64,000 nt of DNA from Bacteroidota bacterium. GTDB lineage: Bacteria; Bacteroidota; Ignavibacteria; UBA10030; UBA8401. The DNA lies in the NCBI GenBank assembly GCA_008933835.1, contig WBUG01000001.1, forward strand, positions 56,423-120,422, in the 5' to 3' direction. Under the pieces are notes generated by a model. That model had not been told where the DNA came from, ran no database searches, and saw nothing but the letters and a program-made list of their open reading frames with translations. Shown in pieces: positions 1 to 64,000 of the stretch (position 1 is the stretch's first letter; every line of letters starts with the position of its first letter). Position numbers and translations under genes: made by a program.

Positions 1-93
1 GGACTCAACATGGTGGACGGACTCATCACCTACAAGGGAGTCGCCGACGCGTTCCATATGAAGCACACGCCGGTCGACACCATCCTCCGCTGA
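1..93 (+). CDS. ald: Alanine dehydrogenase, C-terminal end (partial)
   Basis: Frame 1 reads GLNMVDGLITYKGVADAFHMKHTPVDTILR*, resembling the GLN..dG.it...VA.a C-terminus of Ald. Only 30 codons are visible. Confidence 0.7.
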   Translation, partial: GLNMVDGLITYKGVADAFHMKHTPVDTILR

Positions 94-112
94 CGTTACG
101 CATCTCCGCCGC

Positions 113-142
113 CGTCCCCGGCGCCTCACGGCGCCGGGGACG
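113..142 (+). terminator. GC-rich hairpin after ald (no U-tract)
   Basis: CGTCCCCGGCGCC-tcac-GGCGCCGGGGACG, a perfect 13-bp stem just after the stop. Confidence 0.45.
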
Positions 143-269
143 CGTCGTGTACAGGGGAGGGAACCGCGGCGGGAACGCTTTTCCGCTTTTAATCATGGAC
201 TTTTTTCCATACATTTCTTCAGTTGGATACAGTCTTTTTTGAATCCCGACACCATTTTCGCAGCGGACC

Positions 270-1943
270 ATGCCTAACGTAACCATCACCATCGACGGAC
301 AGCCGTACCAGGTCGACGGGTCGAAGACCATCATCGAGGCCGCGCGGGCGCACGGCATCAGCATCCCGCACTTCTGCTGGCACGAGAAACTGTCACCCGC
401 CGGGAACTGCCGTATCTGTCTGGTCGAGGTCGAGAAGATGCCGAAGCTCGCCATCGCGTGCATGACGCAGGTGACGGACGGCATGGTGGTGAACACGAAG
501 AACGAGCGGGTCATCAACGCCCGCGAAGCGGTGATGGAGTTCATCCTCATCAATCACCCGCTCGACTGTCCCATCTGCGACGAAGCGGGCGAGTGCAAGC
601 TGCAGGACTACGCGTACAAGTACAGCCAGGGCTTCAGCCGGTTCGTCGAGGACAAGGTGCACAAACCGAAGCGGGTGGAGGTCGGTCCGCGGGTGATGCT
701 CGACGCCGAGCGCTGCATCATGTGCTCGCGCTGCGTCCGCTTCTGCGACGAGGTGGCGGGGGAGCACCAGCTGCAGTTCGTCCAGCGCGGCGACCGCGTC
801 CAGCTCACCACCTTCCCCGGCAAGGAACTGGACAATCCCTACTCGATGAACGTGGTGGACATCTGCCCGGTCGGCGCGCTCACCAACAAGGACTTCCGCT
901 TCCGTTCCCGCGTGTGGGAGATGTCCTTCACCGATTCGGTCTGCTCCGGCTGCGCCCGCGGCTGCAACATCGAGATCGGCGTCCGGAACAACGAGATCCT
1001 CCGGCTCACTCCCCGGAAGAACGACGACGTGAACAGCGTCTGGATGTGTGACCACGGCCGCGTCGAGACGTTCAAGCACGTCAATGCGGAGGACCGCATC
1101 AAAGCCCCCAAAGTGCGCAAGGAGGGGACGCTCGCGCCGGTTGGTTGGGACGAAGCGTTCGCCAAAGTGGCCTCGGAACTCCGGTCCTTCAACGCCTCGC
1201 AGGTCGCCGTGCTCGGTTCGGCCTTCGCTACGAACGAGGACAATTACCTGATGGCACGGTTCGCGCGCGAGGTCATCGGCACACGCAACATCGACTTCGC
1301 CCGCCACCAGCACGGACAGGACGACGCGGTGCTCATCCGGGCGGACAAGACGCCGAACGCCGCCGGGGCCGAAGCGGCCGGCGTGAAGCCGGGCGACAGC
1401 GGTCTCTCCTTCGACCAGATCATCGCCGCCGTGAAGGAAGGGAAGATCAAGGCGCTGTACTGCCTGGAGGACGATATCGCCGCCATCCCGGGGGTCCGAG
1501 AAGCGCTGGAGAAGCTTGAGTTCTTCGCCGTGCACGCCACCAATCACAACGCCACCACCGAGCTGGCGGACGTCGTCTTCGCCGCCTCCGCGTTCGCGGA
1601 GAAGAGCGGCACCTGGACCAACTTCCGGCACCGCGTGCAGCGCATCCGTCCCGCCGTCGCCACCCTGGAGCAGGACCGCACCATGGACGATTTCGCCATG
1701 AGCCGCTGGGACAAGTTCGCGGCGCACAACGACAAGTGGGGGAAAGGCCCGCGGCGTGATGCGCGTCCCTCCTGGAAGATCGTCGCCGGACTCGCCGGCG
1801 CGATGGGGACCAAATACAAGTTCTCGTCGGCGGACGAGGTCTTCGGAGAGATGTCGCATAAACTGGAACCGTTCCGCTCGCTCTCCTACCTGAAGGTCGG
1901 AACGAAGGGGACGCCCCTGCACACGGCTCCCGTCACCGCGTAA
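270..1943 (+). CDS. nuoG: NADH-quinone oxidoreductase subunit G
   Basis: IPHFCWH..LSPAGNCRICLVE, NHPLDCPICDEAGECKLQD, RCIMCSRCVRFC, CPVGAL and CSGCARGC Fe-S motifs; followed by nuoH/I. Confidence 0.93.
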   Translation: MPNVTITIDGQPYQVDGSKTIIEAARAHGISIPHFCWHEKLSPAGNCRICLVEVEKMPKLAIACMTQVTDGMVVNTKNERVINAREAVMEFILINHPLDCPICDEAGECKLQDYAYKYSQGFSRFVEDKVHKPKRVEVGPRVMLDAERCIMCSRCVRFCDEVAGEHQLQFVQRGDRVQLTTFPGKELDNPYSMNVVDICPVGALTNKDFRFRSRVWEMSFTDSVCSGCARGCNIEIGVRNNEILRLTPRKNDDVNSVWMCDHGRVETFKHVNAEDRIKAPKVRKEGTLAPVGWDEAFAKVASELRSFNASQVAVLGSAFATNEDNYLMARFAREVIGTRNIDFARHQHGQDDAVLIRADKTPNAAGAEAAGVKPGDSGLSFDQIIAAVKEGKIKALYCLEDDIAAIPGVREALEKLEFFAVHATNHNATTELADVVFAASAFAEKSGTWTNFRHRVQRIRPAVATLEQDRTMDDFAMSRWDKFAAHNDKWGKGPRRDARPSWKIVAGLAGAMGTKYKFSSADEVFGEMSHKLEPFRSLSYLKVGTKGTPLHTAPVTA

Positions 1944-1952
1944 GAAAGTCCT

Positions 1953-3011
1953 ATGGAACCGACACCAATCGCCATCGCCATCGAAGCGCTCGTCAAGATC
2001 GGGCTGGTGCTCATCATCATCCTGACCACCGTCGCCTACCTCGTGCTCGCCGAGCGCAAGGTGAGCGCGTTCATCCAGAACCGGAAAGGACCGAACCGGG
2101 TCGGACCGTGGGGCCTCTTCCAGCCGGTGGCGGACATCGTGAAGCTCTTCCTGAAGGAGGATGTGGTCCCGTCGGCGGCGAACAATTTCGTCCACACGCT
2201 CGCACCGGTCATTTCGCTGTCGGTGGCCCTCTCCACGTTTGCCGTGGTGCCGTTCGGCGATACCATCACCATCCCGTTCGGCGGCGAAGAGTACACGTTC
2301 AACTTGATGATCGCGGATGTCAATGTCGGCATCCTGTACATCCTCGCCCTCACGTCGCTCGGCGTCTACGGTCTCACCCTGAGCGGATGGTCCTCCAACA
2401 ACAAATATTCGCTCCTCGGCGGCCTGCGCGCCTCGGCGCAGATGGTCAGTTACGAGCTTTCGATGGGGCTCTCCATCATCAGTGTGCTGCTCATCTCCAA
2501 TTCGCTGCAGCTGGACGACATCGTGCGCGCGCAGGGAGGATACCTGCTCGGCTTCCTGCCGAACTGGAACATGTTCCTCCAGCCGGTCGCTTTCATCATC
2601 TTCGTCGCCGCCTCGTTCGCCGAGACCAACCGTCTGCCGTTCGACCTTCCCGAAGCGGAGCCGGAACTGGTGGCCGGGTACCACACGGAGTACTCCGGGA
2701 TGAAGTTCGGCCTCTTCTTCCTGGCCGAGTACGCGAACATGATCACCTCCTCCGCCGTCATCGCGACCCTCTTCCTCGGCGGATGGCAGGCGCCGTACAT
2801 CGAACATCTTGGACTCTCGCCGCTCATGACGAGCCTGGCGCAGGTCGGCGCGTTCATGACGAAGGTGGGCGCCGTGCTGCTGTTCTACATCATCGTGCGG
2901 TGGACCATCCCGCGGTTCCGCTATGACCAGCTGATGAACCTGGGATGGAAGGTGATGATCCCGCTGTCGCTCGTGAACATTCTGGTCACCGGCCTTGTTC
3001 TCCTTCTATAA
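1953..3011 (+). CDS. nuoH: NADH-quinone oxidoreductase subunit H
   Basis: ERKVSAFIQNRKGPNRVGPWG and AETNRLPFDLPEAEPELVAGYHTEYSG; multiple TM helices. Confidence 0.97.
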   Translation: MEPTPIAIAIEALVKIGLVLIIILTTVAYLVLAERKVSAFIQNRKGPNRVGPWGLFQPVADIVKLFLKEDVVPSAANNFVHTLAPVISLSVALSTFAVVPFGDTITIPFGGEEYTFNLMIADVNVGILYILALTSLGVYGLTLSGWSSNNKYSLLGGLRASAQMVSYELSMGLSIISVLLISNSLQLDDIVRAQGGYLLGFLPNWNMFLQPVAFIIFVAASFAETNRLPFDLPEAEPELVAGYHTEYSGMKFGLFFLAEYANMITSSAVIATLFLGGWQAPYIEHLGLSPLMTSLAQVGAFMTKVGAVLLFYIIVRWTIPRFRYDQLMNLGWKVMIPLSLVNILVTGLVLLL

Positions 3012-3026
3012 CCCAATCCATTCGGC

Positions 3027-3542
3027 ATGAGCAACGATACGTACCTGAAGAAGAGCGAAGAAGTGCGCCGGAAGGACCTCACCTTCTGGCAGCGCCTCTA
3101 TTTCCCCGAGATCCTGAAGGGGATGACCGTGACCATCGGCGAGATGTTCAAGCCGCGCGTCACCGTCAATTATCCCGAAGAGCGATTCACGCCCCCGTCG
3201 TCGTTCCGGGGACGTCCCGTCCTCGTCCACGAGAACGGGACCGAGCGCTGCGTGGCATGCGGACTCTGCAGCCGCGTCTGCCCGGCCCTCGCCATCGAAG
3301 TGCAGGCGGCCGAGACGCCGCTGGACAAGGAACGCTTCCCGGAGAAGTTCGAGATCAACATGACGCGTTGCATCTTCTGCGGATTCTGCGAAGAGGTCTG
3401 CCCGGAAGAGGCCATCATCATGAGCAACGAGTACGAACTGGCGTTCTCCAGCCAGCAGGAATCGGTCTTCGGCAAGGACAAACTGCTGAAGTCGGTCGAA
3501 GAGATGAAACCGCGGCTCGATTTCCTGCGGGCCCACCGCTGA
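3027..3542 (+). CDS. nuoI: NADH-quinone oxidoreductase subunit I
   Basis: Two 4Fe-4S motifs, CVACGLCSRVCP and CIFCGFCEEVCP; also TVNYPEE and FRG. Confidence 0.96.
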   Translation: MSNDTYLKKSEEVRRKDLTFWQRLYFPEILKGMTVTIGEMFKPRVTVNYPEERFTPPSSFRGRPVLVHENGTERCVACGLCSRVCPALAIEVQAAETPLDKERFPEKFEINMTRCIFCGFCEEVCPEEAIIMSNEYELAFSSQQESVFGKDKLLKSVEEMKPRLDFLRAHR

Positions 3543-3565
3543 GCCGTCGTCATACACGTATCACG

Positions 3566-3597
3566 ATGCGCTGACATGTCAGCGCATTTTTATTTTT
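3566..3597 (+). terminator. Intrinsic terminator of nuoGHI
   Basis: 22-bp perfect palindrome ATGCGCTGACATGTCAGCGCAT running into a T-rich tract. Confidence 0.7.
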
Positions 3598-3611
3598 GAA
3601 AGGAACGAACG

Positions 3612-4535
3612 ATGAAGGTCGGGATCGTGGGAGCGGGATTCGTCGGTGCGGCGGCCGGATACGCCATGGTGCTGCGGAATTCCTGCCGGGAACTGGTGCT
3701 GGTGGACGTGAACCGCGCGAAGGCCGAAGCCGAAGCGAGCGACCTGCAGCACGCCACGCCGGTCTCCCATCCCGTCATCGTCCGGGCGGGGGAGTACGCC
3801 GACCTCGCCGGCGCGTCCGTCGTCGTCATCACCGCCGGCGTCAATCAGCGTCCCGGCGAGACGCGGCTGGACCTCATCGGACGCAACGTGGCGGTCTTCA
3901 GCGCCGTGGTTCCGCGCATCGTCGAAGCGGCGCCGGAGGCGGTCATCCTCGTGGCGACCAATCCGGTGGACATCCTGACGACCATCGCGGAACGGCTCGC
4001 GGGGGGCCGGAAGGGACAGGTGCTCGGTTCCGGCACCACGCTGGACACGGTGCGCTTCCGCGCGCTCGTGGCGGGTCATGTCGGAGTGGACCCGCATCAC
4101 GTGCACGGCTACGTCGTCGGGGAGCACGGCGACAGCGAAGTGATCGTCTGGAGCAGCGCCACCGTCGCCGGGATGCCGGTGGCGGACTTCTGCGCCGCCC
4201 GCTCCATTCCATGGACGCCGGACCTGCAGGCGTCCATCACCGAGAACGTCCGCCGCGCCGCGTACCATATCATCGGCGGAAAGGGGGCCACGTACTACGG
4301 TATCGGCGCCGTTCTGGCGCACATCACCGAACGCATCCTGCGCGACCAGCGGGCCATCCTCACCGTCAGCGAGACGGTGGAGGAGTACGGCGTCGCGCTT
4401 TCGTACCCTCGCCTGGTGGGCGGGGCCGGCGTGCTCGACTCGGTCGGTCTCTCCATGAACGACGACGAACGTGCGCTGCTGCATGCCAGCGCGGACATCC
4501 TCCGTACTGCCATCGCCTCCGTCCCCGCACGTTGA
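3612..4535 (+). CDS. ldh: L-lactate dehydrogenase
   Basis: GAGFVG Rossmann motif; [13 protein letters not shown] with Gln at the LDH/MDH specificity position; NPVD; GEHGDS. Confidence 0.92.
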
Positions 4536-4560
4536 CACTGAACTCTCGGCTCTCTATATT
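4532..4560 (+). promoter_or_regulatory. Sigma70-type promoter for comM, overlapping the ldh stop
   Basis: TTGACA (4532-4537), 17-nt spacer, TATATT (4555-4560); an 11-bp hairpin follows at 4569-4594. Confidence 0.65.
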
Positions 4561-4653
4561 CTGACACCGTTCCGCTTCCCCCCGGAAGCGGAACCGTCCC
4601 GCGCCCCGCCCGTTCACCGCACCCATCACCGCGCCCGGAATCGAGTCCCATCC

Positions 4654-6192
4654 ATGCTCACCACGGTCCGCTCCGCAGCGGTCTTCGGCATCAACGCGTA
4701 CCTCGTCGAGATCGAGACGAACATCGAGAACACCGTTCCCAACTTCTTCCTCGTCGGCCTGCCGGACAACGCGGTGAAGGAGAGCCGTGAACGGGTCGCC
4801 TCGGCCCTCAAGAACGCCGGCTATCTCTACCCCAACAAGCGGGTCACCATCAACATGGCTCCCGCGGACATCAAGAAGGAGGGGTCGTCGTACGACCTCC
4901 CGCTCGCCGTCGGCATGCTCGCGTCGAGCGGACAGGTGGGGTCCGACCTTTTCGCGGACCATGTGATGCTCGGAGAGCTGGCGCTGGACGGTACGCTGCG
5001 TCCGGTGCACGGCGCGCTCCCCATCGCGGTGGAGCTCCGGAAGAAGAAGGTGAAGGGGCTCATCCTGCCGGAACAGAACGCCCGCGAAGCGGCGATGGTG
5101 GAGGGGATCGACGTGTACGGCGTCTCGACCCTCACGGAGGCGGTGGAGCTGCTCGACGGACGGAGCGGGCTCCGTCCGCTCCGCATGAACATGCGCGAAG
5201 TGTTCGCGGCGGACCACCGCACAGCGGCGGACTTCTCCGAAGTGAAGGGGCAGGAGAACGTGAAGCGCGCGCTCGAAGTGGCCGCGGCAGGAGGGCATAA
5301 CATCATCATGATCGGTCCTCCCGGTTCCGGGAAGACGATGCTCGCGCGGCGGCTGCCGGGCATCCTACCGCCGCTGACGTTCGAAGAGAGCATCGAAACG
5401 ACCAAGATCCACTCCGTCTCCGGTACGCTTCCCCCGGGTTCCGCCCTCGTCGTGCACCGGCCGTTCCGTTCCCCGCACCATACCATCTCGGACAGCGCAC
5501 TGGTGGGGGGCGGCACCATTCCCCGTCCCGGCGAGATCTCGCTCGCACATTTCGGCGTTCTCTTCCTCGATGAACTGCCGGAGTTCGCCCGCAATGTGCT
5601 GGAAGTGATGCGCCAGCCTCTCGAGGATGGACGCGTCACCATCAGCCGTTCGAGGATGTCGGTCGACTTTCCCGCGAGTTTCATGCTCGTCTGCGCGATG
5701 AACCCCTGTCCCTGCGGCAACCACGGCAATCCGGGAGCGGAATGCACCTGCACGCCGCTGCAGATCCAGAAGTACATGGGGAAGATCTCCGGTCCGCTGC
5801 TGGACCGCATCGACATCCATGTCGAAGTCCCGGCGGTGAAGGTGGCGGAACTGGCGCAGAAGCGGCCGGGCGAAGCGTCCGCGGCCATACGGGAGCGGGT
5901 CGTCACAGCGCGCGACGTGCAGCTGCGGCGCTTCTCGGAACGGCAGAAGCATCTCTACTCCAACGCGGCGATGCAGTCCCGCGACATCCGCGAGTTCTGC
6001 CGCATCGATGCGGCGGGGGAGGAGCTGCTCAAGATGGCGATGACGAAGCTCGGGCTCTCCGCTCGGGCGTACGACCGCATCCTGAAAGTGTCGCGGACCA
6101 TCGCTGACCTCGCCGGTACGGAGCATATCCGGACCGAGCACCTTAGCGAAGCGATCCAGTACCGCAGTCTCGATCGGAATCTCTGGATGTGA
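4654..6192 (+). CDS. comM: YifB/ComM Mg-chelatase-like AAA+ ATPase
   Basis: [48 protein letters not shown]. Start moved to ATG 4654 ([12 protein letters not shown]). Confidence 0.93.
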
Positions 6193-6329
6193 CCGTTCAA
6201 TCGATGAGACCACCTCTGTCGCAATCGATAAAACCCTCTTTTATCGTATTTAATATTGAAAAGACAGAATTATCCGCTTATCGGTTTTGCGGATCGAATA
6301 TTCGAAAAACCGCTGAAATGATGCCGTTT

Positions 6330-6356
6330 CAAATGTGACAAAAGGAGTCACATTTG
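6330..6356. promoter_or_regulatory. Inverted-repeat operator candidate upstream of rrf2-cydAB
   Basis: CAAATGTGAC-N7-GTCACATTTG, perfect 10-bp arms in an AT-rich intergenic region. Confidence 0.55.
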
Positions 6357-6408
6357 GCATTAAGATTGTAATGATGTCGTCGGTTCTTATGATTGAGAGG
6401 GAAATGGA

Positions 6409-6840
6409 ATGACGATGACATTGATGATCGAATACGCCGTCCGGATGCTCATGGCGATGGGAACCGCCGAACCGGGGGCCATCTTCAACATCCGCGCCAT
6501 CGCCCAGCTGTACGGAATTCCGGAAAAGTATCTCCGGAAGATCGTTCCGCTGCTGACGAAGCAGGGGATCCTTCTCTCGAAGAAAGGGAACCGGGGCGGT
6601 ATTGCGCTGGCACGTCCGGCGGATTCCATATCGCTCCTGGACATCATCATGGCGGTCGACGGCGACATCTTCCTGAACCGCTGCACGTTCTCGGAGACCT
6701 TCTGCCACCGCACCCCCTGGTGCGCGGTCCATTCCGTCTGGGTGGAAGCGCAGGAACATCTGAAGTCGTTCCTTGCGAAGAAATCCATTCGGCACCTCGC
6801 AGCGCAAACTGCGTACAATAAACTGCACCACACCGCATAA
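6409..6840 (+). CDS. Rrf2-family transcriptional regulator (3-Cys, Fe-S type)
   Basis: EYAVR..IA..YGIPEKYLRKI..SKKGNRGGIALARP..ISLLDII; C-terminal C-x6-C-x5-C (NRCTFSETFCHRTPWC). Confidence 0.9.
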   Translation: MTMTLMIEYAVRMLMAMGTAEPGAIFNIRAIAQLYGIPEKYLRKIVPLLTKQGILLSKKGNRGGIALARPADSISLLDIIMAVDGDIFLNRCTFSETFCHRTPWCAVHSVWVEAQEHLKSFLAKKSIRHLAAQTAYNKLHHTA

Positions 6841-6852
6841 AGGAGAACATCT

Positions 6853-8184
6853 ATGGATGCATTGCTCTTGGCCAGGATCCAGTTCGCCATGACGGTGGGA
6901 TTCCACTTCATCTTTCCGCCGCTCTCCATCGGACTGGCATGGCTGCTGGTCATCATCGAGGGACTGGGATGGAGGACGAAGAATCCCGTCTACACCGTCA
7001 TCGGCAAGTTTTACGGCAGGATCCTCGGCATCATTTTCGCCGTGGGCGTGGCGACGGGCATCGTGATGGAGTTCCAGTTCGGCACCAACTGGGCCGAATA
7101 TTCCAAGTTCGTCGGCGATATCTTCGGCGCTCCGCTCGCGGCCGAAGGGCTCTTCGCCTTTTTCCTCGAGTCGACCTTCCTCGGACTGTACCTGCTCGGC
7201 CGCAACCGCGTCTCGGCCGGCGTGCACTGGTTCTCCATTCTGATGGTCGCGGTCGGTTCCACCATCTCCGCCTTCTGGATCCTCGTCGCCAATTCGTGGC
7301 AGCAGACGCCGGCGGGGTTCACGCTGCGTAACGGCCGGGCGGAGCTCACGGACTTCTGGGCTGCGGTCTTCAATCCCTCGACCATGGTCCGTTTCTTCCA
7401 CACCGTCGATGCCGCGCTCATCGCGGGTTCCTTCCTCGTCGCCGGTACGGCGGCCTACCTCATCGTGAAGGGGATCCAGACCGAGACCGCCAAGAAGGCG
7501 CTCACGATCGGCATCGTGACCGGTCTCGCCGTTTCGCTGCTGGAAGTCTTTCCGTTCGGCCACGAACACGGCCGCCAGGTGGCGCAGACGCAGCCGGAGA
7601 AGTTCGCCGCCATTCAGGGGCTGTACACGTCGCAGTCCGGCGCGCCGGTCGCCCTCTTCGCGCTTCCCACGGACCGTCCGCCGGAACTGAAGGCGAAGGT
7701 GGAGATCCCCGGTCTGCTGAGCTGGCTCGCGTTCGGCGACGTCAACGCGACCATCAAGGGCATCAATGAGTTCCCGGCGGACGAGGTGCCGCCCCTGTGG
7801 CTCACCTTCGTTTCGTACCACAACATGGTGGCGCTGGGGATGTACTTCATCCTAGTGATGGCCGTCGCGGTGTTCCTGCGCTGGCGCGGGACGCTGTGGA
7901 ACAGTCCTCGCTTCCTCAAACTCCTCTTCTGGTCCATCCCGCTGCCGGTGGCCGCCTGTCAGTTCGGGTGGGTGGCGGCGGAGGTGGGACGGCAGCCGTG
8001 GATCGTCTATAAACTGATGCGCACCGCCGATGCGGCGTCCGTCGTCGTGGGGGCAGGGGAGATCCTCTTCTCCATCATCCTGTTCGCGCTCATTGACGTG
8101 TTGCTGTTCACGCTGCTCGTTCACTTCATCATGAAACAGCTTCGCCGCGGTCCGGAACCGCTGCATCTGAAGGAGGCCGTATGA
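6853..8184 (+). CDS. cydA: Cytochrome bd ubiquinol oxidase subunit I
   Basis: RIQFAMTVGFHFIFP, EFQFGTNW, FFLESTF, QPEKFAA, EVGRQPW; RBS AAGGAG. Confidence 0.96.
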   Translation: MDALLLARIQFAMTVGFHFIFPPLSIGLAWLLVIIEGLGWRTKNPVYTVIGKFYGRILGIIFAVGVATGIVMEFQFGTNWAEYSKFVGDIFGAPLAAEGLFAFFLESTFLGLYLLGRNRVSAGVHWFSILMVAVGSTISAFWILVANSWQQTPAGFTLRNGRAELTDFWAAVFNPSTMVRFFHTVDAALIAGSFLVAGTAAYLIVKGIQTETAKKALTIGIVTGLAVSLLEVFPFGHEHGRQVAQTQPEKFAAIQGLYTSQSGAPVALFALPTDRPPELKAKVEIPGLLSWLAFGDVNATIKGINEFPADEVPPLWLTFVSYHNMVALGMYFILVMAVAVFLRWRGTLWNSPRFLKLLFWSIPLPVAACQFGWVAAEVGRQPWIVYKLMRTADAASVVVGAGEILFSIILFALIDVLLFTLLVHFIMKQLRRGPEPLHLKEAV

Positions 8185-9200
8185 TCGATCTTAATGCCAT
8201 CTGGTTCGTGCTCGTCGCCGTCCTCATCGTCGGTTATGCCGTGCTCGACGGCTTCGACCTCGGCGTCGGTATGCTCCATCTCTTCGCGAAGGACGAGACG
8301 GAGCGCCGGAAGAACTTCAACGCCATCGGTCCGGTGTGGGACGGCAACGAAGTGTGGCTGCTGACGGGTGGCGGCGCGCTCTTCGCCGCGTTCCCGGTCG
8401 TGTACGCCACGGTCTTCAGCGGCTTCTACATGGCGCTCATGCTGCTGCTGGCCGCGCTCATCTTCCGCGCGGTGTCGTTCGAGTTCCGCAGCAAGTCCGA
8501 GACCCCGGGGGCGAAACGGGCGTGGGACGCCGCCTTCGGCGTATCGAGCTTCCTCATCGCGCTGCTCCTCTCGGTCGCGTTCGGCAACATCCTCAGCGGC
8601 GTTCCGCTGACGGCGGACGGGACGTACACCGGCACCTTCTTCGGTCTGCTCGATCCGTACTCCGTCCTCGTCGGTCTGCTCGGCGTGTCGCTCTTCGTGA
8701 TGCACGGAGCGGTGTACATGATGATGAAGTGCGACGGCGCGCAGCACGAACGGATGACCCGCACCGCCACCGGAGCGTGGGTCGCGGTCATCGTCCTCTT
8801 CCTGGCCGCCACCATGGCGACCTATTTCGCGGCGCCGTACCTGCTGGAAGACTCGCTCGGGAACCCGCTCATCTGGCTCTTCCTCGTTCTGCTGCTCGGC
8901 TCCATGGCGTACCTTCCGGTGGGCATCAAAGCCGGCCGTGGGGGATGGTCGTTCACGGCGTCGTCGGCGGTCATCGCGTCGCTGCTCGGCCTCAGCGCGG
9001 TGAGCCTTTTCCCGCGCCTGGTCCCGTCCAGTCTGGACCTCGCATACAGCCTCACTGTGTATAACTCCTCCTCGTCGCCGTACACCCTCAACGCGATGCT
9101 CATCATCGCGCTCATCGGCGTTCCCATCGTCCTCGCGTACACCATCTTCATCTACCGGGTGTTCAAAGGGAAGGTGGTCTTCGACGAAGAGAGCTATTGA
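8181..9200 (+). CDS. cydB: Cytochrome bd ubiquinol oxidase subunit II
   Basis: LDGFDLGVG and GPVWDGNEVWL; ATGA overlap with cydA. Confidence 0.96.
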   Translation: MIDLNAIWFVLVAVLIVGYAVLDGFDLGVGMLHLFAKDETERRKNFNAIGPVWDGNEVWLLTGGGALFAAFPVVYATVFSGFYMALMLLLAALIFRAVSFEFRSKSETPGAKRAWDAAFGVSSFLIALLLSVAFGNILSGVPLTADGTYTGTFFGLLDPYSVLVGLLGVSLFVMHGAVYMMMKCDGAQHERMTRTATGAWVAVIVLFLAATMATYFAAPYLLEDSLGNPLIWLFLVLLLGSMAYLPVGIKAGRGGWSFTASSAVIASLLGLSAVSLFPRLVPSSLDLAYSLTVYNSSSSPYTLNAMLIIALIGVPIVLAYTIFIYRVFKGKVVFDEESY

Positions 9201-9228
9201 GACGGCCCGTCCGTCCGCGTCACAATAT

Positions 9229-9265
9229 GCGCCTCCCGAGCGTTCAGCCGGAGGCGCTTTTTTTT
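9229..9265 (+). terminator. Intrinsic terminator after cydB
   Basis: GCGCCTCC...GGAGGCGC followed by T8. Confidence 0.8.
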
Positions 9266-9296
9266 CCTGCGATGCGCATTATGGGCGGCTTCCCGC

Positions 9297-9324
9297 TTGA
9301 CATCGCCGTAGAATTGTGTATATT
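9297..9324 (+). promoter_or_regulatory. Sigma70-type promoter of the met leader
   Basis: TTGACA, 16-nt spacer, TATATT preceded by TGTG; about 25 nt before the riboswitch. Confidence 0.65.
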
Positions 9325-9349
9325 ACAGATAGTTCTTTCAAACGAGCAT

Positions 9350-9458
9350 TTCATCAAGAGTGGACGAGGGACTGACCCGACGACTCCACAGCAACCGGTT
9401 CCGATGGCGATCGGAATGTCAGGTGCTCCATTCAGAAACCCCCACGGGTGAAGATGAA
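9350..9458 (+). ncRNA. SAM-I (S-box) riboswitch
   Basis: TTCATCAAGAG...GAGGGACTGACCCGACGA...GCAACC...AGGTGC...GAAGATGAA, with P1 formed by TTCATC/GATGAA; lies upstream of metY-metX. Confidence 0.9.
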
Positions 9459-9473
9459 CAAAGGACCGCACAC

Positions 9474-9510
9474 GACCCCTTTCTGTTCATCCACGGAAAG
9501 GGGTCTTTTC
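9474..9510 (+). terminator. Riboswitch expression-platform terminator
   Basis: GACCCCTTTCTGT-tcatcc-ACGGAAAGGGGTC-TTTT. Its TGTTCATC segment is complementary to the P1 3' strand GATGAACA, which gives the antiterminator alternative. Confidence 0.8.
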
Positions 9511-9561
9511 GTTTCCATCGCTCCGGACGGTGCACCGGTCTTCGCACCCGAAACCCGATGA

Positions 9562-11070
<1,509 letters not shown>

Positions 11071-11129
11071 TCACCGAACCTTGACGGCCGCGGACGGGGA
11101 CCATTTCCCCCGTCCGCACGTCATCTTCC

Positions 11130-12230
11130 ATGAACGATGCTATGATCGTCGAAACACGATACCAGGACCTCTACACGCCGGACGACCCGTTCACCATGGA
11201 GTCCGGAGCGACGCTCCCGAACGTCACGGTCGCCTACGAGACGTACGGAACGCTCGACGCGTCCGGAACGAACGCTGTACTGGTGTGCCATGCCTTGACC
11301 GGCAGCGCACATGCCGCGGGGCTTCATCCCGGCGAATCGACGCCGGGCGGCTGGTGGGATTCGTTCATCGGCCCCGGCAAGCCGCTCGATACGGAACGCT
11401 TCTTCGTCATCTGTTCCAACTTCCTCGGAAGCTGCTACGGGACCACCGGTCCGCTCTCCATCGACCCGTCGACAGGACGGCCGTACGGGATGACCTTTCC
11501 GCAGATGACCGTGCGCGACATGGTGACCGTGCAGAAGCGTCTCATCGACCAGCTGGGGGTGCGTCAGCTCCGCACGGTCATCGGCGGTTCGCTCGGCGGA
11601 ATGCAGGTGCTCGAATGGGGAGTGATGTTCCCGGACTCGGTCGCATCCCTCATCCCCATCGCGACGTCAGCGCAGCATTCCGCCTGGAGCGTCGGACTGA
11701 ACGATATCGGCCGCCAGGCGATCATGAACGATCCCGATTGGCGCGGAGGGGAGTACCATGGACACGGCCAGCCGCGCCGCGGTCTCTCCCTCGCTCGGCA
11801 GGTGGCGATGATGTCGTACCGGAGCGAACGGGAGTTCGCCGGCCGTTTCGGACGCGCGAAGCGGCAGGAGAACGGTGACCGGTTCGATCCGGAGAACATC
11901 TTTCAGGTGGAAAGCTACCTCCGGCATCAGGGGAAGAAACTGGTGGACCGGTTCGACGCGAACACCTACCTGTACATCACCCGTGCGATGGACCTGCACG
12001 ACGTCGCGTACGGCCGGGGAGCGCTCCCGGACGTGCTTGCCTCGGTCCGTCATCCCGCCCTCTGCATCGGCATCGATTCGGACATCCTGTATCCCGCCCA
12101 CGAGCAGCGCTCCATCGCCGAAGCCCTTCTCTCGGCCGAATACCGCGAGATCGCCTCCCCGTACGGCCACGATGCGTTCCTCATCGAGTTCGAACAGATG
12201 GCCTCCTTCGTCCGGGAGTTCCTCCGGTAA
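11130..12230 (+). CDS. metX: Homoserine O-acetyltransferase
   Basis: VCHALTG, GWW, IGGSLGGM nucleophile elbow, RFDANTY, GHDAFL. Confidence 0.94.
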   Translation: MNDAMIVETRYQDLYTPDDPFTMESGATLPNVTVAYETYGTLDASGTNAVLVCHALTGSAHAAGLHPGESTPGGWWDSFIGPGKPLDTERFFVICSNFLGSCYGTTGPLSIDPSTGRPYGMTFPQMTVRDMVTVQKRLIDQLGVRQLRTVIGGSLGGMQVLEWGVMFPDSVASLIPIATSAQHSAWSVGLNDIGRQAIMNDPDWRGGEYHGHGQPRRGLSLARQVAMMSYRSEREFAGRFGRAKRQENGDRFDPENIFQVESYLRHQGKKLVDRFDANTYLYITRAMDLHDVAYGRGALPDVLASVRHPALCIGIDSDILYPAHEQRSIAEALLSAEYREIASPYGHDAFLIEFEQMASFVREFLR

Positions 12231-12240
12231 CGATCCTCTT

Positions 12241-12263
12241 TCCCGTCCAGCGGGATTTTTTTT
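12241..12263 (+). terminator. Terminator after metX
   Basis: TCCCG-tccag-CGGGA followed by T8. Confidence 0.6.
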
Positions 12264-12306
12264 CTCCCGTAAATTCTTTATTTTGAAGGAGAAAGAGAGT
12301 GCCCGC

Positions 12307-13623
12307 ATGCCTGTTCCCTTAGTGGCCATCGTCGGACGGCCCAACGTCGGTAAATCAACGCTGTTCAACCGCATCATCGGTGCCCAGACCGCCATCGTTC
12401 ACGATGAGCCCGGGGTCACCCGCGACCGTCATTACGGTACGGCGGAGTGGACAGGGAAGCGGTTCATGCTCATCGACACCGGCGGGTTCGTCCCCGATTC
12501 GGACGAAGTGTTCGAGAAGGCCATCCGCGAACAGTCGCACATCGCCATCAACGAGGCGGACAAGGTCCTCTTCGTCGCCGACGGACGGGAAGGACTGACC
12601 CCCATCGACCGGGAGATCGCTCTCATCCTCCGCAAGGCGAACAAGAAGGTGCTGCTGGTGGTGAACAAGGTCGACGCGGCGAAGGACGAACACACCGGCG
12701 CGGTGTTCCACCGGCTCGGTCTCGGCGACCCGTACACCATCGGCGCGCTCGGCGGACGGAAGATCGGCGATTTCCTCGATGACCTCACCGCTGACTTCGC
12801 GCTGCAGGAGGGGGACGGGCCGGACGACCAGCAGCTGCGTATCGCCGTCATCGGCAAACCGAACGTCGGAAAGTCCTCCCTCGTCAACGCGCTGCTCGGC
12901 GAAGAGCGCGCCATCGTCACTCCCGTCGCCGGCACCACGCGGGACCCCATCGACTCCGTCATCCGGCACTTCGGCGAGGACATCCTCCTCGTCGACACCG
13001 CCGGCCTCATGCGCAAGAGCCGCATCCGCGAGAACGTCGATTTCTATTCCACCATCCGCACCATGAAGGCCATCGACCGCTGCAACCTCGCGGTGGTGAT
13101 GCTCGACGCCAGCGAACCGCTGGAGAAGCAGGACCTGCGCATCGTACAGACCGCCGTGGAGAAGAACATCGGCATCGTCGTGGCGGTGAACAAATGGGAC
13201 GCGGTGGAGAAGGACCCGACGACCGCCAAGCTGTACGAGGAGACCCTCCGTACGAAGCTCCGCACCTACGGGTACATTCCCGTCATCTTCATCTCCGCCA
13301 AATCGAAGCAGCGCATCTTCAAATTGCTCGACCTGGCGAAGAAGGTGCACGCCAACCGCGGCATGCGCATCCCGACCAGTTCCGTGAACGAACGGCTGCT
13401 GGCGGACATCCAGCGGTACCCGCCCTCCACCAAGACCGGCAAGGACATCCGGCTCAACTACGTCACCCAGGTGAAGTCCGCGCCGCCGGTCTTCGCCTTC
13501 TTCGCCAACGAACCGCAGCTCGTCACGGAAGTGTACAAACGCTACCTCGAGAACCGCATCCGCGAGCACTTCGGGTTCGACGGCGTTCCCCTGACGCTCG
13601 TCTTCAAACGCAAACGAAAATGA
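12307..13623 (+). CDS. der: Ribosome biogenesis GTPase Der (EngA)
   Basis: Two GTPase domains (GRPNVGKS/DTGG/NKVD and GKPNVGKS/DTAG/NKWD) and a KH-like C-terminus; start ATG 12307. Confidence 0.96.
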   Translation: MPVPLVAIVGRPNVGKSTLFNRIIGAQTAIVHDEPGVTRDRHYGTAEWTGKRFMLIDTGGFVPDSDEVFEKAIREQSHIAINEADKVLFVADGREGLTPIDREIALILRKANKKVLLVVNKVDAAKDEHTGAVFHRLGLGDPYTIGALGGRKIGDFLDDLTADFALQEGDGPDDQQLRIAVIGKPNVGKSSLVNALLGEERAIVTPVAGTTRDPIDSVIRHFGEDILLVDTAGLMRKSRIRENVDFYSTIRTMKAIDRCNLAVVMLDASEPLEKQDLRIVQTAVEKNIGIVVAVNKWDAVEKDPTTAKLYEETLRTKLRTYGYIPVIFISAKSKQRIFKLLDLAKKVHANRGMRIPTSSVNERLLADIQRYPPSTKTGKDIRLNYVTQVKSAPPVFAFFANEPQLVTEVYKRYLENRIREHFGFDGVPLTLVFKRKRK

Positions 13624-13642
13624 ACACCATCCGCGAGGACCT

Positions 13643-14269
13643 ATGGGCAATGTGACCGTCATCGACCACCCGCTCGTACAGCGCGACCTCGCCATCCTCC
13701 GGGACCGGAACACGCCCAACCAGCTCTTCCGCACCGTGCTCTCCCGCGTCGCCGGTATGATGGCCTTCGTCGTCACCCACGATTTCGCCGTCACGACCTA
13801 TCAGCTCGAGACGCCGCTCGAACGGACCAAGGGCCTGCGGCTCAAGAACGACATCGTCATCGTTCCGGTGCTCCGCGCCGGTCTCGGGATGGTGGAAGGC
13901 TTCATGAACGTGCTTCCCGAAGCGCGCGTAGGTCACGTCGGACTGTACCGGGACGAGGAGACGCTCGAGCCGGTGGACTACTACTCCAAGTTCCCCAAGA
14001 CGCTCGCCAAGAGCCTCGTCCTCCTCATCGATCCGATGCTCGCCACCGGCGGCAGCGGCAAAGCGGCGCTCACCTTCCTGAAGACGAAAGGGGCGAAGAA
14101 CATCCGCTTCGTGTGTCTGGTCGCCTCGCCCGCCGGCATCAAGATCGTGGAGAAGAACCATCCGGACGTTCCCATCTACTGCGCGTCGGTGGACCGCGGA
14201 CTGAACCGTCGCGGCTACATCCTGCCCGGACTGGGTGACGCCGGCGACCGCGTCTTCGGAACGGAGTGA
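13643..14269 (+). CDS. upp: Uracil phosphoribosyltransferase
   Basis: VPVLRAGLGM, DPMLATGGS, YILPGLGDAGDRVFGT. Confidence 0.97.
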   Translation: MGNVTVIDHPLVQRDLAILRDRNTPNQLFRTVLSRVAGMMAFVVTHDFAVTTYQLETPLERTKGLRLKNDIVIVPVLRAGLGMVEGFMNVLPEARVGHVGLYRDEETLEPVDYYSKFPKTLAKSLVLLIDPMLATGGSGKAALTFLKTKGAKNIRFVCLVASPAGIKIVEKNHPDVPIYCASVDRGLNRRGYILPGLGDAGDRVFGTE

Positions 14270-14273
14270 ACCG

Positions 14274-15272
14274 GTGAGATCGCTGGTCATCGCCGCCGTC
14301 CTGTTCGTCTCGACGGCATCCGGGCAGTTGCTTCCGGACCAGCGCCAGCACGGGCTCCTCGTCACCGGCATCCGCCTCACGCTGGAACAGCGGTACGATT
14401 CTGCCGAAACCGTCTTCCGTTCCATGATCCGGGAGTGGCCCGCGCACCCTTCCGGGTACCTCTACCTGGCCGGCATGATGCAGGCGCGCACCACCGATTA
14501 CGGCGACACGTTCAACGAGCGGCGGTACGATTCGCTCCTCTCCGCCGCGGCGGAGCTCGGCGAACGGATGGCGGAGCAGGAGGGGGGGGAGGCCGCCGGT
14601 CTCTACTACCAGGGGGCGTCCGATGCGTTCCGCTCCTTCACCGCGTCCGAAGGGGGGAATCTCCCGACCGGATTCTATTACGGCGTGAGCGCCGGCGGAC
14701 TCCTCGAGCGTTGTCTTGAGGCGGACCCGTCGTACACGCAGGCGCGGAACATCCTCGGCGCCTACTACTACTGGCGCAGCAAACTGGCCTGGATCCCGTT
14801 CGTGACCGACCGGACGGAAGAGGGGATCTCGTTCATCAAGCAGACGCTCTCCCATCCGTACGAGCGGCACCTCGCCTCGCACAACCTGATGCTGGTGCTC
14901 ATCGACGAGGAACGGTACGCCGATGCGGAGTCGTACGGTCTGGCGATGCTCGCGCAGTATCCGGACAACCGCTCCTTCCTCTGGAACATGGTGACGGTCT
15001 ATGAACGCTGGGGCCGCCGCCGCGAGCTCGACGCCGTCGTCCGCCGCCTGCTGGACAGCGCGCTCCGGGCGCCGGTCGTCAACCGGTACACCGAGGCGAT
15101 GTGCCGGCTGAAGATGGCGCAGTACGCCTTCTCCCTCGGCGACCGCGGCACAGCGCGGCGCGAATGCCGGGCCGTGCTCGATCTGCGGCCGTACATCGGC
15201 CGCACGCGGGGCGACCTCCGGGCGAAGGTCTCGGCGGCCGAACGGCTCCTCTCCGACATGGACGAACGATAA
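14274..15272 (+). CDS. Secreted TPR-like hypothetical protein
   Basis: GTG start, signal-peptide-like VRSLVIAAVLFVSTASG, and helical repeats; the stop overlaps the rel start. Confidence 0.65.
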   Translation: MRSLVIAAVLFVSTASGQLLPDQRQHGLLVTGIRLTLEQRYDSAETVFRSMIREWPAHPSGYLYLAGMMQARTTDYGDTFNERRYDSLLSAAAELGERMAEQEGGEAAGLYYQGASDAFRSFTASEGGNLPTGFYYGVSAGGLLERCLEADPSYTQARNILGAYYYWRSKLAWIPFVTDRTEEGISFIKQTLSHPYERHLASHNLMLVLIDEERYADAESYGLAMLAQYPDNRSFLWNMVTVYERWGRRRELDAVVRRLLDSALRAPVVNRYTEAMCRLKMAQYAFSLGDRGTARRECRAVLDLRPYIGRTRGDLRAKVSAAERLLSDMDER

Positions 15273-17461
15273 TGCTGCAGGCGAAGTACAAGAAGAAGCT
15301 CGACGACCTCCTGGCGGTGTGCCACAAGAACCTCCGGAAGGTCAACGACGACCTCATCATCCGCGCGTTCGAAATGAGCGTGGAGGCGCACAAGCACGAC
15401 CTCCGCAGTTCCGGCGAACCGTACTTCGGCCATCCGTTCGAGGTGGCGATGGTGGTGGCGAAGGAGATCGCGCTGGACGACGTCACCGTCGCCTCGGCGC
15501 TGCTCCACGATGTGGTGGAGGACACCGAGATCGAGATCGACGGCATCCGGCGGGAGTTCGGCGACACCATCGCCGAGATCGTGGACGGCGCGACCAAGAT
15601 CAGCAACATCTTCGAGAGCCACGAGATCACCCAGGCGGAGAACTACCGGAAGCTCCTCCTCTCCATGGTGAACGACATCCGCGTGATGATCGTGAAGTTC
15701 GCCGACCGCCTCCACAACATGCGGACCCTCGAGTACCTTCCCGCCGAGAAACAGCAGCGCATCGCCAAGGAGACGCTCGACATCTACGCGCCGTTCGCCC
15801 ACCGCTTCGGTCTGGCGAAGATCAAGTGGGAGCTGGAGGACCTCGCGTTCAAGCACCTCCACCGCAGCGAGTATGAAGAGATCTCCCATTCGCTCAACGC
15901 CAAACGGCGCGAGCGGGAGCATTATATCCGCAAGTTCATCGTCCCCATCGAGAACCGCCTCCGGCAGGAGGGGCTGCAGTTCACCATCGAAGGACGGCCG
16001 AAACACTTCTACAGCATCTACAACAAGATGATGAAGCGCAACAAGCCGTTCGACGAGATCTACGATATGTTCGCCGTGCGCGTCATCCTCGACACCGAGG
16101 AGAACAACGCCTGCTTCACCGTGTACGGCATCGTCTCCGAGATCTACAAGCCCATCCCGGAGCGGTTCAAGAACTACATCTCCATCCCGAAGAAGAACGG
16201 CTACCAGTCCCTCCACACCACCGTGGTGGGTCCGGAGGGGAAGATGGTGGAGGTGCAGATACGCACCCGGCAGATGCACGAGATCGCCGAACGCGGCGTG
16301 GCCGCGCACTGGTACTATAAAGAGAACGGCTCGCAGGCGCCGCTGGACCGCGAACTCGAGAACTGGATCAACTGGGTGCGCGAGATGTTCGACCAGAAGC
16401 AGGGGGAGGACGTCTCGCCGAAGGAGCTCATCGAGAGCTTCAAACTGAACCTGTACCAGGACGAGATCTACGTCTTCACGCCGAAGGGGGACCTGAAGAT
16501 CCTTCCGAAGAACGCCACGGCGATCGACTTCGCCTTCGAGATCCATTCGGACGTCGGGTTCCACACCATCGGCGCCAAGGTGAACGGCCGCATCGTCCCG
16601 CTCAACACCATCCTCCGCAGCGGCGACCAGGTGGAGATCATCACCTCCAAGAAACAGAAGCCGAACCGGGACTGGGACAAGTTCGCCATCACCCACAAGG
16701 CGAAGGCGCACATCCGCCGCTACTTCAAGGAGGAGGAACGCCGGCTGGCGGAGCAGGGGCGGGAGGTGTGGGAGAAGAAGGCGCGCAAGGCGAAGCTGCA
16801 CATCAACGACGACGAGCTCACGAAGTTCGTCCATACCAGGCGGTTCGACAACCTCACGGCGTTCTTCCTCGCCATCCAGATGGAGCAGATCGACGTGGAC
16901 ATCGTCATCGCCGAGATCATGGACGCCGGCAAGAGCGCGCTCCCGGAACAGCGGCCGGAGGAGACCGGCTCCCTCTTCAACAAGTTCGTCGACACCGCCC
17001 GCAGCATCACGAGCGGCATCTCCATCTTCGGCACCAAGGGTGACCTGCTCTACAACTACGCGAAGTGCTGCAACCCCATCCCGGGGGACGACATCATCGG
17101 TTACGTCACCACCGGCGAAGGCATCAAGATCCACCGCCGTTCGTGCCGGAACATGCAGTCCATGCTCAACAATGGTGAGGAGCGCATCGTCCACGTCGAA
17201 TGGCCGGACGCCACCTCCAGCGACTACATCGCCGGCATCCGCATCTCGGGGGAGGACCGCAAAGGTCTTCTCACCGAGGTCACGGACGCCATCTCGAACT
17301 ATGACAACACCAACATCCGGAGCGTGAACATCAGCACCAAGGACACGATGTTCGACGGACAGTTCGTCGTGTACGTCCGGAACATCGAACACCTGAACGG
17401 CATCATCGAACGGCTGCGCCGGGTGCGGAACGTCTCCAAAGTGGAGCGCTTCGATGAGTGA
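15272..17461 (+). CDS. rel: Bifunctional (p)ppGpp synthetase/hydrolase (RelA/SpoT)
   Basis: RSSGEPYFGHP, intact LLHDVVEDT hydrolase motif, ADRLHNMRTL, GYQSLHT, EVQIRT, and TGS, CC and ACT domains. Confidence 0.95.
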   Translation: MLQAKYKKKLDDLLAVCHKNLRKVNDDLIIRAFEMSVEAHKHDLRSSGEPYFGHPFEVAMVVAKEIALDDVTVASALLHDVVEDTEIEIDGIRREFGDTIAEIVDGATKISNIFESHEITQAENYRKLLLSMVNDIRVMIVKFADRLHNMRTLEYLPAEKQQRIAKETLDIYAPFAHRFGLAKIKWELEDLAFKHLHRSEYEEISHSLNAKRREREHYIRKFIVPIENRLRQEGLQFTIEGRPKHFYSIYNKMMKRNKPFDEIYDMFAVRVILDTEENNACFTVYGIVSEIYKPIPERFKNYISIPKKNGYQSLHTTVVGPEGKMVEVQIRTRQMHEIAERGVAAHWYYKENGSQAPLDRELENWINWVREMFDQKQGEDVSPKELIESFKLNLYQDEIYVFTPKGDLKILPKNATAIDFAFEIHSDVGFHTIGAKVNGRIVPLNTILRSGDQVEIITSKKQKPNRDWDKFAITHKAKAHIRRYFKEEERRLAEQGREVWEKKARKAKLHINDDELTKFVHTRRFDNLTAFFLAIQMEQIDVDIVIAEIMDAGKSALPEQRPEETGSLFNKFVDTARSITSGISIFGTKGDLLYNYAKCCNPIPGDDIIGYVTTGEGIKIHRRSCRNMQSMLNNGEERIVHVEWPDATSSDYIAGIRISGEDRKGLLTEVTDAISNYDNTNIRSVNISTKDTMFDGQFVVYVRNIEHLNGIIERLRRVRNVSKVERFDE

Positions 17462-17888
17462 ACCCCTCTCCCGGGCGATGGGCATCGACTACGGCGCTGT
17501 GCGCGTCGGCGTTTCCCTCAGCGATCCGCTCCGCATCATCGCGCAGGGCCTCACCACGCTCCCCAACGACGGCCGGCTCCTCGACGAGCTCGTCCGCCTC
17601 ATCGGCGAACACGGTGTCGGCACCGTCGTCATCGGCAATCCGCTCCACCTCAGCGGCCGCGAGAGCGAATCGTCCGTCGCCGCCGTCCGCTTCGCCGACG
17701 CGCTCCGTGCCCGCACACAGGCCGAATGCGTGCTCGTCGACGAGCGCTTCACCTCCGTCATCGCCCATCAGACCCTCCGCACCATGGGCACCACCCGGAA
17801 ACAGCGCCGCGACAAGGGGCGCGTGGACGAGATGGCCTCCGCCATCCTGCTGCAGGGGTATCTGGACCGTTCCTCCCGCCATGGATGA
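17454..17888 (+). CDS. ruvX: Pre-16S rRNA nuclease / Holliday junction resolvase-like YqgF
   Basis: GIDYGAVRVGVSLSD, VDERFTS, VDEMASAILLQGYL. Confidence 0.93.
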   Translation: MSEPLSRAMGIDYGAVRVGVSLSDPLRIIAQGLTTLPNDGRLLDELVRLIGEHGVGTVVIGNPLHLSGRESESSVAAVRFADALRARTQAECVLVDERFTSVIAHQTLRTMGTTRKQRRDKGRVDEMASAILLQGYLDRSSRHG

Positions 17889-18624
17889 ACTGAAGGCCGT
17901 CATCGTGCAGCGGTTCCGCGACGGACGGACGTGGGCGAACCGACACCGTGTGGCCGCCGCCGGCATCGCGCTGGCGTCGCTCCTCTTCCTGCAGTACCTC
18001 TTCCTTCCGAACAACAGCCTGCAGTCGCTCCGGAAACAGAATCCGAAACGGACCGCGATGATGGAGCAGCGCATCGAAGAGGCGGAGGAGGCCGGCAAAC
18101 CGTTCGCCATCGCGCAGCAGTGGGTCCCGCTTTCGCGCATATCGCGGCATCTCGTCAACGCGGTCATCGTTTCGGAGGACGGTACGTTCTACGAACACGA
18201 GGGAGTGGACTGGTACGAACTGGAAGAGTCCATCAGGAAGAACCTCGCGAAAGGGAAGGCGGCGCGCGGCGGCTCCACCATCTCGCAGCAGCTCGCCAAG
18301 AACCTCTTCCTCTCCACCTCCAAGGACCCGGTGCGCAAGTTCAAGGAGCTCGTCATCACGCTCCGGATGGAGCGCACCCTGTCCAAACGGCGTATCCTGG
18401 AACTGTACCTCAATCTCATCGAATGGGGGGACGGCGTCTTCGGCGCCGAAGCGGCCGCGAAGCGGTACTTCGGCAAGTCCGCCGCGAACCTCACGCGCGA
18501 AGAGGCGGCGCGGATGGCCGCGGTCATCCCGAGTCCGCGCCGTCACCGGCCCGATGCCGCGTCGCGCTACGTCCTTCGCCGCACCTCCGTCATCCTGGAA
18601 CGGATGTCGGCCCGGGGGTATTGA
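17881..18624 (+). CDS. mtgA: Monofunctional peptidoglycan transglycosylase
   Basis: SEDGTFYEHEGVD, RGGSTISQQLAKNLFL, RILELYLN; N-terminal TM helix. Confidence 0.93.
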   Translation: MDELKAVIVQRFRDGRTWANRHRVAAAGIALASLLFLQYLFLPNNSLQSLRKQNPKRTAMMEQRIEEAEEAGKPFAIAQQWVPLSRISRHLVNAVIVSEDGTFYEHEGVDWYELEESIRKNLAKGKAARGGSTISQQLAKNLFLSTSKDPVRKFKELVITLRMERTLSKRRILELYLNLIEWGDGVFGAEAAAKRYFGKSAANLTREEAARMAAVIPSPRRHRPDAASRYVLRRTSVILERMSARGY

Positions 18625-19316
18625 TGCGTCTGCGCGATGTGGTGAACCTCGTGGAGGAGGGGGAAGGTTTCGAACTGGAGTTCAAGCGGAAGGTATCGTC
18701 GCCGGAGAAGATCGCCCGGACCCTCTCCGCGTTCGCCAACACCGGCGGGGGCATCATCCTCTTCGGCGTGGACGACGACGGGTCCCTCGTGGGTGTGGAC
18801 AGCGAGAAGACCGAAGCGGACCTGCTCCGTCACGCGGCCGACCATCACTGCGATCCCCCTGTCCCCATCAGCGTCGAGTACGTACCGTACCATCACCGGG
18901 ACATCATCGTGGTGTCGGTGGAGGAGAGCGGGGAGAAGCCGCACTTCGTCGTCAACGATGGGGAGGAGGACCGTGCGTACATCCGTGTGAAGGATACCAC
19001 CGTCATCGCGAGCCGCGAGGTGGTGAAGGTGCTGCGGGACGAACGGGCGGAGAGGGGATTGACCGTCTCCATCGGCGAGAACGAGAAGCGTCTGTTCGCA
19101 TACCTTGAGACGCACGACCGCATCACGGTGAAGGAGTTCGCTTCCGCCGTCAACGTGTCCGAGCGGAGGGCATCGCGCATCCTCACCACGCTCGTGCGGG
19201 CGGGGGTCATCCGCATCCATACGCTCGAAAAGACCGACTACTTCACGCTCGCATCCCCTGCCGAAGGATCCGCACCGCGTCGTACATCACCACGCCATAC
19301 GCCACCGCGACGTTGA
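18624..19316 (+). CDS. AlbA_2/Schlafen-domain protein with C-terminal wHTH
   Basis: EGEGFELEFK and LSAFANTGGGIILFGVDDDG; C-terminal ITVKEFA..VNVSERRASRIL. Confidence 0.8.
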   Translation: MRLRDVVNLVEEGEGFELEFKRKVSSPEKIARTLSAFANTGGGIILFGVDDDGSLVGVDSEKTEADLLRHAADHHCDPPVPISVEYVPYHHRDIIVVSVEESGEKPHFVVNDGEEDRAYIRVKDTTVIASREVVKVLRDERAERGLTVSIGENEKRLFAYLETHDRITVKEFASAVNVSERRASRILTTLVRAGVIRIHTLEKTDYFTLASPAEGSAPRRTSPRHTPPRR

Positions 19317-19788
19317 GAGACTGCTTGTGGCCGTACATCGGTATCTCCACCGCCATGTCCGCCGCCGCCATCACGTCCTTTGAGACGCCGGTGAGCTCGT
19401 TCCCGAAGGCGAAGCAGAGCGGAAAGTCCGCCGGTTGCAGTTCATAGTGCGGCCGTCCGGCATCCGTCAGTTCCACCGCACACAGCCGCACGCCGGAGGC
19501 GCGGAGCTCGCGCACCGCATCCATCGGGTCCTGATAATGCTGCCACGGAACGGTCAACGTCGCTCCCAGAGCCGTCTTGTCGATCTCCCGCCGCGGCGGG
19601 GCAGGGGTGTATCCGGTCAACAGCAGTTTCCGGACAAGCGCGCCGTCCGAACTGCGGAAGATGGAGCCGACGTTGTAGAGACTGCGGACATTGTCGATGA
19701 GGGCATAGAGGGGATGGCGGATCGCATCGCTGATTTGTTCCGGTTTCTTACGGTTTTCAGCGATTTCATCGTGGCTCAATTTACGCAT
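19243..19788 (-). CDS. TrmH/SpoU-family RNA methyltransferase
   Basis: DNVRSLYNVGSIFRS, FGNE.TG, EIPMYG.KQSLNVAVA. Confidence 0.92.
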   Translation of the reverse strand: MRKLSHDEIAENRKKPEQISDAIRHPLYALIDNVRSLYNVGSIFRSSDGALVRKLLLTGYTPAPPRREIDKTALGATLTVPWQHYQDPMDAVRELRASGVRLCAVELTDAGRPHYELQPADFPLCFAFGNELTGVSKDVMAAADMAVEIPMYGHKQSLNVAVAYGVVMYDAVRILRQGMRA

Positions 19789-19865
19789 CGGTCGGGAGAT
19801 TCTCTTTTGAAAAAAGGGACAATTTGGTTATCTTATAGTTCAATTTAAGCGAAATTATCCGAGTT

Positions 19866-20573
19866 TTGAAGAAAATTATCATCGCCATCGACGGTCCTGC
19901 TGCTTCGGGGAAGAGCACGACAGCGAGGCTGGTCGCGCAGCGGTTGCAGTACCTTCATATCGACACCGGAGCGATGTACCGGGCGATGGCGTTGAAGGTC
20001 CTGCGGAGCGGGATACATCCGGACGACAGGGAAGCTGTCGCACGGCTCGCCCGCACGACGACCGTCCGCCTTGTGCCGGCTGAACCCGGTTCACAGAAGG
20101 TCCGTGTGGAGCTGGACGGCGCGGCGGTGACCGATGAGATCCGGCTGCCCGAAGTGACCGGCATCGTCAGTCCGGTCAGCACCATCGCCGATGTGCGCGC
20201 ACTGATGGTGAAGGAACAGCGGGCGATGGGACGGGAGGGGGGCATCGTGCTGGAAGGCCGCGACATCGGTACGGTGGTCTTCCCTCAAGCGGAACTGAAG
20301 GTCTTCATGAAGGCCGAACCCCGCGAGCGGGCGAGGCGCCGGGGGATGGAACTGAAAGAGAAAGGGCTCGATGTGCCGCTCGAATCGCTCGAAGCGGACA
20401 TCATCGAACGGGACCGCATCGATTCGCAGAGGGCGCTGAGTCCGCTGCGCCGGGCCGATGATGCGGTGGAGGTGGACACGACGGACATGACCATCGAGCA
20501 GCAGGTGGAGTTCATCGTGCGGAAAGCGGAGGAGCGCATCGCTCGCTCCAAGGACGGGAAGACGGAAGCATGA
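19866..20573 (+). CDS. cmk: Cytidylate kinase
   Basis: IAIDGPAASGKST, DTGAMYR, EGRDIGTVVFP; TTG start. Confidence 0.96.
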   Translation: MKKIIIAIDGPAASGKSTTARLVAQRLQYLHIDTGAMYRAMALKVLRSGIHPDDREAVARLARTTTVRLVPAEPGSQKVRVELDGAAVTDEIRLPEVTGIVSPVSTIADVRALMVKEQRAMGREGGIVLEGRDIGTVVFPQAELKVFMKAEPRERARRRGMELKEKGLDVPLESLEADIIERDRIDSQRALSPLRRADDAVEVDTTDMTIEQQVEFIVRKAEERIARSKDGKTEA

Positions 20574-21451
20574 AGGTCACGGTCGACGGTCATTCGGGAT
20601 TCTGCTGGGGCGTGGTCCGCACGGTGGACATCGCCGAACAGGAGCTCGGCGATACGGGAAAACTCTATTCGCTGGGCGAGATCATCCATAACCCGGTCGA
20701 GATCGGACGGCTGGAGGAGAAGGGACTGCGCACCATCCGGCACGGCGACCTCGCCACCGTGAAGGACGCCAAAGTGCTCATCCGCGCGCATGGGGAGCCG
20801 CCGGAGACCTTCCGGAAGATGAAGGAGCTCGGCATCACCGTCATCGACGCCACCTGTCCGGTGGTGACGAAGGTGCAGGAGCGCATCCGGAAGTTCTACG
20901 ACCGGAAATACCAGATCGTCATCTTCGGTAAGAAGGACCATGCCGAGGTCATCGGCCTCGTCGGCCACACGAACGGTACCGCCGTGGTCGTCAAATCGGT
21001 GGAGGAGCTGGACGCGCTGGACTTCACGCGGAACACCGTCCTCTTCTCCCAGACGACGATGGACAAGGAGACCTTCTACGCCATCCGCGACGCCATCCGG
21101 GCGCGCATCCGTGCGGAGTTCGAGGTCGGCACGTTCGAGGAGATGGCGGTCGATTTCCACGCGAAGGACACCATTTGCGGACAGGTCTCCGGCCGCGAAA
21201 AGAAACTGCGCGAGTTCGCGCGGAGCAACGACGTGGTCCTCTTCGTGGCGGGCCGCATGAGCTCGAACGGCAAGGTGTTGTACGAGATCGCGCGCTCCGA
21301 GAATCCGCGGACCCATTTCATCGAGGACGAATCCGAACTGAAGGACGAGTGGTTCACCGGAGCGGCCACCGTCGGCGTCAGCGGCGCCACGTCGACCCCG
21401 CAATGGCTGATGGAGCGGGTCCGGAAGGCGGTCGAAGAGCGGTATCATTGA
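20570..21451 (+). CDS. ispH: 4-hydroxy-3-methylbut-2-enyl diphosphate reductase
   Basis: GFCWGV, IIHN, IRAHG, DATCP, TIC, SSN, GATSTP. Confidence 0.95.
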   Translation: MKVTVDGHSGFCWGVVRTVDIAEQELGDTGKLYSLGEIIHNPVEIGRLEEKGLRTIRHGDLATVKDAKVLIRAHGEPPETFRKMKELGITVIDATCPVVTKVQERIRKFYDRKYQIVIFGKKDHAEVIGLVGHTNGTAVVVKSVEELDALDFTRNTVLFSQTTMDKETFYAIRDAIRARIRAEFEVGTFEEMAVDFHAKDTICGQVSGREKKLREFARSNDVVLFVAGRMSSNGKVLYEIARSENPRTHFIEDESELKDEWFTGAATVGVSGATSTPQWLMERVRKAVEERYH

Positions 21452-21623
21452 ATGTGTCCGGGCGAGCGGAACGCCCGGCAGGAACGTTTCACAGGTCATC
21501 CGCAATCACGAACCCAATCACCAAACGATATCGCCGACGTCACAGGGCGAACCGGATCCGATGACCGTCCGGGGAGACCGGGATGACGGCGGCAGAACCC
21601 CGCAAGGGGCGCGAAAGGCTCTC

Positions 21624-23363
21624 ATGGCACAAGAGAAGGATGTACTCATCGACGAGAAGCTGTACACCGATGAGGAAATGAAACAGATGATGGAGATGTA
21701 CGAAGGAACTCTGGGGAAGATCACCCAGGGCGAGATCGTGAAAGGCCGCATCGTCTTCATCGGACAGAACGATATCTCGCTCGATATCGGCTTCAAGTCC
21801 GAAGGCACCGTTCCCGTCAACGAGTTCCCGAACATCAAGGAACTGAAGGTCGGGGACGAAGTGGAAGTGTTCCTCGAAAGCATCGAGGACAAGGACGGAC
21901 AGATGGTCCTGTCCCGCAAGCGCGCCGATTTCATGCGCGTGTGGGAGAAGGTCACCCGTTCGTTCGAGACCGGCGAGGTCATCCAGGGAAAGATCATCCG
22001 CCGCATCAAGGGGGGGCTGGTGGTGGACGTGCTCGGCATCGACGCGTTCCTCCCCGGCTCGCAGATCGACGTGCGCCCCGTGCGCGACTTCGACGCCCTC
22101 ATCGGCCGGGACATGGATTTTCGCGTCGTGAAGGTCAACCATCCTTCCGAGAACATCGTCGTCAGCCATAAGATCCTCGTCGAAGAGGAGCTGGCGGACC
22201 AGCGCAAGGGCATCCTCGCCGGCCTGGAGAAGGGACAGATCCTCGAGGGCATCGTGAAGGCCATCGCCGACTTCGGCGTCTTCATCGACCTCGGCGGCGT
22301 CGACGGTCTGGTGCACATCACCGACCTGTCGTGGGGCCGCATCCAGCATCCGTCCGAAGTGGTGAAGCTCGACCAGACGGTGAACGTCGTCGTGCTCGAC
22401 TTCGACCAGGAGAAGCGCCGCATCTCGCTCGGCATGAAGCAGCTGATGCCGCATCCGTGGGAGAAGATCGACGAACGCTATCCGGTCGGCACGAAGGTGT
22501 CGGGCCGCGTGGTGTCGCTCACCGACTACGGCGCGTTCATCGAGATCGAGAAGGGCATCGAAGGCCTCATCCACATCTCCGAGATGAGCTGGACGCAGCA
22601 CGTGAAGCATCCGTCGCAGATGGTCTCGATGGGTCAGGTCATCGAAGCGGTCATCCTCTCGCTCGACGTGTCGGGCAAGAAGATCTCCCTCGGCATGAAG
22701 CAGCTCGAGCCCGATCCGTGGAACACCATCCTGGCGAAGTATCCCATCGGCTCGCGGCATAAGGGCTCGGTGCGCAACCTGACCAACTTCGGCGTCTTCG
22801 TCGAACTCGAGCAGGGCATCGACGGCCTCATCCACATCTCCGATCTGTCGTGGACGAAGAAGATCCGCCACCCCGGGGAAGTGGTGAAGAAGGGCGAGCA
22901 GATCGAGGTCATCATCCTCGGCATCGACGTGGAACAGCGCCGCATCTCGCTCGGTCACAAGCAGCTGAACGACAACCCGTGGGACACCTTCTCGAGCGCG
23001 TACCGCGTCGGGACGGACATCGAAGGGAAGATCGTTCGCATCATCGAGAAGGGGGTCATCGTGGAACTGCCGGCGGGCGTTGACGGCTTCGTGCCGCTCT
23101 CGCAGCTGTCGCAGACGCCCATCAAGAACCTCGCCGAAGCGTTCCAGGTCGGCGATGCGCTTCCGATGACCGTCATCGAGTTCGACGGCGAGAGCAAGAA
23201 GATCGTGCTCTCCGTGGTCGAACATCTCCGCGGCAAGGAACAGAAGGTCATCGACGAGTACGTGGCGAAGCACAAGCTGCCTCCCATCACGCTCAAGGAC
23301 GCCCTTCCGATCGCCCTGACCGCCGATGAGAAGCGCGCCATCGACGAAGAGTCGAGGAAATGA
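21624..23363 (+). CDS. rpsA: 30S ribosomal protein S1
   Basis: Six S1 repeats (e.g. FGVFIDLGGVDGLVHITDLSW); follows cmk-ispH. The start at ATG 21624 is a judgement call. Confidence 0.96.
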   Translation: MAQEKDVLIDEKLYTDEEMKQMMEMYEGTLGKITQGEIVKGRIVFIGQNDISLDIGFKSEGTVPVNEFPNIKELKVGDEVEVFLESIEDKDGQMVLSRKRADFMRVWEKVTRSFETGEVIQGKIIRRIKGGLVVDVLGIDAFLPGSQIDVRPVRDFDALIGRDMDFRVVKVNHPSENIVVSHKILVEEELADQRKGILAGLEKGQILEGIVKAIADFGVFIDLGGVDGLVHITDLSWGRIQHPSEVVKLDQTVNVVVLDFDQEKRRISLGMKQLMPHPWEKIDERYPVGTKVSGRVVSLTDYGAFIEIEKGIEGLIHISEMSWTQHVKHPSQMVSMGQVIEAVILSLDVSGKKISLGMKQLEPDPWNTILAKYPIGSRHKGSVRNLTNFGVFVELEQGIDGLIHISDLSWTKKIRHPGEVVKKGEQIEVIILGIDVEQRRISLGHKQLNDNPWDTFSSAYRVGTDIEGKIVRIIEKGVIVELPAGVDGFVPLSQLSQTPIKNLAEAFQVGDALPMTVIEFDGESKKIVLSVVEHLRGKEQKVIDEYVAKHKLPPITLKDALPIALTADEKRAIDEESRK

Positions 23364-23379
23364 CGCGTTGACGCACTCC

Positions 23380-23421
23380 GGTGCGGTCCGCCCCCGCGGC
23401 GGGCCGCACCGTCTTTTTTTT
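23380..23421 (+). terminator. Terminator after rpsA
   Basis: GGTGCGGTCCGC...GCGGGCCGCACC stem followed by T8. Confidence 0.75.
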
Positions 23422-23436
23422 ACGCACACCGCACGC

Positions 23437-24789
23437 ATGAGAGCCTCGTTCTACACACTGGGATGCAAACTGAACTACGCCGAAACGGCGGGCATGGAAC
23501 GCCGGTTCCGTGACCGCGGCTTCGATGTCGTTCCGTTCGCGGAACCGGCCGACGTGTGCGTGGTGAACACCTGCTCGGTCACGGACCGGGCGGACCGCGA
23601 GGCGCGCCAGATCGTCCGTCGCGCCCTCCGCACCTCTCCCGGCGCCTTCATCGCCGTCGTCGGCTGCTACGCGCAGCTCGCGCCGGAGACCATCTCCTCC
23701 ATCGACGGGGTGGACCTCGTCCTGGGGGCCAGCGAGAAGTTCCGGCTCTTCGATTATGCCGGCGACTTCCGGAAGTTCGACGTGCCGCGCATCCATGTGG
23801 GGCGCATCGACGATGCGACCGATTTCGGTCCGGCCTATTCGGCGGGGGCGGACGACCGCACCCGCGCGTACCTCAAGGTGCAGGACGGCTGCGATTTCAA
23901 CTGCGCCTTCTGCACCATCCCGCTCGCCCGGGGCGGAAGCCGCAGCCAGTCGGTCGCCGCCACCGTGGAGCAGGCGCGCAGCATCGCCGCGATGGGCTAT
24001 CGTGAAGTGGTACTGACCGGCGTCAACGTCGGGGATTACGGCAAAAAGGAAGGCACGACGCTGCGGGCGCTGCTGCAGGAGCTGGAAGGGGTGGAGGGGA
24101 TCGAACGCATCCGCGTCAGTTCCATCGAACCGAACCTGCTCACGGACGATCTCCTCTCGTACTGGCTCTCCTCCCGAAAAGTGTGCCGGCATTTCCACAT
24201 ACCGCTGCAGAACGGGACGGACGGCATGCTCCGCTCGATGCGCCGGCGGTACACCGCCGAACAGTACCGGGACCTGATCGGGTCCATCCGCAAGGCGGAC
24301 CCCGATGCGGGCATCGGCGCGGACGTCATCGTCGGTTTCCCCGGTGAAACGGAGGACGTGTTCGAACGGAACTTCGAGTTCATCCACGCGCTGCCGGTGA
24401 GCTACCTGCACGTGTTCACGTACTCCGAACGCCCGAACACCCCCTCCATCGTCTTTCCCGGTCGCATCGAACCGCGGGTGCGTTTCTCGCACAGCGACAG
24501 GCTGCGCGTGCTGGGACAGATGAAACGCTCGGAGTTCGGCCGGACGCAGGCGGGCTCTGTGCGTCCCGTGCTCATCGAGGGGACCATCGAGAACAATCGG
24601 CTGTCCGGATACACCGACAATTATGTGCGTGTGGAAGTGCCGTACCATCCCTCGCTGGAGAACGCCGTGGCGGAGGTCCGCATCGGTCCGTTCAACGGCG
24701 ACGCCTGTGAAGGGGAGATCGTGGCGTTGCGGACCGGCGGCGCTCCGATCCTTGCCGACATTCCCGTGGTGAACGGACGAAACGAATGA
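23437..24789 (+). CDS. mtaB: tRNA t6A37 methylthiotransferase (radical SAM)
   Basis: TLGCKLN, NTCSVT, GCYAQ, KVQDGCDFNCAFC, SSIEP, and a TRAM-like C-terminus. Confidence 0.92.
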   Translation: MRASFYTLGCKLNYAETAGMERRFRDRGFDVVPFAEPADVCVVNTCSVTDRADREARQIVRRALRTSPGAFIAVVGCYAQLAPETISSIDGVDLVLGASEKFRLFDYAGDFRKFDVPRIHVGRIDDATDFGPAYSAGADDRTRAYLKVQDGCDFNCAFCTIPLARGGSRSQSVAATVEQARSIAAMGYREVVLTGVNVGDYGKKEGTTLRALLQELEGVEGIERIRVSSIEPNLLTDDLLSYWLSSRKVCRHFHIPLQNGTDGMLRSMRRRYTAEQYRDLIGSIRKADPDAGIGADVIVGFPGETEDVFERNFEFIHALPVSYLHVFTYSERPNTPSIVFPGRIEPRVRFSHSDRLRVLGQMKRSEFGRTQAGSVRPVLIEGTIENNRLSGYTDNYVRVEVPYHPSLENAVAEVRIGPFNGDACEGEIVALRTGGAPILADIPVVNGRNE

Positions 24790-24844
24790 ACAGGTGAACA
24801 CAGGAACCTTGCGACGGCGTTCACCATACATTCGGAGGTACTCT

Positions 24845-25582
24845 ATGACGCTCATCCGTTCCGCTCTCATCCTTATTGTCGCAGTCACCACCGGCGCGGC
24901 GCAGAACACGCTCGACCGTCTCCGTTCGGAACTGTCATCTCCGGTCCCGGCACCGCCGCTCCCGGTGGCCCAGGAGCTCGTTCCAGAGACCGGACGCCGA
25001 TCACCGGCGACGGCCGCGTTCTATTCGCTCCTTGTCCCGGGCATGGGGGAATGGTACGCCGGCCGGTTCGACATCGGCCGCTATTCGCTCATCGCCGAAG
25101 GGACCTTATGGCTCTCGTATTACTCTCTCCAGCGGTACGGTTCGTGGATACGCGACGACGCGCGTTCCTTCGCCGTCATCCACGCCGGAGCATCGCTCGC
25201 GGGGAAGGACGACCAGTACTTCGTGGACCTCGGCAACTTCATGGACACAGAGGAGTACAACGCCAAAAAGCTGACCGACCGTACGCCGGAACTGCTCTAT
25301 GACCCCGATGCGGGATATCGGTGGAGATGGGATTCGGACGTGAAGCGGCGGGAGTACCGCAGCATGCGCGTGGCGGGCGAGACGGTCTTCAACACATCAA
25401 AGTTCGTCATCGGCGCGGTGGTGGTGAACCACCTCATCAGCGCCGTGAACGCCGTACGGCTGGCGAAGCAGCACAACGACGGTCTGACCGATGGGGCCGG
25501 CGCCTGGCGGCTCGAGTCGTCCGTCACACGGATCGGGGAGAGGCCGGACGGCATCACGGTGAGCGTGGTCCGGACGTTCTAG
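24845..25582 (+). CDS. Exported/outer-membrane hypothetical protein
   Basis: GGAGG RBS, signal peptide, SLLVPGMGEWYAG motif and a terminal ..VSVVRTF strand. Confidence 0.65.
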   Translation: MTLIRSALILIVAVTTGAAQNTLDRLRSELSSPVPAPPLPVAQELVPETGRRSPATAAFYSLLVPGMGEWYAGRFDIGRYSLIAEGTLWLSYYSLQRYGSWIRDDARSFAVIHAGASLAGKDDQYFVDLGNFMDTEEYNAKKLTDRTPELLYDPDAGYRWRWDSDVKRREYRSMRVAGETVFNTSKFVIGAVVVNHLISAVNAVRLAKQHNDGLTDGAGAWRLESSVTRIGERPDGITVSVVRTF

Positions 25583-25616
25583 GACGAAGCCCCGACCGGT
25601 TCGGGGCTTTTTCATT

Positions 25617-26345
25617 ATGAGGAACATCAGGCTCGATATCGAATACGACGGCACCGGTTTCGTCGGCTGGCAGCGACAGCGCAACGGCCGCAGTGTGCAG
25701 CAGGAGCTGGAGGAGGCGCTCGTGCGCGTCACCAGACACCCGAGTGACGTCATCGGCGCCGGCCGGACCGACTCCGGCGTGCATGCCCGCGGACAGGTCG
25801 CGAACACGATGACACCCTCGGTGATGACGGACCGCGAACTCTTCCGCGCATTGAACGGCGTTCTGCCGGACGATATCGCCGTCCGCGCGGTCACCGAGGT
25901 GCCGGAATCGTTCTCCGCCCGGTACAGCGCAACGGCGCGGGAGTACCGGTACGTCATCCTCACCCTGCCGTCTGCGCTCGAGCGGCGGTTCGGCTGGGAA
26001 TGCCGGTTCGCATTGGACATCGATATGATGAACGGCATTTCCCGTACCATCCTCGGCATTCACGATTTCACCTCCTTCTGCAAGGCCGAGGCGGAGGTGG
26101 ACCACCACCGGTGCGAGGTGCTGGCGGCGGAATGGACCGCGCTGGAGGGAAAGACCGTCTTCATCATCCGCGCGAACCGGTTCCTCCACGGAATGGTACG
26201 GGCGTTGGTCGGAACGATGGTGGACATCGGCCGGGGACATCTGGCGGCATCGGCCTTCCCGGAGATCGTGGCGGCGAAAGACCGGAGCGCGGCGGGTCCC
26301 GCGGCACCGCCGCAGGGACTCTTCCTTGAACGTGTGTTTTATTGA
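25617..26345 (+). CDS. truA: tRNA pseudouridine(38-40) synthase
   Basis: EYDGTGFVGWQRQ, AGRTDSGVHA, FLHGMVR, APPQGLFL. Confidence 0.96.
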   Translation: MRNIRLDIEYDGTGFVGWQRQRNGRSVQQELEEALVRVTRHPSDVIGAGRTDSGVHARGQVANTMTPSVMTDRELFRALNGVLPDDIAVRAVTEVPESFSARYSATAREYRYVILTLPSALERRFGWECRFALDIDMMNGISRTILGIHDFTSFCKAEAEVDHHRCEVLAAEWTALEGKTVFIIRANRFLHGMVRALVGTMVDIGRGHLAASAFPEIVAAKDRSAAGPAAPPQGLFLERVFY

Positions 26346-26370
26346 ATCTCAGACCACTTTACGGTAAATT
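26342..26370 (+). promoter_or_regulatory. Promoter immediately before trpD (probable leaderless mRNA)
   Basis: TTGAAT-N17-TAAATT, with the ATG only 5 nt after the -10 box and no SD sequence. Confidence 0.5.
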
Positions 26371-26375
26371 CTTTC

Positions 26376-27386
26376 ATGATACGCGAAGCGCTGCACGAAC
26401 TCATCGACCGGCAGAACCTGACGAAGCATGCATCGTACACCTGCTTCATGGAGATCATGTCCGGGACCGCCTCCGAAGCGGTCATTGCGGCGTTCCTCAC
26501 CGCACTGCGCATCAAAGGGGAGACCGTTCCCGAGATCGCCGGTGCGGCGCAGGCGATGCGCGAGATGGCGGTGAAGATCGCGTCGGACCGGCCGGACCTT
26601 ATCGATACGTGCGGAACAGGCGGTGACGGACTTGGTACGTACAACATCTCCACCACGGCAGCCCTCATCGCCGCTGCTGCCGGTGCGGCGGTGGCCAAGC
26701 ACGGCAACCGCGCGGTCTCCAGCCGGAGCGGTTCCGCCGACGTACTGAAGGCGCTCGGCGTCAATATTGAACTGCCGAAGGAGGGGGTCGAGCGGTGTTT
26801 GCAGCAGGTCGGCATCGCCTTCCTGTTCGCGCCGATGATGCACGGAGCGATGAAGTACGCGGCTCCGGTCAGAAAAGAGCTCGGCATCCGGACCATCTTC
26901 AACATCCTCGGACCGCTCACCAATCCGGCCGGTGCTCGGCGGCAGCTGCTCGGCGTCTATCGCGCGACGCTGACGGACGTGATGGCGCAGGTGCTGCTCG
27001 ACCTCGGGACGGAAAAAGCGCTCATCGTACACGGGAGCGGCGGCATGGACGAGATCTCCACCGCGGGCGAGACCAAAGTGACAGAGATCCGCGACGGACA
27101 CATCGAATCGCACACGTTCGACCCGGTCTTCGTCGGCATTCCGGTGGCGGAACTGAAGGACATCATGGGCGGCGATGCCGAAGAGAACGCCCGCATCATC
27201 CGGGGGGTGCTGGAGGGACGCAAAGGGGCGCACCGCGACATCGCCCTTCTGAACGCCGGAGCGGCGCTGTACGTCGCCGGGCGCGCATCGTCCATCGCGG
27301 ACGGTGTACGGCTCGCCGCCGATGCGGTGGACACCGGAGCGGCACGGCGTAAACTGAACGAACTCATCGACTTCACACGACAATGA
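26376..27386 (+). CDS. trpD: Anthranilate phosphoribosyltransferase
   Basis: DTCGTGGDG, NISTT, KHGNRAVSSRSGSAD, RTIFNILGPLTNP. Confidence 0.97.
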   Translation: MIREALHELIDRQNLTKHASYTCFMEIMSGTASEAVIAAFLTALRIKGETVPEIAGAAQAMREMAVKIASDRPDLIDTCGTGGDGLGTYNISTTAALIAAAAGAAVAKHGNRAVSSRSGSADVLKALGVNIELPKEGVERCLQQVGIAFLFAPMMHGAMKYAAPVRKELGIRTIFNILGPLTNPAGARRQLLGVYRATLTDVMAQVLLDLGTEKALIVHGSGGMDEISTAGETKVTEIRDGHIESHTFDPVFVGIPVAELKDIMGGDAEENARIIRGVLEGRKGAHRDIALLNAGAALYVAGRASSIADGVRLAADAVDTGAARRKLNELIDFTRQ

Positions 27387-28282
27387 AACGACGCACACTC
27401 GGCAGGACCGGACTCCAGGTCTCTGAACTCGGTTTCGGCGCGCTGGAGATTGGCCGTCACTGGCCCTATTGGCGGCAGGACCGGGAGGACTTCACCCGGC
27501 CCGATGAAGCCTCCGCTGTCCGCGTCCTGCGCGCGGCGATCGACCACGGCATCAACTTCTTCGATACGGCGCCCGCGTATCAGGACAGCGAGCGAATCCT
27601 CGGCAAAGCGTTCAAAGGAGTCCGCGGAGAGGTGCTCATCGGCACGAAGTGCGGCGAATGGTTCGACGGCGAACGCTCCGTCTATGACTACTCCTTTCAC
27701 GAGACGAAGCGGTTCATCGAGAACAGCCTCCGGCAGCTCCAGACCGACTACGTGGACCTGCTGCAGATCCACAGCGCCTCGCTGGAGGTCGTCCGGAAGG
27801 GGGAAACGCTTGCGGCGATGCAGGAGGCGAAGCGGGAGGGGAAGACGCGTTTTCTGGGATTGAGCACGGAGGATCCGGCAGCGGCGCTGGAAGCGGTCTC
27901 GTCCGGTGCCTTTGACGCCGTGCAGGTCAGCTACAACGCGATGAATTCGCTGTTCGCCCGTGAGACCTTCGAAGCCGCCCGCGCAGCGGGTGTGGGGATC
28001 ATCGTCAAAGACGCTGTCGCCCGCGGCAAGCTCTCGGCGAAACTCATTGATGTCACGGACGCCGGTGAACGCGCCGAACTCGAACGGCTGCGCGGCATCG
28101 CTGCGGACGCGGGAATGACGGTCACCGAACTCGCGCTTCGGTTCGTGCTGTCGGACGATCGGGTCTCCACCGTCATCGCCGGCACCAAGAGCACGGAGCA
28201 TCTCGCCATGAACGCGGCATCGGCCGGACGGGGTCCGTTGCCCGTCGAGGTCCTCCGACGCATCGATGAGGCGGGACGCTGA
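27383..28282 (+). CDS. Aldo/keto reductase
   Basis: LGRTGLQVSELGFG, GINFFDTAPAY, SLRQLQTDYVDLLQIH. Confidence 0.92.
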   Translation: MKRRTLGRTGLQVSELGFGALEIGRHWPYWRQDREDFTRPDEASAVRVLRAAIDHGINFFDTAPAYQDSERILGKAFKGVRGEVLIGTKCGEWFDGERSVYDYSFHETKRFIENSLRQLQTDYVDLLQIHSASLEVVRKGETLAAMQEAKREGKTRFLGLSTEDPAAALEAVSSGAFDAVQVSYNAMNSLFARETFEAARAAGVGIIVKDAVARGKLSAKLIDVTDAGERAELERLRGIAADAGMTVTELALRFVLSDDRVSTVIAGTKSTEHLAMNAASAGRGPLPVEVLRRIDEAGR

Positions 28283-29139
28283 TGACGCTGCACGACGGAA
28301 ACGGCGGATGGTTCCGCTCCCTGCTCGAACGGCTGACCGGCAGGTCACGCTCCAAGGCGGTCTCGGAAGAGGAGATCACCCAGATCCTTGAGGAAGGGGA
28401 GCGGAGCGGCGCCATCGACCGGACGGAGCATGAGCTCATCAAGTCCATCTTCGAGTTCACCGACACCACGGTGAAGGAGATCATGGTGCCGCGCACCGAC
28501 GTGTTCGCGGTGGACATCGCCACGCCGCGCGACCGGATGATCCAGATGCTCATCGACCAGGGGTACACCCGCGTCCCGGTGTACCGCGACACCATCGACC
28601 GCATCGTCGGCATCATCTACACCAAGGACCTGCTCGGCGTACTGGAACACCGCGACCTCATCCTGCTGCAGGACATCCTGCGTCCGCCGTACATGGTGCC
28701 GGAATCGAAGAAGATCAGCGTGCTCCTCCGCGAACTGCAGAAGAACCGCCAGCATATGGCGATCGTCATCGATGAGTTCGGCGGTACCGAAGGCATCATC
28801 ACCATCGAAGACATCGTCGAAGAGATCGTCGGCGAGATCCGGGACGAGTACGACGAGGAGAGCTCGGACGTGGTGACGCACGACGACGGTAGCGTCTTCG
28901 TCAACGGCGGCATCACCATCCACGATTTCAACGCGCGCTTCCGTACCGATGTGCCGGAACACGCCGATTACGACACCATCAGCGGCTTCCTGCACACGCT
29001 GGCGGGGAGGCTCCCCGAACTGCACGAAGAGATACGGTACAAGAACGTCACGTTCATCGTGGCGAAGAAGAACGAACGGCGCATCCGCTCCCTCCGCATC
29101 AAGTTCGGGACCGCCGTTCCGGAGAAGGACCATGCATAA
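28282..29139 (+). CDS. CBS + CorC/HlyC domain protein (CorC-like)
   Basis: VKEIMVPR, YTRVPVY, DEFGGTEGIITIEDIVEEIVGEI, YDTISG; no N-terminal TM domain. Confidence 0.88.
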   Translation: MTLHDGNGGWFRSLLERLTGRSRSKAVSEEEITQILEEGERSGAIDRTEHELIKSIFEFTDTTVKEIMVPRTDVFAVDIATPRDRMIQMLIDQGYTRVPVYRDTIDRIVGIIYTKDLLGVLEHRDLILLQDILRPPYMVPESKKISVLLRELQKNRQHMAIVIDEFGGTEGIITIEDIVEEIVGEIRDEYDEESSDVVTHDDGSVFVNGGITIHDFNARFRTDVPEHADYDTISGFLHTLAGRLPELHEEIRYKNVTFIVAKKNERRIRSLRIKFGTAVPEKDHA

Positions 29140-29926
29140 CGTACTTTCCGGCATCCTGGAGAACACCCGCCGCGAAGTGGAGGAACGGAAGACCGCTGTG
29201 CCGTTCGAGACCCTCATTGAACGGGTCGGCACGATGCCCGAAACGGCCGATTTCGGAGCGGCTCTACGGGGCCGCGAGGGTCCGGTCCCCGCATGCATCG
29301 CCGAGATCAAGAAGGCCTCTCCGTCCAAAGGGACCATCACGAAGGATTTCTCCCCCGAACGCATCGCGCGGGAGTACGCCGCGGGAGGGGCCGCCGCGCT
29401 CTCCGTCCTCACGGACGAACGGTACTTCAAGGGCCGGCCGGAGTATGTGGCGCTCGCTCGCCAGCATTCCCGGCTGCCGGTGCTGCGCAAGGACTTCATC
29501 GTCGACGAGTACCAGGTCTTCGAATCGCGCGTCATCGGTGCGGACGCCATCCTGCTCATCGTCGCCGCGCTGTCGGACGCGCAGCTGCGGGCGTACCTCG
29601 CCGCCGCCGCCGACCTTTCACTGGCCGTGCTGGTGGAATGTCATACCAAGGAGGAGATCGACCGTGCGCTCGATGCCGGCGCGGTCATCATCGGCGTCAA
29701 TAACCGCGACCTCACCACCTTCGTCACGGACATCTCCGTTTCGCTCAAACTGAAGCGGTTCATCCCCAACGACCGCATCGCGGTGAGCGAGAGCGGCATC
29801 CGGAACTTCCATACCGTGGAGCAGCTCGCGCAGGCGGGATTCGACGCTGTCCTTGTGGGGGAGCACCTGATGGCGCAGACCGACCGGACGAAGGCGCTGA
29901 AGGAGCTGCTTGGAGGACGCCGGTGA
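29132..29926 (+). CDS. trpC: Indole-3-glycerol phosphate synthase
   Basis: IAEIKKASPSKG, SVLTD, LRKDF, GVNNRDL, SESGI. Confidence 0.96.
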   Translation: MHNVLSGILENTRREVEERKTAVPFETLIERVGTMPETADFGAALRGREGPVPACIAEIKKASPSKGTITKDFSPERIAREYAAGGAAALSVLTDERYFKGRPEYVALARQHSRLPVLRKDFIVDEYQVFESRVIGADAILLIVAALSDAQLRAYLAAAADLSLAVLVECHTKEEIDRALDAGAVIIGVNNRDLTTFVTDISVSLKLKRFIPNDRIAVSESGIRNFHTVEQLAQAGFDAVLVGEHLMAQTDRTKALKELLGGRR

Positions 29927-29927
29927 G

Positions 29928-30563
29928 ATGAAGACGCCCTACCTCATCAAGGTCTGCGGCATCACGAACCCTGCGGACGCTGTCGCCGCCGTCGACGCCG
30001 GAGCGACCGCCATCGGCATCAATTTCTTCACCGGCAGCAAACGGTACGTCGCGCCGGAACGGGCGCGCGAGATCGCCGATGCGGTGCGAGGCCGTGCTGC
30101 CGTCGTCGGAGTGTTCGTGAACGAACCGCTGGAGTCGGCGAAGGCCATCGCCGCTGCAGTGAAGCTCACCTACTGCCAGTTCCACGGCGACGAAACGCCG
30201 GAGTACGTCGGCCGGTTCCAGAACGCGTTCAAAGCGTTCCGCATCGACGATGCGCACCGCAGCATCGACTTCGACGACTATCACTGCCCCGCGTTCCTGC
30301 TGGACGCATATTCGGAGCAGGAATACGGCGGCACCGGCCGGACGTTCGACTGGCTCCTCGCACGCGAAGCGAACGAGTTCGGACGCATCATCGTCGCCGG
30401 CGGTCTGACCCCCGACAACGTCGCGGAGGCGGTCGATACCGCCCAGCCGTGGGGCGTGGACGTCAGCAGCGGCGTCGAATCCGCTCCCGGCGTCAAAGAC
30501 CACAACGCGATGGCCCGTTTCATCACCGCCGCCCGCGCGGCATTCATCCGGCAGACCACATGA
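29928..30563 (+). CDS. trpF: Phosphoribosylanthranilate isomerase
   Basis: [37 protein letters not shown]. Confidence 0.96.
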
Positions 30564-31768
30564 CTACTCCCGCACACCGTCCGTATCCCGATGTCCCGGA
30601 TGCCCGGGGACATTTCGGTGTGTACGGAGGGCGCTATATTCCAGAGACTCTTCTTCCCGCATCCGAAGAGCTCGCCGGATGGTATCACAAGCTGAAGGAC
30701 GACCCGGAGTTCCAGCGTGAGTTCCGGTATTACCTCCGTCACTTCGTCGGACGCGAGACGCCGCTCTATTTCGCCGAACGGCTCACCGAACGCGCCGGCG
30801 GCGCCCGCATCTATTTGAAGCGGGAGGACCTGTGCCACACCGGCGCGCACAAGATCAACAACACCATCGGACAGGTGCTCATCGCCCGGCGGATGGGGAA
30901 GAGGCGCATCATCGCCGAGACGGGCGCCGGTCAGCACGGCGTGGCCACCGCCACCGTCTGCGCGCTCTTCGGACTGCAGTGCGTCGTGTATATGGGAGAA
31001 GAAGACATCGAACGGCAGGCCCCGAACGTCTACCGGATGAAACTCCTCGGCGCCGAAGTGCGTCCGGTCTCCTCCGGCAGCCGCACGCTCAAGGATGCGA
31101 CGAGCGAGGCCATCCGCGACTGGGTCACGAACGTCTCCGATACGTTCTATATCATCGGTTCCGTCGTGGGAATGCATCCGTATCCGATGATGGTGCGCGA
31201 CTTCCAATCGGTCATCGGCGAGGAGACGCGCCGGCAGATCATGGAGGCCGAGGGACGCCTCCCGGACGCCGTCGTCGCCTGTGTCGGCGGCGGGAGCAAT
31301 GCAATGGGCATCTTCCATCCGTTCCTCAATGATACGACCGCGGTACGGCTCTACGGCGTGGAGGCGGCCGGACACGGCATCGACACGGACCGTCATGCCG
31401 CGGCGCTCGCCAAAGGCTCACCCGGCGTGCTGCACGGTTCCATGCAGTACCTGCTGCAGGACGCCGACGGACAGATCGGGATCGCGCACTCCATTTCGGC
31501 GGGACTCGATTACCCCGGCGTCGGACCCGAACATTGCTACCTGAAGGATGAAGGGTACGTCACGTATGTTTCTGTGACGGACGACCAGGCGCTCGAAGCG
31601 GTGAAGGAACTCTCCCGCCATGAGGGGATCATCCCGGCGCTCGAATCGGCTCATGCCGTCCATTTCGCGCGCACCCTCGCTTCCGGCCTGCCACCTTCGT
31701 CGGTCATCGTCGTCAACCTCTCCGGTCGCGGTGACAAGGACCTCGGAACCATCATGAAGACTCTCTGA
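30560..31768 (+). CDS. trpB: Tryptophan synthase beta subunit
   Basis: [51 protein letters not shown]. Confidence 0.97.
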
Positions 31769-31779
31769 GCGATGCGCCC

Positions 31780-32889
31780 ATGCACATCCTTCATGCGTTG
31801 ACGCACAGCGTGCATGGCGGCGGACAAGCGGTCCCGTACCAGCTCGTTCGCCATCTCCAGCGCCGGCGTCCGGACGTTCGCAACACGGTGATGCTGCCAG
31901 AGGGCGGGGTATATGTGGATACCTTCCGGGAGACCGGCGCATCGGTCGTCACCTTCCCGCTCAATACGCTCGCTTTCCGGAGCGCTGTCACCATCCGCGG
32001 CACTGTCAGCCGTATCGCGCCGGACATCATCCACACGCACGGCCGCGGAGCCGGTCTCTACCTCCGTACGCTCCCGGCCGGCGTCACCGCCGCCCGGCGA
32101 GTCCATTCCCACCACGGTTTCCACCTGCCGGAACATTGGCCGCACAGCACCGTTTTCCGCATCGCTGAAGAGCGATTCCTGCAAAGGACGGACGCCGTCA
32201 TCGCCGTATCGGAGAGCGAGAGGGAGGTCATTCTCCGGACCAATCCCGGGTCACAGCCGAAGGTCACGGTCATCCGGAACATCGTCGACGCCGGCGAGGT
32301 TCGTCGCCGTGCTCTGGTTCCGGACAGCGGTGCTGCGGACATTCTTCACGAGATGGAGCGATACCCGACGGTCATCATGGTCGGCCGTGACGATCCCGTG
32401 AAGAACCATCCGCTCGCCTTCCGGGCCGCCGCGACGGTGCTGCGAGAGTCGACGGAACCGCGCTTTGTGTTCGTCGGCATAACACCCGCCGTTCCGGGTT
32501 TCCGTTCGCTGTCGGATGATTTCCCCGGACGCGTGCATGCCGCCGGCCTCGTCGCGAATCCGCTGCCGTTCATCGCACAGAGCGCGCTGCTCCTCATGAC
32601 GTCGAAACGTGAAGGCTCTCCGCTCGCCGTGATGGAAGCGGCGGCGCTCGGTGTCCCCGCGGTGGCGGTCCGTACACGCGGTCTGGACGAAGCGGTCCGA
32701 GACGGAGAGACCGGTCTTCTTACCGGCGACAAGGCGGAGGAGGTCGCTGCGGCCGTTCTTCGCTGTCTGTCGGACTCCCGCCGGCTGAAGCGCCTGTCCG
32801 AAGGCGCCCGTGCCGCGGCGGATGCCTGGGACCTCGATGCATGGATGGAGAAGTACCTCGCCGTCTACGCCGGAGCGACCGCATGCTGA
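31780..32889 (+). CDS. Glycosyltransferase family 4 (GT-B)
   Basis: GGGQ, PDIIHTH, KNH, EGSPLAVMEAAALGVP, ETGLL. Confidence 0.88.
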   Translation: MHILHALTHSVHGGGQAVPYQLVRHLQRRRPDVRNTVMLPEGGVYVDTFRETGASVVTFPLNTLAFRSAVTIRGTVSRIAPDIIHTHGRGAGLYLRTLPAGVTAARRVHSHHGFHLPEHWPHSTVFRIAEERFLQRTDAVIAVSESEREVILRTNPGSQPKVTVIRNIVDAGEVRRRALVPDSGAADILHEMERYPTVIMVGRDDPVKNHPLAFRAAATVLRESTEPRFVFVGITPAVPGFRSLSDDFPGRVHAAGLVANPLPFIAQSALLLMTSKREGSPLAVMEAAALGVPAVAVRTRGLDEAVRDGETGLLTGDKAEEVAAAVLRCLSDSRRLKRLSEGARAAADAWDLDAWMEKYLAVYAGATAC

Positions 32890-33884
32890 CCTTCTGCACA
32901 TTGTTCGACAGGAACTACCTCGCCCGCGGTCTGGCGATGCACGAATCGCTGTTGCGGGTGAACGACACCGCCCGGCTCTTCGTCTTCGCGTTCGATGACC
33001 TCACCGCGGAGATCCTGGAGCGGATGGACCTCCCGAGGCTCATCGTGGTTCGGCAGCGGGAGTTCGAGAACGCCGGACTGCTCGCTGTCAAACCGACCCG
33101 AACGGCAGCGGAGTACTGCTGGACCGCGACCCCCGCCATCGTACTGCATGTGCTCGAACGGTACGGCGCGGACCATTGCACCTATATCGACGCCGACCTG
33201 TTCTTCTTTTCCGATCCGGCACCGTTGCTGCGTGAACTCGGTCCGTCGTCGGTCCTTCTTTCCCCGCACCGCTACACGCCTCGGTACGACCTGACGCGGC
33301 TCAGCGGACGCTACTGTGTCCAGTTCAATTCCTTCCGCAACACGCCGGAAGGATTGACCGCGCTCCGATGGTGGAACGAACGATGCCTGGAATGGTGCTA
33401 CGCCCGGGAAGAGGATGGGAAGTTCGGTGATCAGAAATATCTCGATGACTGGACCGTCCGGTTCCCCGGCGTCCATGAGCTGCGGCACCTCGGAGGAGGG
33501 GTCGCACCCTGGAACGTGCAGCAGTATTCGTTCTCGGAGGAGGGAGAGCGCATCCGGGGAAGGGAACGTCGCAGCGGTACGGAGTTCGATCTTGTCTTTT
33601 ATCATTTCCATTATCTGCGTTTCTACCGTTCCGGCCGGGTGGACCTCGGGGATTATCGACTCGACGGTCCCGTCCTCCGTGTACTGTATCGACGGTATCT
33701 GCAGAAGCTGGAATCGGCCGTGGAACGGCTCAGCGGACTGAAGCCTGGAGAGGATTGGTACGGACGCAGGGAAGAACCGGCGGGGTGGGAAGGGTGGAGC
33801 ACCATGGTGAAACGCCGGCTGAAAGGGCAGTACAATGTACTTTCCGCTTCCGCATATCGAGCGTTCACGGGGAGGGAACGATGA
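32883..33884 (+). CDS. Putative GT-A glycosyltransferase
   Basis: FCTLFDRNYLARG, YIDAD (DxD), GDQKYLDDW, APWN, FYHFH. Confidence 0.75.
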   Translation: MLTFCTLFDRNYLARGLAMHESLLRVNDTARLFVFAFDDLTAEILERMDLPRLIVVRQREFENAGLLAVKPTRTAAEYCWTATPAIVLHVLERYGADHCTYIDADLFFFSDPAPLLRELGPSSVLLSPHRYTPRYDLTRLSGRYCVQFNSFRNTPEGLTALRWWNERCLEWCYAREEDGKFGDQKYLDDWTVRFPGVHELRHLGGGVAPWNVQQYSFSEEGERIRGRERRSGTEFDLVFYHFHYLRFYRSGRVDLGDYRLDGPVLRVLYRRYLQKLESAVERLSGLKPGEDWYGRREEPAGWEGWSTMVKRRLKGQYNVLSASAYRAFTGRER

Positions 33885-34639
33885 ACGCCGCGCCGCTGGT
33901 CTCGGTCATCACGGTCTGCTTCAATGCGGCGGACACCATCCGCCGCACCGTGGTGTCGGTCGCTCAGCAGACCTATGCCCCGGTCGAATACATCGTGGTG
34001 GATGGCGGTTCGACCGACGGAACGCTCGACATCGTACGGCAGTACGCACCGCCGAAAACCCGCGTCATTTCCGGTCCGGATTGTGGCATCAGTGACGCGT
34101 TCAACAAGGGTGTGGCAGCAGCGAAGGGAGAGTACATCCAGTTCATCAACGCGGACGACGCGCTCGCACCGGACAAGGTGGAACGCTCCGTCGAACTGTT
34201 CCGGAAACGGCCCGATGCCGGTTTCGTGTTCGGCGATGTACTGAAAGAGCACCCCGACGGGACGGTCGAACGGGTGGCGGGAGACCCGCACTACCGCCGG
34301 CGCCTTCGGTATGTGATGACACGCGTCAATCATCCGACCATGATGGTCCCTCGTTCACTGTTCGGAGAGGTCGGCGGATTCGATACCGTCTGGAAGGTCG
34401 CCATGGATTATGATTGGCTGCTTCGACTGGAAGCCCGCTCCATTCACGGCGTGTATTCGCCCGAGATCATCGTCATCATGGGGGCGGGAGGAGTGTCGGA
34501 TGCACAGCGGTTCAAGGCGTTCCGTGAATGCCGCGACATCTCCATCCGTCACGGTCTGGCGCCGCTGTCGGCGTACGCATACCAGGGAGCGCGCATCATG
34601 AAACATCTCGTTCTGAGATCGTTCGGGAGGCGAACATGA
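33881..34639 (+). CDS. Glycosyltransferase family 2
   Basis: VSVITVCFN, VVDGGSTDGT, DAFNKG, FINADD, MDYDW. Confidence 0.9.
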   Translation: MNAAPLVSVITVCFNAADTIRRTVVSVAQQTYAPVEYIVVDGGSTDGTLDIVRQYAPPKTRVISGPDCGISDAFNKGVAAAKGEYIQFINADDALAPDKVERSVELFRKRPDAGFVFGDVLKEHPDGTVERVAGDPHYRRRLRYVMTRVNHPTMMVPRSLFGEVGGFDTVWKVAMDYDWLLRLEARSIHGVYSPEIIVIMGAGGVSDAQRFKAFRECRDISIRHGLAPLSAYAYQGARIMKHLVLRSFGRRT

Positions 34640-35214
34640 ACCTCGGCATCTTCGGCGGCACGTTCAATCCGCCGCATGTCGGTCACCTCATCACCGCCGA
34701 ACGGGTCGGTGATGCGCTGGGACTCGATTCCATCCTGTTCATCCCGTCGTTCATCTCTCCGCACAAGCAGGAAGGGGAGGAACGGACGGCGGAGCACCGT
34801 CTCGCCATGACGCGCCTGGCGGCGGCGGAAAACCCTCGGTTCGCCGTTTCCGACATCGAGATTCAGCGGCCGGAGCCGTCGTACACCATCGAGACGGTCC
34901 GTTCGCTGCGCCATGAGCGGCCGGAAGACCACCTCTTCCTCATCATTGGCATGGACAATTTTCTCACCTTTCACCTATGGAAGGAGCCCAAAGAACTGCT
35001 TCGGTCGGCGGCATTGGTCGTCATGAACCGGCCATTGTATCCGAAGCGGGTGAACGAGGTGCTCGGAACGGAGAACGTGCAATTCGTGGATGTTCCAGGC
35101 ATCGACGTATCCTCTTCAGAGATACGGCGGCGGGTACATCAGGGGGAGTCCATACGGTATCTCGTTCCGCAATCGGTCGAAGCATATATCCATCAGCACG
35201 CTCTCTATCGATGA
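34636..35214 (+). CDS. nadD: Nicotinate-nucleotide adenylyltransferase
   Basis: GIFGGTFNPPHVGH, SYTIET, IIGMD, VSSSEIR, YIHQHALY. Confidence 0.95.
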   Translation: MNLGIFGGTFNPPHVGHLITAERVGDALGLDSILFIPSFISPHKQEGEERTAEHRLAMTRLAAAENPRFAVSDIEIQRPEPSYTIETVRSLRHERPEDHLFLIIGMDNFLTFHLWKEPKELLRSAALVVMNRPLYPKRVNEVLGTENVQFVDVPGIDVSSSEIRRRVHQGESIRYLVPQSVEAYIHQHALYR

Positions 35215-35238
35215 GGATACGGTCGTGGTATGAAAGCG

Positions 35239-35266
35239 AAAAGCCCGGTGATGCCGGGCTTTTTTA
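35239..35266. terminator. Bidirectional terminator after nadD
   Basis: AAAAGCCCGG-tgatg-CCGGGCTTTTT. Confidence 0.75.
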
Positions 35267-35329
35267 CTTTCCAGGATTGCAATGACGGAATCGCCCCGGC
35301 GCCGGGACGAGGATAAGCGTTGAAAATGC

Positions 35330-35354
35330 AAAACCCCGGATCGTTCCGGGGCTT
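35330..35354 (-). terminator. Terminator downstream of tRNA-Phe
   Basis: On the minus strand, CCCCGGA-acga-TCCGGGG followed by TTTT, directly after the CCA end. Confidence 0.65.
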
Positions 35355-35357
35355 TGG

Positions 35358-35433
35358 TGGTGGACAGGGCCAGAATCGAACTGGCGACACACGGCTTTTC
35401 AGGCCGTTGCTCTACCAACTGAGCTACCTGTCC
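35358..35433 (-). tRNA. tRNA-Phe(GAA)
   Basis: GGACAGGTAGCTCAGTTGGTAGAGCAACGGCCTGAAAAGCCGTGTGTCGCCAGTTCGATTCTGGCCCTGTCCACCA forms a full cloverleaf with anticodon GAA and encoded CCA. Confidence 0.97.
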
Positions 35434-35442
35434 GAAAATTTC

Positions 35443-35660
35443 CAAACTTAGCGCCTGAGTTTTCCTAAAAGCTAAGTTTGTGAAATTTTCAGGATCCCGA
35501 TGATGTTCATCGGGATCCGAAAATCTTTCGACGGATTTCAAACTTAGCGCCTGAGTTTTCCTAAAAGCTAAGTTTGTGAAATTTTCAGGATCCCGATGAT
35601 GTTCATCGGGATCCGAAAATCTTTCGACGGAATCAAAACGTAGCGACCGAGTTTTTCTGG
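35443..35660. repeat. Tandem 96-bp-period repeat of a double-hairpin unit (two identical 93-nt copies plus one degenerate partial copy)
   Basis: 35443-35535 is identical to 35539-35631. Each copy has CAAACTTAGC..GCTAAGTTTG and GGATCCCGATGA-tgt-TCATCGGGATCC. A degenerate start follows at about 35634. Confidence 0.9.
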
Positions 35661-35700
35661 GTGATACGTTCGAAGAATTCTCTTTTCCGATTGAAACTTG

Positions 35701-35728
35701 ACGGTCCCGCTATCGCTAGCGGGACCGT
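35701..35728. repeat. Isolated 12-bp-stem palindrome downstream of hppA
   Basis: ACGGTCCCGCTA-tcgc-TAGCGGGACCGT. Confidence 0.6.
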
Positions 35729-35786
35729 TCCAAAGCACACATCAATATACGGAAAAAATCGATTCTCCCAAAAGAAAAAATACGGC

Positions 35787-37946
35787 TCAGATGAAAAGCG
35801 GCGCCATCACCAGCGTGATGGTGGACAGCAGCTTGATGAGCACGTGCAGCGACGGGCCGGCGGTGTCCTTGAACGGATCGCCGACGGTGTCTCCCACCAC
35901 GGTGGCCTTGTGCCATTCGGTCCCCTTCTTGCTCTCCACCTCCACATACTTCTTCGCATTGTCCCACGCGCCGCCGCCGTTGTTGAGGAAGAGCGCCACC
36001 AGGATCCCGGTGATGGTACCGACCATCAACAGGCCGCCGACCACCTCGGCGCCGCTCGCGCCATGCGCAGGGCTGCCGGTGGCGATGTAGAGCCACTTGA
36101 AGAGGATGCCGACCACGATGGGCATGAGCACCACGAGCAGGCCCGGCAGCACCATTTCGCGCAGCGCCGCCCGCGTCACGATGTCGACGCACTGGCCGTA
36201 GTCGGGCTTCGAGGTCCCCAGCATGATCCCGGGGTTGTTCTTGAACTGCTCCCGGACGTTGTTGATGACCGCGTACGCGGCGCGTCCCACCGCCTTGATG
36301 GCGAGGGAGGAGAAGAGGAACACGAGCATCGCGCCGAGCAGCGAGCCGACGAACACCGCTGGTTTGGACAGGTCGATGTGGGTCAGGTTGAAACCGTAGT
36401 TCCGCACTTCGTCGAAGTAGGCCGAGAAGAGCAGGAATGCGGCCAAAGCGGCGGAACCGACAGCGTAGCCCTTTGTGAGCGCCTTGGTGGTGTTGCCGAC
36501 GGCGTCCAGACGGTCGGTCTTCCGGCGGATCTCTTCAGGCTGGTGCGACATCTCGACGATGCCGCCGGCGTTGTCCGTGATGGGACCGAAGGTGTCCATT
36601 GCCAGGATGTACGCAGCGGTGCCGAGCATACCCATGGTGGCCACGGCAGTGCCGAACAGTCCCGCATGCTGCAGGCCGGACGATTCGCCGAGGAAGTACG
36701 CCGAGATGAGCGCGGCGGAGATGACGAGCACCGGATATCCGGTGGACTCCATGCCGACCGCGATGCCCGCGATGATGTTCGTCGCCGGGCCGGTCTTGGA
36801 CTGTTCGGCGATGGACTGTACCGGGCGGTACTTGTACTCGGTGTAGTACTGCGTCAGGAAGACGAACGCGAGCGAGGTGAGAACACCGATGACTCCGGCG
36901 ATGAAGAAGTTGAAGTAGTACTGTTCACCGAGCAGCCAGCGCGACGCGATGAAGAATCCGACCATCGCCAGCGCTGCGGTGATGTAGAACCCGCGGTTGA
37001 GGGCGTTCATCGGGTCCTCTTTGTCGTCCGTCTTCACCATCATGATGCCGATGACCGACGCGATGATGCCGAAGGCGCGGGCGACGAGCGGGAAGAGCAG
37101 CACGCCGATGAGCGGCAGTCCGGCGGACTCGAACGTCGCCGCGTTGGCGCTGTAGAGTCCGGCGGCGAGGATCATGGCGCCGATGTTCTCGGCGGCGGTG
37201 GATTCGAAGAGGTCAGCGCCGCGGCCGGCGCAGTCGCCCACGTTATCGCCCACCAGGTCCGCGATCACCGCGGGATTGCGCGGATCGTCCTCGGGGATCC
37301 CCGCTTCCACTTTCCCCACCAGGTCGGCGCCCACATCGGCCGCCTTCGTATAGATGCCGCCGCCGAGCTGCGCGAACAGCGCGACGAACGATGCGCCGAA
37401 ACCGTAGCCGACGATGAGCAGGGGGATCTTCGCGGGATCGGGGACGATGCCCATCCAGTCCACGATGGCGAAGAGACCGGCGACGCCGAGCAGGCTCATC
37501 GCCACGACGAAGAAGCCCGAGACCGCTCCGCCGCGAAGTGCCGTCTGCAGCGCGCCGTTCATTCCCACCGTCGCCGCGGCGGCGGTGCGGATGTTGGTGC
37601 GGATGGAGGTCCACATGCCCATGTAACCGGCCGCGACGGAGCAGAGCGCACCGAGCACGAACGATACGGTGGTCCACAGCGCGAGCATGGACGGGGTCGC
37701 CGGATCGTGCTCGTTCGGGGTGCGGACGAACGCGTAGAGGATATAGATGAGGGCGGCCAATGCGATGGAAAGATAGATGATCGTCTTGTTCTGACGGCTC
37801 AGGAAGGCTTCCGCTCCCGCCTTGATGGCGTCCGAGATCTCCCGCATGGCAGGTGTGCCGGTGTCGCGGCGCATCACGTCACGGATAAGATAGAGCGCGA
37901 AGAGCAGTCCGAAGATGGAGATGGCAAGGATCAAAAAGAGTTCCAT
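35787..37946 (-). CDS. hppA: Membrane-bound H+-translocating pyrophosphatase, K+-independent type
   Basis: GGGIYTKAADVGADLVGKVE, EDDPRNP, DNVGD, GDTVGDPFKD. GNTTKA carries Lys at the K+-dependence determinant. Confidence 0.93.
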   Translation of the reverse strand: MELFLILAISIFGLLFALYLIRDVMRRDTGTPAMREISDAIKAGAEAFLSRQNKTIIYLSIALAALIYILYAFVRTPNEHDPATPSMLALWTTVSFVLGALCSVAAGYMGMWTSIRTNIRTAAAATVGMNGALQTALRGGAVSGFFVVAMSLLGVAGLFAIVDWMGIVPDPAKIPLLIVGYGFGASFVALFAQLGGGIYTKAADVGADLVGKVEAGIPEDDPRNPAVIADLVGDNVGDCAGRGADLFESTAAENIGAMILAAGLYSANAATFESAGLPLIGVLLFPLVARAFGIIASVIGIMMVKTDDKEDPMNALNRGFYITAALAMVGFFIASRWLLGEQYYFNFFIAGVIGVLTSLAFVFLTQYYTEYKYRPVQSIAEQSKTGPATNIIAGIAVGMESTGYPVLVISAALISAYFLGESSGLQHAGLFGTAVATMGMLGTAAYILAMDTFGPITDNAGGIVEMSHQPEEIRRKTDRLDAVGNTTKALTKGYAVGSAALAAFLLFSAYFDEVRNYGFNLTHIDLSKPAVFVGSLLGAMLVFLFSSLAIKAVGRAAYAVINNVREQFKNNPGIMLGTSKPDYGQCVDIVTRAALREMVLPGLLVVLMPIVVGILFKWLYIATGSPAHGASGAEVVGGLLMVGTITGILVALFLNNGGGAWDNAKKYVEVESKKGTEWHKATVVGDTVGDPFKDTAGPSLHVLIKLLSTITLVMAPLFI

Positions 37947-38048
37947 ACGTTCCGGCGTGTCCTTTCTGTGATGACGGTGGATGATGGGCGGTCACCGTAA
38001 TAAAAAGCCCCGAAATGGTCGGGGCCGGTGACTCAACGATAGTGGCTC

Positions 38049-38077
38049 AATTTATGAAAGTGGATGCGGATTTCCAA
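38049..38077 (-). promoter_or_regulatory. Promoter candidate for hppA
   Basis: TTGGAA-N17-TAAATT on the minus strand. Confidence 0.5.
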
Positions 38078-38174
38078 GAGACCGAGCGAATTTCTTCCCT
38101 TTTCCTGAAAAGCCCTTTCACACACTCTTTATTCCGTAGTTGGGAGAGCCCCGGACATGGATGACGCTGTCCGC

Positions 38175-39323
38175 TCAGTTGCGATGCCATCGGATGCTCA
38201 TGATGAGCGCGATGGAAGCGAACAAAGCGGAAAGAAGGAAGGGCAGCGATGGGGCGACTTCGAACAAGCGGCCGGCCACGAGCGGTCCGAGCACCATCGC
38301 CACGGTCATTATAGAGACGTTCGTGCCGATGATCTCCCCCTTCAACTCCCGAGGAACGGCGTTCACCGCTTTGTTCGTCGTTACGACACGGAGGATGGCC
38401 TGACTCGTGCCCAGCAAGGGGAGCGCCAGGAGAAAAAGTACCACGTGCCCCGAAGCAGCGATCAGAGTTCCGGTGACGGTGAAAACGAGCATAATGCGTT
38501 CCACTTCATTCGCGGTGAACCGGTGCATCCATACTTTATTGAGAAGGTAGACCTGATTCACGAGAATCGTCAACCCCATGATCGTGAAGAGTAGACTTGT
38601 CGAAAACGAACCAAATCCGAAGACATTTTGCGTGAAAAGGGCGAACACTGTCTGGATAGTGACGAACGAAAGGGCGAACAAAAACCAGATCAAAAAAAGG
38701 GAACGTAGCTGCGGGAGGTTGATGGCTCGAATGATCGGCAAAAATGGGTTGAATCGCATCGCACCGGTATTTCTATGAAAATTTGATTCCTTTAATAGAA
38801 AAAGTGCCGAAATACCATTAAGCAGTGCCATGCTCCCGGCTACATAGAACGGAAATGCATGCGTAACTGTGCTCAAAATCCCGCCAAAAAGAGGACCAAG
38901 AATGAATCCAATTCCGAACGTTGCACCGATTAAACCAAGGTTTTTAATCCGGTCCTTCTCATCGTGAGAAATGTCGACGAGAAAGCTCTGAGCAGTCGAG
39001 AAATTTCCGGCAGCCAATCCATCGATGATTCGTCCTAAAAACAGCATTGGGATGGAAGCGGCACTGGCGAACACGAACCATCCTGCCGAAGTAGAAAAAA
39101 TACTTAATAAAATGACAGGTTTTCTACCGATTCGGTCAGATAGTGACCCGAGAATCGGACTGCTTAAAAATGCGCAAAAAGAATAGATCGAAAAAAGGAT
39201 GGTGATTACAGAAGGGGAGGCGCCGAATTCATTAAGATAGAAAGGGAGGATCGGAATCACAATACCGAATCCCAGGACATCGACAAAAACCGTAGCCAAA
39301 ATGATGATTTTTTGTGATTTCAT
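38175..39323 (-). CDS. MFS transporter (TetA/DHA1-like)
   Basis: DVLGFGIVIPILP, motif A GSLSDRIGRKP, GRIIDG, and motif C GFILGPLFGG. Start moved to MKSQK at 39323. Confidence 0.9.
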   Translation of the reverse strand: MKSQKIIILATVFVDVLGFGIVIPILPFYLNEFGASPSVITILFSIYSFCAFLSSPILGSLSDRIGRKPVILLSIFSTSAGWFVFASAASIPMLFLGRIIDGLAAGNFSTAQSFLVDISHDEKDRIKNLGLIGATFGIGFILGPLFGGILSTVTHAFPFYVAGSMALLNGISALFLLKESNFHRNTGAMRFNPFLPIIRAINLPQLRSLFLIWFLFALSFVTIQTVFALFTQNVFGFGSFSTSLLFTIMGLTILVNQVYLLNKVWMHRFTANEVERIMLVFTVTGTLIAASGHVVLFLLALPLLGTSQAILRVVTTNKAVNAVPRELKGEIIGTNVSIMTVAMVLGPLVAGRLFEVAPSLPFLLSALFASIALIMSIRWHRN

Positions 39324-39766
39324 TCCAGAAAGTAGGTAAAAAATGAATGATGTCAAAGGTATCTTTTTTGAACACTCTTCAGAATGGTTGATTTTGTGAA
39401 TAATTGGAAGGTATTGTTCATTTTTTAATAAATCTAACCATTGATTTTCGATGTGTATGAAGAAGTTAACCTTTTTCGGACATAAGGACATGTGAGGACT
39501 ACGCTAGCGTTGATCATATTAGTTTGGATACAACTAATACTGAAAACGGCGATCTCAAAATAGTGTAACCCATGATATTATTGATGTAAGCGATATCTCA
39601 ACTTTAATTATTTTTCACATTTTTCAAATGGTGTGTTAACCGTGTCACATCATGGTGGCATCAAGGATTATTATTACAAAGTAACCTATGTTTGAGAATT
39701 ATTAACGTGTTTCTACTTCTTAAGATTTCTTTAATTAAGTTCTTAAAACGTTCTAATAACTAATCC

Positions 39767-39799
39767 TTTGCATAGAAATGCCAATAAATCGTAACTTTG
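39767..39799 (+). promoter_or_regulatory. Promoter candidate for the regulator/DUF11 cluster
   Basis: TTTG-N21-TAACTTTG matches the Bacteroidota -33/-7 form (TTTG...TAnnTTTG); it can also be read as TTGCAT-N18-TAACTT. Confidence 0.5.
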
Positions 39800-39854
39800 A
39801 ACAAGCAAAAGGGAAAACCGCTCATTCGGTTTAGATGGAAGAAAGGAAGACGTC

Positions 39855-40766
39855 ATGGGAGAAGTTCTCTTCAACACAAATGAAGTCGCCAACATGCTGC
39901 AGGTCGACAAGTCGACCGTGAAGCGTTGGACCGATGAAGGGAAGTTGAAGTGCTTCCGGACTCCGGGAGGTCACCGGAAGTTCCGTGCGGACGACGTGTA
40001 CAGTTTCATGTCGAGCTTCAACTACGGCGTGTCCACGCTGCAGGTACTTCCGCAGCTCGCGAGCGATGAGGTCATCATCAAGCGCATCGTGCAGAACAAA
40101 GAGTTCAGCGTGCTGAGTTCGGTCTGCTTCAACGCCGCCATCAAAGGGAAGAAGGACGAGATCCTCACACTCTTCATCGAAACGTACCGCGCCGGCATGT
40201 CCGTCGCCGCCGCGTTCGATCACATCCTGCGTCCCTCGCTGAAGAAGATCAACGACATGCACGCGTCCAACAAGATCTCGTTCACGGAGTACCAGCTGGC
40301 GCACAACGCGCTCTCGTCCGCCGTGGTGCAGCTGCAGGACAGCGTGCAGCGTTCCGCGAAGAACAACCGCGTCATCGTCTGTGCGTCGCTCGAGCAGGAG
40401 CGGAACGATGTGGAGAGCAAGGCGCTCGTGACGCTGTTCGAGATCGACGGGTTCACGGTGCTCAACCTCGGTACCGGCGTCAGCGCCGATGCGGTGAATC
40501 ATCTGGTGTTCCGCACGAAGCCCTTCGCCGTCTGTCTGTATTCCTGCGCACCGGCGGACACGGAGAAGTTCGTGGCGGAAGTGGAGAAGGTGCTGCATGC
40601 GACGAAGGATACGATGACGCGGCTGGTGGTGGGCGGTAAGGCGTTCGAAGCGGAGGCGGTCCGCGAGAACTTCGTCGGGATCCGCATCTGCCCGTCGTTC
40701 CAGGAGTTCGCGCTCGTCCGATACCACGAGAGCGCCGAAGAAGTGAGACAGTACGACAATCAGTGA
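39855..40766 (+). CDS. Excisionase/MerR-type HTH regulator with degenerate cobalamin-binding-like domains (CarH-like architecture)
   Basis: NTNEVANMLQVDKSTVKRWTDEGKLKCFRTPGGHRKF HTH; helical bundle FDHILRPSL..ISFTEYQLA; Rossmann-type LFEIDGFTVLNLG..LVVGG. Confidence 0.75.
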   Translation: MGEVLFNTNEVANMLQVDKSTVKRWTDEGKLKCFRTPGGHRKFRADDVYSFMSSFNYGVSTLQVLPQLASDEVIIKRIVQNKEFSVLSSVCFNAAIKGKKDEILTLFIETYRAGMSVAAAFDHILRPSLKKINDMHASNKISFTEYQLAHNALSSAVVQLQDSVQRSAKNNRVIVCASLEQERNDVESKALVTLFEIDGFTVLNLGTGVSADAVNHLVFRTKPFAVCLYSCAPADTEKFVAEVEKVLHATKDTMTRLVVGGKAFEAEAVRENFVGIRICPSFQEFALVRYHESAEEVRQYDNQ

Positions 40767-40912
40767 AACTATCAAGCAACGATGACAACGAACACACAAC
40801 ACAAAGGAGACAGCAGCATGGAACCGAAACCGCCGTAACGTCGCTCGCACCGGACGTCCAAGTTTGTAACACACAACGAACCATTCACCTCACACACAAA
40901 GGAGCAACAACA

Positions 40913-42715
40913 ATGAAGAACACGACGATGTTCTCGCGATTGGGAGCGATGATGATCATCGCCCTCCTGATCTCCTCCGTGCAGTACGGCGTCGCCGCGG
41001 GTACCACCGCCGGTACCGCCATCACGAACTCCGCCACCGTGTCCTACATGGACGGCGTGAACCTGAAGAACAAGACCTCCAACACCGTGACGATGTACGT
41101 GGGGCACAAGGTGGCGGGCGCGTTCTCCCCGGCCTCCGGCTCGACGAACACCTACGACAACGTCACGTACTACCATGCCATCAACTTCCAGAACAGCTCC
41201 AACCGGCTGACGAAGTACACCATGTCGTTCAACTCGGTGGCGGGCTACACGTTGTCCCTCATCCAAGATGACAACCAGGACGGTATCCACCAGTCCGGCG
41301 AGACGACGGTCGTGACGACCGACTCGCTCGTCATCGATGGGTCGAAGTACTACTTCATCAAGGCGGTCGTCGGCACCATCGCGAACGGCACGGCGAACGG
41401 CATCACCGTCACCTTCACCAACGCTTCCGGAGACAGCACGAACACCGTGGTGGTCAACCCGGCCGCATCGTTCAGCTACACGCTCACCTCCACCATCGTG
41501 AAGCCGGTCATCAGCTACCAGGTGAGCGGAACGGCTCCGTCGCCCCTCATCCCGGGCGCGCCGTTCGACTTCACCGTCACGCTGGACAACACCGGTACGG
41601 CGACCCCGTACAGCTATGATCTCGGTGCCTCGGATTCCTCGGTGGTTCAGATCCAGTATACAGTCCCCTCGAACTTCGAGTTCACGGGCGGTGCGTCGGG
41701 CGCCTTCACACTGAGCCCCTCCGGTTATGTGTCGTACACGTACTCGGGTGGAGTCATCACGATGCTGGTCGACACGTCGTACCTCGAACCGGCTGATGCC
41801 TCCATCAGCTTCACGCTGCCGATCCGGATCGACCAGTCCCTGAACAGCGGCACTGGTCCGGCCTCGGGTTCCTCTATTAATAGTCAGGCCGGCGACTTCT
41901 CGGTGCTGACCTACAGCAGTCCGCAGACCCAGCTCACCACCACCGCTTCCACGTCGGGAACCATCTTCACCGGCGCGACCACCGTGGCGGCGTCGAAGGG
42001 CGGCATGTGGTCCGTGACCCCGGCGAACGACAGCACGGCGGCGAACGAGACCACCGAGTACATCCTGACCCTGAAGAACATGGGGAACACCAGCGCGACC
42101 TTCACCATCACCGACACCGACAACGGCGGTAACGTGGTCGTGAACCACCTGGTGGCCGAGAGCTCGTACGGAACGGACCTGACCGGAAGCACGGCTTCTG
42201 TTGCGGCCGGTTCCACCATCCAGATCTACGTCCGTCTGACGGTCCCCGGCACCGCGGTGGCGCAGGACTCCATCAAGCGCAAGCTCGCCGTCGCCTCCGA
42301 CGCGGCCGGCACGCTGTACACCGGCGCGGTCGTCTCCGACTATGAGCACACCATCGTGACCTACGTCGTCGCGGCCTCGTTCAACATCACCCTGGCGGCG
42401 GAAAGCGTCGCAGGCATCGGCACCACCACGAATCCGGCTCCGGAAGACACGGTGACCTTCGCCCTCACGCTGCAAAACACCGGCACCACCAACATCACCA
42501 GCGTGCAGATCTCGAACCTCATCCCGGCCAACATGACGTTCCTGGCGAACGCGTATGCCGCCGGTCAGGGCATCCGGATCGACGCGGTGAACCAATCGAA
42601 CGCGAACGACGGCGACGACGCCTACTTCGACGGTTCGGCGGTGAAGACGAACAGCACCTTCAGCATCAACGCGGGCGTGACCAAGGTCCTCCGCTACAAG
42701 TGCACGGTGAACTGA
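40913..42715 (+). CDS. Secreted DUF11 Ig-like protein A, candidate major pilin
   Basis: Strong RBS AAAGGAG and signal peptide; N-terminal AGTTAGTAITNSATVSY; Ca-loop DDNQDGIHQSGE; ends in a truncated DUF11 (..LRYKCTVN*). Confidence 0.8.
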   Translation: MKNTTMFSRLGAMMIIALLISSVQYGVAAGTTAGTAITNSATVSYMDGVNLKNKTSNTVTMYVGHKVAGAFSPASGSTNTYDNVTYYHAINFQNSSNRLTKYTMSFNSVAGYTLSLIQDDNQDGIHQSGETTVVTTDSLVIDGSKYYFIKAVVGTIANGTANGITVTFTNASGDSTNTVVVNPAASFSYTLTSTIVKPVISYQVSGTAPSPLIPGAPFDFTVTLDNTGTATPYSYDLGASDSSVVQIQYTVPSNFEFTGGASGAFTLSPSGYVSYTYSGGVITMLVDTSYLEPADASISFTLPIRIDQSLNSGTGPASGSSINSQAGDFSVLTYSSPQTQLTTTASTSGTIFTGATTVAASKGGMWSVTPANDSTAANETTEYILTLKNMGNTSATFTITDTDNGGNVVVNHLVAESSYGTDLTGSTASVAAGSTIQIYVRLTVPGTAVAQDSIKRKLAVASDAAGTLYTGAVVSDYEHTIVTYVVAASFNITLAAESVAGIGTTTNPAPEDTVTFALTLQNTGTTNITSVQISNLIPANMTFLANAYAAGQGIRIDAVNQSNANDGDDAYFDGSAVKTNSTFSINAGVTKVLRYKCTVN

Positions 42716-42725
42716 CCGTCACTCA

Positions 42726-42756
42726 GGACTGGCCGGGAGTGATACCCGGTCAGCCC
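42726..42756 (+). terminator. Intercistronic hairpin after gene A (weak terminator or mRNA stabiliser)
   Basis: GGACTGGCCGGG-agtgata-CCCGGTCAGCCC with no real U-tract. Confidence 0.5.
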
Positions 42757-42776
42757 TCTATTATAGACACGACACT

Positions 42777-45700
42777 TTGAACACCATCAACAAATACGGT
42801 CTGGCGCTCCTCGGATGGATGCTGCTGCTCGCGACGACGGTCGACGCGCAGGCGATCATCAATGAGCCGAAGGAGGGGGCGAAATCCCACTTCACCAGCC
42901 AGTTCGTCGCCGGCACCGGACCGACCAACGTCCCCGTGAAGCTGCTCGTCAACGGCACGGCGGTCGATTCCGGTTCGGTCCGTTCCGACGGTGTGTTCGA
43001 GTTCATCGGCGTCACGGTCCCGCGCGGTCCGGTCACCTTCACCGTGGTCATGAAGATGCCCGGCGGCCGGCTCGTGAGCACGGTCCGCCGCATCCACATT
43101 TATGACGTGCCGGATTCCATCGCGTTCGAACTGCCGGAGAAGGACCTTCGTGCCGACGGCCGGTCGCAGCTCACCGCGAACGTGCAGCTGCTGGACAAGT
43201 GGGGCGTACGCATCGAGGACGGATACTTCCTCACCGTGGAAGCGGACAGCCTCTCGCTCGGCATGAAGGACCTCGATCCCGCCACGCCGGGCGTTCAGGC
43301 CCGTCTTGCAGGCGGTACCGTGGCGGTTCCGGTCGTTGCACCGAAGAACGCCGGTTCCTATTCCGTGAAAGTGACGGCCTCCGGCGTCGAACGGCGCTTC
43401 CACACCCAGTTCAACACCCCCATCGAGCCCCTGATGCTCGTCGGTTCGGCCGATGTGAGCGGGCGCTACCTTTCGACCTCCGGCGACCTGTCACAGCTGA
43501 AGAGCCGATCGCTGCTCGAGGACGGTTTCCACAGCGACGGCCGCCTGGCCCTCTACGGCCGCGGTACGGTCTGGGGCGATTACCTCCTCACCGCCTCGTT
43601 CGACAACACCCGCCGCCGCGACCGGCTGTTCCAGGAGGTCGATCCCGACGTTCTCTACGGCATCTACGGCGACAACAGCTCGGTGGACTACACCGCGCAG
43701 ACGAACAATCCGTTCTTCGTGAAGCTCGAACGGAACCGTTCCTATGCGCTGTTCGGCGACTTCAACACCTCGATGAACCTCAACGAACTGGCGCGGTACG
43801 ACCGCACCTTCAACGGCGCGAAGGCGCATTACGAAGGGGCCACGGAGAACGCCGATGTCTTCGTCACGTTGACGGACCGCAAGGTGTCGGTGGACGAGAT
43901 CCGCGGACAGGGCATCTCCGGATACTACTTCCTCGGCCGCAGCGACGTGGTGACGGGAACGGAGAAGGTCCGCATCGAAGTGCGCGACAAGCGGCACAGC
44001 CAGATCATCCTCTCCCGCGCGGAGAAGTCCCGCTTCAGCGACTATGAGATCGATTATGAACAGGGGACCCTCTTCTTCAAGCAGCCGGTTCCGAGCGTCG
44101 ACAGCGACGGCAACCCGGTCTTCATCATCGTCACCTACGAGGCGGTCTCTTCCAATGTGGCGGACTACTCGTACGTGCTCGGCGCCCAGGGCGAGAAGGA
44201 GATCGTCTCGGGTCTGCGCATCGGCGGTACGGCGGTTCTGGACAAGTCCAACAACGACTTCACGCTCCTCGGCGGGCATGCCAAATACGCTCCGTCGACG
44301 CGATTCGGCCTCGGCGCTGAGTTCGCCCGCGGTTACGACGACCTGAACGCCGGCGGCAACGCCTGGAAGGTGGACCTGTCCGGCGAACCGGTGGAGCGTC
44401 TGCTGCTGACCTCCTACGTCCGGAAGGTCGAATCGGGCTTCATGAACCAGACGATGGGCGCGGGCGGACTGTCGGGCGAGTCGGGTTCCACCAAGTACGG
44501 CGTCGGCGGTTCGTACGACGGCATCGCCGATACGAAGCTCGCCGCCGAGTTCTACCATCAGCTGCAGCCGGTCAACGGCACGACCGCCGAGATCACGTCG
44601 GTGAAGGGGACCGCTGACCGTTCCTTCGGCAGCGTCGCCACCATCGGTGCCCGCGTGGAGAACGTGTCGTACGAGAGCGCATTGGACACGGCGGCGAAGC
44701 GTTCCACCCTCGTGGCGCTCCGCGGCACGCTGCGCCCGGCCGACCGCCTGAACATCATCACCGAGTACGAACACAGTTTCAGCTCCTCCGCGGGCGAGCA
44801 GGTGAAGCCCTCCTCCGCGACCATCGGCGCCGAGTACCGGGTCTTCAATCCCGTGCTGCTCTCCTACAACCAGAAGTTCTACGGCAACGGCGGCAGCTCT
44901 TCCGTCTTCGGCGTCAACACCGAGCTGGGCTATGGGACGACGGCGATGGGCCGGTATCAGATCGGCAACGCCATCAGCGGTCAGAGGAACCAGTACAGCA
45001 TCGGTCTGAAGAACACCCTGAAGCTGACCGACGAGCTCACTTCGAACGTGCTGGTGGAGCGGACCCGGGCGCTCGACCGGAACATCGTCGAGGCGCAGAC
45101 GCCGGACAACGACGCGGTGTCGCTCGGACTCGAGTACCTTCCGAAGGCCGCCTATAAGGCTTCGGTGAAGGGTGAGATCGGAAAGAACCGCCAGGCGCTG
45201 CGCCGTTCGTTCACCTTCGGCGGGGACCTGCGCATCGCGAACGACTTTACATTAATCGACAAATTCACGTATTATGATGAGGCCCGCGAAGTGCCGCAGA
45301 GCACCGCGGCGACCTTCGCCGACGGCACGCTGTCGCCGGAACAGATCGGAACGGGTCTTGCGAACGGGACGATGAAGAAGTTGCACAACGCTCTCGGCCT
45401 GGCGTACCGTCCGGTGGACGTCGACTGGCTGAACGCCATCGGCAAGTACGAGAAGAAGGTGGAGTACAACGGCATGGTGCAGCCGCAGTCGTCCTACAAT
45501 ACGGACATCGTGTCGCTGCATACGTTCATCGAGCCGGTCATCGGTCTTGAGATCGGCACGAAGTACGCCCTGAAGATGTCGTCGGAAGAGGCGTACGGAC
45601 TGACCGCCGCCACGGTGGCCGATTTTTACCTGGTCCGCGCCGAGTACGACCTGCGCTGGAACAATTTCGATGTCGCGGCCGAATTCCGCGTCCTCTCCAG

Positions 45701-45917
45701 CCGCATCGAGGGGCAGGCAGGTTCCGGCAGTGCGCGGAGCGGGTACAGCGCCGAGCTCGGGTACGTGGCGTTCCAGAACGTCCATGTCGGGGTCGGCTAC
45801 AACTTCGTCGGCACCGAGGACCGCGACCTGGTCGGCCGCGAGTACTGGTCCGCCGGCCCGTACGTCACCTTCCGGATGAAGTTCACCGAAAAGGTGCTGG
45901 AGTATTTCAACAAGTGA
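42777..45917 (+). CDS. Large outer-membrane beta-barrel protein with N-terminal Ig-like domains, candidate usher/secretion pore
   Basis: TTG start, signal peptide, about 210 aa of Ig-like domains, then many amphipathic strands ending VGVGYNFVG..GPYVTFRMKF. Confidence 0.75.
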   Translation: MNTINKYGLALLGWMLLLATTVDAQAIINEPKEGAKSHFTSQFVAGTGPTNVPVKLLVNGTAVDSGSVRSDGVFEFIGVTVPRGPVTFTVVMKMPGGRLVSTVRRIHIYDVPDSIAFELPEKDLRADGRSQLTANVQLLDKWGVRIEDGYFLTVEADSLSLGMKDLDPATPGVQARLAGGTVAVPVVAPKNAGSYSVKVTASGVERRFHTQFNTPIEPLMLVGSADVSGRYLSTSGDLSQLKSRSLLEDGFHSDGRLALYGRGTVWGDYLLTASFDNTRRRDRLFQEVDPDVLYGIYGDNSSVDYTAQTNNPFFVKLERNRSYALFGDFNTSMNLNELARYDRTFNGAKAHYEGATENADVFVTLTDRKVSVDEIRGQGISGYYFLGRSDVVTGTEKVRIEVRDKRHSQIILSRAEKSRFSDYEIDYEQGTLFFKQPVPSVDSDGNPVFIIVTYEAVSSNVADYSYVLGAQGEKEIVSGLRIGGTAVLDKSNNDFTLLGGHAKYAPSTRFGLGAEFARGYDDLNAGGNAWKVDLSGEPVERLLLTSYVRKVESGFMNQTMGAGGLSGESGSTKYGVGGSYDGIADTKLAAEFYHQLQPVNGTTAEITSVKGTADRSFGSVATIGARVENVSYESALDTAAKRSTLVALRGTLRPADRLNIITEYEHSFSSSAGEQVKPSSATIGAEYRVFNPVLLSYNQKFYGNGGSSSVFGVNTELGYGTTAMGRYQIGNAISGQRNQYSIGLKNTLKLTDELTSNVLVERTRALDRNIVEAQTPDNDAVSLGLEYLPKAAYKASVKGEIGKNRQALRRSFTFGGDLRIANDFTLIDKFTYYDEAREVPQSTAATFADGTLSPEQIGTGLANGTMKKLHNALGLAYRPVDVDWLNAIGKYEKKVEYNGMVQPQSSYNTDIVSLHTFIEPVIGLEIGTKYALKMSSEEAYGLTAATVADFYLVRAEYDLRWNNFDVAAEFRVLSSRIEGQAGSGSARSGYSAELGYVAFQNVHVGVGYNFVGTEDRDLVGREYWSAGPYVTFRMKFTEKVLEYFNK

Positions 45918-45939
45918 TGAACAGCGACCGAACGAACCC

Positions 45940-48900
45940 ATGAAGAGCACACGCCATCATATCGTACGGAGAACGGCCATCGCCGCAATGACGGTCCTGA
46001 CCGTCGTTCTGCCGTCGCTGCTTCGGGCCCAGACGCTCGCCAATTACTCCGTGAGCCGCACCACCGGCATCTCGTACATCGGCATCAATTCCACCGGGAA
46101 CTCGTTCCCGTCCTGGCGGAACAGCACGGACGGGAACTACAACGAGGACGATAACCGGAGCTATCCGGTCGACATCGGTTTCGATTTCTGGTACAACGGC
46201 GTGCGGTACACGCAGTTCTCCGTCTCCACGAACGGGTTCATGGACCTTTCCCCCTCAACGGACGACGGCGGTCCGCTGGTGCATGCGTACGGACCGTACG
46301 ACGACGACATGAGCGAGGACAACACGTCGGAGAACACCACGCTCGCCATCGCCCCGTTCTATTACGATCTGACGACGTACGGTGTGGTCGATCCGCTCGG
46401 CGAAAGCATCCATTACGAAGTCTCCGGAACGGTCGGGAACCGTGTGCTGACCGTGGAGTGGTACCGCATGGAGCCGTGGGTGAACGGGGGCGGGGGAGAC
46501 CCGGACTTCACGTTCCAGGTGAAGCTGTACGAATCGACCGGACAGATCGAGTTCGTGTACGGAGCGATGAACCTGAACGGGTTCGTCTTCGCCAATCAGG
46601 TGTACCAGGTGGCGAAAGGATACACGGCCGGCATGAACTCGGGGACCATCAGCGCTTCTCCGACGGCGGCGCAGCTCTTCCTGCAGCAGACACCGAACAG
46701 CACCACGTTCAGCAATGCGAACGCGTTCGGAAACGAAGCCGACGCCGCGCACAACCTCGGGACGGCACCGGCGTCGAACTCCAAGATCACCATCGCTCCG
46801 CCGGCCATGACGGCTCCGACCACGCTGACCTTCACCGCGGTCTCGCAGACCGGCATGACCCTGAACTGGACCGATGCCTCCGCGAACGAGGTCGGTTTCG
46901 TCATCTACCGCTCCGATGACGGCGGTGCAACGTACAACTTCATCACCCAGACCGCTGCCAACGCCACGTCGTATGCGGTCACAGGACTCCTGGCCGGCAC
47001 CACGTACTATTACCGTGTGTACGCGGTCAATGAAGGACGTCTGAGTTCCGCGCTCTCCGGGAACCAGGCCACGGCGGCCCCCGGGTCGCCGGTCACGATC
47101 GCCTCGGGCTCCTGGAAGAACAAGAACATCTGGTCCACCAACACCGTCCCGGGCATTTCGGACAACGCCACCATCGCCGACGGGCATGTGGTCACCATCG
47201 ACTCCCTGGTGACGGTGAACAGCATCACGGTCGGCCAGGGGACGAGCGGAACCCTGCTCATCGGCGATAATGCCACTCCGCGCACCATCACCGTCATCGG
47301 CAACATCGACGTGAAGGCGGGAGGCATCTTCCGCGTGAACGCCAACTCGAACACGTCGTCCCACTCCATCACGACGTCGGGGAACATCCTGAACGCCGGC
47401 CGGTTCGTCATGGCGACGGACGCCGACAGCCGCTGCGCCGTGACGTTCAACAAGAGCGGCACGCAGACCATCAGCGGCAACGGCGACTCGACGATGTTCC
47501 ACACCATCACCCTGAACATGGGGAGTTCCCGCACGAACGTGCTGGACGTCTTCGCCACGAACTTCAGAGCGTACGCGACCGGATTCCTGACCATCACCAA
47601 TGGAACGTTCAATCTCGCCACCGGCGCCACCGTCACGCCGTTCACGACCTCCGTCAGCGTCCCCCTCTCCGGCGGTATCCGAGTGAACCACGCCTCGGCG
47701 GTCCTGAACACGACGGGCGGGAGCACCACGGTGCTCGGCGAGTTCAAGGTGCAGGCCGGCACGGTCAACATCGGCAGCGCCGCCGATAACAACCTCATCT
47801 CGCGCGGCGGTATCTTCGAGTTCTCCGGCGGCACCACGACCGTGGCGGGACGGTTCGAACCGTTCTCGGCGTTCGACATCACCGATTTCACCATGTCCGG
47901 CGGTACGCTCATCGTGGGGGGGACCGGCAGCACGTCCACCACCTCGTCGCCGTTCACGATGTCGGTCGCCGGTTCCCGCTTCACCATGAGCGGCGGTACC
48001 ATCGTCGTCCGGCGGGAAGGGGGCGGCGGCGGGAACGACCTCGGCTTCGTCAACACCGGATACAGCAACTACAGCGTCACGGGCGGTACCGTGCAGATCG
48101 GCGACGGCTCGACACCGTCCGGACAGACGATGTCCGTGAACACCGCCATCCCGGTCTACAATTTCGTCGTCAACAGCGGAAACGCCACCGCATTGCTGGT
48201 CACGAACAATCTCACGGTCCTCAACGATGTCTCGATCACGCTGGGTACCTTGAACGCCAACGGCCGTGACATCGCGGTCGCGGGGAACTGGTCGAACAGC
48301 AACCAAACGTTCACGCCGGGTACAGGCACGGTGACGTTCAATGGGACCGGCGCGCAGAACGTCTCCCGCGCATTGGGCGAAACGTTCTACCGGTGGTCCA
48401 TCGTGAAGACGTCGGGCACCGTGAGCCTGGTGAATCCTGTCACCGTTTCCGATGCGTTTCAGTTGACATCCGGCACTCTTGCGGTCGGCACATCCTCCCT
48501 CACGCTCAACGGTACTGTCACGGGAGGCGGTACGCTCACATCCTCCGCGTCCGGAACCGTTTCCTATAACCGCAGTGCGAACTCTCAGACGGTGCTCGAG
48601 GCGAACTACGGTGATCTCAACTTTTCAAACTTCCTGAAGGACCTGCCGGCGGCGGTCATCGGGATCGCGGGCGCCTTTAATCCCGGAAATGCGAGCGGTC
48701 ATACGGTCACCGGGAACACCATCGAATACAACGGCACGGGACCGCAGAGCATCGCATCGTTCCAGTACAACGATCTTACCCTGACGAACAACAGCACGAA
48801 GACGGTGCAGTCCGGAGCGGACACGGTGCTCGGCTCGCTCACCATCAACACCAATGCGGCGCTCGTCAACAACGGCGTCACGCTGCGGGTGATGGGGAAC

Positions 48901-51900
48901 ATCGTCCACAACGGTTCGCATTCCGGGACCGGTTCGCTCGTGCTGAACGGTTCATCGTCGCAGACCATCAGCGGCACAGGAACGTTCCAGAACCTGACCG
49001 TCAATAACGCCTCCGGCGCCGTCATCGTCGGCGATAAGACGGTGAACGGGACCCTTACGTTCACGAACGGCGTCATCACGACCAACTCCGACACGCTGTA
49101 CATCGCTTCCGGCGGCTCCGTCGTCAAGACGGCGGGACATGTCTTCGGCTGGCTGAAGAAGTACGTTCCGAACACCGACGGCATCACAGTGACCTATGAG
49201 GTCGGGGATGCTGCCGTGGCGGATTCCACGCCGGTGACGTTCACCTTTACGGATATGACGTCGGCGGGGAATCTGGCCGTCACGACGGTCAACGAGGACC
49301 ATCCGGACGTTTCTTCTTCGTACATCGACCAGACGGCGAATGTGAACCGGTACTGGAGGAGCATCCCTTCCGACGGATTCGCCTACACCATCGGAACCGG
49401 GTATTCCATCACTGCACGGTTCCGGAATCCGGACGACCTCGACGCCACCGGCAATGAGACGACGTACCGGATGAACCTCTACAACGGTATCCGATGGGAT
49501 TCTACGACCGCCGGTACACGGACGACGACGACCAACCAGGCGACCGGCGTCGATTCCCTCGGGGTGTATGTCGTCGGTATCCAGGTCACCAGCGGTGCGT
49601 ACCGGTCCGCCGCGACCGGCAATTGGAACGTGCTCGCGACGTGGGAGCGGTTCAATGGTGTGACGTGGGCGACACCGACCATCGGTCAGGGTACGCCGGA
49701 CTTCAACGACGGACTCATCACCATCCGGAACGGTCATACCGTGACCGTGACGGCCGCGGTGACCATCGACCAGACCGTCATCGAGTCCGGAGGACAGGTC
49801 ACCATCAATGGCGGAAACCTGACCCTCAACACCGTCAACAATGCTTTGGTCGTGAATGGAACTCTCCGGTGGCAGGCGAACACGTTCTCCGGTTGGACGG
49901 CGGCCCGTTTGAAGTTCAACGCGGGGAGCGTGTATCAGCATGCGATGACCAATGCGGACCAAACGACCGTGCCGACCGCGACCTGGGCTGCGTCGTCCAC
50001 CTGCGAGATCCGTGGTACGACCGGCGGCGACAATAACACTTTCCGGAACACGCTGATTCAGACGTTCGGCAATTTCACATGGGCACCGAGCAGCATGTCG
50101 GCTTCGGTGGTCTTCAATGGCCTGTTGACGAATGTGGCCGGTAATCTCCGGATCGCCAGTCCGAACAACAATGTTCTTGCCCTGTACAACACACAAACCG
50201 GGACGACGAATATCGGCGGCAGCCTCATCGTAGAAAGCGGATATCTGCGCATCAAGGATGGCGGTGGAACTGCCGTCGTCAACGTCGCCGGGAACGACAG
50301 TCTTGTCGCGGGTACGCTCCAATTGTCCGATAATGGTGCGATCTATCTTCGAACGGCCGGAGGACTGTATGTGCATGGTGGCACGTTGGACCTGGCGGCG
50401 GCAGGCGTGACCGATTCCCTCACGATCAAGGGGGACCTCGTCCTTGCCGGCGGAACGGTGACCGAGACGAGCACCGGAAGCGGGGTCATCGCCCTTCAAG
50501 GGACCGCGGTCCAGAGCTATACCGACGGTGCGACGATCTCCAACAACATCAATTTTGTCGTCTTCAGCAATGCCATTGCCGATCTCGGGACCGGCGTCGT
50601 GGGCGGTCAATCGTTCACGGCGGCAGCCGGCTCTACCTTGCGATTGGGGAACACAGCCGGAATCACATCAGCCGGAGCGACCGGGAACGTTCAAACGACG
50701 ACGAGGACCTTCTCCACGACCGCGAACTATGTGTACAACGGCGGAGCGGCGCAGGCGACCGGCAACGGACTTCCGGCGACCGTCAACAAGCTCGAGATCG
50801 ACAATGCCGGCGGAGTGACCCTGACAACCAGCGTCAGCGTCACCGATTCGTTGAAGTTGACCAATGGGAACCTTGCCATCGGTTCGAACACGCTCACCAT
50901 CACGAACGTCGCCTCGCTCACGAGCGGTACGTTGTCGAGCGGAGCGACCGGTACGGTCATCTATAATAGAGCATCGAACGGACAGGCAGTGTTGCCGATG
51001 CCGTACGGCAATCTGACGTTCAGCAATTTGAACAAGATCCTCCCGTCCGGAACGGTCTCCATCGCCGGGACGTTCACCCCCGGTTCTGCCACCGGACACA
51101 CGACCACCGGGAACACCATCGAGTACAACGGCAGCACACCGCAGAACCTCGCCGCGTGGGCGTATTACAATAACCTCACCGTCAGCGGCACCAATTGGAA
51201 GAAGCTCACCGGAAACACGACGGTGAACGGGAATCTGAGCGTTTCGAACGGCACGCTCAGTGACAGCATCTACACGCTCACCGTGAAGGGGAACATCGCC
51301 AACACGTCGCTCATCACCGGCACCAATTACCTCGGGAAGACGGTCCTCACGTCCGGAGCGTCGGCTCATGCGCTCAGCGGGAACGGCCGGTATTGGATCC
51401 TGGAACTGAATGACGTGAACGGTGCGACCGCATCGGCGGACATCACCATCGACAGCATCCTGGTGCTGACCTCCGGCGTGCTCACGGCCAGTTCCAATAC
51501 GGTCATCTGCTCGGCACTGCCCGGCGTGTATCGTCCGGTGACGGGCGGACACGTCAATGGCCGTATCCGCAAGACCGTCAGCGCGAGCCCCGTGCCGCAG
51601 AACTATACCTTCGAAGTCGGTGATGCGGCGGCCTACACTCCAGTTGACATGACGTTCCAGTCCGTGAGCGTCGCCGGTACCGTCACCGCATATCAGACCA
51701 CGGGCGACCATCCGCTCCTGAAATGGTCCGGTCTCGACCAGACGAAGAGCGTGAACCGGTACTACACCCTCAGCGGGTCCGGACTGACCTTCACGACGTA
51801 CGATGCCACGTTCAACTTCGTTTCGGGTGACATCGACGGTGGGGCGAACACGGCGTACTTCTTCGTGAAACGGTACAACGCCCCTTCCTGGTATCCGTCC

Positions 51901-54825
51901 ACCGTCAACGTACGCCAGTCCACCAGCACCCGCACGCTCGGTATCACGGCGTTCGGCGATTTCGCGGTGGGTGAAGCGGCCTCCATCTTCTACTGGACGC
52001 AGGGCGCCGGGACCTACAATTGGAGCGACGACTATAACTGGAGTTCGCACAGCGTGCCGACCGCCGGCAACACGGTGGTCTTCGACGCGGACGATACGGT
52101 GGAGGTCAACATCGCGGCGGTGTGCAAAGACCTCATTCTGCACAATGATACGCTCCGTCTCACCATCCTTGCGGGGAAGACCCTCACGGTGAACGGGGAT
52201 CTGACGCAGTACAGCGGCCAGTTCAGCACGCGGGCGTCGTTCCCGGCGGTGACCGGAACCGTATCGATGCTCGGCGGTCTCTTCGGATACGACTCGTCCG
52301 GCGGCACGCAGACGGTGGCGGTCCAGACGTACCGTGAGCTTCGCCTCTCCGGCGGTGGCACCAAATCGGCTGCCGGTTCCTTCACGGTGAACCGGAACCT
52401 CACGATCGCGCCGTCGGTCACGTTCGCGGGGGGCGCGAACACCATCACCGTGAAGGACAGCCTCACGAATGACGGGGTCCATACCAGCACCGGTGCGGGC
52501 AGGATCCTGCTCGACGGAACGACACAGCACCGGCTCGGCGGCAACGGGTCCTTCGGAAATCTGGAACTGAACAATGCGTCCAATGGCGCGACGCTCGCCG
52601 GGACTCTCACCGTCAACGGAACGCTGACGCTCACCGGCGGGGTCATCACCGCGCCGAACGATACGCTCATCATCGGGATGGGCGGCACGGTCAGCCGCAC
52701 GAGCGGACATGTGAACGGGTTCCTCCGGAAACGTGTCTCGCCCGCGGCGGACTCGCTCACGTACGAGCTCGGTTCGGCGTCGGCATCGGAATATCTGCCC
52801 GTGACGGTCTCGTTCGGTACGGTCTCCACCGGCGGAAGGCTCACCGTCGGGATGCTCGCCGGAGACCATCCCGACCTCGTCAATTCGACGCTCGACCCCG
52901 ACTCGACCGTGAGCCGGTACTGGACCGGCGGCAATGACAGCATCGTCTTTGATTCGTACAACATCACCGTGCAATGGCTGGCCGGTGAGAACCCGGGCAT
53001 CGCCGACAATAACGATATGGCGTTCGCCATCCGTTCCAACACCGGCGTATGGGATGAACTGCTCCCCGGAACCCTGACATCGACGAGTTTCCGCGGGATG
53101 ACCGGGACGTCGTTCAGTTCGTTCGCGGTCGGAAAGGGGATGTCACGGCGCTTCACCTCCGTTGCGACCGGCAACTGGTCCGCGAACGCGACGTGGGACC
53201 TGAACAAGGTGCCGAAGAAGCGCGATTCGGTGCTCATCGTCTCGCCGCATGTGGTGACCCTGACGGCGAACAGCCGCATCGAACACCTCGCCGTGAACAG
53301 CGGCGGCGAACTGGCGGACGCCGGATACACCCTAGACCTGTACGGCAATATGTCGTTCAGCGGCAAGTGGAGCGGCACCGGACAGATCCGGTGGAACGAC
53401 GCCACGACCGATACGCTCACCGGTACGGGAGGGAAAGCGTCCGGCAGTTCCACGCTCTATGTGTACGGCGGGAACAAGTTCGTCAACACGTCGAACGACA
53501 CGCTGGCGGCCGTCCGCATCGGTGCCGGGAACACGCTCACGAATCTCGGTTCGGTGGCGGTCGCCGGTACCATCACCGGCGACAATGCCGGTTCGACATG
53601 GGCCAATGCCGCCGGCTCGCTCGTGCGGGCGGGCGGTACGTTCCTGTCCACCGGAGCGCTCACTGCGACGGCGTCCGGAAACACCGTCGTCTACAACGGC
53701 TCCGGCGCACAGAGCGTGAAGACGACGACCTACCACCACTTGCAGACCGGCACCGGCGGTACGAAGACCATCGGCGGGAACATCACGATGAAGGGGGATG
53801 TGACGATCGGTGCGGGGACGACGCTGGCCGCGGGATCGACCACCGATACGGTCTATGGAAATTGGACAAATAACGGTACATTCACCGCTGGTACATCCAC
53901 CATCGTCATGGGCGGTTCTGCAGCAGCGGCCATGGCGGGTGCCACGACCTTTGCGACGCTGACGCTCAACAAAGCGGACAGCATCACGACCGTCACCTTG
54001 TCCAACGGCATGCAGGCCGGAACGCTGGCGATGACGAAGGGGACGATGAACACGGGCGCCAATGTCATGACCATCACCGGCACCCGGACGGGGAACGGCG
54101 TCATCAATGGGACCGTGACCCGCACGCATACCTTCGCCGCGGCGACGGCGTACGCATTCGAATCGCCCTTCACCACGGTGACGTTCGCTGCGGGAGGGAC
54201 GCTGCCGACCTCGTTCACCGTGCAGACCGTGCTGGACAGTACTCCCATTGTCAACACGACGATGGACCCCATTAATCGTTACTACGTTCTGTCGCAGACC
54301 GGCGGTTCGGGCTACAAGCACGCTCTGAGGCTCCACTATGAGGACACCGAGATCGGCGCTCCGAACTCGGAGACCGCTCCGCCGCTGAAGATGTGGCGCG
54401 ACTCGAGCGGCACGTGGGTACGTCTGGGAGCCACCGGCTCCAGCACGGTGCAGAATTGGGTCGAGTTCGATTCCGTCGTGAACGTCGGTTCGTTCGGCCT
54501 GTCGAGCCGCCGCATCACGAACGTGATGCTCACGCTCTCGGCCAACGCGACACATCCGTCCCCCGGGGACGAAGTAGAGTATACGGTCGCGTACAACAAC
54601 TACGGCGACGGTCCGGCGTCGAACTTCATCGTCATGGCGCCGGTCCCGTTGAACACCTCGTACGTGGCGAACAGCGTTACGGTGAACGGTTCGCCGGCAG
54701 CGGACGGTTCGCCCGGTGTTTCGGTCGGGCCGTCGGCCCTCACCATCAATCTGTCGACCATCCTGGGGGGAGCGGTTCCGGGATCGGCATCGGGGAACTT
54801 CAAATACAAAGTCACCATCAATTAA
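45940..54825 (+). CDS. Giant (2961 aa) secreted adhesin-like protein: Fn3, G8-like caps, beta-helical repeats, C-terminal truncated DUF11
   Basis: Signal peptide; Fn3 (LNWTD..GFVIYRS..YYYRVYA); repeated GNW...W caps and DHP..V.RY modules; Gly/Thr/Asn-rich; ends ..FKYKVTIN*. Confidence 0.85.
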   Translation: MKSTRHHIVRRTAIAAMTVLTVVLPSLLRAQTLANYSVSRTTGISYIGINSTGNSFPSWRNSTDGNYNEDDNRSYPVDIGFDFWYNGVRYTQFSVSTNGFMDLSPSTDDGGPLVHAYGPYDDDMSEDNTSENTTLAIAPFYYDLTTYGVVDPLGESIHYEVSGTVGNRVLTVEWYRMEPWVNGGGGDPDFTFQVKLYESTGQIEFVYGAMNLNGFVFANQVYQVAKGYTAGMNSGTISASPTAAQLFLQQTPNSTTFSNANAFGNEADAAHNLGTAPASNSKITIAPPAMTAPTTLTFTAVSQTGMTLNWTDASANEVGFVIYRSDDGGATYNFITQTAANATSYAVTGLLAGTTYYYRVYAVNEGRLSSALSGNQATAAPGSPVTIASGSWKNKNIWSTNTVPGISDNATIADGHVVTIDSLVTVNSITVGQGTSGTLLIGDNATPRTITVIGNIDVKAGGIFRVNANSNTSSHSITTSGNILNAGRFVMATDADSRCAVTFNKSGTQTISGNGDSTMFHTITLNMGSSRTNVLDVFATNFRAYATGFLTITNGTFNLATGATVTPFTTSVSVPLSGGIRVNHASAVLNTTGGSTTVLGEFKVQAGTVNIGSAADNNLISRGGIFEFSGGTTTVAGRFEPFSAFDITDFTMSGGTLIVGGTGSTSTTSSPFTMSVAGSRFTMSGGTIVVRREGGGGGNDLGFVNTGYSNYSVTGGTVQIGDGSTPSGQTMSVNTAIPVYNFVVNSGNATALLVTNNLTVLNDVSITLGTLNANGRDIAVAGNWSNSNQTFTPGTGTVTFNGTGAQNVSRALGETFYRWSIVKTSGTVSLVNPVTVSDAFQLTSGTLAVGTSSLTLNGTVTGGGTLTSSASGTVSYNRSANSQTVLEANYGDLNFSNFLKDLPAAVIGIAGAFNPGNASGHTVTGNTIEYNGTGPQSIASFQYNDLTLTNNSTKTVQSGADTVLGSLTINTNAALVNNGVTLRVMGNIVHNGSHSGTGSLVLNGSSSQTISGTGTFQNLTVNNASGAVIVGDKTVNGTLTFTNGVITTNSDTLYIASGGSVVKTAGHVFGWLKKYVPNTDGITVTYEVGDAAVADSTPVTFTFTDMTSAGNLAVTTVNEDHPDVSSSYIDQTANVNRYWRSIPSDGFAYTIGTGYSITARFRNPDDLDATGNETTYRMNLYNGIRWDSTTAGTRTTTTNQATGVDSLGVYVVGIQVTSGAYRSAATGNWNVLATWERFNGVTWATPTIGQGTPDFNDGLITIRNGHTVTVTAAVTIDQTVIESGGQVTINGGNLTLNTVNNALVVNGTLRWQANTFSGWTAARLKFNAGSVYQHAMTNADQTTVPTATWAASSTCEIRGTTGGDNNTFRNTLIQTFGNFTWAPSSMSASVVFNGLLTNVAGNLRIASPNNNVLALYNTQTGTTNIGGSLIVESGYLRIKDGGGTAVVNVAGNDSLVAGTLQLSDNGAIYLRTAGGLYVHGGTLDLAAAGVTDSLTIKGDLVLAGGTVTETSTGSGVIALQGTAVQSYTDGATISNNINFVVFSNAIADLGTGVVGGQSFTAAAGSTLRLGNTAGITSAGATGNVQTTTRTFSTTANYVYNGGAAQATGNGLPATVNKLEIDNAGGVTLTTSVSVTDSLKLTNGNLAIGSNTLTITNVASLTSGTLSSGATGTVIYNRASNGQAVLPMPYGNLTFSNLNKILPSGTVSIAGTFTPGSATGHTTTGNTIEYNGSTPQNLAAWAYYNNLTVSGTNWKKLTGNTTVNGNLSVSNGTLSDSIYTLTVKGNIANTSLITGTNYLGKTVLTSGASAHALSGNGRYWILELNDVNGATASADITIDSILVLTSGVLTASSNTVICSALPGVYRPVTGGHVNGRIRKTVSASPVPQNYTFEVGDAAAYTPVDMTFQSVSVAGTVTAYQTTGDHPLLKWSGLDQTKSVNRYYTLSGSGLTFTTYDATFNFVSGDIDGGANTAYFFVKRYNAPSWYPSTVNVRQSTSTRTLGITAFGDFAVGEAASIFYWTQGAGTYNWSDDYNWSSHSVPTAGNTVVFDADDTVEVNIAAVCKDLILHNDTLRLTILAGKTLTVNGDLTQYSGQFSTRASFPAVTGTVSMLGGLFGYDSSGGTQTVAVQTYRELRLSGGGTKSAAGSFTVNRNLTIAPSVTFAGGANTITVKDSLTNDGVHTSTGAGRILLDGTTQHRLGGNGSFGNLELNNASNGATLAGTLTVNGTLTLTGGVITAPNDTLIIGMGGTVSRTSGHVNGFLRKRVSPAADSLTYELGSASASEYLPVTVSFGTVSTGGRLTVGMLAGDHPDLVNSTLDPDSTVSRYWTGGNDSIVFDSYNITVQWLAGENPGIADNNDMAFAIRSNTGVWDELLPGTLTSTSFRGMTGTSFSSFAVGKGMSRRFTSVATGNWSANATWDLNKVPKKRDSVLIVSPHVVTLTANSRIEHLAVNSGGELADAGYTLDLYGNMSFSGKWSGTGQIRWNDATTDTLTGTGGKASGSSTLYVYGGNKFVNTSNDTLAAVRIGAGNTLTNLGSVAVAGTITGDNAGSTWANAAGSLVRAGGTFLSTGALTATASGNTVVYNGSGAQSVKTTTYHHLQTGTGGTKTIGGNITMKGDVTIGAGTTLAAGSTTDTVYGNWTNNGTFTAGTSTIVMGGSAAAAMAGATTFATLTLNKADSITTVTLSNGMQAGTLAMTKGTMNTGANVMTITGTRTGNGVINGTVTRTHTFAAATAYAFESPFTTVTFAAGGTLPTSFTVQTVLDSTPIVNTTMDPINRYYVLSQTGGSGYKHALRLHYEDTEIGAPNSETAPPLKMWRDSSGTWVRLGATGSSTVQNWVEFDSVVNVGSFGLSSRRITNVMLTLSANATHPSPGDEVEYTVAYNNYGDGPASNFIVMAPVPLNTSYVANSVTVNGSPAADGSPGVSVGPSALTINLSTILGGAVPGSASGNFKYKVTIN

Positions 54826-54836
54826 TCGGAGCGGTC

Positions 54837-55892
54837 ATGAAGACTCTCACGTTCATCCTTAGTGTGTTCGTTTCGCTGCACCTCGTGTCGGCGCAGAACG
54901 CACCGGTCCGTATGGCGATGTCCGCCGGCGGACAGACCGTCCTGTTCCAGCCGAACCCTCTTGCGGATGCGAAGGACGGCGCATACATCGCCGGCAGGAC
55001 GGCCGCCGGTGAGATGTACGGGTTCGCGTTCAAAGGTGTGCCGGCAGCGACGCCCATCATCGAGTTCCTCGACAAAGGAGGGAAGACCCTCAAGGCGTTG
55101 ACCGTCGCCGACCTCTTCGGCGGGAAGGCCACCGCGACCGTGAAGCCGGTTCCGCTCTCCGTCGCCGGAACGAAGAACCGTTCCGTCGCGGCGTACGATG
55201 TCACAATGCCGCAGGGGAAGAGCCGGGTGGAGATCCATTCGACGATGACCGACGGCGCCGCCGCCGGGAAGCTCATCCTGAAGGTCGGCATTACCGGTCC
55301 GCTCGCATCATCGGCATTTCTCCGTCTGACGCTTCCCTTCACGGGACAGGTCGACGCGAAGCAGAAGGGGTTCGTCATGAGCACGGCGGACGGCCGCGCC
55401 GGTCTCTCCGGCTCGGTGCTCTCGCCCGTCGAAAAGATCTCCGTCGCGAACCGCCGGCTGAGCGTGACCGTGAAGGTGGAGGGGGCCGGTGAACAGAAGA
55501 ACGCCTTCCTGGCCTCCTTCGACGCCGCACCGTCCCGCACCGAAGCGGACGCGTTGGTGAAGAAGTTCGAAACGGATAACACCAACGATATCGTCATCGT
55601 GAACACTTCGGACCGTGAGACGGCCGAACCGAACGACACCGTCACGTACCGCATACACTGCATCAATATCGGGAAAGGTCCCGTTGCGGACGTTGTGGTG
55701 TCCAACGCCATCTCCTCCGGTACGCGGTTTCTCGAAGGTAGCGCCGCCGGCGCCGATGCGCAGGTCACGCTCGACCGGCAGCCGGCAGCTGCGCCGCAGG
55801 TCGGCGCCGTCACGTCGGTCTCCTGGAAGCTCAACGGCACGATCCTGCCAGGGGACGAGCGGACCGTCGAATTCAAAGTGATCGTACAGTAA
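54837..55892 (+). CDS. Secreted protein D with a single C-terminal truncated DUF11 (minor subunit or chaperone candidate)
   Basis: MKTLTFILSVFVSLHLVSA signal peptide; C-terminal PNDTVTYRIHCINIG..VEFKVIVQ*. Confidence 0.75.
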   Translation: MKTLTFILSVFVSLHLVSAQNAPVRMAMSAGGQTVLFQPNPLADAKDGAYIAGRTAAGEMYGFAFKGVPAATPIIEFLDKGGKTLKALTVADLFGGKATATVKPVPLSVAGTKNRSVAAYDVTMPQGKSRVEIHSTMTDGAAAGKLILKVGITGPLASSAFLRLTLPFTGQVDAKQKGFVMSTADGRAGLSGSVLSPVEKISVANRRLSVTVKVEGAGEQKNAFLASFDAAPSRTEADALVKKFETDNTNDIVIVNTSDRETAEPNDTVTYRIHCINIGKGPVADVVVSNAISSGTRFLEGSAAGADAQVTLDRQPAAAPQVGAVTSVSWKLNGTILPGDERTVEFKVIVQ

Positions 55893-55929
55893 ACAGAACA
55901 TTTCACAACAGGACTCTTCAGGGGATCGT

Positions 55930-57609
55930 ATGAATCGCATAGTATCATCCATCGCCGTCGTCATGCTGCTGGGACTGCTCGCGGCGGAGACCGCGTACGC
56001 GGTCGGAACACCGGCCGGAACCGTCATTCAGACCCGCTCCCGTATGGTGTACACCACGGCAGGAGGCGGCCAGAGCGATACGGTCTATTCGAACTACGTC
56101 AGTTTCACGGTGGCGCAGGTCGCATCGGTCAACATGACGCCCGCCAGCAACGCCTCCACCGCGAACGCGGACAGCGTTTATGTCGCCTATCCCGTCACGG
56201 TGACCAACTCCGGCAACGGTTCGGACTACTTCACCTTCTCCGCCGTCTCCTCGAAGGGGTGGAGCGTGACGTACTACTTCGATGCCAACGGGAACGGTAT
56301 CCTCGATGCCGGTGAGCTCTCCGGCGGCGCCGTCACGCAGACACCGAACTTGGCCGCTGACGCCGAGTACAAACTGATGGTCCGCATCTTCGTCCCGCGC
56401 TCCGGCGCGCTCAACGGACAGAAGGACACGACGACGGTCACGGCAAAGTCGCATTTCGATACGACCAAGTCGAACACCGCGGCGATGGTCACGACGGTCA
56501 ACACCGTCAACTTCCCGACCATCGGAACGGCGCTCACCGTGACCCCGTCTAACCCGTCGCCGGGGCAGAACGTCGTGTACTCCATGACGCTCACGAACAC
56601 CGGTGCGGTCGCAGCGACCGGCGTCACCTTCACGGACCTCATCAACACCGGCCTCTTCTCCTTCGTGAGCGCCACGACCACCCAGGGGACCTTCGACGGC
56701 GTCGCGGTGCCTGCGACGTGGACGGTCGGGACCATCAATCCGGGCGGAAGTGTGACCGTCTCCATCACGCTGCAGGTGAAACCGGCGGTCGCACTCGGCA
56801 CAACGCTGACGAACGTCATCAATGTGCACTACACCGTCGGCGGCAACACGTTCACCGTCACCACCAACAATCCGTACGCGGCGGTGGGCGTTGTCCGCGG
56901 TGTGCAGATCTCTCCGCTGAACCTCTCGGCGTCGAAAGAACCGGACGATACGCTCGTCTACGCGCTGACGGTGAAGAACACCGGGAACTCGAAGGACGTG
57001 CTCGAACTGTCGTTCAGCTCGGACAAGGGCTTCCCCTGGACGCTCTACCGTGACGTCAACGGGAACGGCGTGTACGACGGCGGCGATGTCGCCCTCACCG
57101 ATTCTCCCGGTTCCAACACCGGCGTTGACGTGGATTCGGTGGCCTCGACCGACAGCGTGAAGATCCTCGCCCGCGTCGTCGTGCCGAACACGGAGACGGA
57201 CCAGGAGCAGGACCTCACCACGGTCACCGTGAAGTCGGCGGCGGACAATGCGAAGTTCCAGAGCTCGAACCTGACCACCACGGTGAACATCGCCGCCCTC
57301 ACTCTCAGCCGTACCGTCTCCCCGTCAGGCGACCAACCTCCGGGACAGGAGATGAACTTCGAAGTGTCGTTCCAGAACAACGGCCACGGGAAGGCATACA
57401 ATGTGGTAGTGACCGAGACGGAAGGGGACAGTATGTCGTACGTCGCGAACTCCGTCACCATCAACACCGTGGCGAAGACCGATGCGGCGGACAGCGATGA
57501 GGTGACCGTCACGACGGCGGGGGGGCGTAAGGTCATCACCGTGAATCTCGGCACCGTCAACGCCCTGTCGTCGGTCGGCATCATCCGGTACCGCGCGTCC
57601 ATTCATTAA
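55930..57609 (+). CDS. Secreted DUF11 protein E (minor pilin candidate)
   Basis: Signal peptide, VGTPAGTVIQTRSRMVY, two DxNGNG Ca-loops, one complete and one truncated DUF11 (..IRYRASIH*). Confidence 0.8.
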   Translation: MNRIVSSIAVVMLLGLLAAETAYAVGTPAGTVIQTRSRMVYTTAGGGQSDTVYSNYVSFTVAQVASVNMTPASNASTANADSVYVAYPVTVTNSGNGSDYFTFSAVSSKGWSVTYYFDANGNGILDAGELSGGAVTQTPNLAADAEYKLMVRIFVPRSGALNGQKDTTTVTAKSHFDTTKSNTAAMVTTVNTVNFPTIGTALTVTPSNPSPGQNVVYSMTLTNTGAVAATGVTFTDLINTGLFSFVSATTTQGTFDGVAVPATWTVGTINPGGSVTVSITLQVKPAVALGTTLTNVINVHYTVGGNTFTVTTNNPYAAVGVVRGVQISPLNLSASKEPDDTLVYALTVKNTGNSKDVLELSFSSDKGFPWTLYRDVNGNGVYDGGDVALTDSPGSNTGVDVDSVASTDSVKILARVVVPNTETDQEQDLTTVTVKSAADNAKFQSSNLTTTVNIAALTLSRTVSPSGDQPPGQEMNFEVSFQNNGHGKAYNVVVTETEGDSMSYVANSVTINTVAKTDAADSDEVTVTTAGGRKVITVNLGTVNALSSVGIIRYRASIH

Positions 57610-57625
57610 TCGGGACAGAGACTCC

Positions 57626-59308
57626 GTGCACATCCGTTCCCTGATATCGACCTTCATCGCGGCACTGCCGTTCCTGTTCCTCGGAGCGGCCGAGACGGCG
57701 TTCGCCGCTGGAACGCCCGCCGGTACGGTCATCCAGACCCGTTCGCGGGCAGTCTATACCACCGCCGGCGGTACGGCGACGGACACCGTCTTTTCGTCGT
57801 TCGTCTCCTTCACGGTGCGGCAGGTCGGCGCCTTCAACGTTACGCCGTCCGATGACGGCCGCTCCTCGTCGAGCGACAGCGCGTCGGTGGAATATCCGGT
57901 GACGGTGACGAACTCGGGGAACGGTACGGACGCCGGAACGCTCACGGCGGTGTCGTCGCACGGCTGGACCGTGACGGTGTACCGCGACGCGAACGGAGAC
58001 GGCGTCCTCCAGCCGGCGGAGATCACGGCCGGACCGGTCTCTCAAACAGTCTCACTGCCGGCGGATGCGGCCGAACGCTTCATCGTCCGGCTGTTCGTGC
58101 CGAGGACGGAAGCGATGGACGGCCTCAAGGACACGGTCTCGTTACAGGCACGTTCGTTGTTCGATACGTCCAGACATACGACGGGACGGTACATCACGAC
58201 GGTCCGCTCGGCGGACCTTCGTTCCGTTCTCTCCGGCCTCACGGTCGACGACCCGCTTCCGTCGCCCGGTTCCACGATCATCTATACGTTCACACTGTCC
58301 AACGCCGGCTCACTTCCTGCGCAGGGGGTGACGGTCCATGACATCCTTCCCGCCGGATTGACGCTCGTTTCCGGTAGTTCCTCGCAAGGGAGTTTTACGT
58401 CGAGCTCCGCGCCGCTCGTGTGGTCCCTCGGCACCGTTGCCTCGGCCGGCACGGCGACGATCACGCTGACGGCGACCGTGAACGCATCGGTCGCTTCCGG
58501 AACGGTCATACCGAATGCGATGACGGTCTTATACACCGTCGGTTCCAATTCCTATGTCCGCACCTCCAATTCCGTGCAGGTCACGGTCGGTGGCTCGCCG
58601 TCCTACGGTGTTTCCCTCGTCCGTGAGAACAGCTCAGCGGTGAAGGAGCCGGGAGACACCGCGGTGTACCGGTATCGACTGACGAACACCGGAAATTACA
58701 GCGATGTCATCGAACTGACGCCCCTTTCGTCCCGCTCACTCGGCTGGGGATTGTACCGCGACTCGAACGGGAACGGTCTCTTCGACCCTGCCGATGCGGC
58801 GATGACGAACACGAACGGAGCGGGCGCAGCGGACACCGATTCCATCGCGGCGGGTGACAGCGTCCGGTTCTTCGCAAGGGCGATCGTCCCCCGCTCCTAC
58901 GCTGACTTGCTGACGGATACGCTCACGGTGACGGCGGTATCGTCAGGCGACGGCACGAAATCGGCAGTGCAGAACGCTCTCACCACCATCGTTGAGCCGG
59001 TCGTCGTCCTATCAAAGAGCGTGCTCCCGGCCGGAAGCCAGCCCGCCGGCGCCGTCGTCACCTACACCATAGCGTACAGCAATACCGGCAGCGTATCGGT
59101 CGCGGCCTTCACGGTCACGGACGTGACCCCGGCGTCGACCGAGTACATTCCGAACTCCGTGAAGGTGAACGGGACCGGTGTGAATGACAATACGGGGGCG
59201 TTGTCCGTGACGGAGGACCCCGATGCGAACACGGTCATCGCCGTTTCGGTCGGCGCGCTCAGCGCCGGCGGTTCCGGTTCGGTCGAATTCAAAGTGAGGA
59301 TCAAATGA
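57626..59308 (+). CDS. Secreted DUF11 protein F (paralog of E)
   Basis: GTG start, AGTPAGTVIQTRSRAVY, same domain order as E; ends ..VEFKVRIK*. Confidence 0.8.
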   Translation: MHIRSLISTFIAALPFLFLGAAETAFAAGTPAGTVIQTRSRAVYTTAGGTATDTVFSSFVSFTVRQVGAFNVTPSDDGRSSSSDSASVEYPVTVTNSGNGTDAGTLTAVSSHGWTVTVYRDANGDGVLQPAEITAGPVSQTVSLPADAAERFIVRLFVPRTEAMDGLKDTVSLQARSLFDTSRHTTGRYITTVRSADLRSVLSGLTVDDPLPSPGSTIIYTFTLSNAGSLPAQGVTVHDILPAGLTLVSGSSSQGSFTSSSAPLVWSLGTVASAGTATITLTATVNASVASGTVIPNAMTVLYTVGSNSYVRTSNSVQVTVGGSPSYGVSLVRENSSAVKEPGDTAVYRYRLTNTGNYSDVIELTPLSSRSLGWGLYRDSNGNGLFDPADAAMTNTNGAGAADTDSIAAGDSVRFFARAIVPRSYADLLTDTLTVTAVSSGDGTKSAVQNALTTIVEPVVVLSKSVLPAGSQPAGAVVTYTIAYSNTGSVSVAAFTVTDVTPASTEYIPNSVKVNGTGVNDNTGALSVTEDPDANTVIAVSVGALSAGGSGSVEFKVRIK

Positions 59309-62300
59309 GGACCGGCACGATGATATGCCGTACCGGTCTCTTCCGGACATTGGTCTTCGTCACGGTACTCGGTGCGGTATTCCCTGCGGCAATGACCGGG
59401 CAGACCGCCCCCGGGACCGAAGTGCGGAACCAGGCGCGCGGCCTGTACCAATACCGTTCCTTCCCGCAGGATACGGCGCGTTCCAATCCGGTTCAGTTCA
59501 CCGTGCTGGCGGCTCCGAACTTCAGCATCTCGTTCGGCGCACGCGACACCATGGTCTTCGGGAAGGAGACGCTCCAGGTCCGTCTCGTCTATACGAACAT
59601 CGGCAATCAGACGGCGGACAGCGCCGTTGTGACCGGTGTTCTTCCTCCCGCGGGATTGTCGTTCGTCCCCGGCTCGACGGGCGGTTCCGTCTCCGGGAAC
59701 ACGGTCACGTGGCGCGTGAAGAACATCGCGGCGGGACAGAGCGATTCGGTGGGGGTGAAGGTGGTGGTGGACAGCACCCTCCTCGCCAACACCCAGCTGC
59801 AGGTGGAGGGAAACATCGAGTGGCTCTCCACGTCGACGAACGCGCTCACAACGTTCGTCGTGTCGAGCTTCCCGCGGCTCGATCTGAGCATCGTTCCGAA
59901 CGCATCCTTTGTCGGCTCCGGCCGCACCATCGTGCACCAGCTCGTCGTCCGGAATTCCGGCAACCTCGCGGCCGCCGGTGTCACGGTGATGGACACCCTG
60001 TCAGCGGACGCTTCCTACGTCAGCGCCTCACCGGTGCCGGACAGCATCCGGGCGGGAGGAAAGGTGCTCGTGTGGAAACTCGGCACGCTCGGTGCATTCC
60101 AGCAGACGGTCATCACGCTCACCGAATCCACCCCCCCGAACCTGGCATCCGGTACGGTGCGTAATTCGGCGACGGCGTTCGCCTCGAACATCGCCGCGTC
60201 GGCTGCCGCGACCTCCGTCGTGCCCATCCTTCCGGTCGCGCCGAAGAGCATCCAGATCTCGGCGGTTCCGCCCTACATCTTCGGACAGCTCGGGCTCGAC
60301 AGTGCGCTCGTCACAGTCCGATTGAAGGATTCGCTGGCCCAGTCCCTGCCGGACGGCGTGCCGGTGCAGTTCACCACCGCACGCGGTTCGTTCAGCAACG
60401 GCGCGAAGTCCCGGACCGTCACGCTGCAGAACGGCTCCGCGTCGCTCTACCTGCGTCCGGAGAACGTCACAAACGACATCATACGCACGGCGGTGACCGC
60501 CGTGGGCGGCGCGGCCGCGTCGGGCACCGTCACCGACTCCGCCGAGGTGCTCATCTATCCCGGTGCGGTGGGCGGTACGGTGGTCAACGGTCTGGACCGT
60601 GTTCCGTTCGCCGGCGCCATCGCGCGGGTCTACAATCAGACGTCGGCCGTCGTCGGGGCCGACACCACCGGAACGGACGGGAAGTTCTTCGTTCCGTTGA
60701 ACAAGGACGTCTCCGCGTACCGTCTGGAGATCTTTGTCGTCGACAAGTTCGGCGATACGGTCATCACGAACGCGGCCATCGATCCGACGCAGTTCCCCAA
60801 ACCGCCCATCCAGATCCCGAACACCATCTCCGGCCGCATCCAGTACCGAGTGTCGGGGCTTCCGGTCCCCGCGGAAGGTATCACCGTGTTCCTCGATTCC
60901 GTTTCTACGGCGGGCGGCAGGACGGCGCGGCGGGCCGGTCAGCGGAATCTCCCTGCCGGTGTCTACGCCCGAGTGCAGGAACAGCAGACCGACGCGCTCG
61001 GCCGATTCAAATTCGAGAACCTGAGACCGGCGCGGTACATCGTCTCGGTGGACAGCACGCAGTTCCCCAGCTATAAGGGATACAGTTTCGTCTCCGACAC
61101 GGTGTCGGGCACGTTCACCATCAATCTCAGCATCGAGATCGAGCAGGATTCGACCGTGACCTTCTCGGTCACCGGTCCGTCCGCCGCCTCCGCGGGCGAC
61201 ACGGTGCGCTACACCGTCGGCTATACGGCCTCCGGGAATCTCAACCATTACAACGTCACGGTCACCGACACGCTGCCTCCCTTTACGTCGTTCGTCAGCG
61301 CTGAGCAGGGGGCGTTCAAGAGCGTGGCGTACGATTCGTCGTCGCGGGTGGTCCGCTGGGCTGCCGATTCCATCGTCGCATTGCAGAGCGATTCGGTGCG
61401 TCTTGCCCTCAAGATCGCCGGGAACATACCGGACAGCACGCGGCTTCGCGCCACGGCGTGGTTCAATTCGACCGTCCGGCCGTCGTTCGGCGCGACCGCG
61501 GTGACCACCGTCCGGTCGCTCGGCACGCTCGCGTTCGGGAACGTCTTCCAGCGCGATTCCATCATCGCCGGGGACAGTCTGTCGAAACGGCTCTGGTTCG
61601 TCAACACCGGCACCGACAGCCTCAAGAACCTTGTCATCGTCGATTCGCTCTTCTCGGGCGGCGGGAGCCGCATCGCGCTCTCCAAGTCGATGGCGGACAG
61701 CGTCGCGGTCGCGGACAGCATCATCACCGTCTCGGTCGGCGCGCTGGCGCCGGGGGAGGGGGACACCCTCACGTTCACGCTTTATACGGATTTCACTCTC
61801 CCGCCAGGGACCAGGATCCGGTCGAACGCTCATGTGATGCAGGGAGCGACCATTCTGACGAGCCTTTCCGCCTCCGTCACGATGGTGGAGAACAGCGCCA
61901 TCGCGGGATACCTGAAAGTGACGAAGACCGCGAACAAGAAGTCGGCGGAGATCGGCGATGTCGTGACCTACCAGGTGCAGGTGAGCAACACGAGTCCCCT
62001 CCTCTTCCATACGCTGGCGGTCTATGACCTGATGCCGCATGCGTTCACCTATGTGAAGGGGTCGGCACGGTTCAACGGCCGTCCGTCGGAGCCGGTCATG
62101 AACCCGTCGCTGAACGGGATGACCTGGAACCTTCCCGATTCGCTCGATGCGGGGAAGAGCGGCATGCTGGTCTATCAGTTGGCGGTCGGCGCTGACGCGA
62201 TGGAGAGCCAGGGGATGAACACCGCCTATGCCGGGGCGACCGCCGGTGCCGGTTTCCGTCTCCTCTCGGCAGCAGCGCAATGGCAGGTGACGGTCCGTCC

Positions 62301-64000
62301 CGGCGTCTTCACGGAGAAAGGTCTCATCATCGGCAAGGTCTTCTACGACGACAACCGGAACACCTTCCAGGAACCGGGCGAGGACGGCATCAAAGGGGTG
62401 GAACTGTGGATGGAGGACGGCACGAAGATCACCACCGGCAACGACGGCAAGTACTCGCTGCCGGAGGTCCGGCCGGGACAGCATGTGATCCGGTTGAACG
62501 AACGCACGCTACCGCGCCGGTCGTCGCTGCTGCCGGGTTCCACGAAGTTCGCTGGTGATCCCGGTTCGCAGTTCGTCCGTCTCACCGAGAGCGGCATCGC
62601 GAAGGCGAACTTCTTCATCGCCCGGAACATCGCGGACACCGTCCGGCAGTCCGCCGGCAAGATGAACCGGCTCCTCACGGTGGCGCAGGCCGTGCCGAAG
62701 TACGTCTACCGCGACACCGTGCAGGACGTACGGAACGACACGGTGGACATCATCGTCTCGTTCGTCTTCTCCGGCGCGCGGTACCTGCAGACCATCGAAG
62801 CCAATCAGGTGCTTCCGTCAGCGTTCCAGATCGTCCCTGGTTCTGCGACATACAACGGCCGTAAAGTGACGCCGGTGGTCTATAACAATAATGTGCAATG
62901 GAAGCTCGGCCGGGCGCAGCTCGTCTCCGGCGGAACCCTGCGGTACAAGGCGTACATCGCTTCCATGCCGAAGCCCAACACCACGCTCCTCACCTCCACG
63001 GTCGTGAAGGTGATGACGGTCGACAGCGTCTTCGTGGAAAGCAGACCGATGGTGACCGAGAACATCGTCCGCGACGTCGAGACGAACGCCATCGAGTCAT
63101 CCGAAGTGCTCACGGCGGTCACGCCTCCGTCGCCGCTCACGCAGATGGGGGACACGGTCACCGTCAGCGAGGGGGATGAGGTCATGTTCCGTATCGCGCT
63201 CTATATCGATCCCAAGAAGGAGATCCGTTCCGTCCGGATCATCGATTCGCTCGAGACGGAGTTCTTCATCAACGAGCGCTCCTTCACCCTGAACGGCATG
63301 CCCCTCCCGTCCCGCCATCTCTCGGTCCGGGTTCGGTCGTCCGGACTCTCGGCCCGGATGCTGGTCAAGAAGGAGGAGATCGACTTCCAGCGCATCGCAA
63401 AGGTGGACATCACCGAGCTGGTGCGGAAGGGGATGAACGAGATCACGTTCACGGCGCGGCTCAATGCCGCGGTGAAGGATACGGTCTTCCGGAAGACCGT
63501 CTATGCGTCCGTGGTGAACGTGCACAATGAAGAGACCGTCACCCGCTCCAACGACCTTGCCATCGTCGTGAACGCCAGCAAGAGGGTCCCCGCCGTGGCG
63601 GTGGAGACCAACGTCATCGACCGGCCGAAGAAGCGGACCAGGATTGAAGAGAAGGTGGCGGAAGCGGTGAAACTGGTCGAAGCGCTGAATCAGACATCTA
63701 CCCGGTCGGTCGTGATGGAAGGTATCACCTTCGAGGCTGGGAAATCGCTCCTCACGGCTGATGCCAAGGTCGTTCTCGATAACATCGCTTCGTCCCTCCA
63801 GGCGAACCCCGATATCCGCATTCAGGTCAACGGCCACACGGACAATACCGGGAACGCTGCCGCGAACCGCAGGATCTCCCTCGACCGTGCCAAGGCGGTG
63901 AGGGCATACCTCATCTCGAAGGGGGTCCAATCCGACCGGTTGTTCGCACAGGGTTTCGGTCCGGACAGACCTATCGCTACGAATAAGACCGAAGAGGGGA
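59305..64000 (+). CDS. Multi-DUF11 / SdrD-B-like / OmpA-domain protein G (partial, runs off the window; >1565 aa), candidate anchor
   Basis: Absent from the ORF track because it has no stop in the window. ATGA overlap with F. Reads MRTGTMICRTGLFRTLVFVTVLGAVFPAAMTGQTAPGTEVRNQA..., IIGKVFYDDNRNTFQEPGEDGIKGV, and OmpA-like ITFEAGKS..VNGHTDNTG..NRRISLDRAKAVRAYL..GFG. Confidence 0.88.
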   Translation, partial: MRTGTMICRTGLFRTLVFVTVLGAVFPAAMTGQTAPGTEVRNQARGLYQYRSFPQDTARSNPVQFTVLAAPNFSISFGARDTMVFGKETLQVRLVYTNIGNQTADSAVVTGVLPPAGLSFVPGSTGGSVSGNTVTWRVKNIAAGQSDSVGVKVVVDSTLLANTQLQVEGNIEWLSTSTNALTTFVVSSFPRLDLSIVPNASFVGSGRTIVHQLVVRNSGNLAAAGVTVMDTLSADASYVSASPVPDSIRAGGKVLVWKLGTLGAFQQTVITLTESTPPNLASGTVRNSATAFASNIAASAAATSVVPILPVAPKSIQISAVPPYIFGQLGLDSALVTVRLKDSLAQSLPDGVPVQFTTARGSFSNGAKSRTVTLQNGSASLYLRPENVTNDIIRTAVTAVGGAAASGTVTDSAEVLIYPGAVGGTVVNGLDRVPFAGAIARVYNQTSAVVGADTTGTDGKFFVPLNKDVSAYRLEIFVVDKFGDTVITNAAIDPTQFPKPPIQIPNTISGRIQYRVSGLPVPAEGITVFLDSVSTAGGRTARRAGQRNLPAGVYARVQEQQTDALGRFKFENLRPARYIVSVDSTQFPSYKGYSFVSDTVSGTFTINLSIEIEQDSTVTFSVTGPSAASAGDTVRYTVGYTASGNLNHYNVTVTDTLPPFTSFVSAEQGAFKSVAYDSSSRVVRWAADSIVALQSDSVRLALKIAGNIPDSTRLRATAWFNSTVRPSFGATAVTTVRSLGTLAFGNVFQRDSIIAGDSLSKRLWFVNTGTDSLKNLVIVDSLFSGGGSRIALSKSMADSVAVADSIITVSVGALAPGEGDTLTFTLYTDFTLPPGTRIRSNAHVMQGATILTSLSASVTMVENSAIAGYLKVTKTANKKSAEIGDVVTYQVQVSNTSPLLFHTLAVYDLMPHAFTYVKGSARFNGRPSEPVMNPSLNGMTWNLPDSLDAGKSGMLVYQLAVGADAMESQGMNTAYAGATAGAGFRLLSAAAQWQVTVRPGVFTEKGLIIGKVFYDDNRNTFQEPGEDGIKGVELWMEDGTKITTGNDGKYSLPEVRPGQHVIRLNERTLPRRSSLLPGSTKFAGDPGSQFVRLTESGIAKANFFIARNIADTVRQSAGKMNRLLTVAQAVPKYVYRDTVQDVRNDTVDIIVSFVFSGARYLQTIEANQVLPSAFQIVPGSATYNGRKVTPVVYNNNVQWKLGRAQLVSGGTLRYKAYIASMPKPNTTLLTSTVVKVMTVDSVFVESRPMVTENIVRDVETNAIESSEVLTAVTPPSPLTQMGDTVTVSEGDEVMFRIALYIDPKKEIRSVRIIDSLETEFFINERSFTLNGMPLPSRHLSVRVRSSGLSARMLVKKEEIDFQRIAKVDITELVRKGMNEITFTARLNAAVKDTVFRKTVYASVVNVHNEETVTRSNDLAIVVNASKRVPAVAVETNVIDRPKKRTRIEEKVAEAVKLVEALNQTSTRSVVMEGITFEAGKSLLTADAKVVLDNIASSLQANPDIRIQVNGHTDNTGNAAANRRISLDRAKAVRAYLISKGVQSDRLFAQGFGPDRPIATNKTEEG

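Follow-up and report, generated by a model that had tools for sequence, protein, structure and literature searches.

The locus described here raises the question of whether a set of neighbouring genes specifies a surface fibre whose subunits are joined inside a protein domain, the start of one protein completing the unfinished end of another. The window, that is, the whole stretch of 64,000 nucleotides that was analysed, comes from a Bacteroidota bacterium of the class Ignavibacteria (contig WBUG01000001.1), and contains seven genes, A to G (Table 1), whose products all carry a signal peptide as read from their translations. A first-pass annotation made from the letters alone had proposed a candidate new pilus class with tip, shaft and anchor subunits. 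We followed up this proposal with profile searches, a survey of related loci and a comparison with described systems.

Table 1. Positions, in window coordinates, of the genes and of the parts of their products
Feature	Position (nt)	Strand	Description
Regulator	39855-40766	+	MerR-type HTH with B12-binding domains, arranged as in CarH/LitR; adjacent to A on its upstream side
A	40913-42715	+	600 aa; signal peptide; subunit with both halves (donor and acceptor)
A, N-terminal donor hairpin	~40991-41113
A, C-terminal truncated DUF11 (acceptor)	~42419-42712
B	42777-45917	+	1046 aa; putative outer-membrane barrel protein with signal peptide; N-terminal Ig-like region (weak Invasin_D3/Big_1 matches), then ~830 aa beta-barrel-like
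C (giant)	45940-54825	+	2961 aa; acceptor-only, putative tip adhesin; fn3 domain
C, truncated DUF11	~54529-54822
D	54837-55892	+	351 aa; small, acceptor-only; putative cap or assembly factor
D, truncated DUF11	~55593-55889
E	55930-57609	+	559 aa; two-unit subunit: donor hairpin, X domain, complete internal DUF11, X domain, truncated DUF11
E, donor hairpin	~55993-56124
E, truncated DUF11	~57304-57606
F	57626-59308	+	560 aa; E paralogue, layout as in E
F, donor hairpin	~57698-57829
F, acceptor	~59009-59305
G	59305 to 44 nt past window end (64000)	+	1579 aa; donor-only base; DUF11/CarboxypepD_reg/SdrD_B array
G, hairpin	~59395-59511
G, OmpA peptidoglycan-binding domain	~63727-63996

A DUF11 domain divided between two protein ends

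The DUF11 family (PF01345) is matched above its gathering score of 24.6 bits by A (26.4), D (29.4), E (66.3), F (89.7) and G (136.3), and C matches TIGR01451 at 37.6 bits in the NCBIfam scan (cut-off 24). In the acceptor proteins the C-terminal DUF11 lacks its last two strands, and in the donor proteins these two strands form a hairpin of ~40 residues placed directly after the signal-peptide cleavage site. On a 130-position model that we built from 10 complete internal domains, A, C, D, E and F end exactly after the strand at ~position 91, and the mature N-termini of A, E, F and G correspond to the missing positions, ~92-129; no donor hairpin was called at the N-terminus of C by our own HMMs. 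The Pfam profile agrees, with the C-terminal DUF11 stopping at position 85 of 114 in A and 79 of 114 in D, and the internal DUF11 of E and F extending to positions 108 and 113. When five genomes were considered, the N-termini of A, E, F and G mapped to ~85/94 to 124/129 of our model and the C-terminal domains, where detected, ended at ~87-98, so that the cut and the start meet at one place. The split reported in the first-pass annotation, with five stops at the earlier strand and four N-termini made of the missing strands, was thus recovered by both profiles, and the strand strings it quoted for A, C, D, E, F and G were all found in the translations.

The end points show no intermediate cases between terminal stops and internal bodies: when 268 DUF11 bodies reaching the last strand were considered, 159 stopped no more than 1 aa before the protein terminated and another 7 had 2-4 residues to spare, 102 were followed by at least 45 aa, and a tail of 5-44 aa was never seen. 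Complete Pfam DUF11 matches (2-114, 2-112 and 5-111 of 114) end directly before a separate Pfam SdrD_B match, indicating that the hairpins come after DUF11 bodies regardless of the next domain; by these profile coordinates the hairpin is a part of DUF11 and not of the domain after it. At a threshold of at least 5 bits, our hairpin HMM recognised 38 of the 102 segments after internal bodies and 32 of 306 control segments, and because of this low recognition the presence of a hairpin after every internal body rests partly on Pfam coordinates from few cases. A well-conserved S-N motif occupies the second strand of the hairpin.

Donor or acceptor ends were called in 6 of the 9192 ORFs of at least 120 aa in the whole genome, all six in the operon; since the HMMs were trained partly on the operon's own proteins, this count shows the lack of false positives elsewhere rather than independent detection. 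Across 80 related loci, the 616 ORFs on the strand of the barrel gene gave 101 donor and 131 acceptor calls, and the 556 ORFs on the opposite strand gave none. The ends are also conserved within families. The N-terminal hairpin is present in every one of the 116 E homologues of at least 500 aa (from 120 listed of 368 matches), and 113 of them stop at the strand; the other three are one record marked partial and two proteins ending no more than 2 residues from the strand. All 21 A homologues that were aligned, of 27 found, stop in one shared column, and the hairpin is the best-conserved stretch of the A family. As read from protein sequence, the split pattern is real and far beyond chance.

The shaft proteins are tandem duplications of a unit that runs from hairpin through X domain to truncated DUF11, a point absent from the first-pass annotation that favours the same model. 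Residues 17-236 of E align with residues 281-496 (E 3.4e-22), another protein shows the same for residues 55-320 and 321-609 (E 3.6e-17), and the N-terminal part is repeated internally in 38 of 50 proteins with both halves (E<1e-3), the duplication being weak or absent in A-type proteins. Of 24 such proteins whose internal body was called under strict criteria, 22 place the counterpart of the first hairpin residue no more than 12 aa from where that body ends, mostly at +1 to +3. Since the repeat unit runs from hairpin to truncated domain, the complete internal DUF11 would be a covalent version of the proposed junction between subunits.

Related loci, the barrel and the base

Relatives of the barrel mark 563 loci, spread over nine phyla or more. 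Acceptors were called in 62 of the 80 loci examined, donors in 55 and proteins with both halves in 45; the 18 that have no acceptor call are mostly on short contigs, with one locus (L094) giving no acceptor call despite 10 kb of upstream sequence. Where at least 8 kb of upstream sequence was available (44 loci), acceptors and donors were found in 43 each and all three classes in 28, and the survey suggested earlier therefore returned the acceptor-only, both and donor-only pattern together with the barrel across phyla. The usual gene order is tip, small cap, shaft, base and barrel, as seen in Bacteroidota, Ignavibacteriota, Marinimicrobia, Fidelibacterota, Lentisphaerota, Nitrospirota, Desulfobacterota and Krumholzibacteriota. 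Counterparts of D, 160-390 aa long, are present in most related loci, and of 19 small proteins in the 150-200 aa range, 18 can be aligned as a single family whose members comprise a signal peptide and one truncated DUF11, with no hairpin. The existence of such proteins appears hard to explain without a partner in trans.

The family of B comprises 6352 clusters at E<=1e-3. Weak generic OMP_b-brl matches were found in 4 of 24 members, Pfam searches returned neither an Usher nor an autotransporter beta-domain match in B or in the 24 relatives at E<=1, and sequence comparison found no PDB relative of the barrel family and, more generally, no solved relative. The donor-only base carries an OmpA domain, is fused to a barrel, or both: bases with a donor N-terminus fused to a barrel occur in many phyla, one family (f32) joins base, barrel and OmpA, and OmpA was present in 6 of 10 sampled unfused bases. 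In G, residues 1475-1564 match PF00691 (E 9.6e-23, 80.8 bits, gathering score 27.2), in agreement with the OmpA domain first described there, its binding to peptidoglycan being predicted. These fusions lend support to the barrel and cell-wall tether of the original model; export through the barrel we infer.

The machinery of described pili was searched for in the genome, which is 100% complete. No match was found to the usher family PF00577 (the control search was positive in E. coli), to PapD-like chaperones (PF00345/PapD_N, also absent among the operon proteins) or to sortase PF04203, and none of the seven signal peptides has a Cys-containing lipobox, which confirms the earlier statement that PapC/PapD, sortase and lipobox signatures are absent. 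Neither LPXTG nor a hydrophobic tail was found, the acceptor-type proteins ending at the beta-strand, and no FimA/Mfa family appears among the Pfam and NCBIfam matches of A to G.

Proposed assembly and competing readings

We consider the operon to be probably a new donor-hairpin pilus or adhesin system (probability about 0.58), in which a modular surface fibre or long stalked adhesin would be joined by split-DUF11 complementation and would be built at, and anchored to, a dedicated outer-membrane barrel. Every subunit is made with a Sec signal peptide, and its hairpin would insert into the truncated domain at the C-terminus of its distal neighbour, recreating the X-DUF11-X array found covalently within each shaft subunit. 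The acceptor-only C and D could be placed at the distal end only, and A, E and F, with both halves, would serve as shaft or adaptors. As G can only donate, it would end the chain at the cell, where its C-terminal OmpA domain would hold peptidoglycan in the periplasm; with this domain periplasmic, the N-terminal part of G would pass through B, comparable to the last subunit of chaperone-usher pili, which stays in the usher. Since complementation makes an incomplete fold whole, assembly could be powered by the energy of folding, with no need for ATP or a PapD-type chaperone. One might guess that the small acceptor-only protein, which is universal, caps the fibre or keeps hold of donor hairpins until they are assembled. 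Trans-complementation, polymer length, export through B and the existence of fibres are all points that we infer from sequence.

Complementation in trans may also occur without a polymer, giving one defined stalk of tip, adaptors and base, with about one copy of each, which would amount to a giant barrel-anchored adhesin made of separately exported modules. We regard this reading as unlikely. In its favour are the facts that minimal loci contain just one protein with both halves, that the window encodes three distinct ones (A, E and F), as expected of adaptors, that the bases are themselves long Ig arrays of 1100-2500 aa, and that giant single-chain DUF11 filaments such as GhlA exist, according to the available text of the report (bioRxiv 10.1101/2025.08.19.671072). 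Against it, a protein with a donor and an acceptor of one family can in principle self-polymerise, and three of four RNA-library runs showed their greatest contig depth in the bins over A, as would be expected of a major subunit, contig depth being a measure that cannot rank genes.

Rather improbable, in our view, is the absence of any complementation between proteins, in which case the C-terminal domain would be a complete fold acting as a targeting or secretion signal for B, the hairpin would be just the first element of its mature protein or would close on that protein's own C-terminal domain in cis, and the products would be separate adhesins. C-terminal Ig-like domains act as targeting or secretion signals in type IX secretion, and a secretion signal would be expected to look like what is seen here, a conserved C-terminal domain of ~95 aa in cargo whose genes lie next to that of a dedicated barrel. 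The repeat phase in tandem Ig arrays can mislead, and shaft and base hairpins, when tested, gave no sign of having co-evolved within loci (identity 0.331 within and 0.318 between loci, permutation p ~0.12, 17 non-redundant loci). However, the C- and N-terminal pieces match adjoining parts of one Pfam domain, the end of complete DUF11 before SdrD_B assigns the hairpin to DUF11, and the bases, which have the hairpin without such a C-terminal signal, are the very proteins fused to the barrel. Small proteins with only the truncated domain are kept across phyla, and closure in cis does not explain acceptor-only and donor-only proteins in a fixed order. In addition, T9SS C-terminal-domain models had no match in the NCBIfam scan of A to G, the only T9SS-named match being PorE, through the OmpA domain of G, at 68 bits against a cut-off of 600.

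A covalent lock, additional to complementation or in its place, by an intermolecular isopeptide bond between hairpin and acceptor, a naturally occurring split-domain counterpart of SpyTag/SpyCatcher that would yield a covalent pilus with no sortase involved, is very improbable: TIGR04226 (isopeptide-forming fimbrial domain) matches F 464-541 (E 4.9e-08, above cut-off) and G 871-961, and the S-N motif of the hairpin is conserved, but the first strand of the acceptor domains of A, C and D has no Lys and the hairpin of F has no Asn, and the residues needed are therefore not conserved across junctions.

Comparison with known systems and the upstream regulator

The donor-hairpin fibre proposed here resembles chaperone-usher pili, which have an acceptor-only tip adhesin, a non-extendable terminator, an operon-encoded outer-membrane barrel and no need for ATP. 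Sec-exported Ig-like subunits, an acceptor-only tip, a terminator and an operon barrel are common to both, complementation being predicted here. They differ in that usher and PapD homologues were not found here, in the donation of a two-strand, ~40-residue DUF11 hairpin instead of one strand, in subunits of at least four domains, in a base with OmpA or fused to a barrel, and in a barrel family without a PDB relative by sequence. Type V pili (FimA/Mfa1), whose donor strand is C-terminal, share with our locus the broad phylum, strand-exchange assembly (here proposed) and a tip-shaft-anchor organisation; the proteins described here lack a lipobox and match no FimA/Mfa family in Pfam, the donor is N-terminal, and the system also occurs in phyla beyond Bacteroidota. 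The accessible portions of the sources describe completion of an incomplete C-terminal Ig-like fold by the N-terminus of the next subunit in chaperone-usher pili (PMC11821415), and strand exchange with tip, shaft and anchor in the type V pili of Bacteroidota (PMC8512630).

In Pam pili of CPR bacteria, the tip PamT is a single truncated Ig domain, analogous to the acceptor-only proteins of ~160 aa found here, and a terminator inserts its N-terminus; as far as the accessible text describes them, these pili are made by cells that lack an outer membrane, are accompanied by putative chaperones, donate a linker strand and involve no barrel, DUF11 or OmpA base (PMC13278184). Serial DUF11 Ig-like domains also build the bead-on-a-string filaments of GhlA (Litorilinea) and GhpA (Aureispira), which the same preprint, in its available text, describes as single polypeptides of ~6000 residues that associate side by side (bioRxiv 10.1101/2025.08.19.671072), whereas here separate proteins, linked to one another within a domain, would make up the array. 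Filaments described as using donor-strand complementation but no PapD-type chaperone include tafi, for which a tip/adaptor/anchor logic is proposed (PMC11821415), as well as archaeal threads, cannulae and TasA; to the extent covered by these sources, all four belong to other folds and families, donate one strand only and use no outer-membrane barrel. The fused forms recall autotransporters and OmpA, since an N-terminal Ig "passenger" with a distal hairpin, followed by the barrel and, in f32, by a periplasmic OmpA domain, has a passenger-barrel topology with a cell-wall anchor; in contrast, B has no autotransporter or OmpA-barrel Pfam match over cut-off, its barrel region spans ~830 aa, and separate subunits would be added to the passenger.

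We found no description of a split-DUF11 system in the literature, and the split end domains, with one protein's start completing another's end, suggest an undescribed and widespread bacterial surface fibre encoded beside its own barrel. All elements of the first-pass model within reach of sequence tools turned out as it had predicted. The earlier designation of a candidate new pilus class is justified where the machinery and the two-strand donor are concerned and does not extend to the principle, as donor-strand complementation with one-sided tip and terminator subunits was already known.

Contigs from RNA libraries of three studies covered 28-30 of the 30 bins over positions 40001-60000, which is consistent with transcription of the operon, bearing in mind that RNA libraries can contain DNA. 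The product of the gene upstream of A matches HTH_17 (9.5e-12) and MerR_1 (4.9e-07) at residues 5-51, B12-binding_2 (6.2e-06) at residues 93-160 and, below cut-off, B12-binding (0.0019) at residues 174-272, and related type-1 loci have an ORF of ~300 aa at the equivalent place, as judged by position only. This CarH/LitR-like regulator suggests that the operon may be under B12- or light-dependent control.

Operon layout and the division of the DUF11 domain

The region forms a single co-directional operon on the plus strand, with intergenic gaps of -4 to 61 nt, and comprises a regulator and seven structural genes, A to G, the longest of which (C) encodes a giant protein of 2961 aa. All seven structural proteins have a signal-peptide-like start and none of the seven carries a lipobox. 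The regulator shows a CarH/LitR architecture, which suggests that the operon may be controlled in a light- or B12-dependent manner; ORFs of approximately 300 aa were observed at the same place, by position only, in related type-1 loci.

Genes of the operon, with window coordinates and domain matches
Gene	Position	Strand	Features
Regulator	39855-40766	+	MerR-type HTH, then B12-binding domains
A	40913-42715	+	DUF11/TIGR01451
B (barrel)	42777-45917	+	Pfam/NCBIfam: weak Invasin_D3 match in the N-terminal part only
C	45940-54825	+	DUF11/TIGR01451 and fn3 domain
D	54837-55892	+	DUF11/TIGR01451
E	55930-57609	+	DUF11/TIGR01451
F	57626-59308	+	DUF11/TIGR01451
G (base)	59305 to 44 nt past the window (1579 aa, same contig)	+	DUF11/TIGR01451; C-terminal OmpA domain

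The first-pass annotation had described C-terminal DUF11 domains lacking the last two strands (acceptors) in A, C, D, E and F, and N-terminal hairpins made of those strands (donors) in A, E, F and G, and both were confirmed by Pfam, by our own HMM and by genome-wide calls. Pfam aligned the C-terminal DUF11 of A up to position 85 of the 114-position profile and that of D up to position 79, while the internal domains of E and F aligned to positions 108 and 113. In a single-sequence search with the internal domain of F, its last 40 residues aligned to the N-terminal ends of A, E, F and G. An HMM of 130 positions, trained on 10 complete internal domains that came from five related genomes, placed these N-termini from approximately 85/94 to 124/129 and showed that the C-terminal domains, where detected, stop at approximately 87-98, so that the cut and the start adjoin within one domain. 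The hairpin lies within a few residues of the mature N-terminus.

Chance in a repeat-rich genome does not account for the split. Among the 9192 ORFs of at least 120 aa in the genome, donor or acceptor calls were restricted to A, C, D, E, F and G, and in 80 related loci the 616 ORFs on the strand of the barrel gave 101 donors and 131 acceptors, versus none among 556 ORFs on the opposite strand. The acceptor HMM was used after two rounds, since a third degraded it (106 calls), and the first donor HMM, which missed most of the distant base proteins, was iterated after reading their N-termini by eye, where several proved to carry the donor motif. DUF11 bodies, that is, domains up to the cut, ended within 1 aa of the protein end in 159 cases and with 2-4 aa left in seven; they were followed by at least 45 residues in 102 cases and by 5-44 residues in none. 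Moreover, among 120 of the 368 E matches, the hairpin was found in 116/116 homologues of at least 500 aa, 113 of which end at the same strand, and 21/21 aligned A homologues share one end column, with the hairpin as the best conserved stretch (the 27 found, excluding a near-identical sequence, a fragment of 403 aa and four of low coverage).

Two sequence results oppose the alternative that, in these tandem repeats, the family model is out of phase with the fold and the "truncated" domain is really complete. In base proteins, complete Pfam DUF11 matches (2-114, 2-112 and 5-111 of 114) stop just before a separate Pfam SdrD_B match, and in G the stretch from the DUF11 body to SdrD_B measures 44 residues, the length of a hairpin; the hairpin thus follows DUF11 bodies regardless of the next domain. 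Besides, G is ordered as hairpin, body, hairpin, body, hairpin and other domains, the hairpins outnumbering the preceding bodies by one. These arrangements argue that the hairpin is part of DUF11 rather than of the domain that follows. A Big_1 assignment considered for G residues ~305-425 was dropped, as Pfam did not confirm it.

Polarity classes, the base and the barrel

Of 24 further genomes from the family to which the window belongs, 20 have conserved the barrel protein B, and the four relatives that were read through carry the entire operon with the same termini. The same family holds a second, simpler paralogous system consisting of an acceptor-only tip, a shaft protein with both halves, a donor-only base and a barrel. 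Scanning one genome per GTDB species returned 563 loci with relatives of B, and the best 80 of these, all from metagenome-assembled genomes, belong to Bacteroidota/Ignavibacteriota/Kapaibacteria, Marinimicrobia, Fidelibacterota, Latescibacterota, Lentisphaerota, Krumholzibacteriota, Gemmatimonadota, Nitrospirota and Desulfobacterota. Acceptor-type proteins were present in 62 of the 80, donor-type proteins in 55 and a protein with both halves in 45. Where at least 8 kb were available upstream of the barrel (44 loci), acceptors were found in 43, donors in 43 and all three classes in 28; a single locus of this kind (L094) gave neither donor nor acceptor call. The survey of DUF11 clusters proposed in the first-pass annotation, which anticipated acceptor-only, both-halves and donor-only proteins together with a barrel, was positive across phyla.

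Small acceptor-only proteins of 150-200 aa were recurrent, and 18 of 19 align as one family with a signal peptide and a single truncated DUF11, without hairpin; D is their longer local counterpart in the window. The existence of these proteins and of donor-only bases cannot be explained by self-closure, in which each protein would complete its own truncated domain with its own hairpin. A test of whether the shaft and base hairpins of one locus co-evolve gave no significant result.

In related loci, the donor-only base gene lies directly upstream of the barrel, and fusions of the two also exist, in which the base leads with its C-terminus into the start of the barrel protein. One example is P0147, whose N-terminal 500 residues match G residues 419-1149; numerous proteins of 1600-2100 aa that begin with the donor motif are further examples. 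Fusions that also carry a C-terminal OmpA domain (2389-2414 aa) occur in 33 of 49 sampled genomes of family f32, and many of these genomes are single-contig. This low-G+C family (0.35-0.40; G221, G263 and G295, loci L114-L119) belongs to the same phylum as the window; its all-in-one protein is ordered as donor hairpin, Ig array, barrel and OmpA, and has as neighbours a large DUF11/SWM_repeat protein and another, of 885-912 aa, that carries both halves. OmpA was also detected in 6/10 sampled unfused bases, as in G; unfused bases and barrel fusions both support the proposed tie of a donor-only G to the cell wall through OmpA. The OmpA domain acts in the periplasm, which places the C-terminus of the base there; if the fibre lies outside the cell, the base would have to traverse the barrel with its hairpin distal.

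The barrel family is large: a set of 1.84 billion representatives contains 6352 of its clusters at E<=1e-3, and 2546 at the stricter E<=1e-30. Relatives of B gave weak generic barrel matches (OMP_b-brl in 4/24), and Usher did not match B or any of 24 relatives. In searches against the PDB, the barrel profile matched only Ig-like parts of glycosidases, the A profile gave no match and the internal domain of F nothing below E 0.27. ESM Atlas searches with B returned unnamed or generically named clusters, which were not counted as evidence, and a crude count of amphipathic strands found 15 scattered segments and yields no strand number. The most conserved part of B (residues 225-480, window ~43449-44216) gave an ESM Atlas lead to a SprA_N cluster at 0.89, below the threshold of 0.9 and likewise not counted; SprA_N is the N-terminal region of the T9SS translocon.

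Duplication of shaft proteins and the proposed fibre

Shaft proteins consist of a unit of hairpin, intervening domain (X) and DUF11 body, present twice. Residues 55-320 of a type-2 shaft protein (from the mature N-terminus) match residues 321-609 (to the C-terminus) at E 3.6e-17, and in E residues 17-236 match 281-496 at E 3.4e-22. An internal repeat at E<1e-3 was detected in 38 of the 50 proteins with both halves from the 80 loci; in A-type proteins the duplication is weak or absent. In 22 of 24 proteins with an internal body under strict criteria, the equivalent of the first hairpin residue lies within 12 aa of the end of that body, mostly 1-3 residues after it. Given this phase, the complete DUF11 in mid-protein is the end of unit 1 plus the start of unit 2. 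The shaft termini are the same two pieces left unpaired, and a head-to-tail contact of two molecules would copy the junction found inside each protein, so forming an uninterrupted X-DUF11-X-DUF11 array. A 1163-aa orthologue of E (G019, L024+L025) was considered as a fusion of two subunits, which was ruled out: it is E with six Ig-like repeats of ~100 aa inserted between its two units, with the hairpin and the truncated end kept, and indicates that shaft subunits tolerate large insertions.

Altogether, the domain split, its conservation, the polarity classes with their order and a covalent internal analogue of the junction are in evidence at the level of sequence, where base, barrel and OmpA are linked both genetically and, by fusion, physically. 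Apart from the non-significant co-evolution result, every comparative sequence test run came out in support of the donor-hairpin interpretation of the first-pass annotation. Under this model, hairpins would insert in trans into truncated domains, in a chain that would run from a tip (C or a small D-type protein) through A, E and F to G; the fibre would exit via B, held back by G, and folding of the completed domains may supply the energy. The product may be a long pilus, should A homopolymerise, or else a stalk of fixed composition. We assign a probability of roughly 0.6 to this model of a split-DUF11 donor-hairpin fibre with its own barrel. An isopeptide lock at the junctions was weighed and is unlikely as a general feature.

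Chaperone-usher pili are the closest in logic, sharing with the sequence-based model a putative N-terminal donor, a putatively incomplete C-terminal Ig fold, one-sided tip and terminator subunits and a barrel in the operon. Membership tests place the window system outside chaperone-usher, type V and sortase pili. Usher, PapD_N and sortase families gave no match in the genome (100% complete by marker genes, with controls responding as expected), and the operon proteins have no LPXTG tail, FimA/Mfa family, T9SS C-terminal domain model or autotransporter domain. The earlier observation that PapC/PapD, sortase and lipobox signatures are lacking thus held, both in genome profile searches and across the seven signal peptides. 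Public labels of relatives are limited to 'hypothetical protein', 'DUF11 domain-containing protein', 'uncharacterized repeat protein (TIGR01451 family)' and 'OmpA family protein', the last being the only source name among five fused barrels (1/5).

The Pam pili of CPR bacteria differ in fold, donate a single strand and have no outer-membrane barrel, with PamT as a lone truncated Ig domain at the tip (PMC13278184); archaeal threads, cannulae, tafi (PMC11821415) and TasA are likewise donor-strand filaments of different fold that donate one strand and lack such a barrel; and DUF11 filaments are otherwise described only as giant single chains (bioRxiv 10.1101/2025.08.19.671072). Searches of open-access and bioRxiv full texts gave no account of a split-DUF11 pilus, a hairpin-donor pilus or this barrel family, and a description elsewhere is possible. 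A donor-strand-complemented fibre would be of a known kind, with parts and machinery that appear to be new.

Only a few assembly classes of diderm pili are recognised, and additions to them are rare. We suggest tentatively, at slightly under even odds, that the system is an unrecognised major class of diderm pilus: chaperone-free, with a two-strand hairpin completing a split DUF11, with a large barrel of a new family dedicated to it, through which the fibre is secreted and in which it ends, with a base that is either bound to peptidoglycan or part of the barrel protein, and with a distribution over nine or more phyla, mostly uncultured. If true, fold complementation would have been put to use independently for a third time, here by a two-strand donor stemming from DUF11, a very common and poorly understood domain, and would give a function to a large family of ~1000-residue 'hypothetical' barrels. 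Besides, a naturally split Ig domain with head-to-tail self-assembly could serve protein engineering.

Possible transcription, habitat and genomic neighbourhood

The E-F stretch was present in metagenome runs with the labels sludge, bioreactor, bioanode and wastewater, as well as in six runs recorded as RNA, and the source organism occurs in activated sludge and bioreactors, where adhesion and floc formation matter. In four RNA-library runs from three studies, contigs of at least 95% identity covered 28-30 of the 30 bins of window 40001-60000, and one RNA-library contig of 2392 nt reaches from the last part of the regulator across most of A. This coverage is only consistent with transcription of the operon, since DNA may be present in RNA libraries and genes cannot be ranked by contigs; contig depth and uncovered bins were not counted as findings. 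At window 40203-42594, word depth was highest over A in three of the four RNA-library runs (32, 16 and 10 versus mostly 0-6), which might point to A as the transcript of highest abundance, although contig depth is no basis for ranking genes.

Upstream of the operon are housekeeping genes (NuoG-like, RelA/SpoT, ribosomal S1 and a GT4 glycosyltransferase) and, shortly before it, a 779-aa ORF (window 35661-38000, +) without Pfam match at E<=0.001. Beside the operon, window 38001-40000 forms a low-G+C patch (0.447 versus ~0.63 around) carrying an MFS transporter gene on the opposite strand (ORF 38175-39491, -), which may be a separate acquisition. Just past the window end, a second MerR-HTH paralogue, in which no B12 domain was detected (L013:574-1551), heads the next cluster downstream of G. 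This cluster encodes three secreted-looking proteins of 335, 402 and 556 aa without Pfam match (L013:1562-5594 and beyond) and a 1311-aa protein whose C-terminal residues, judged by eye, may resemble a T9SS sorting domain.
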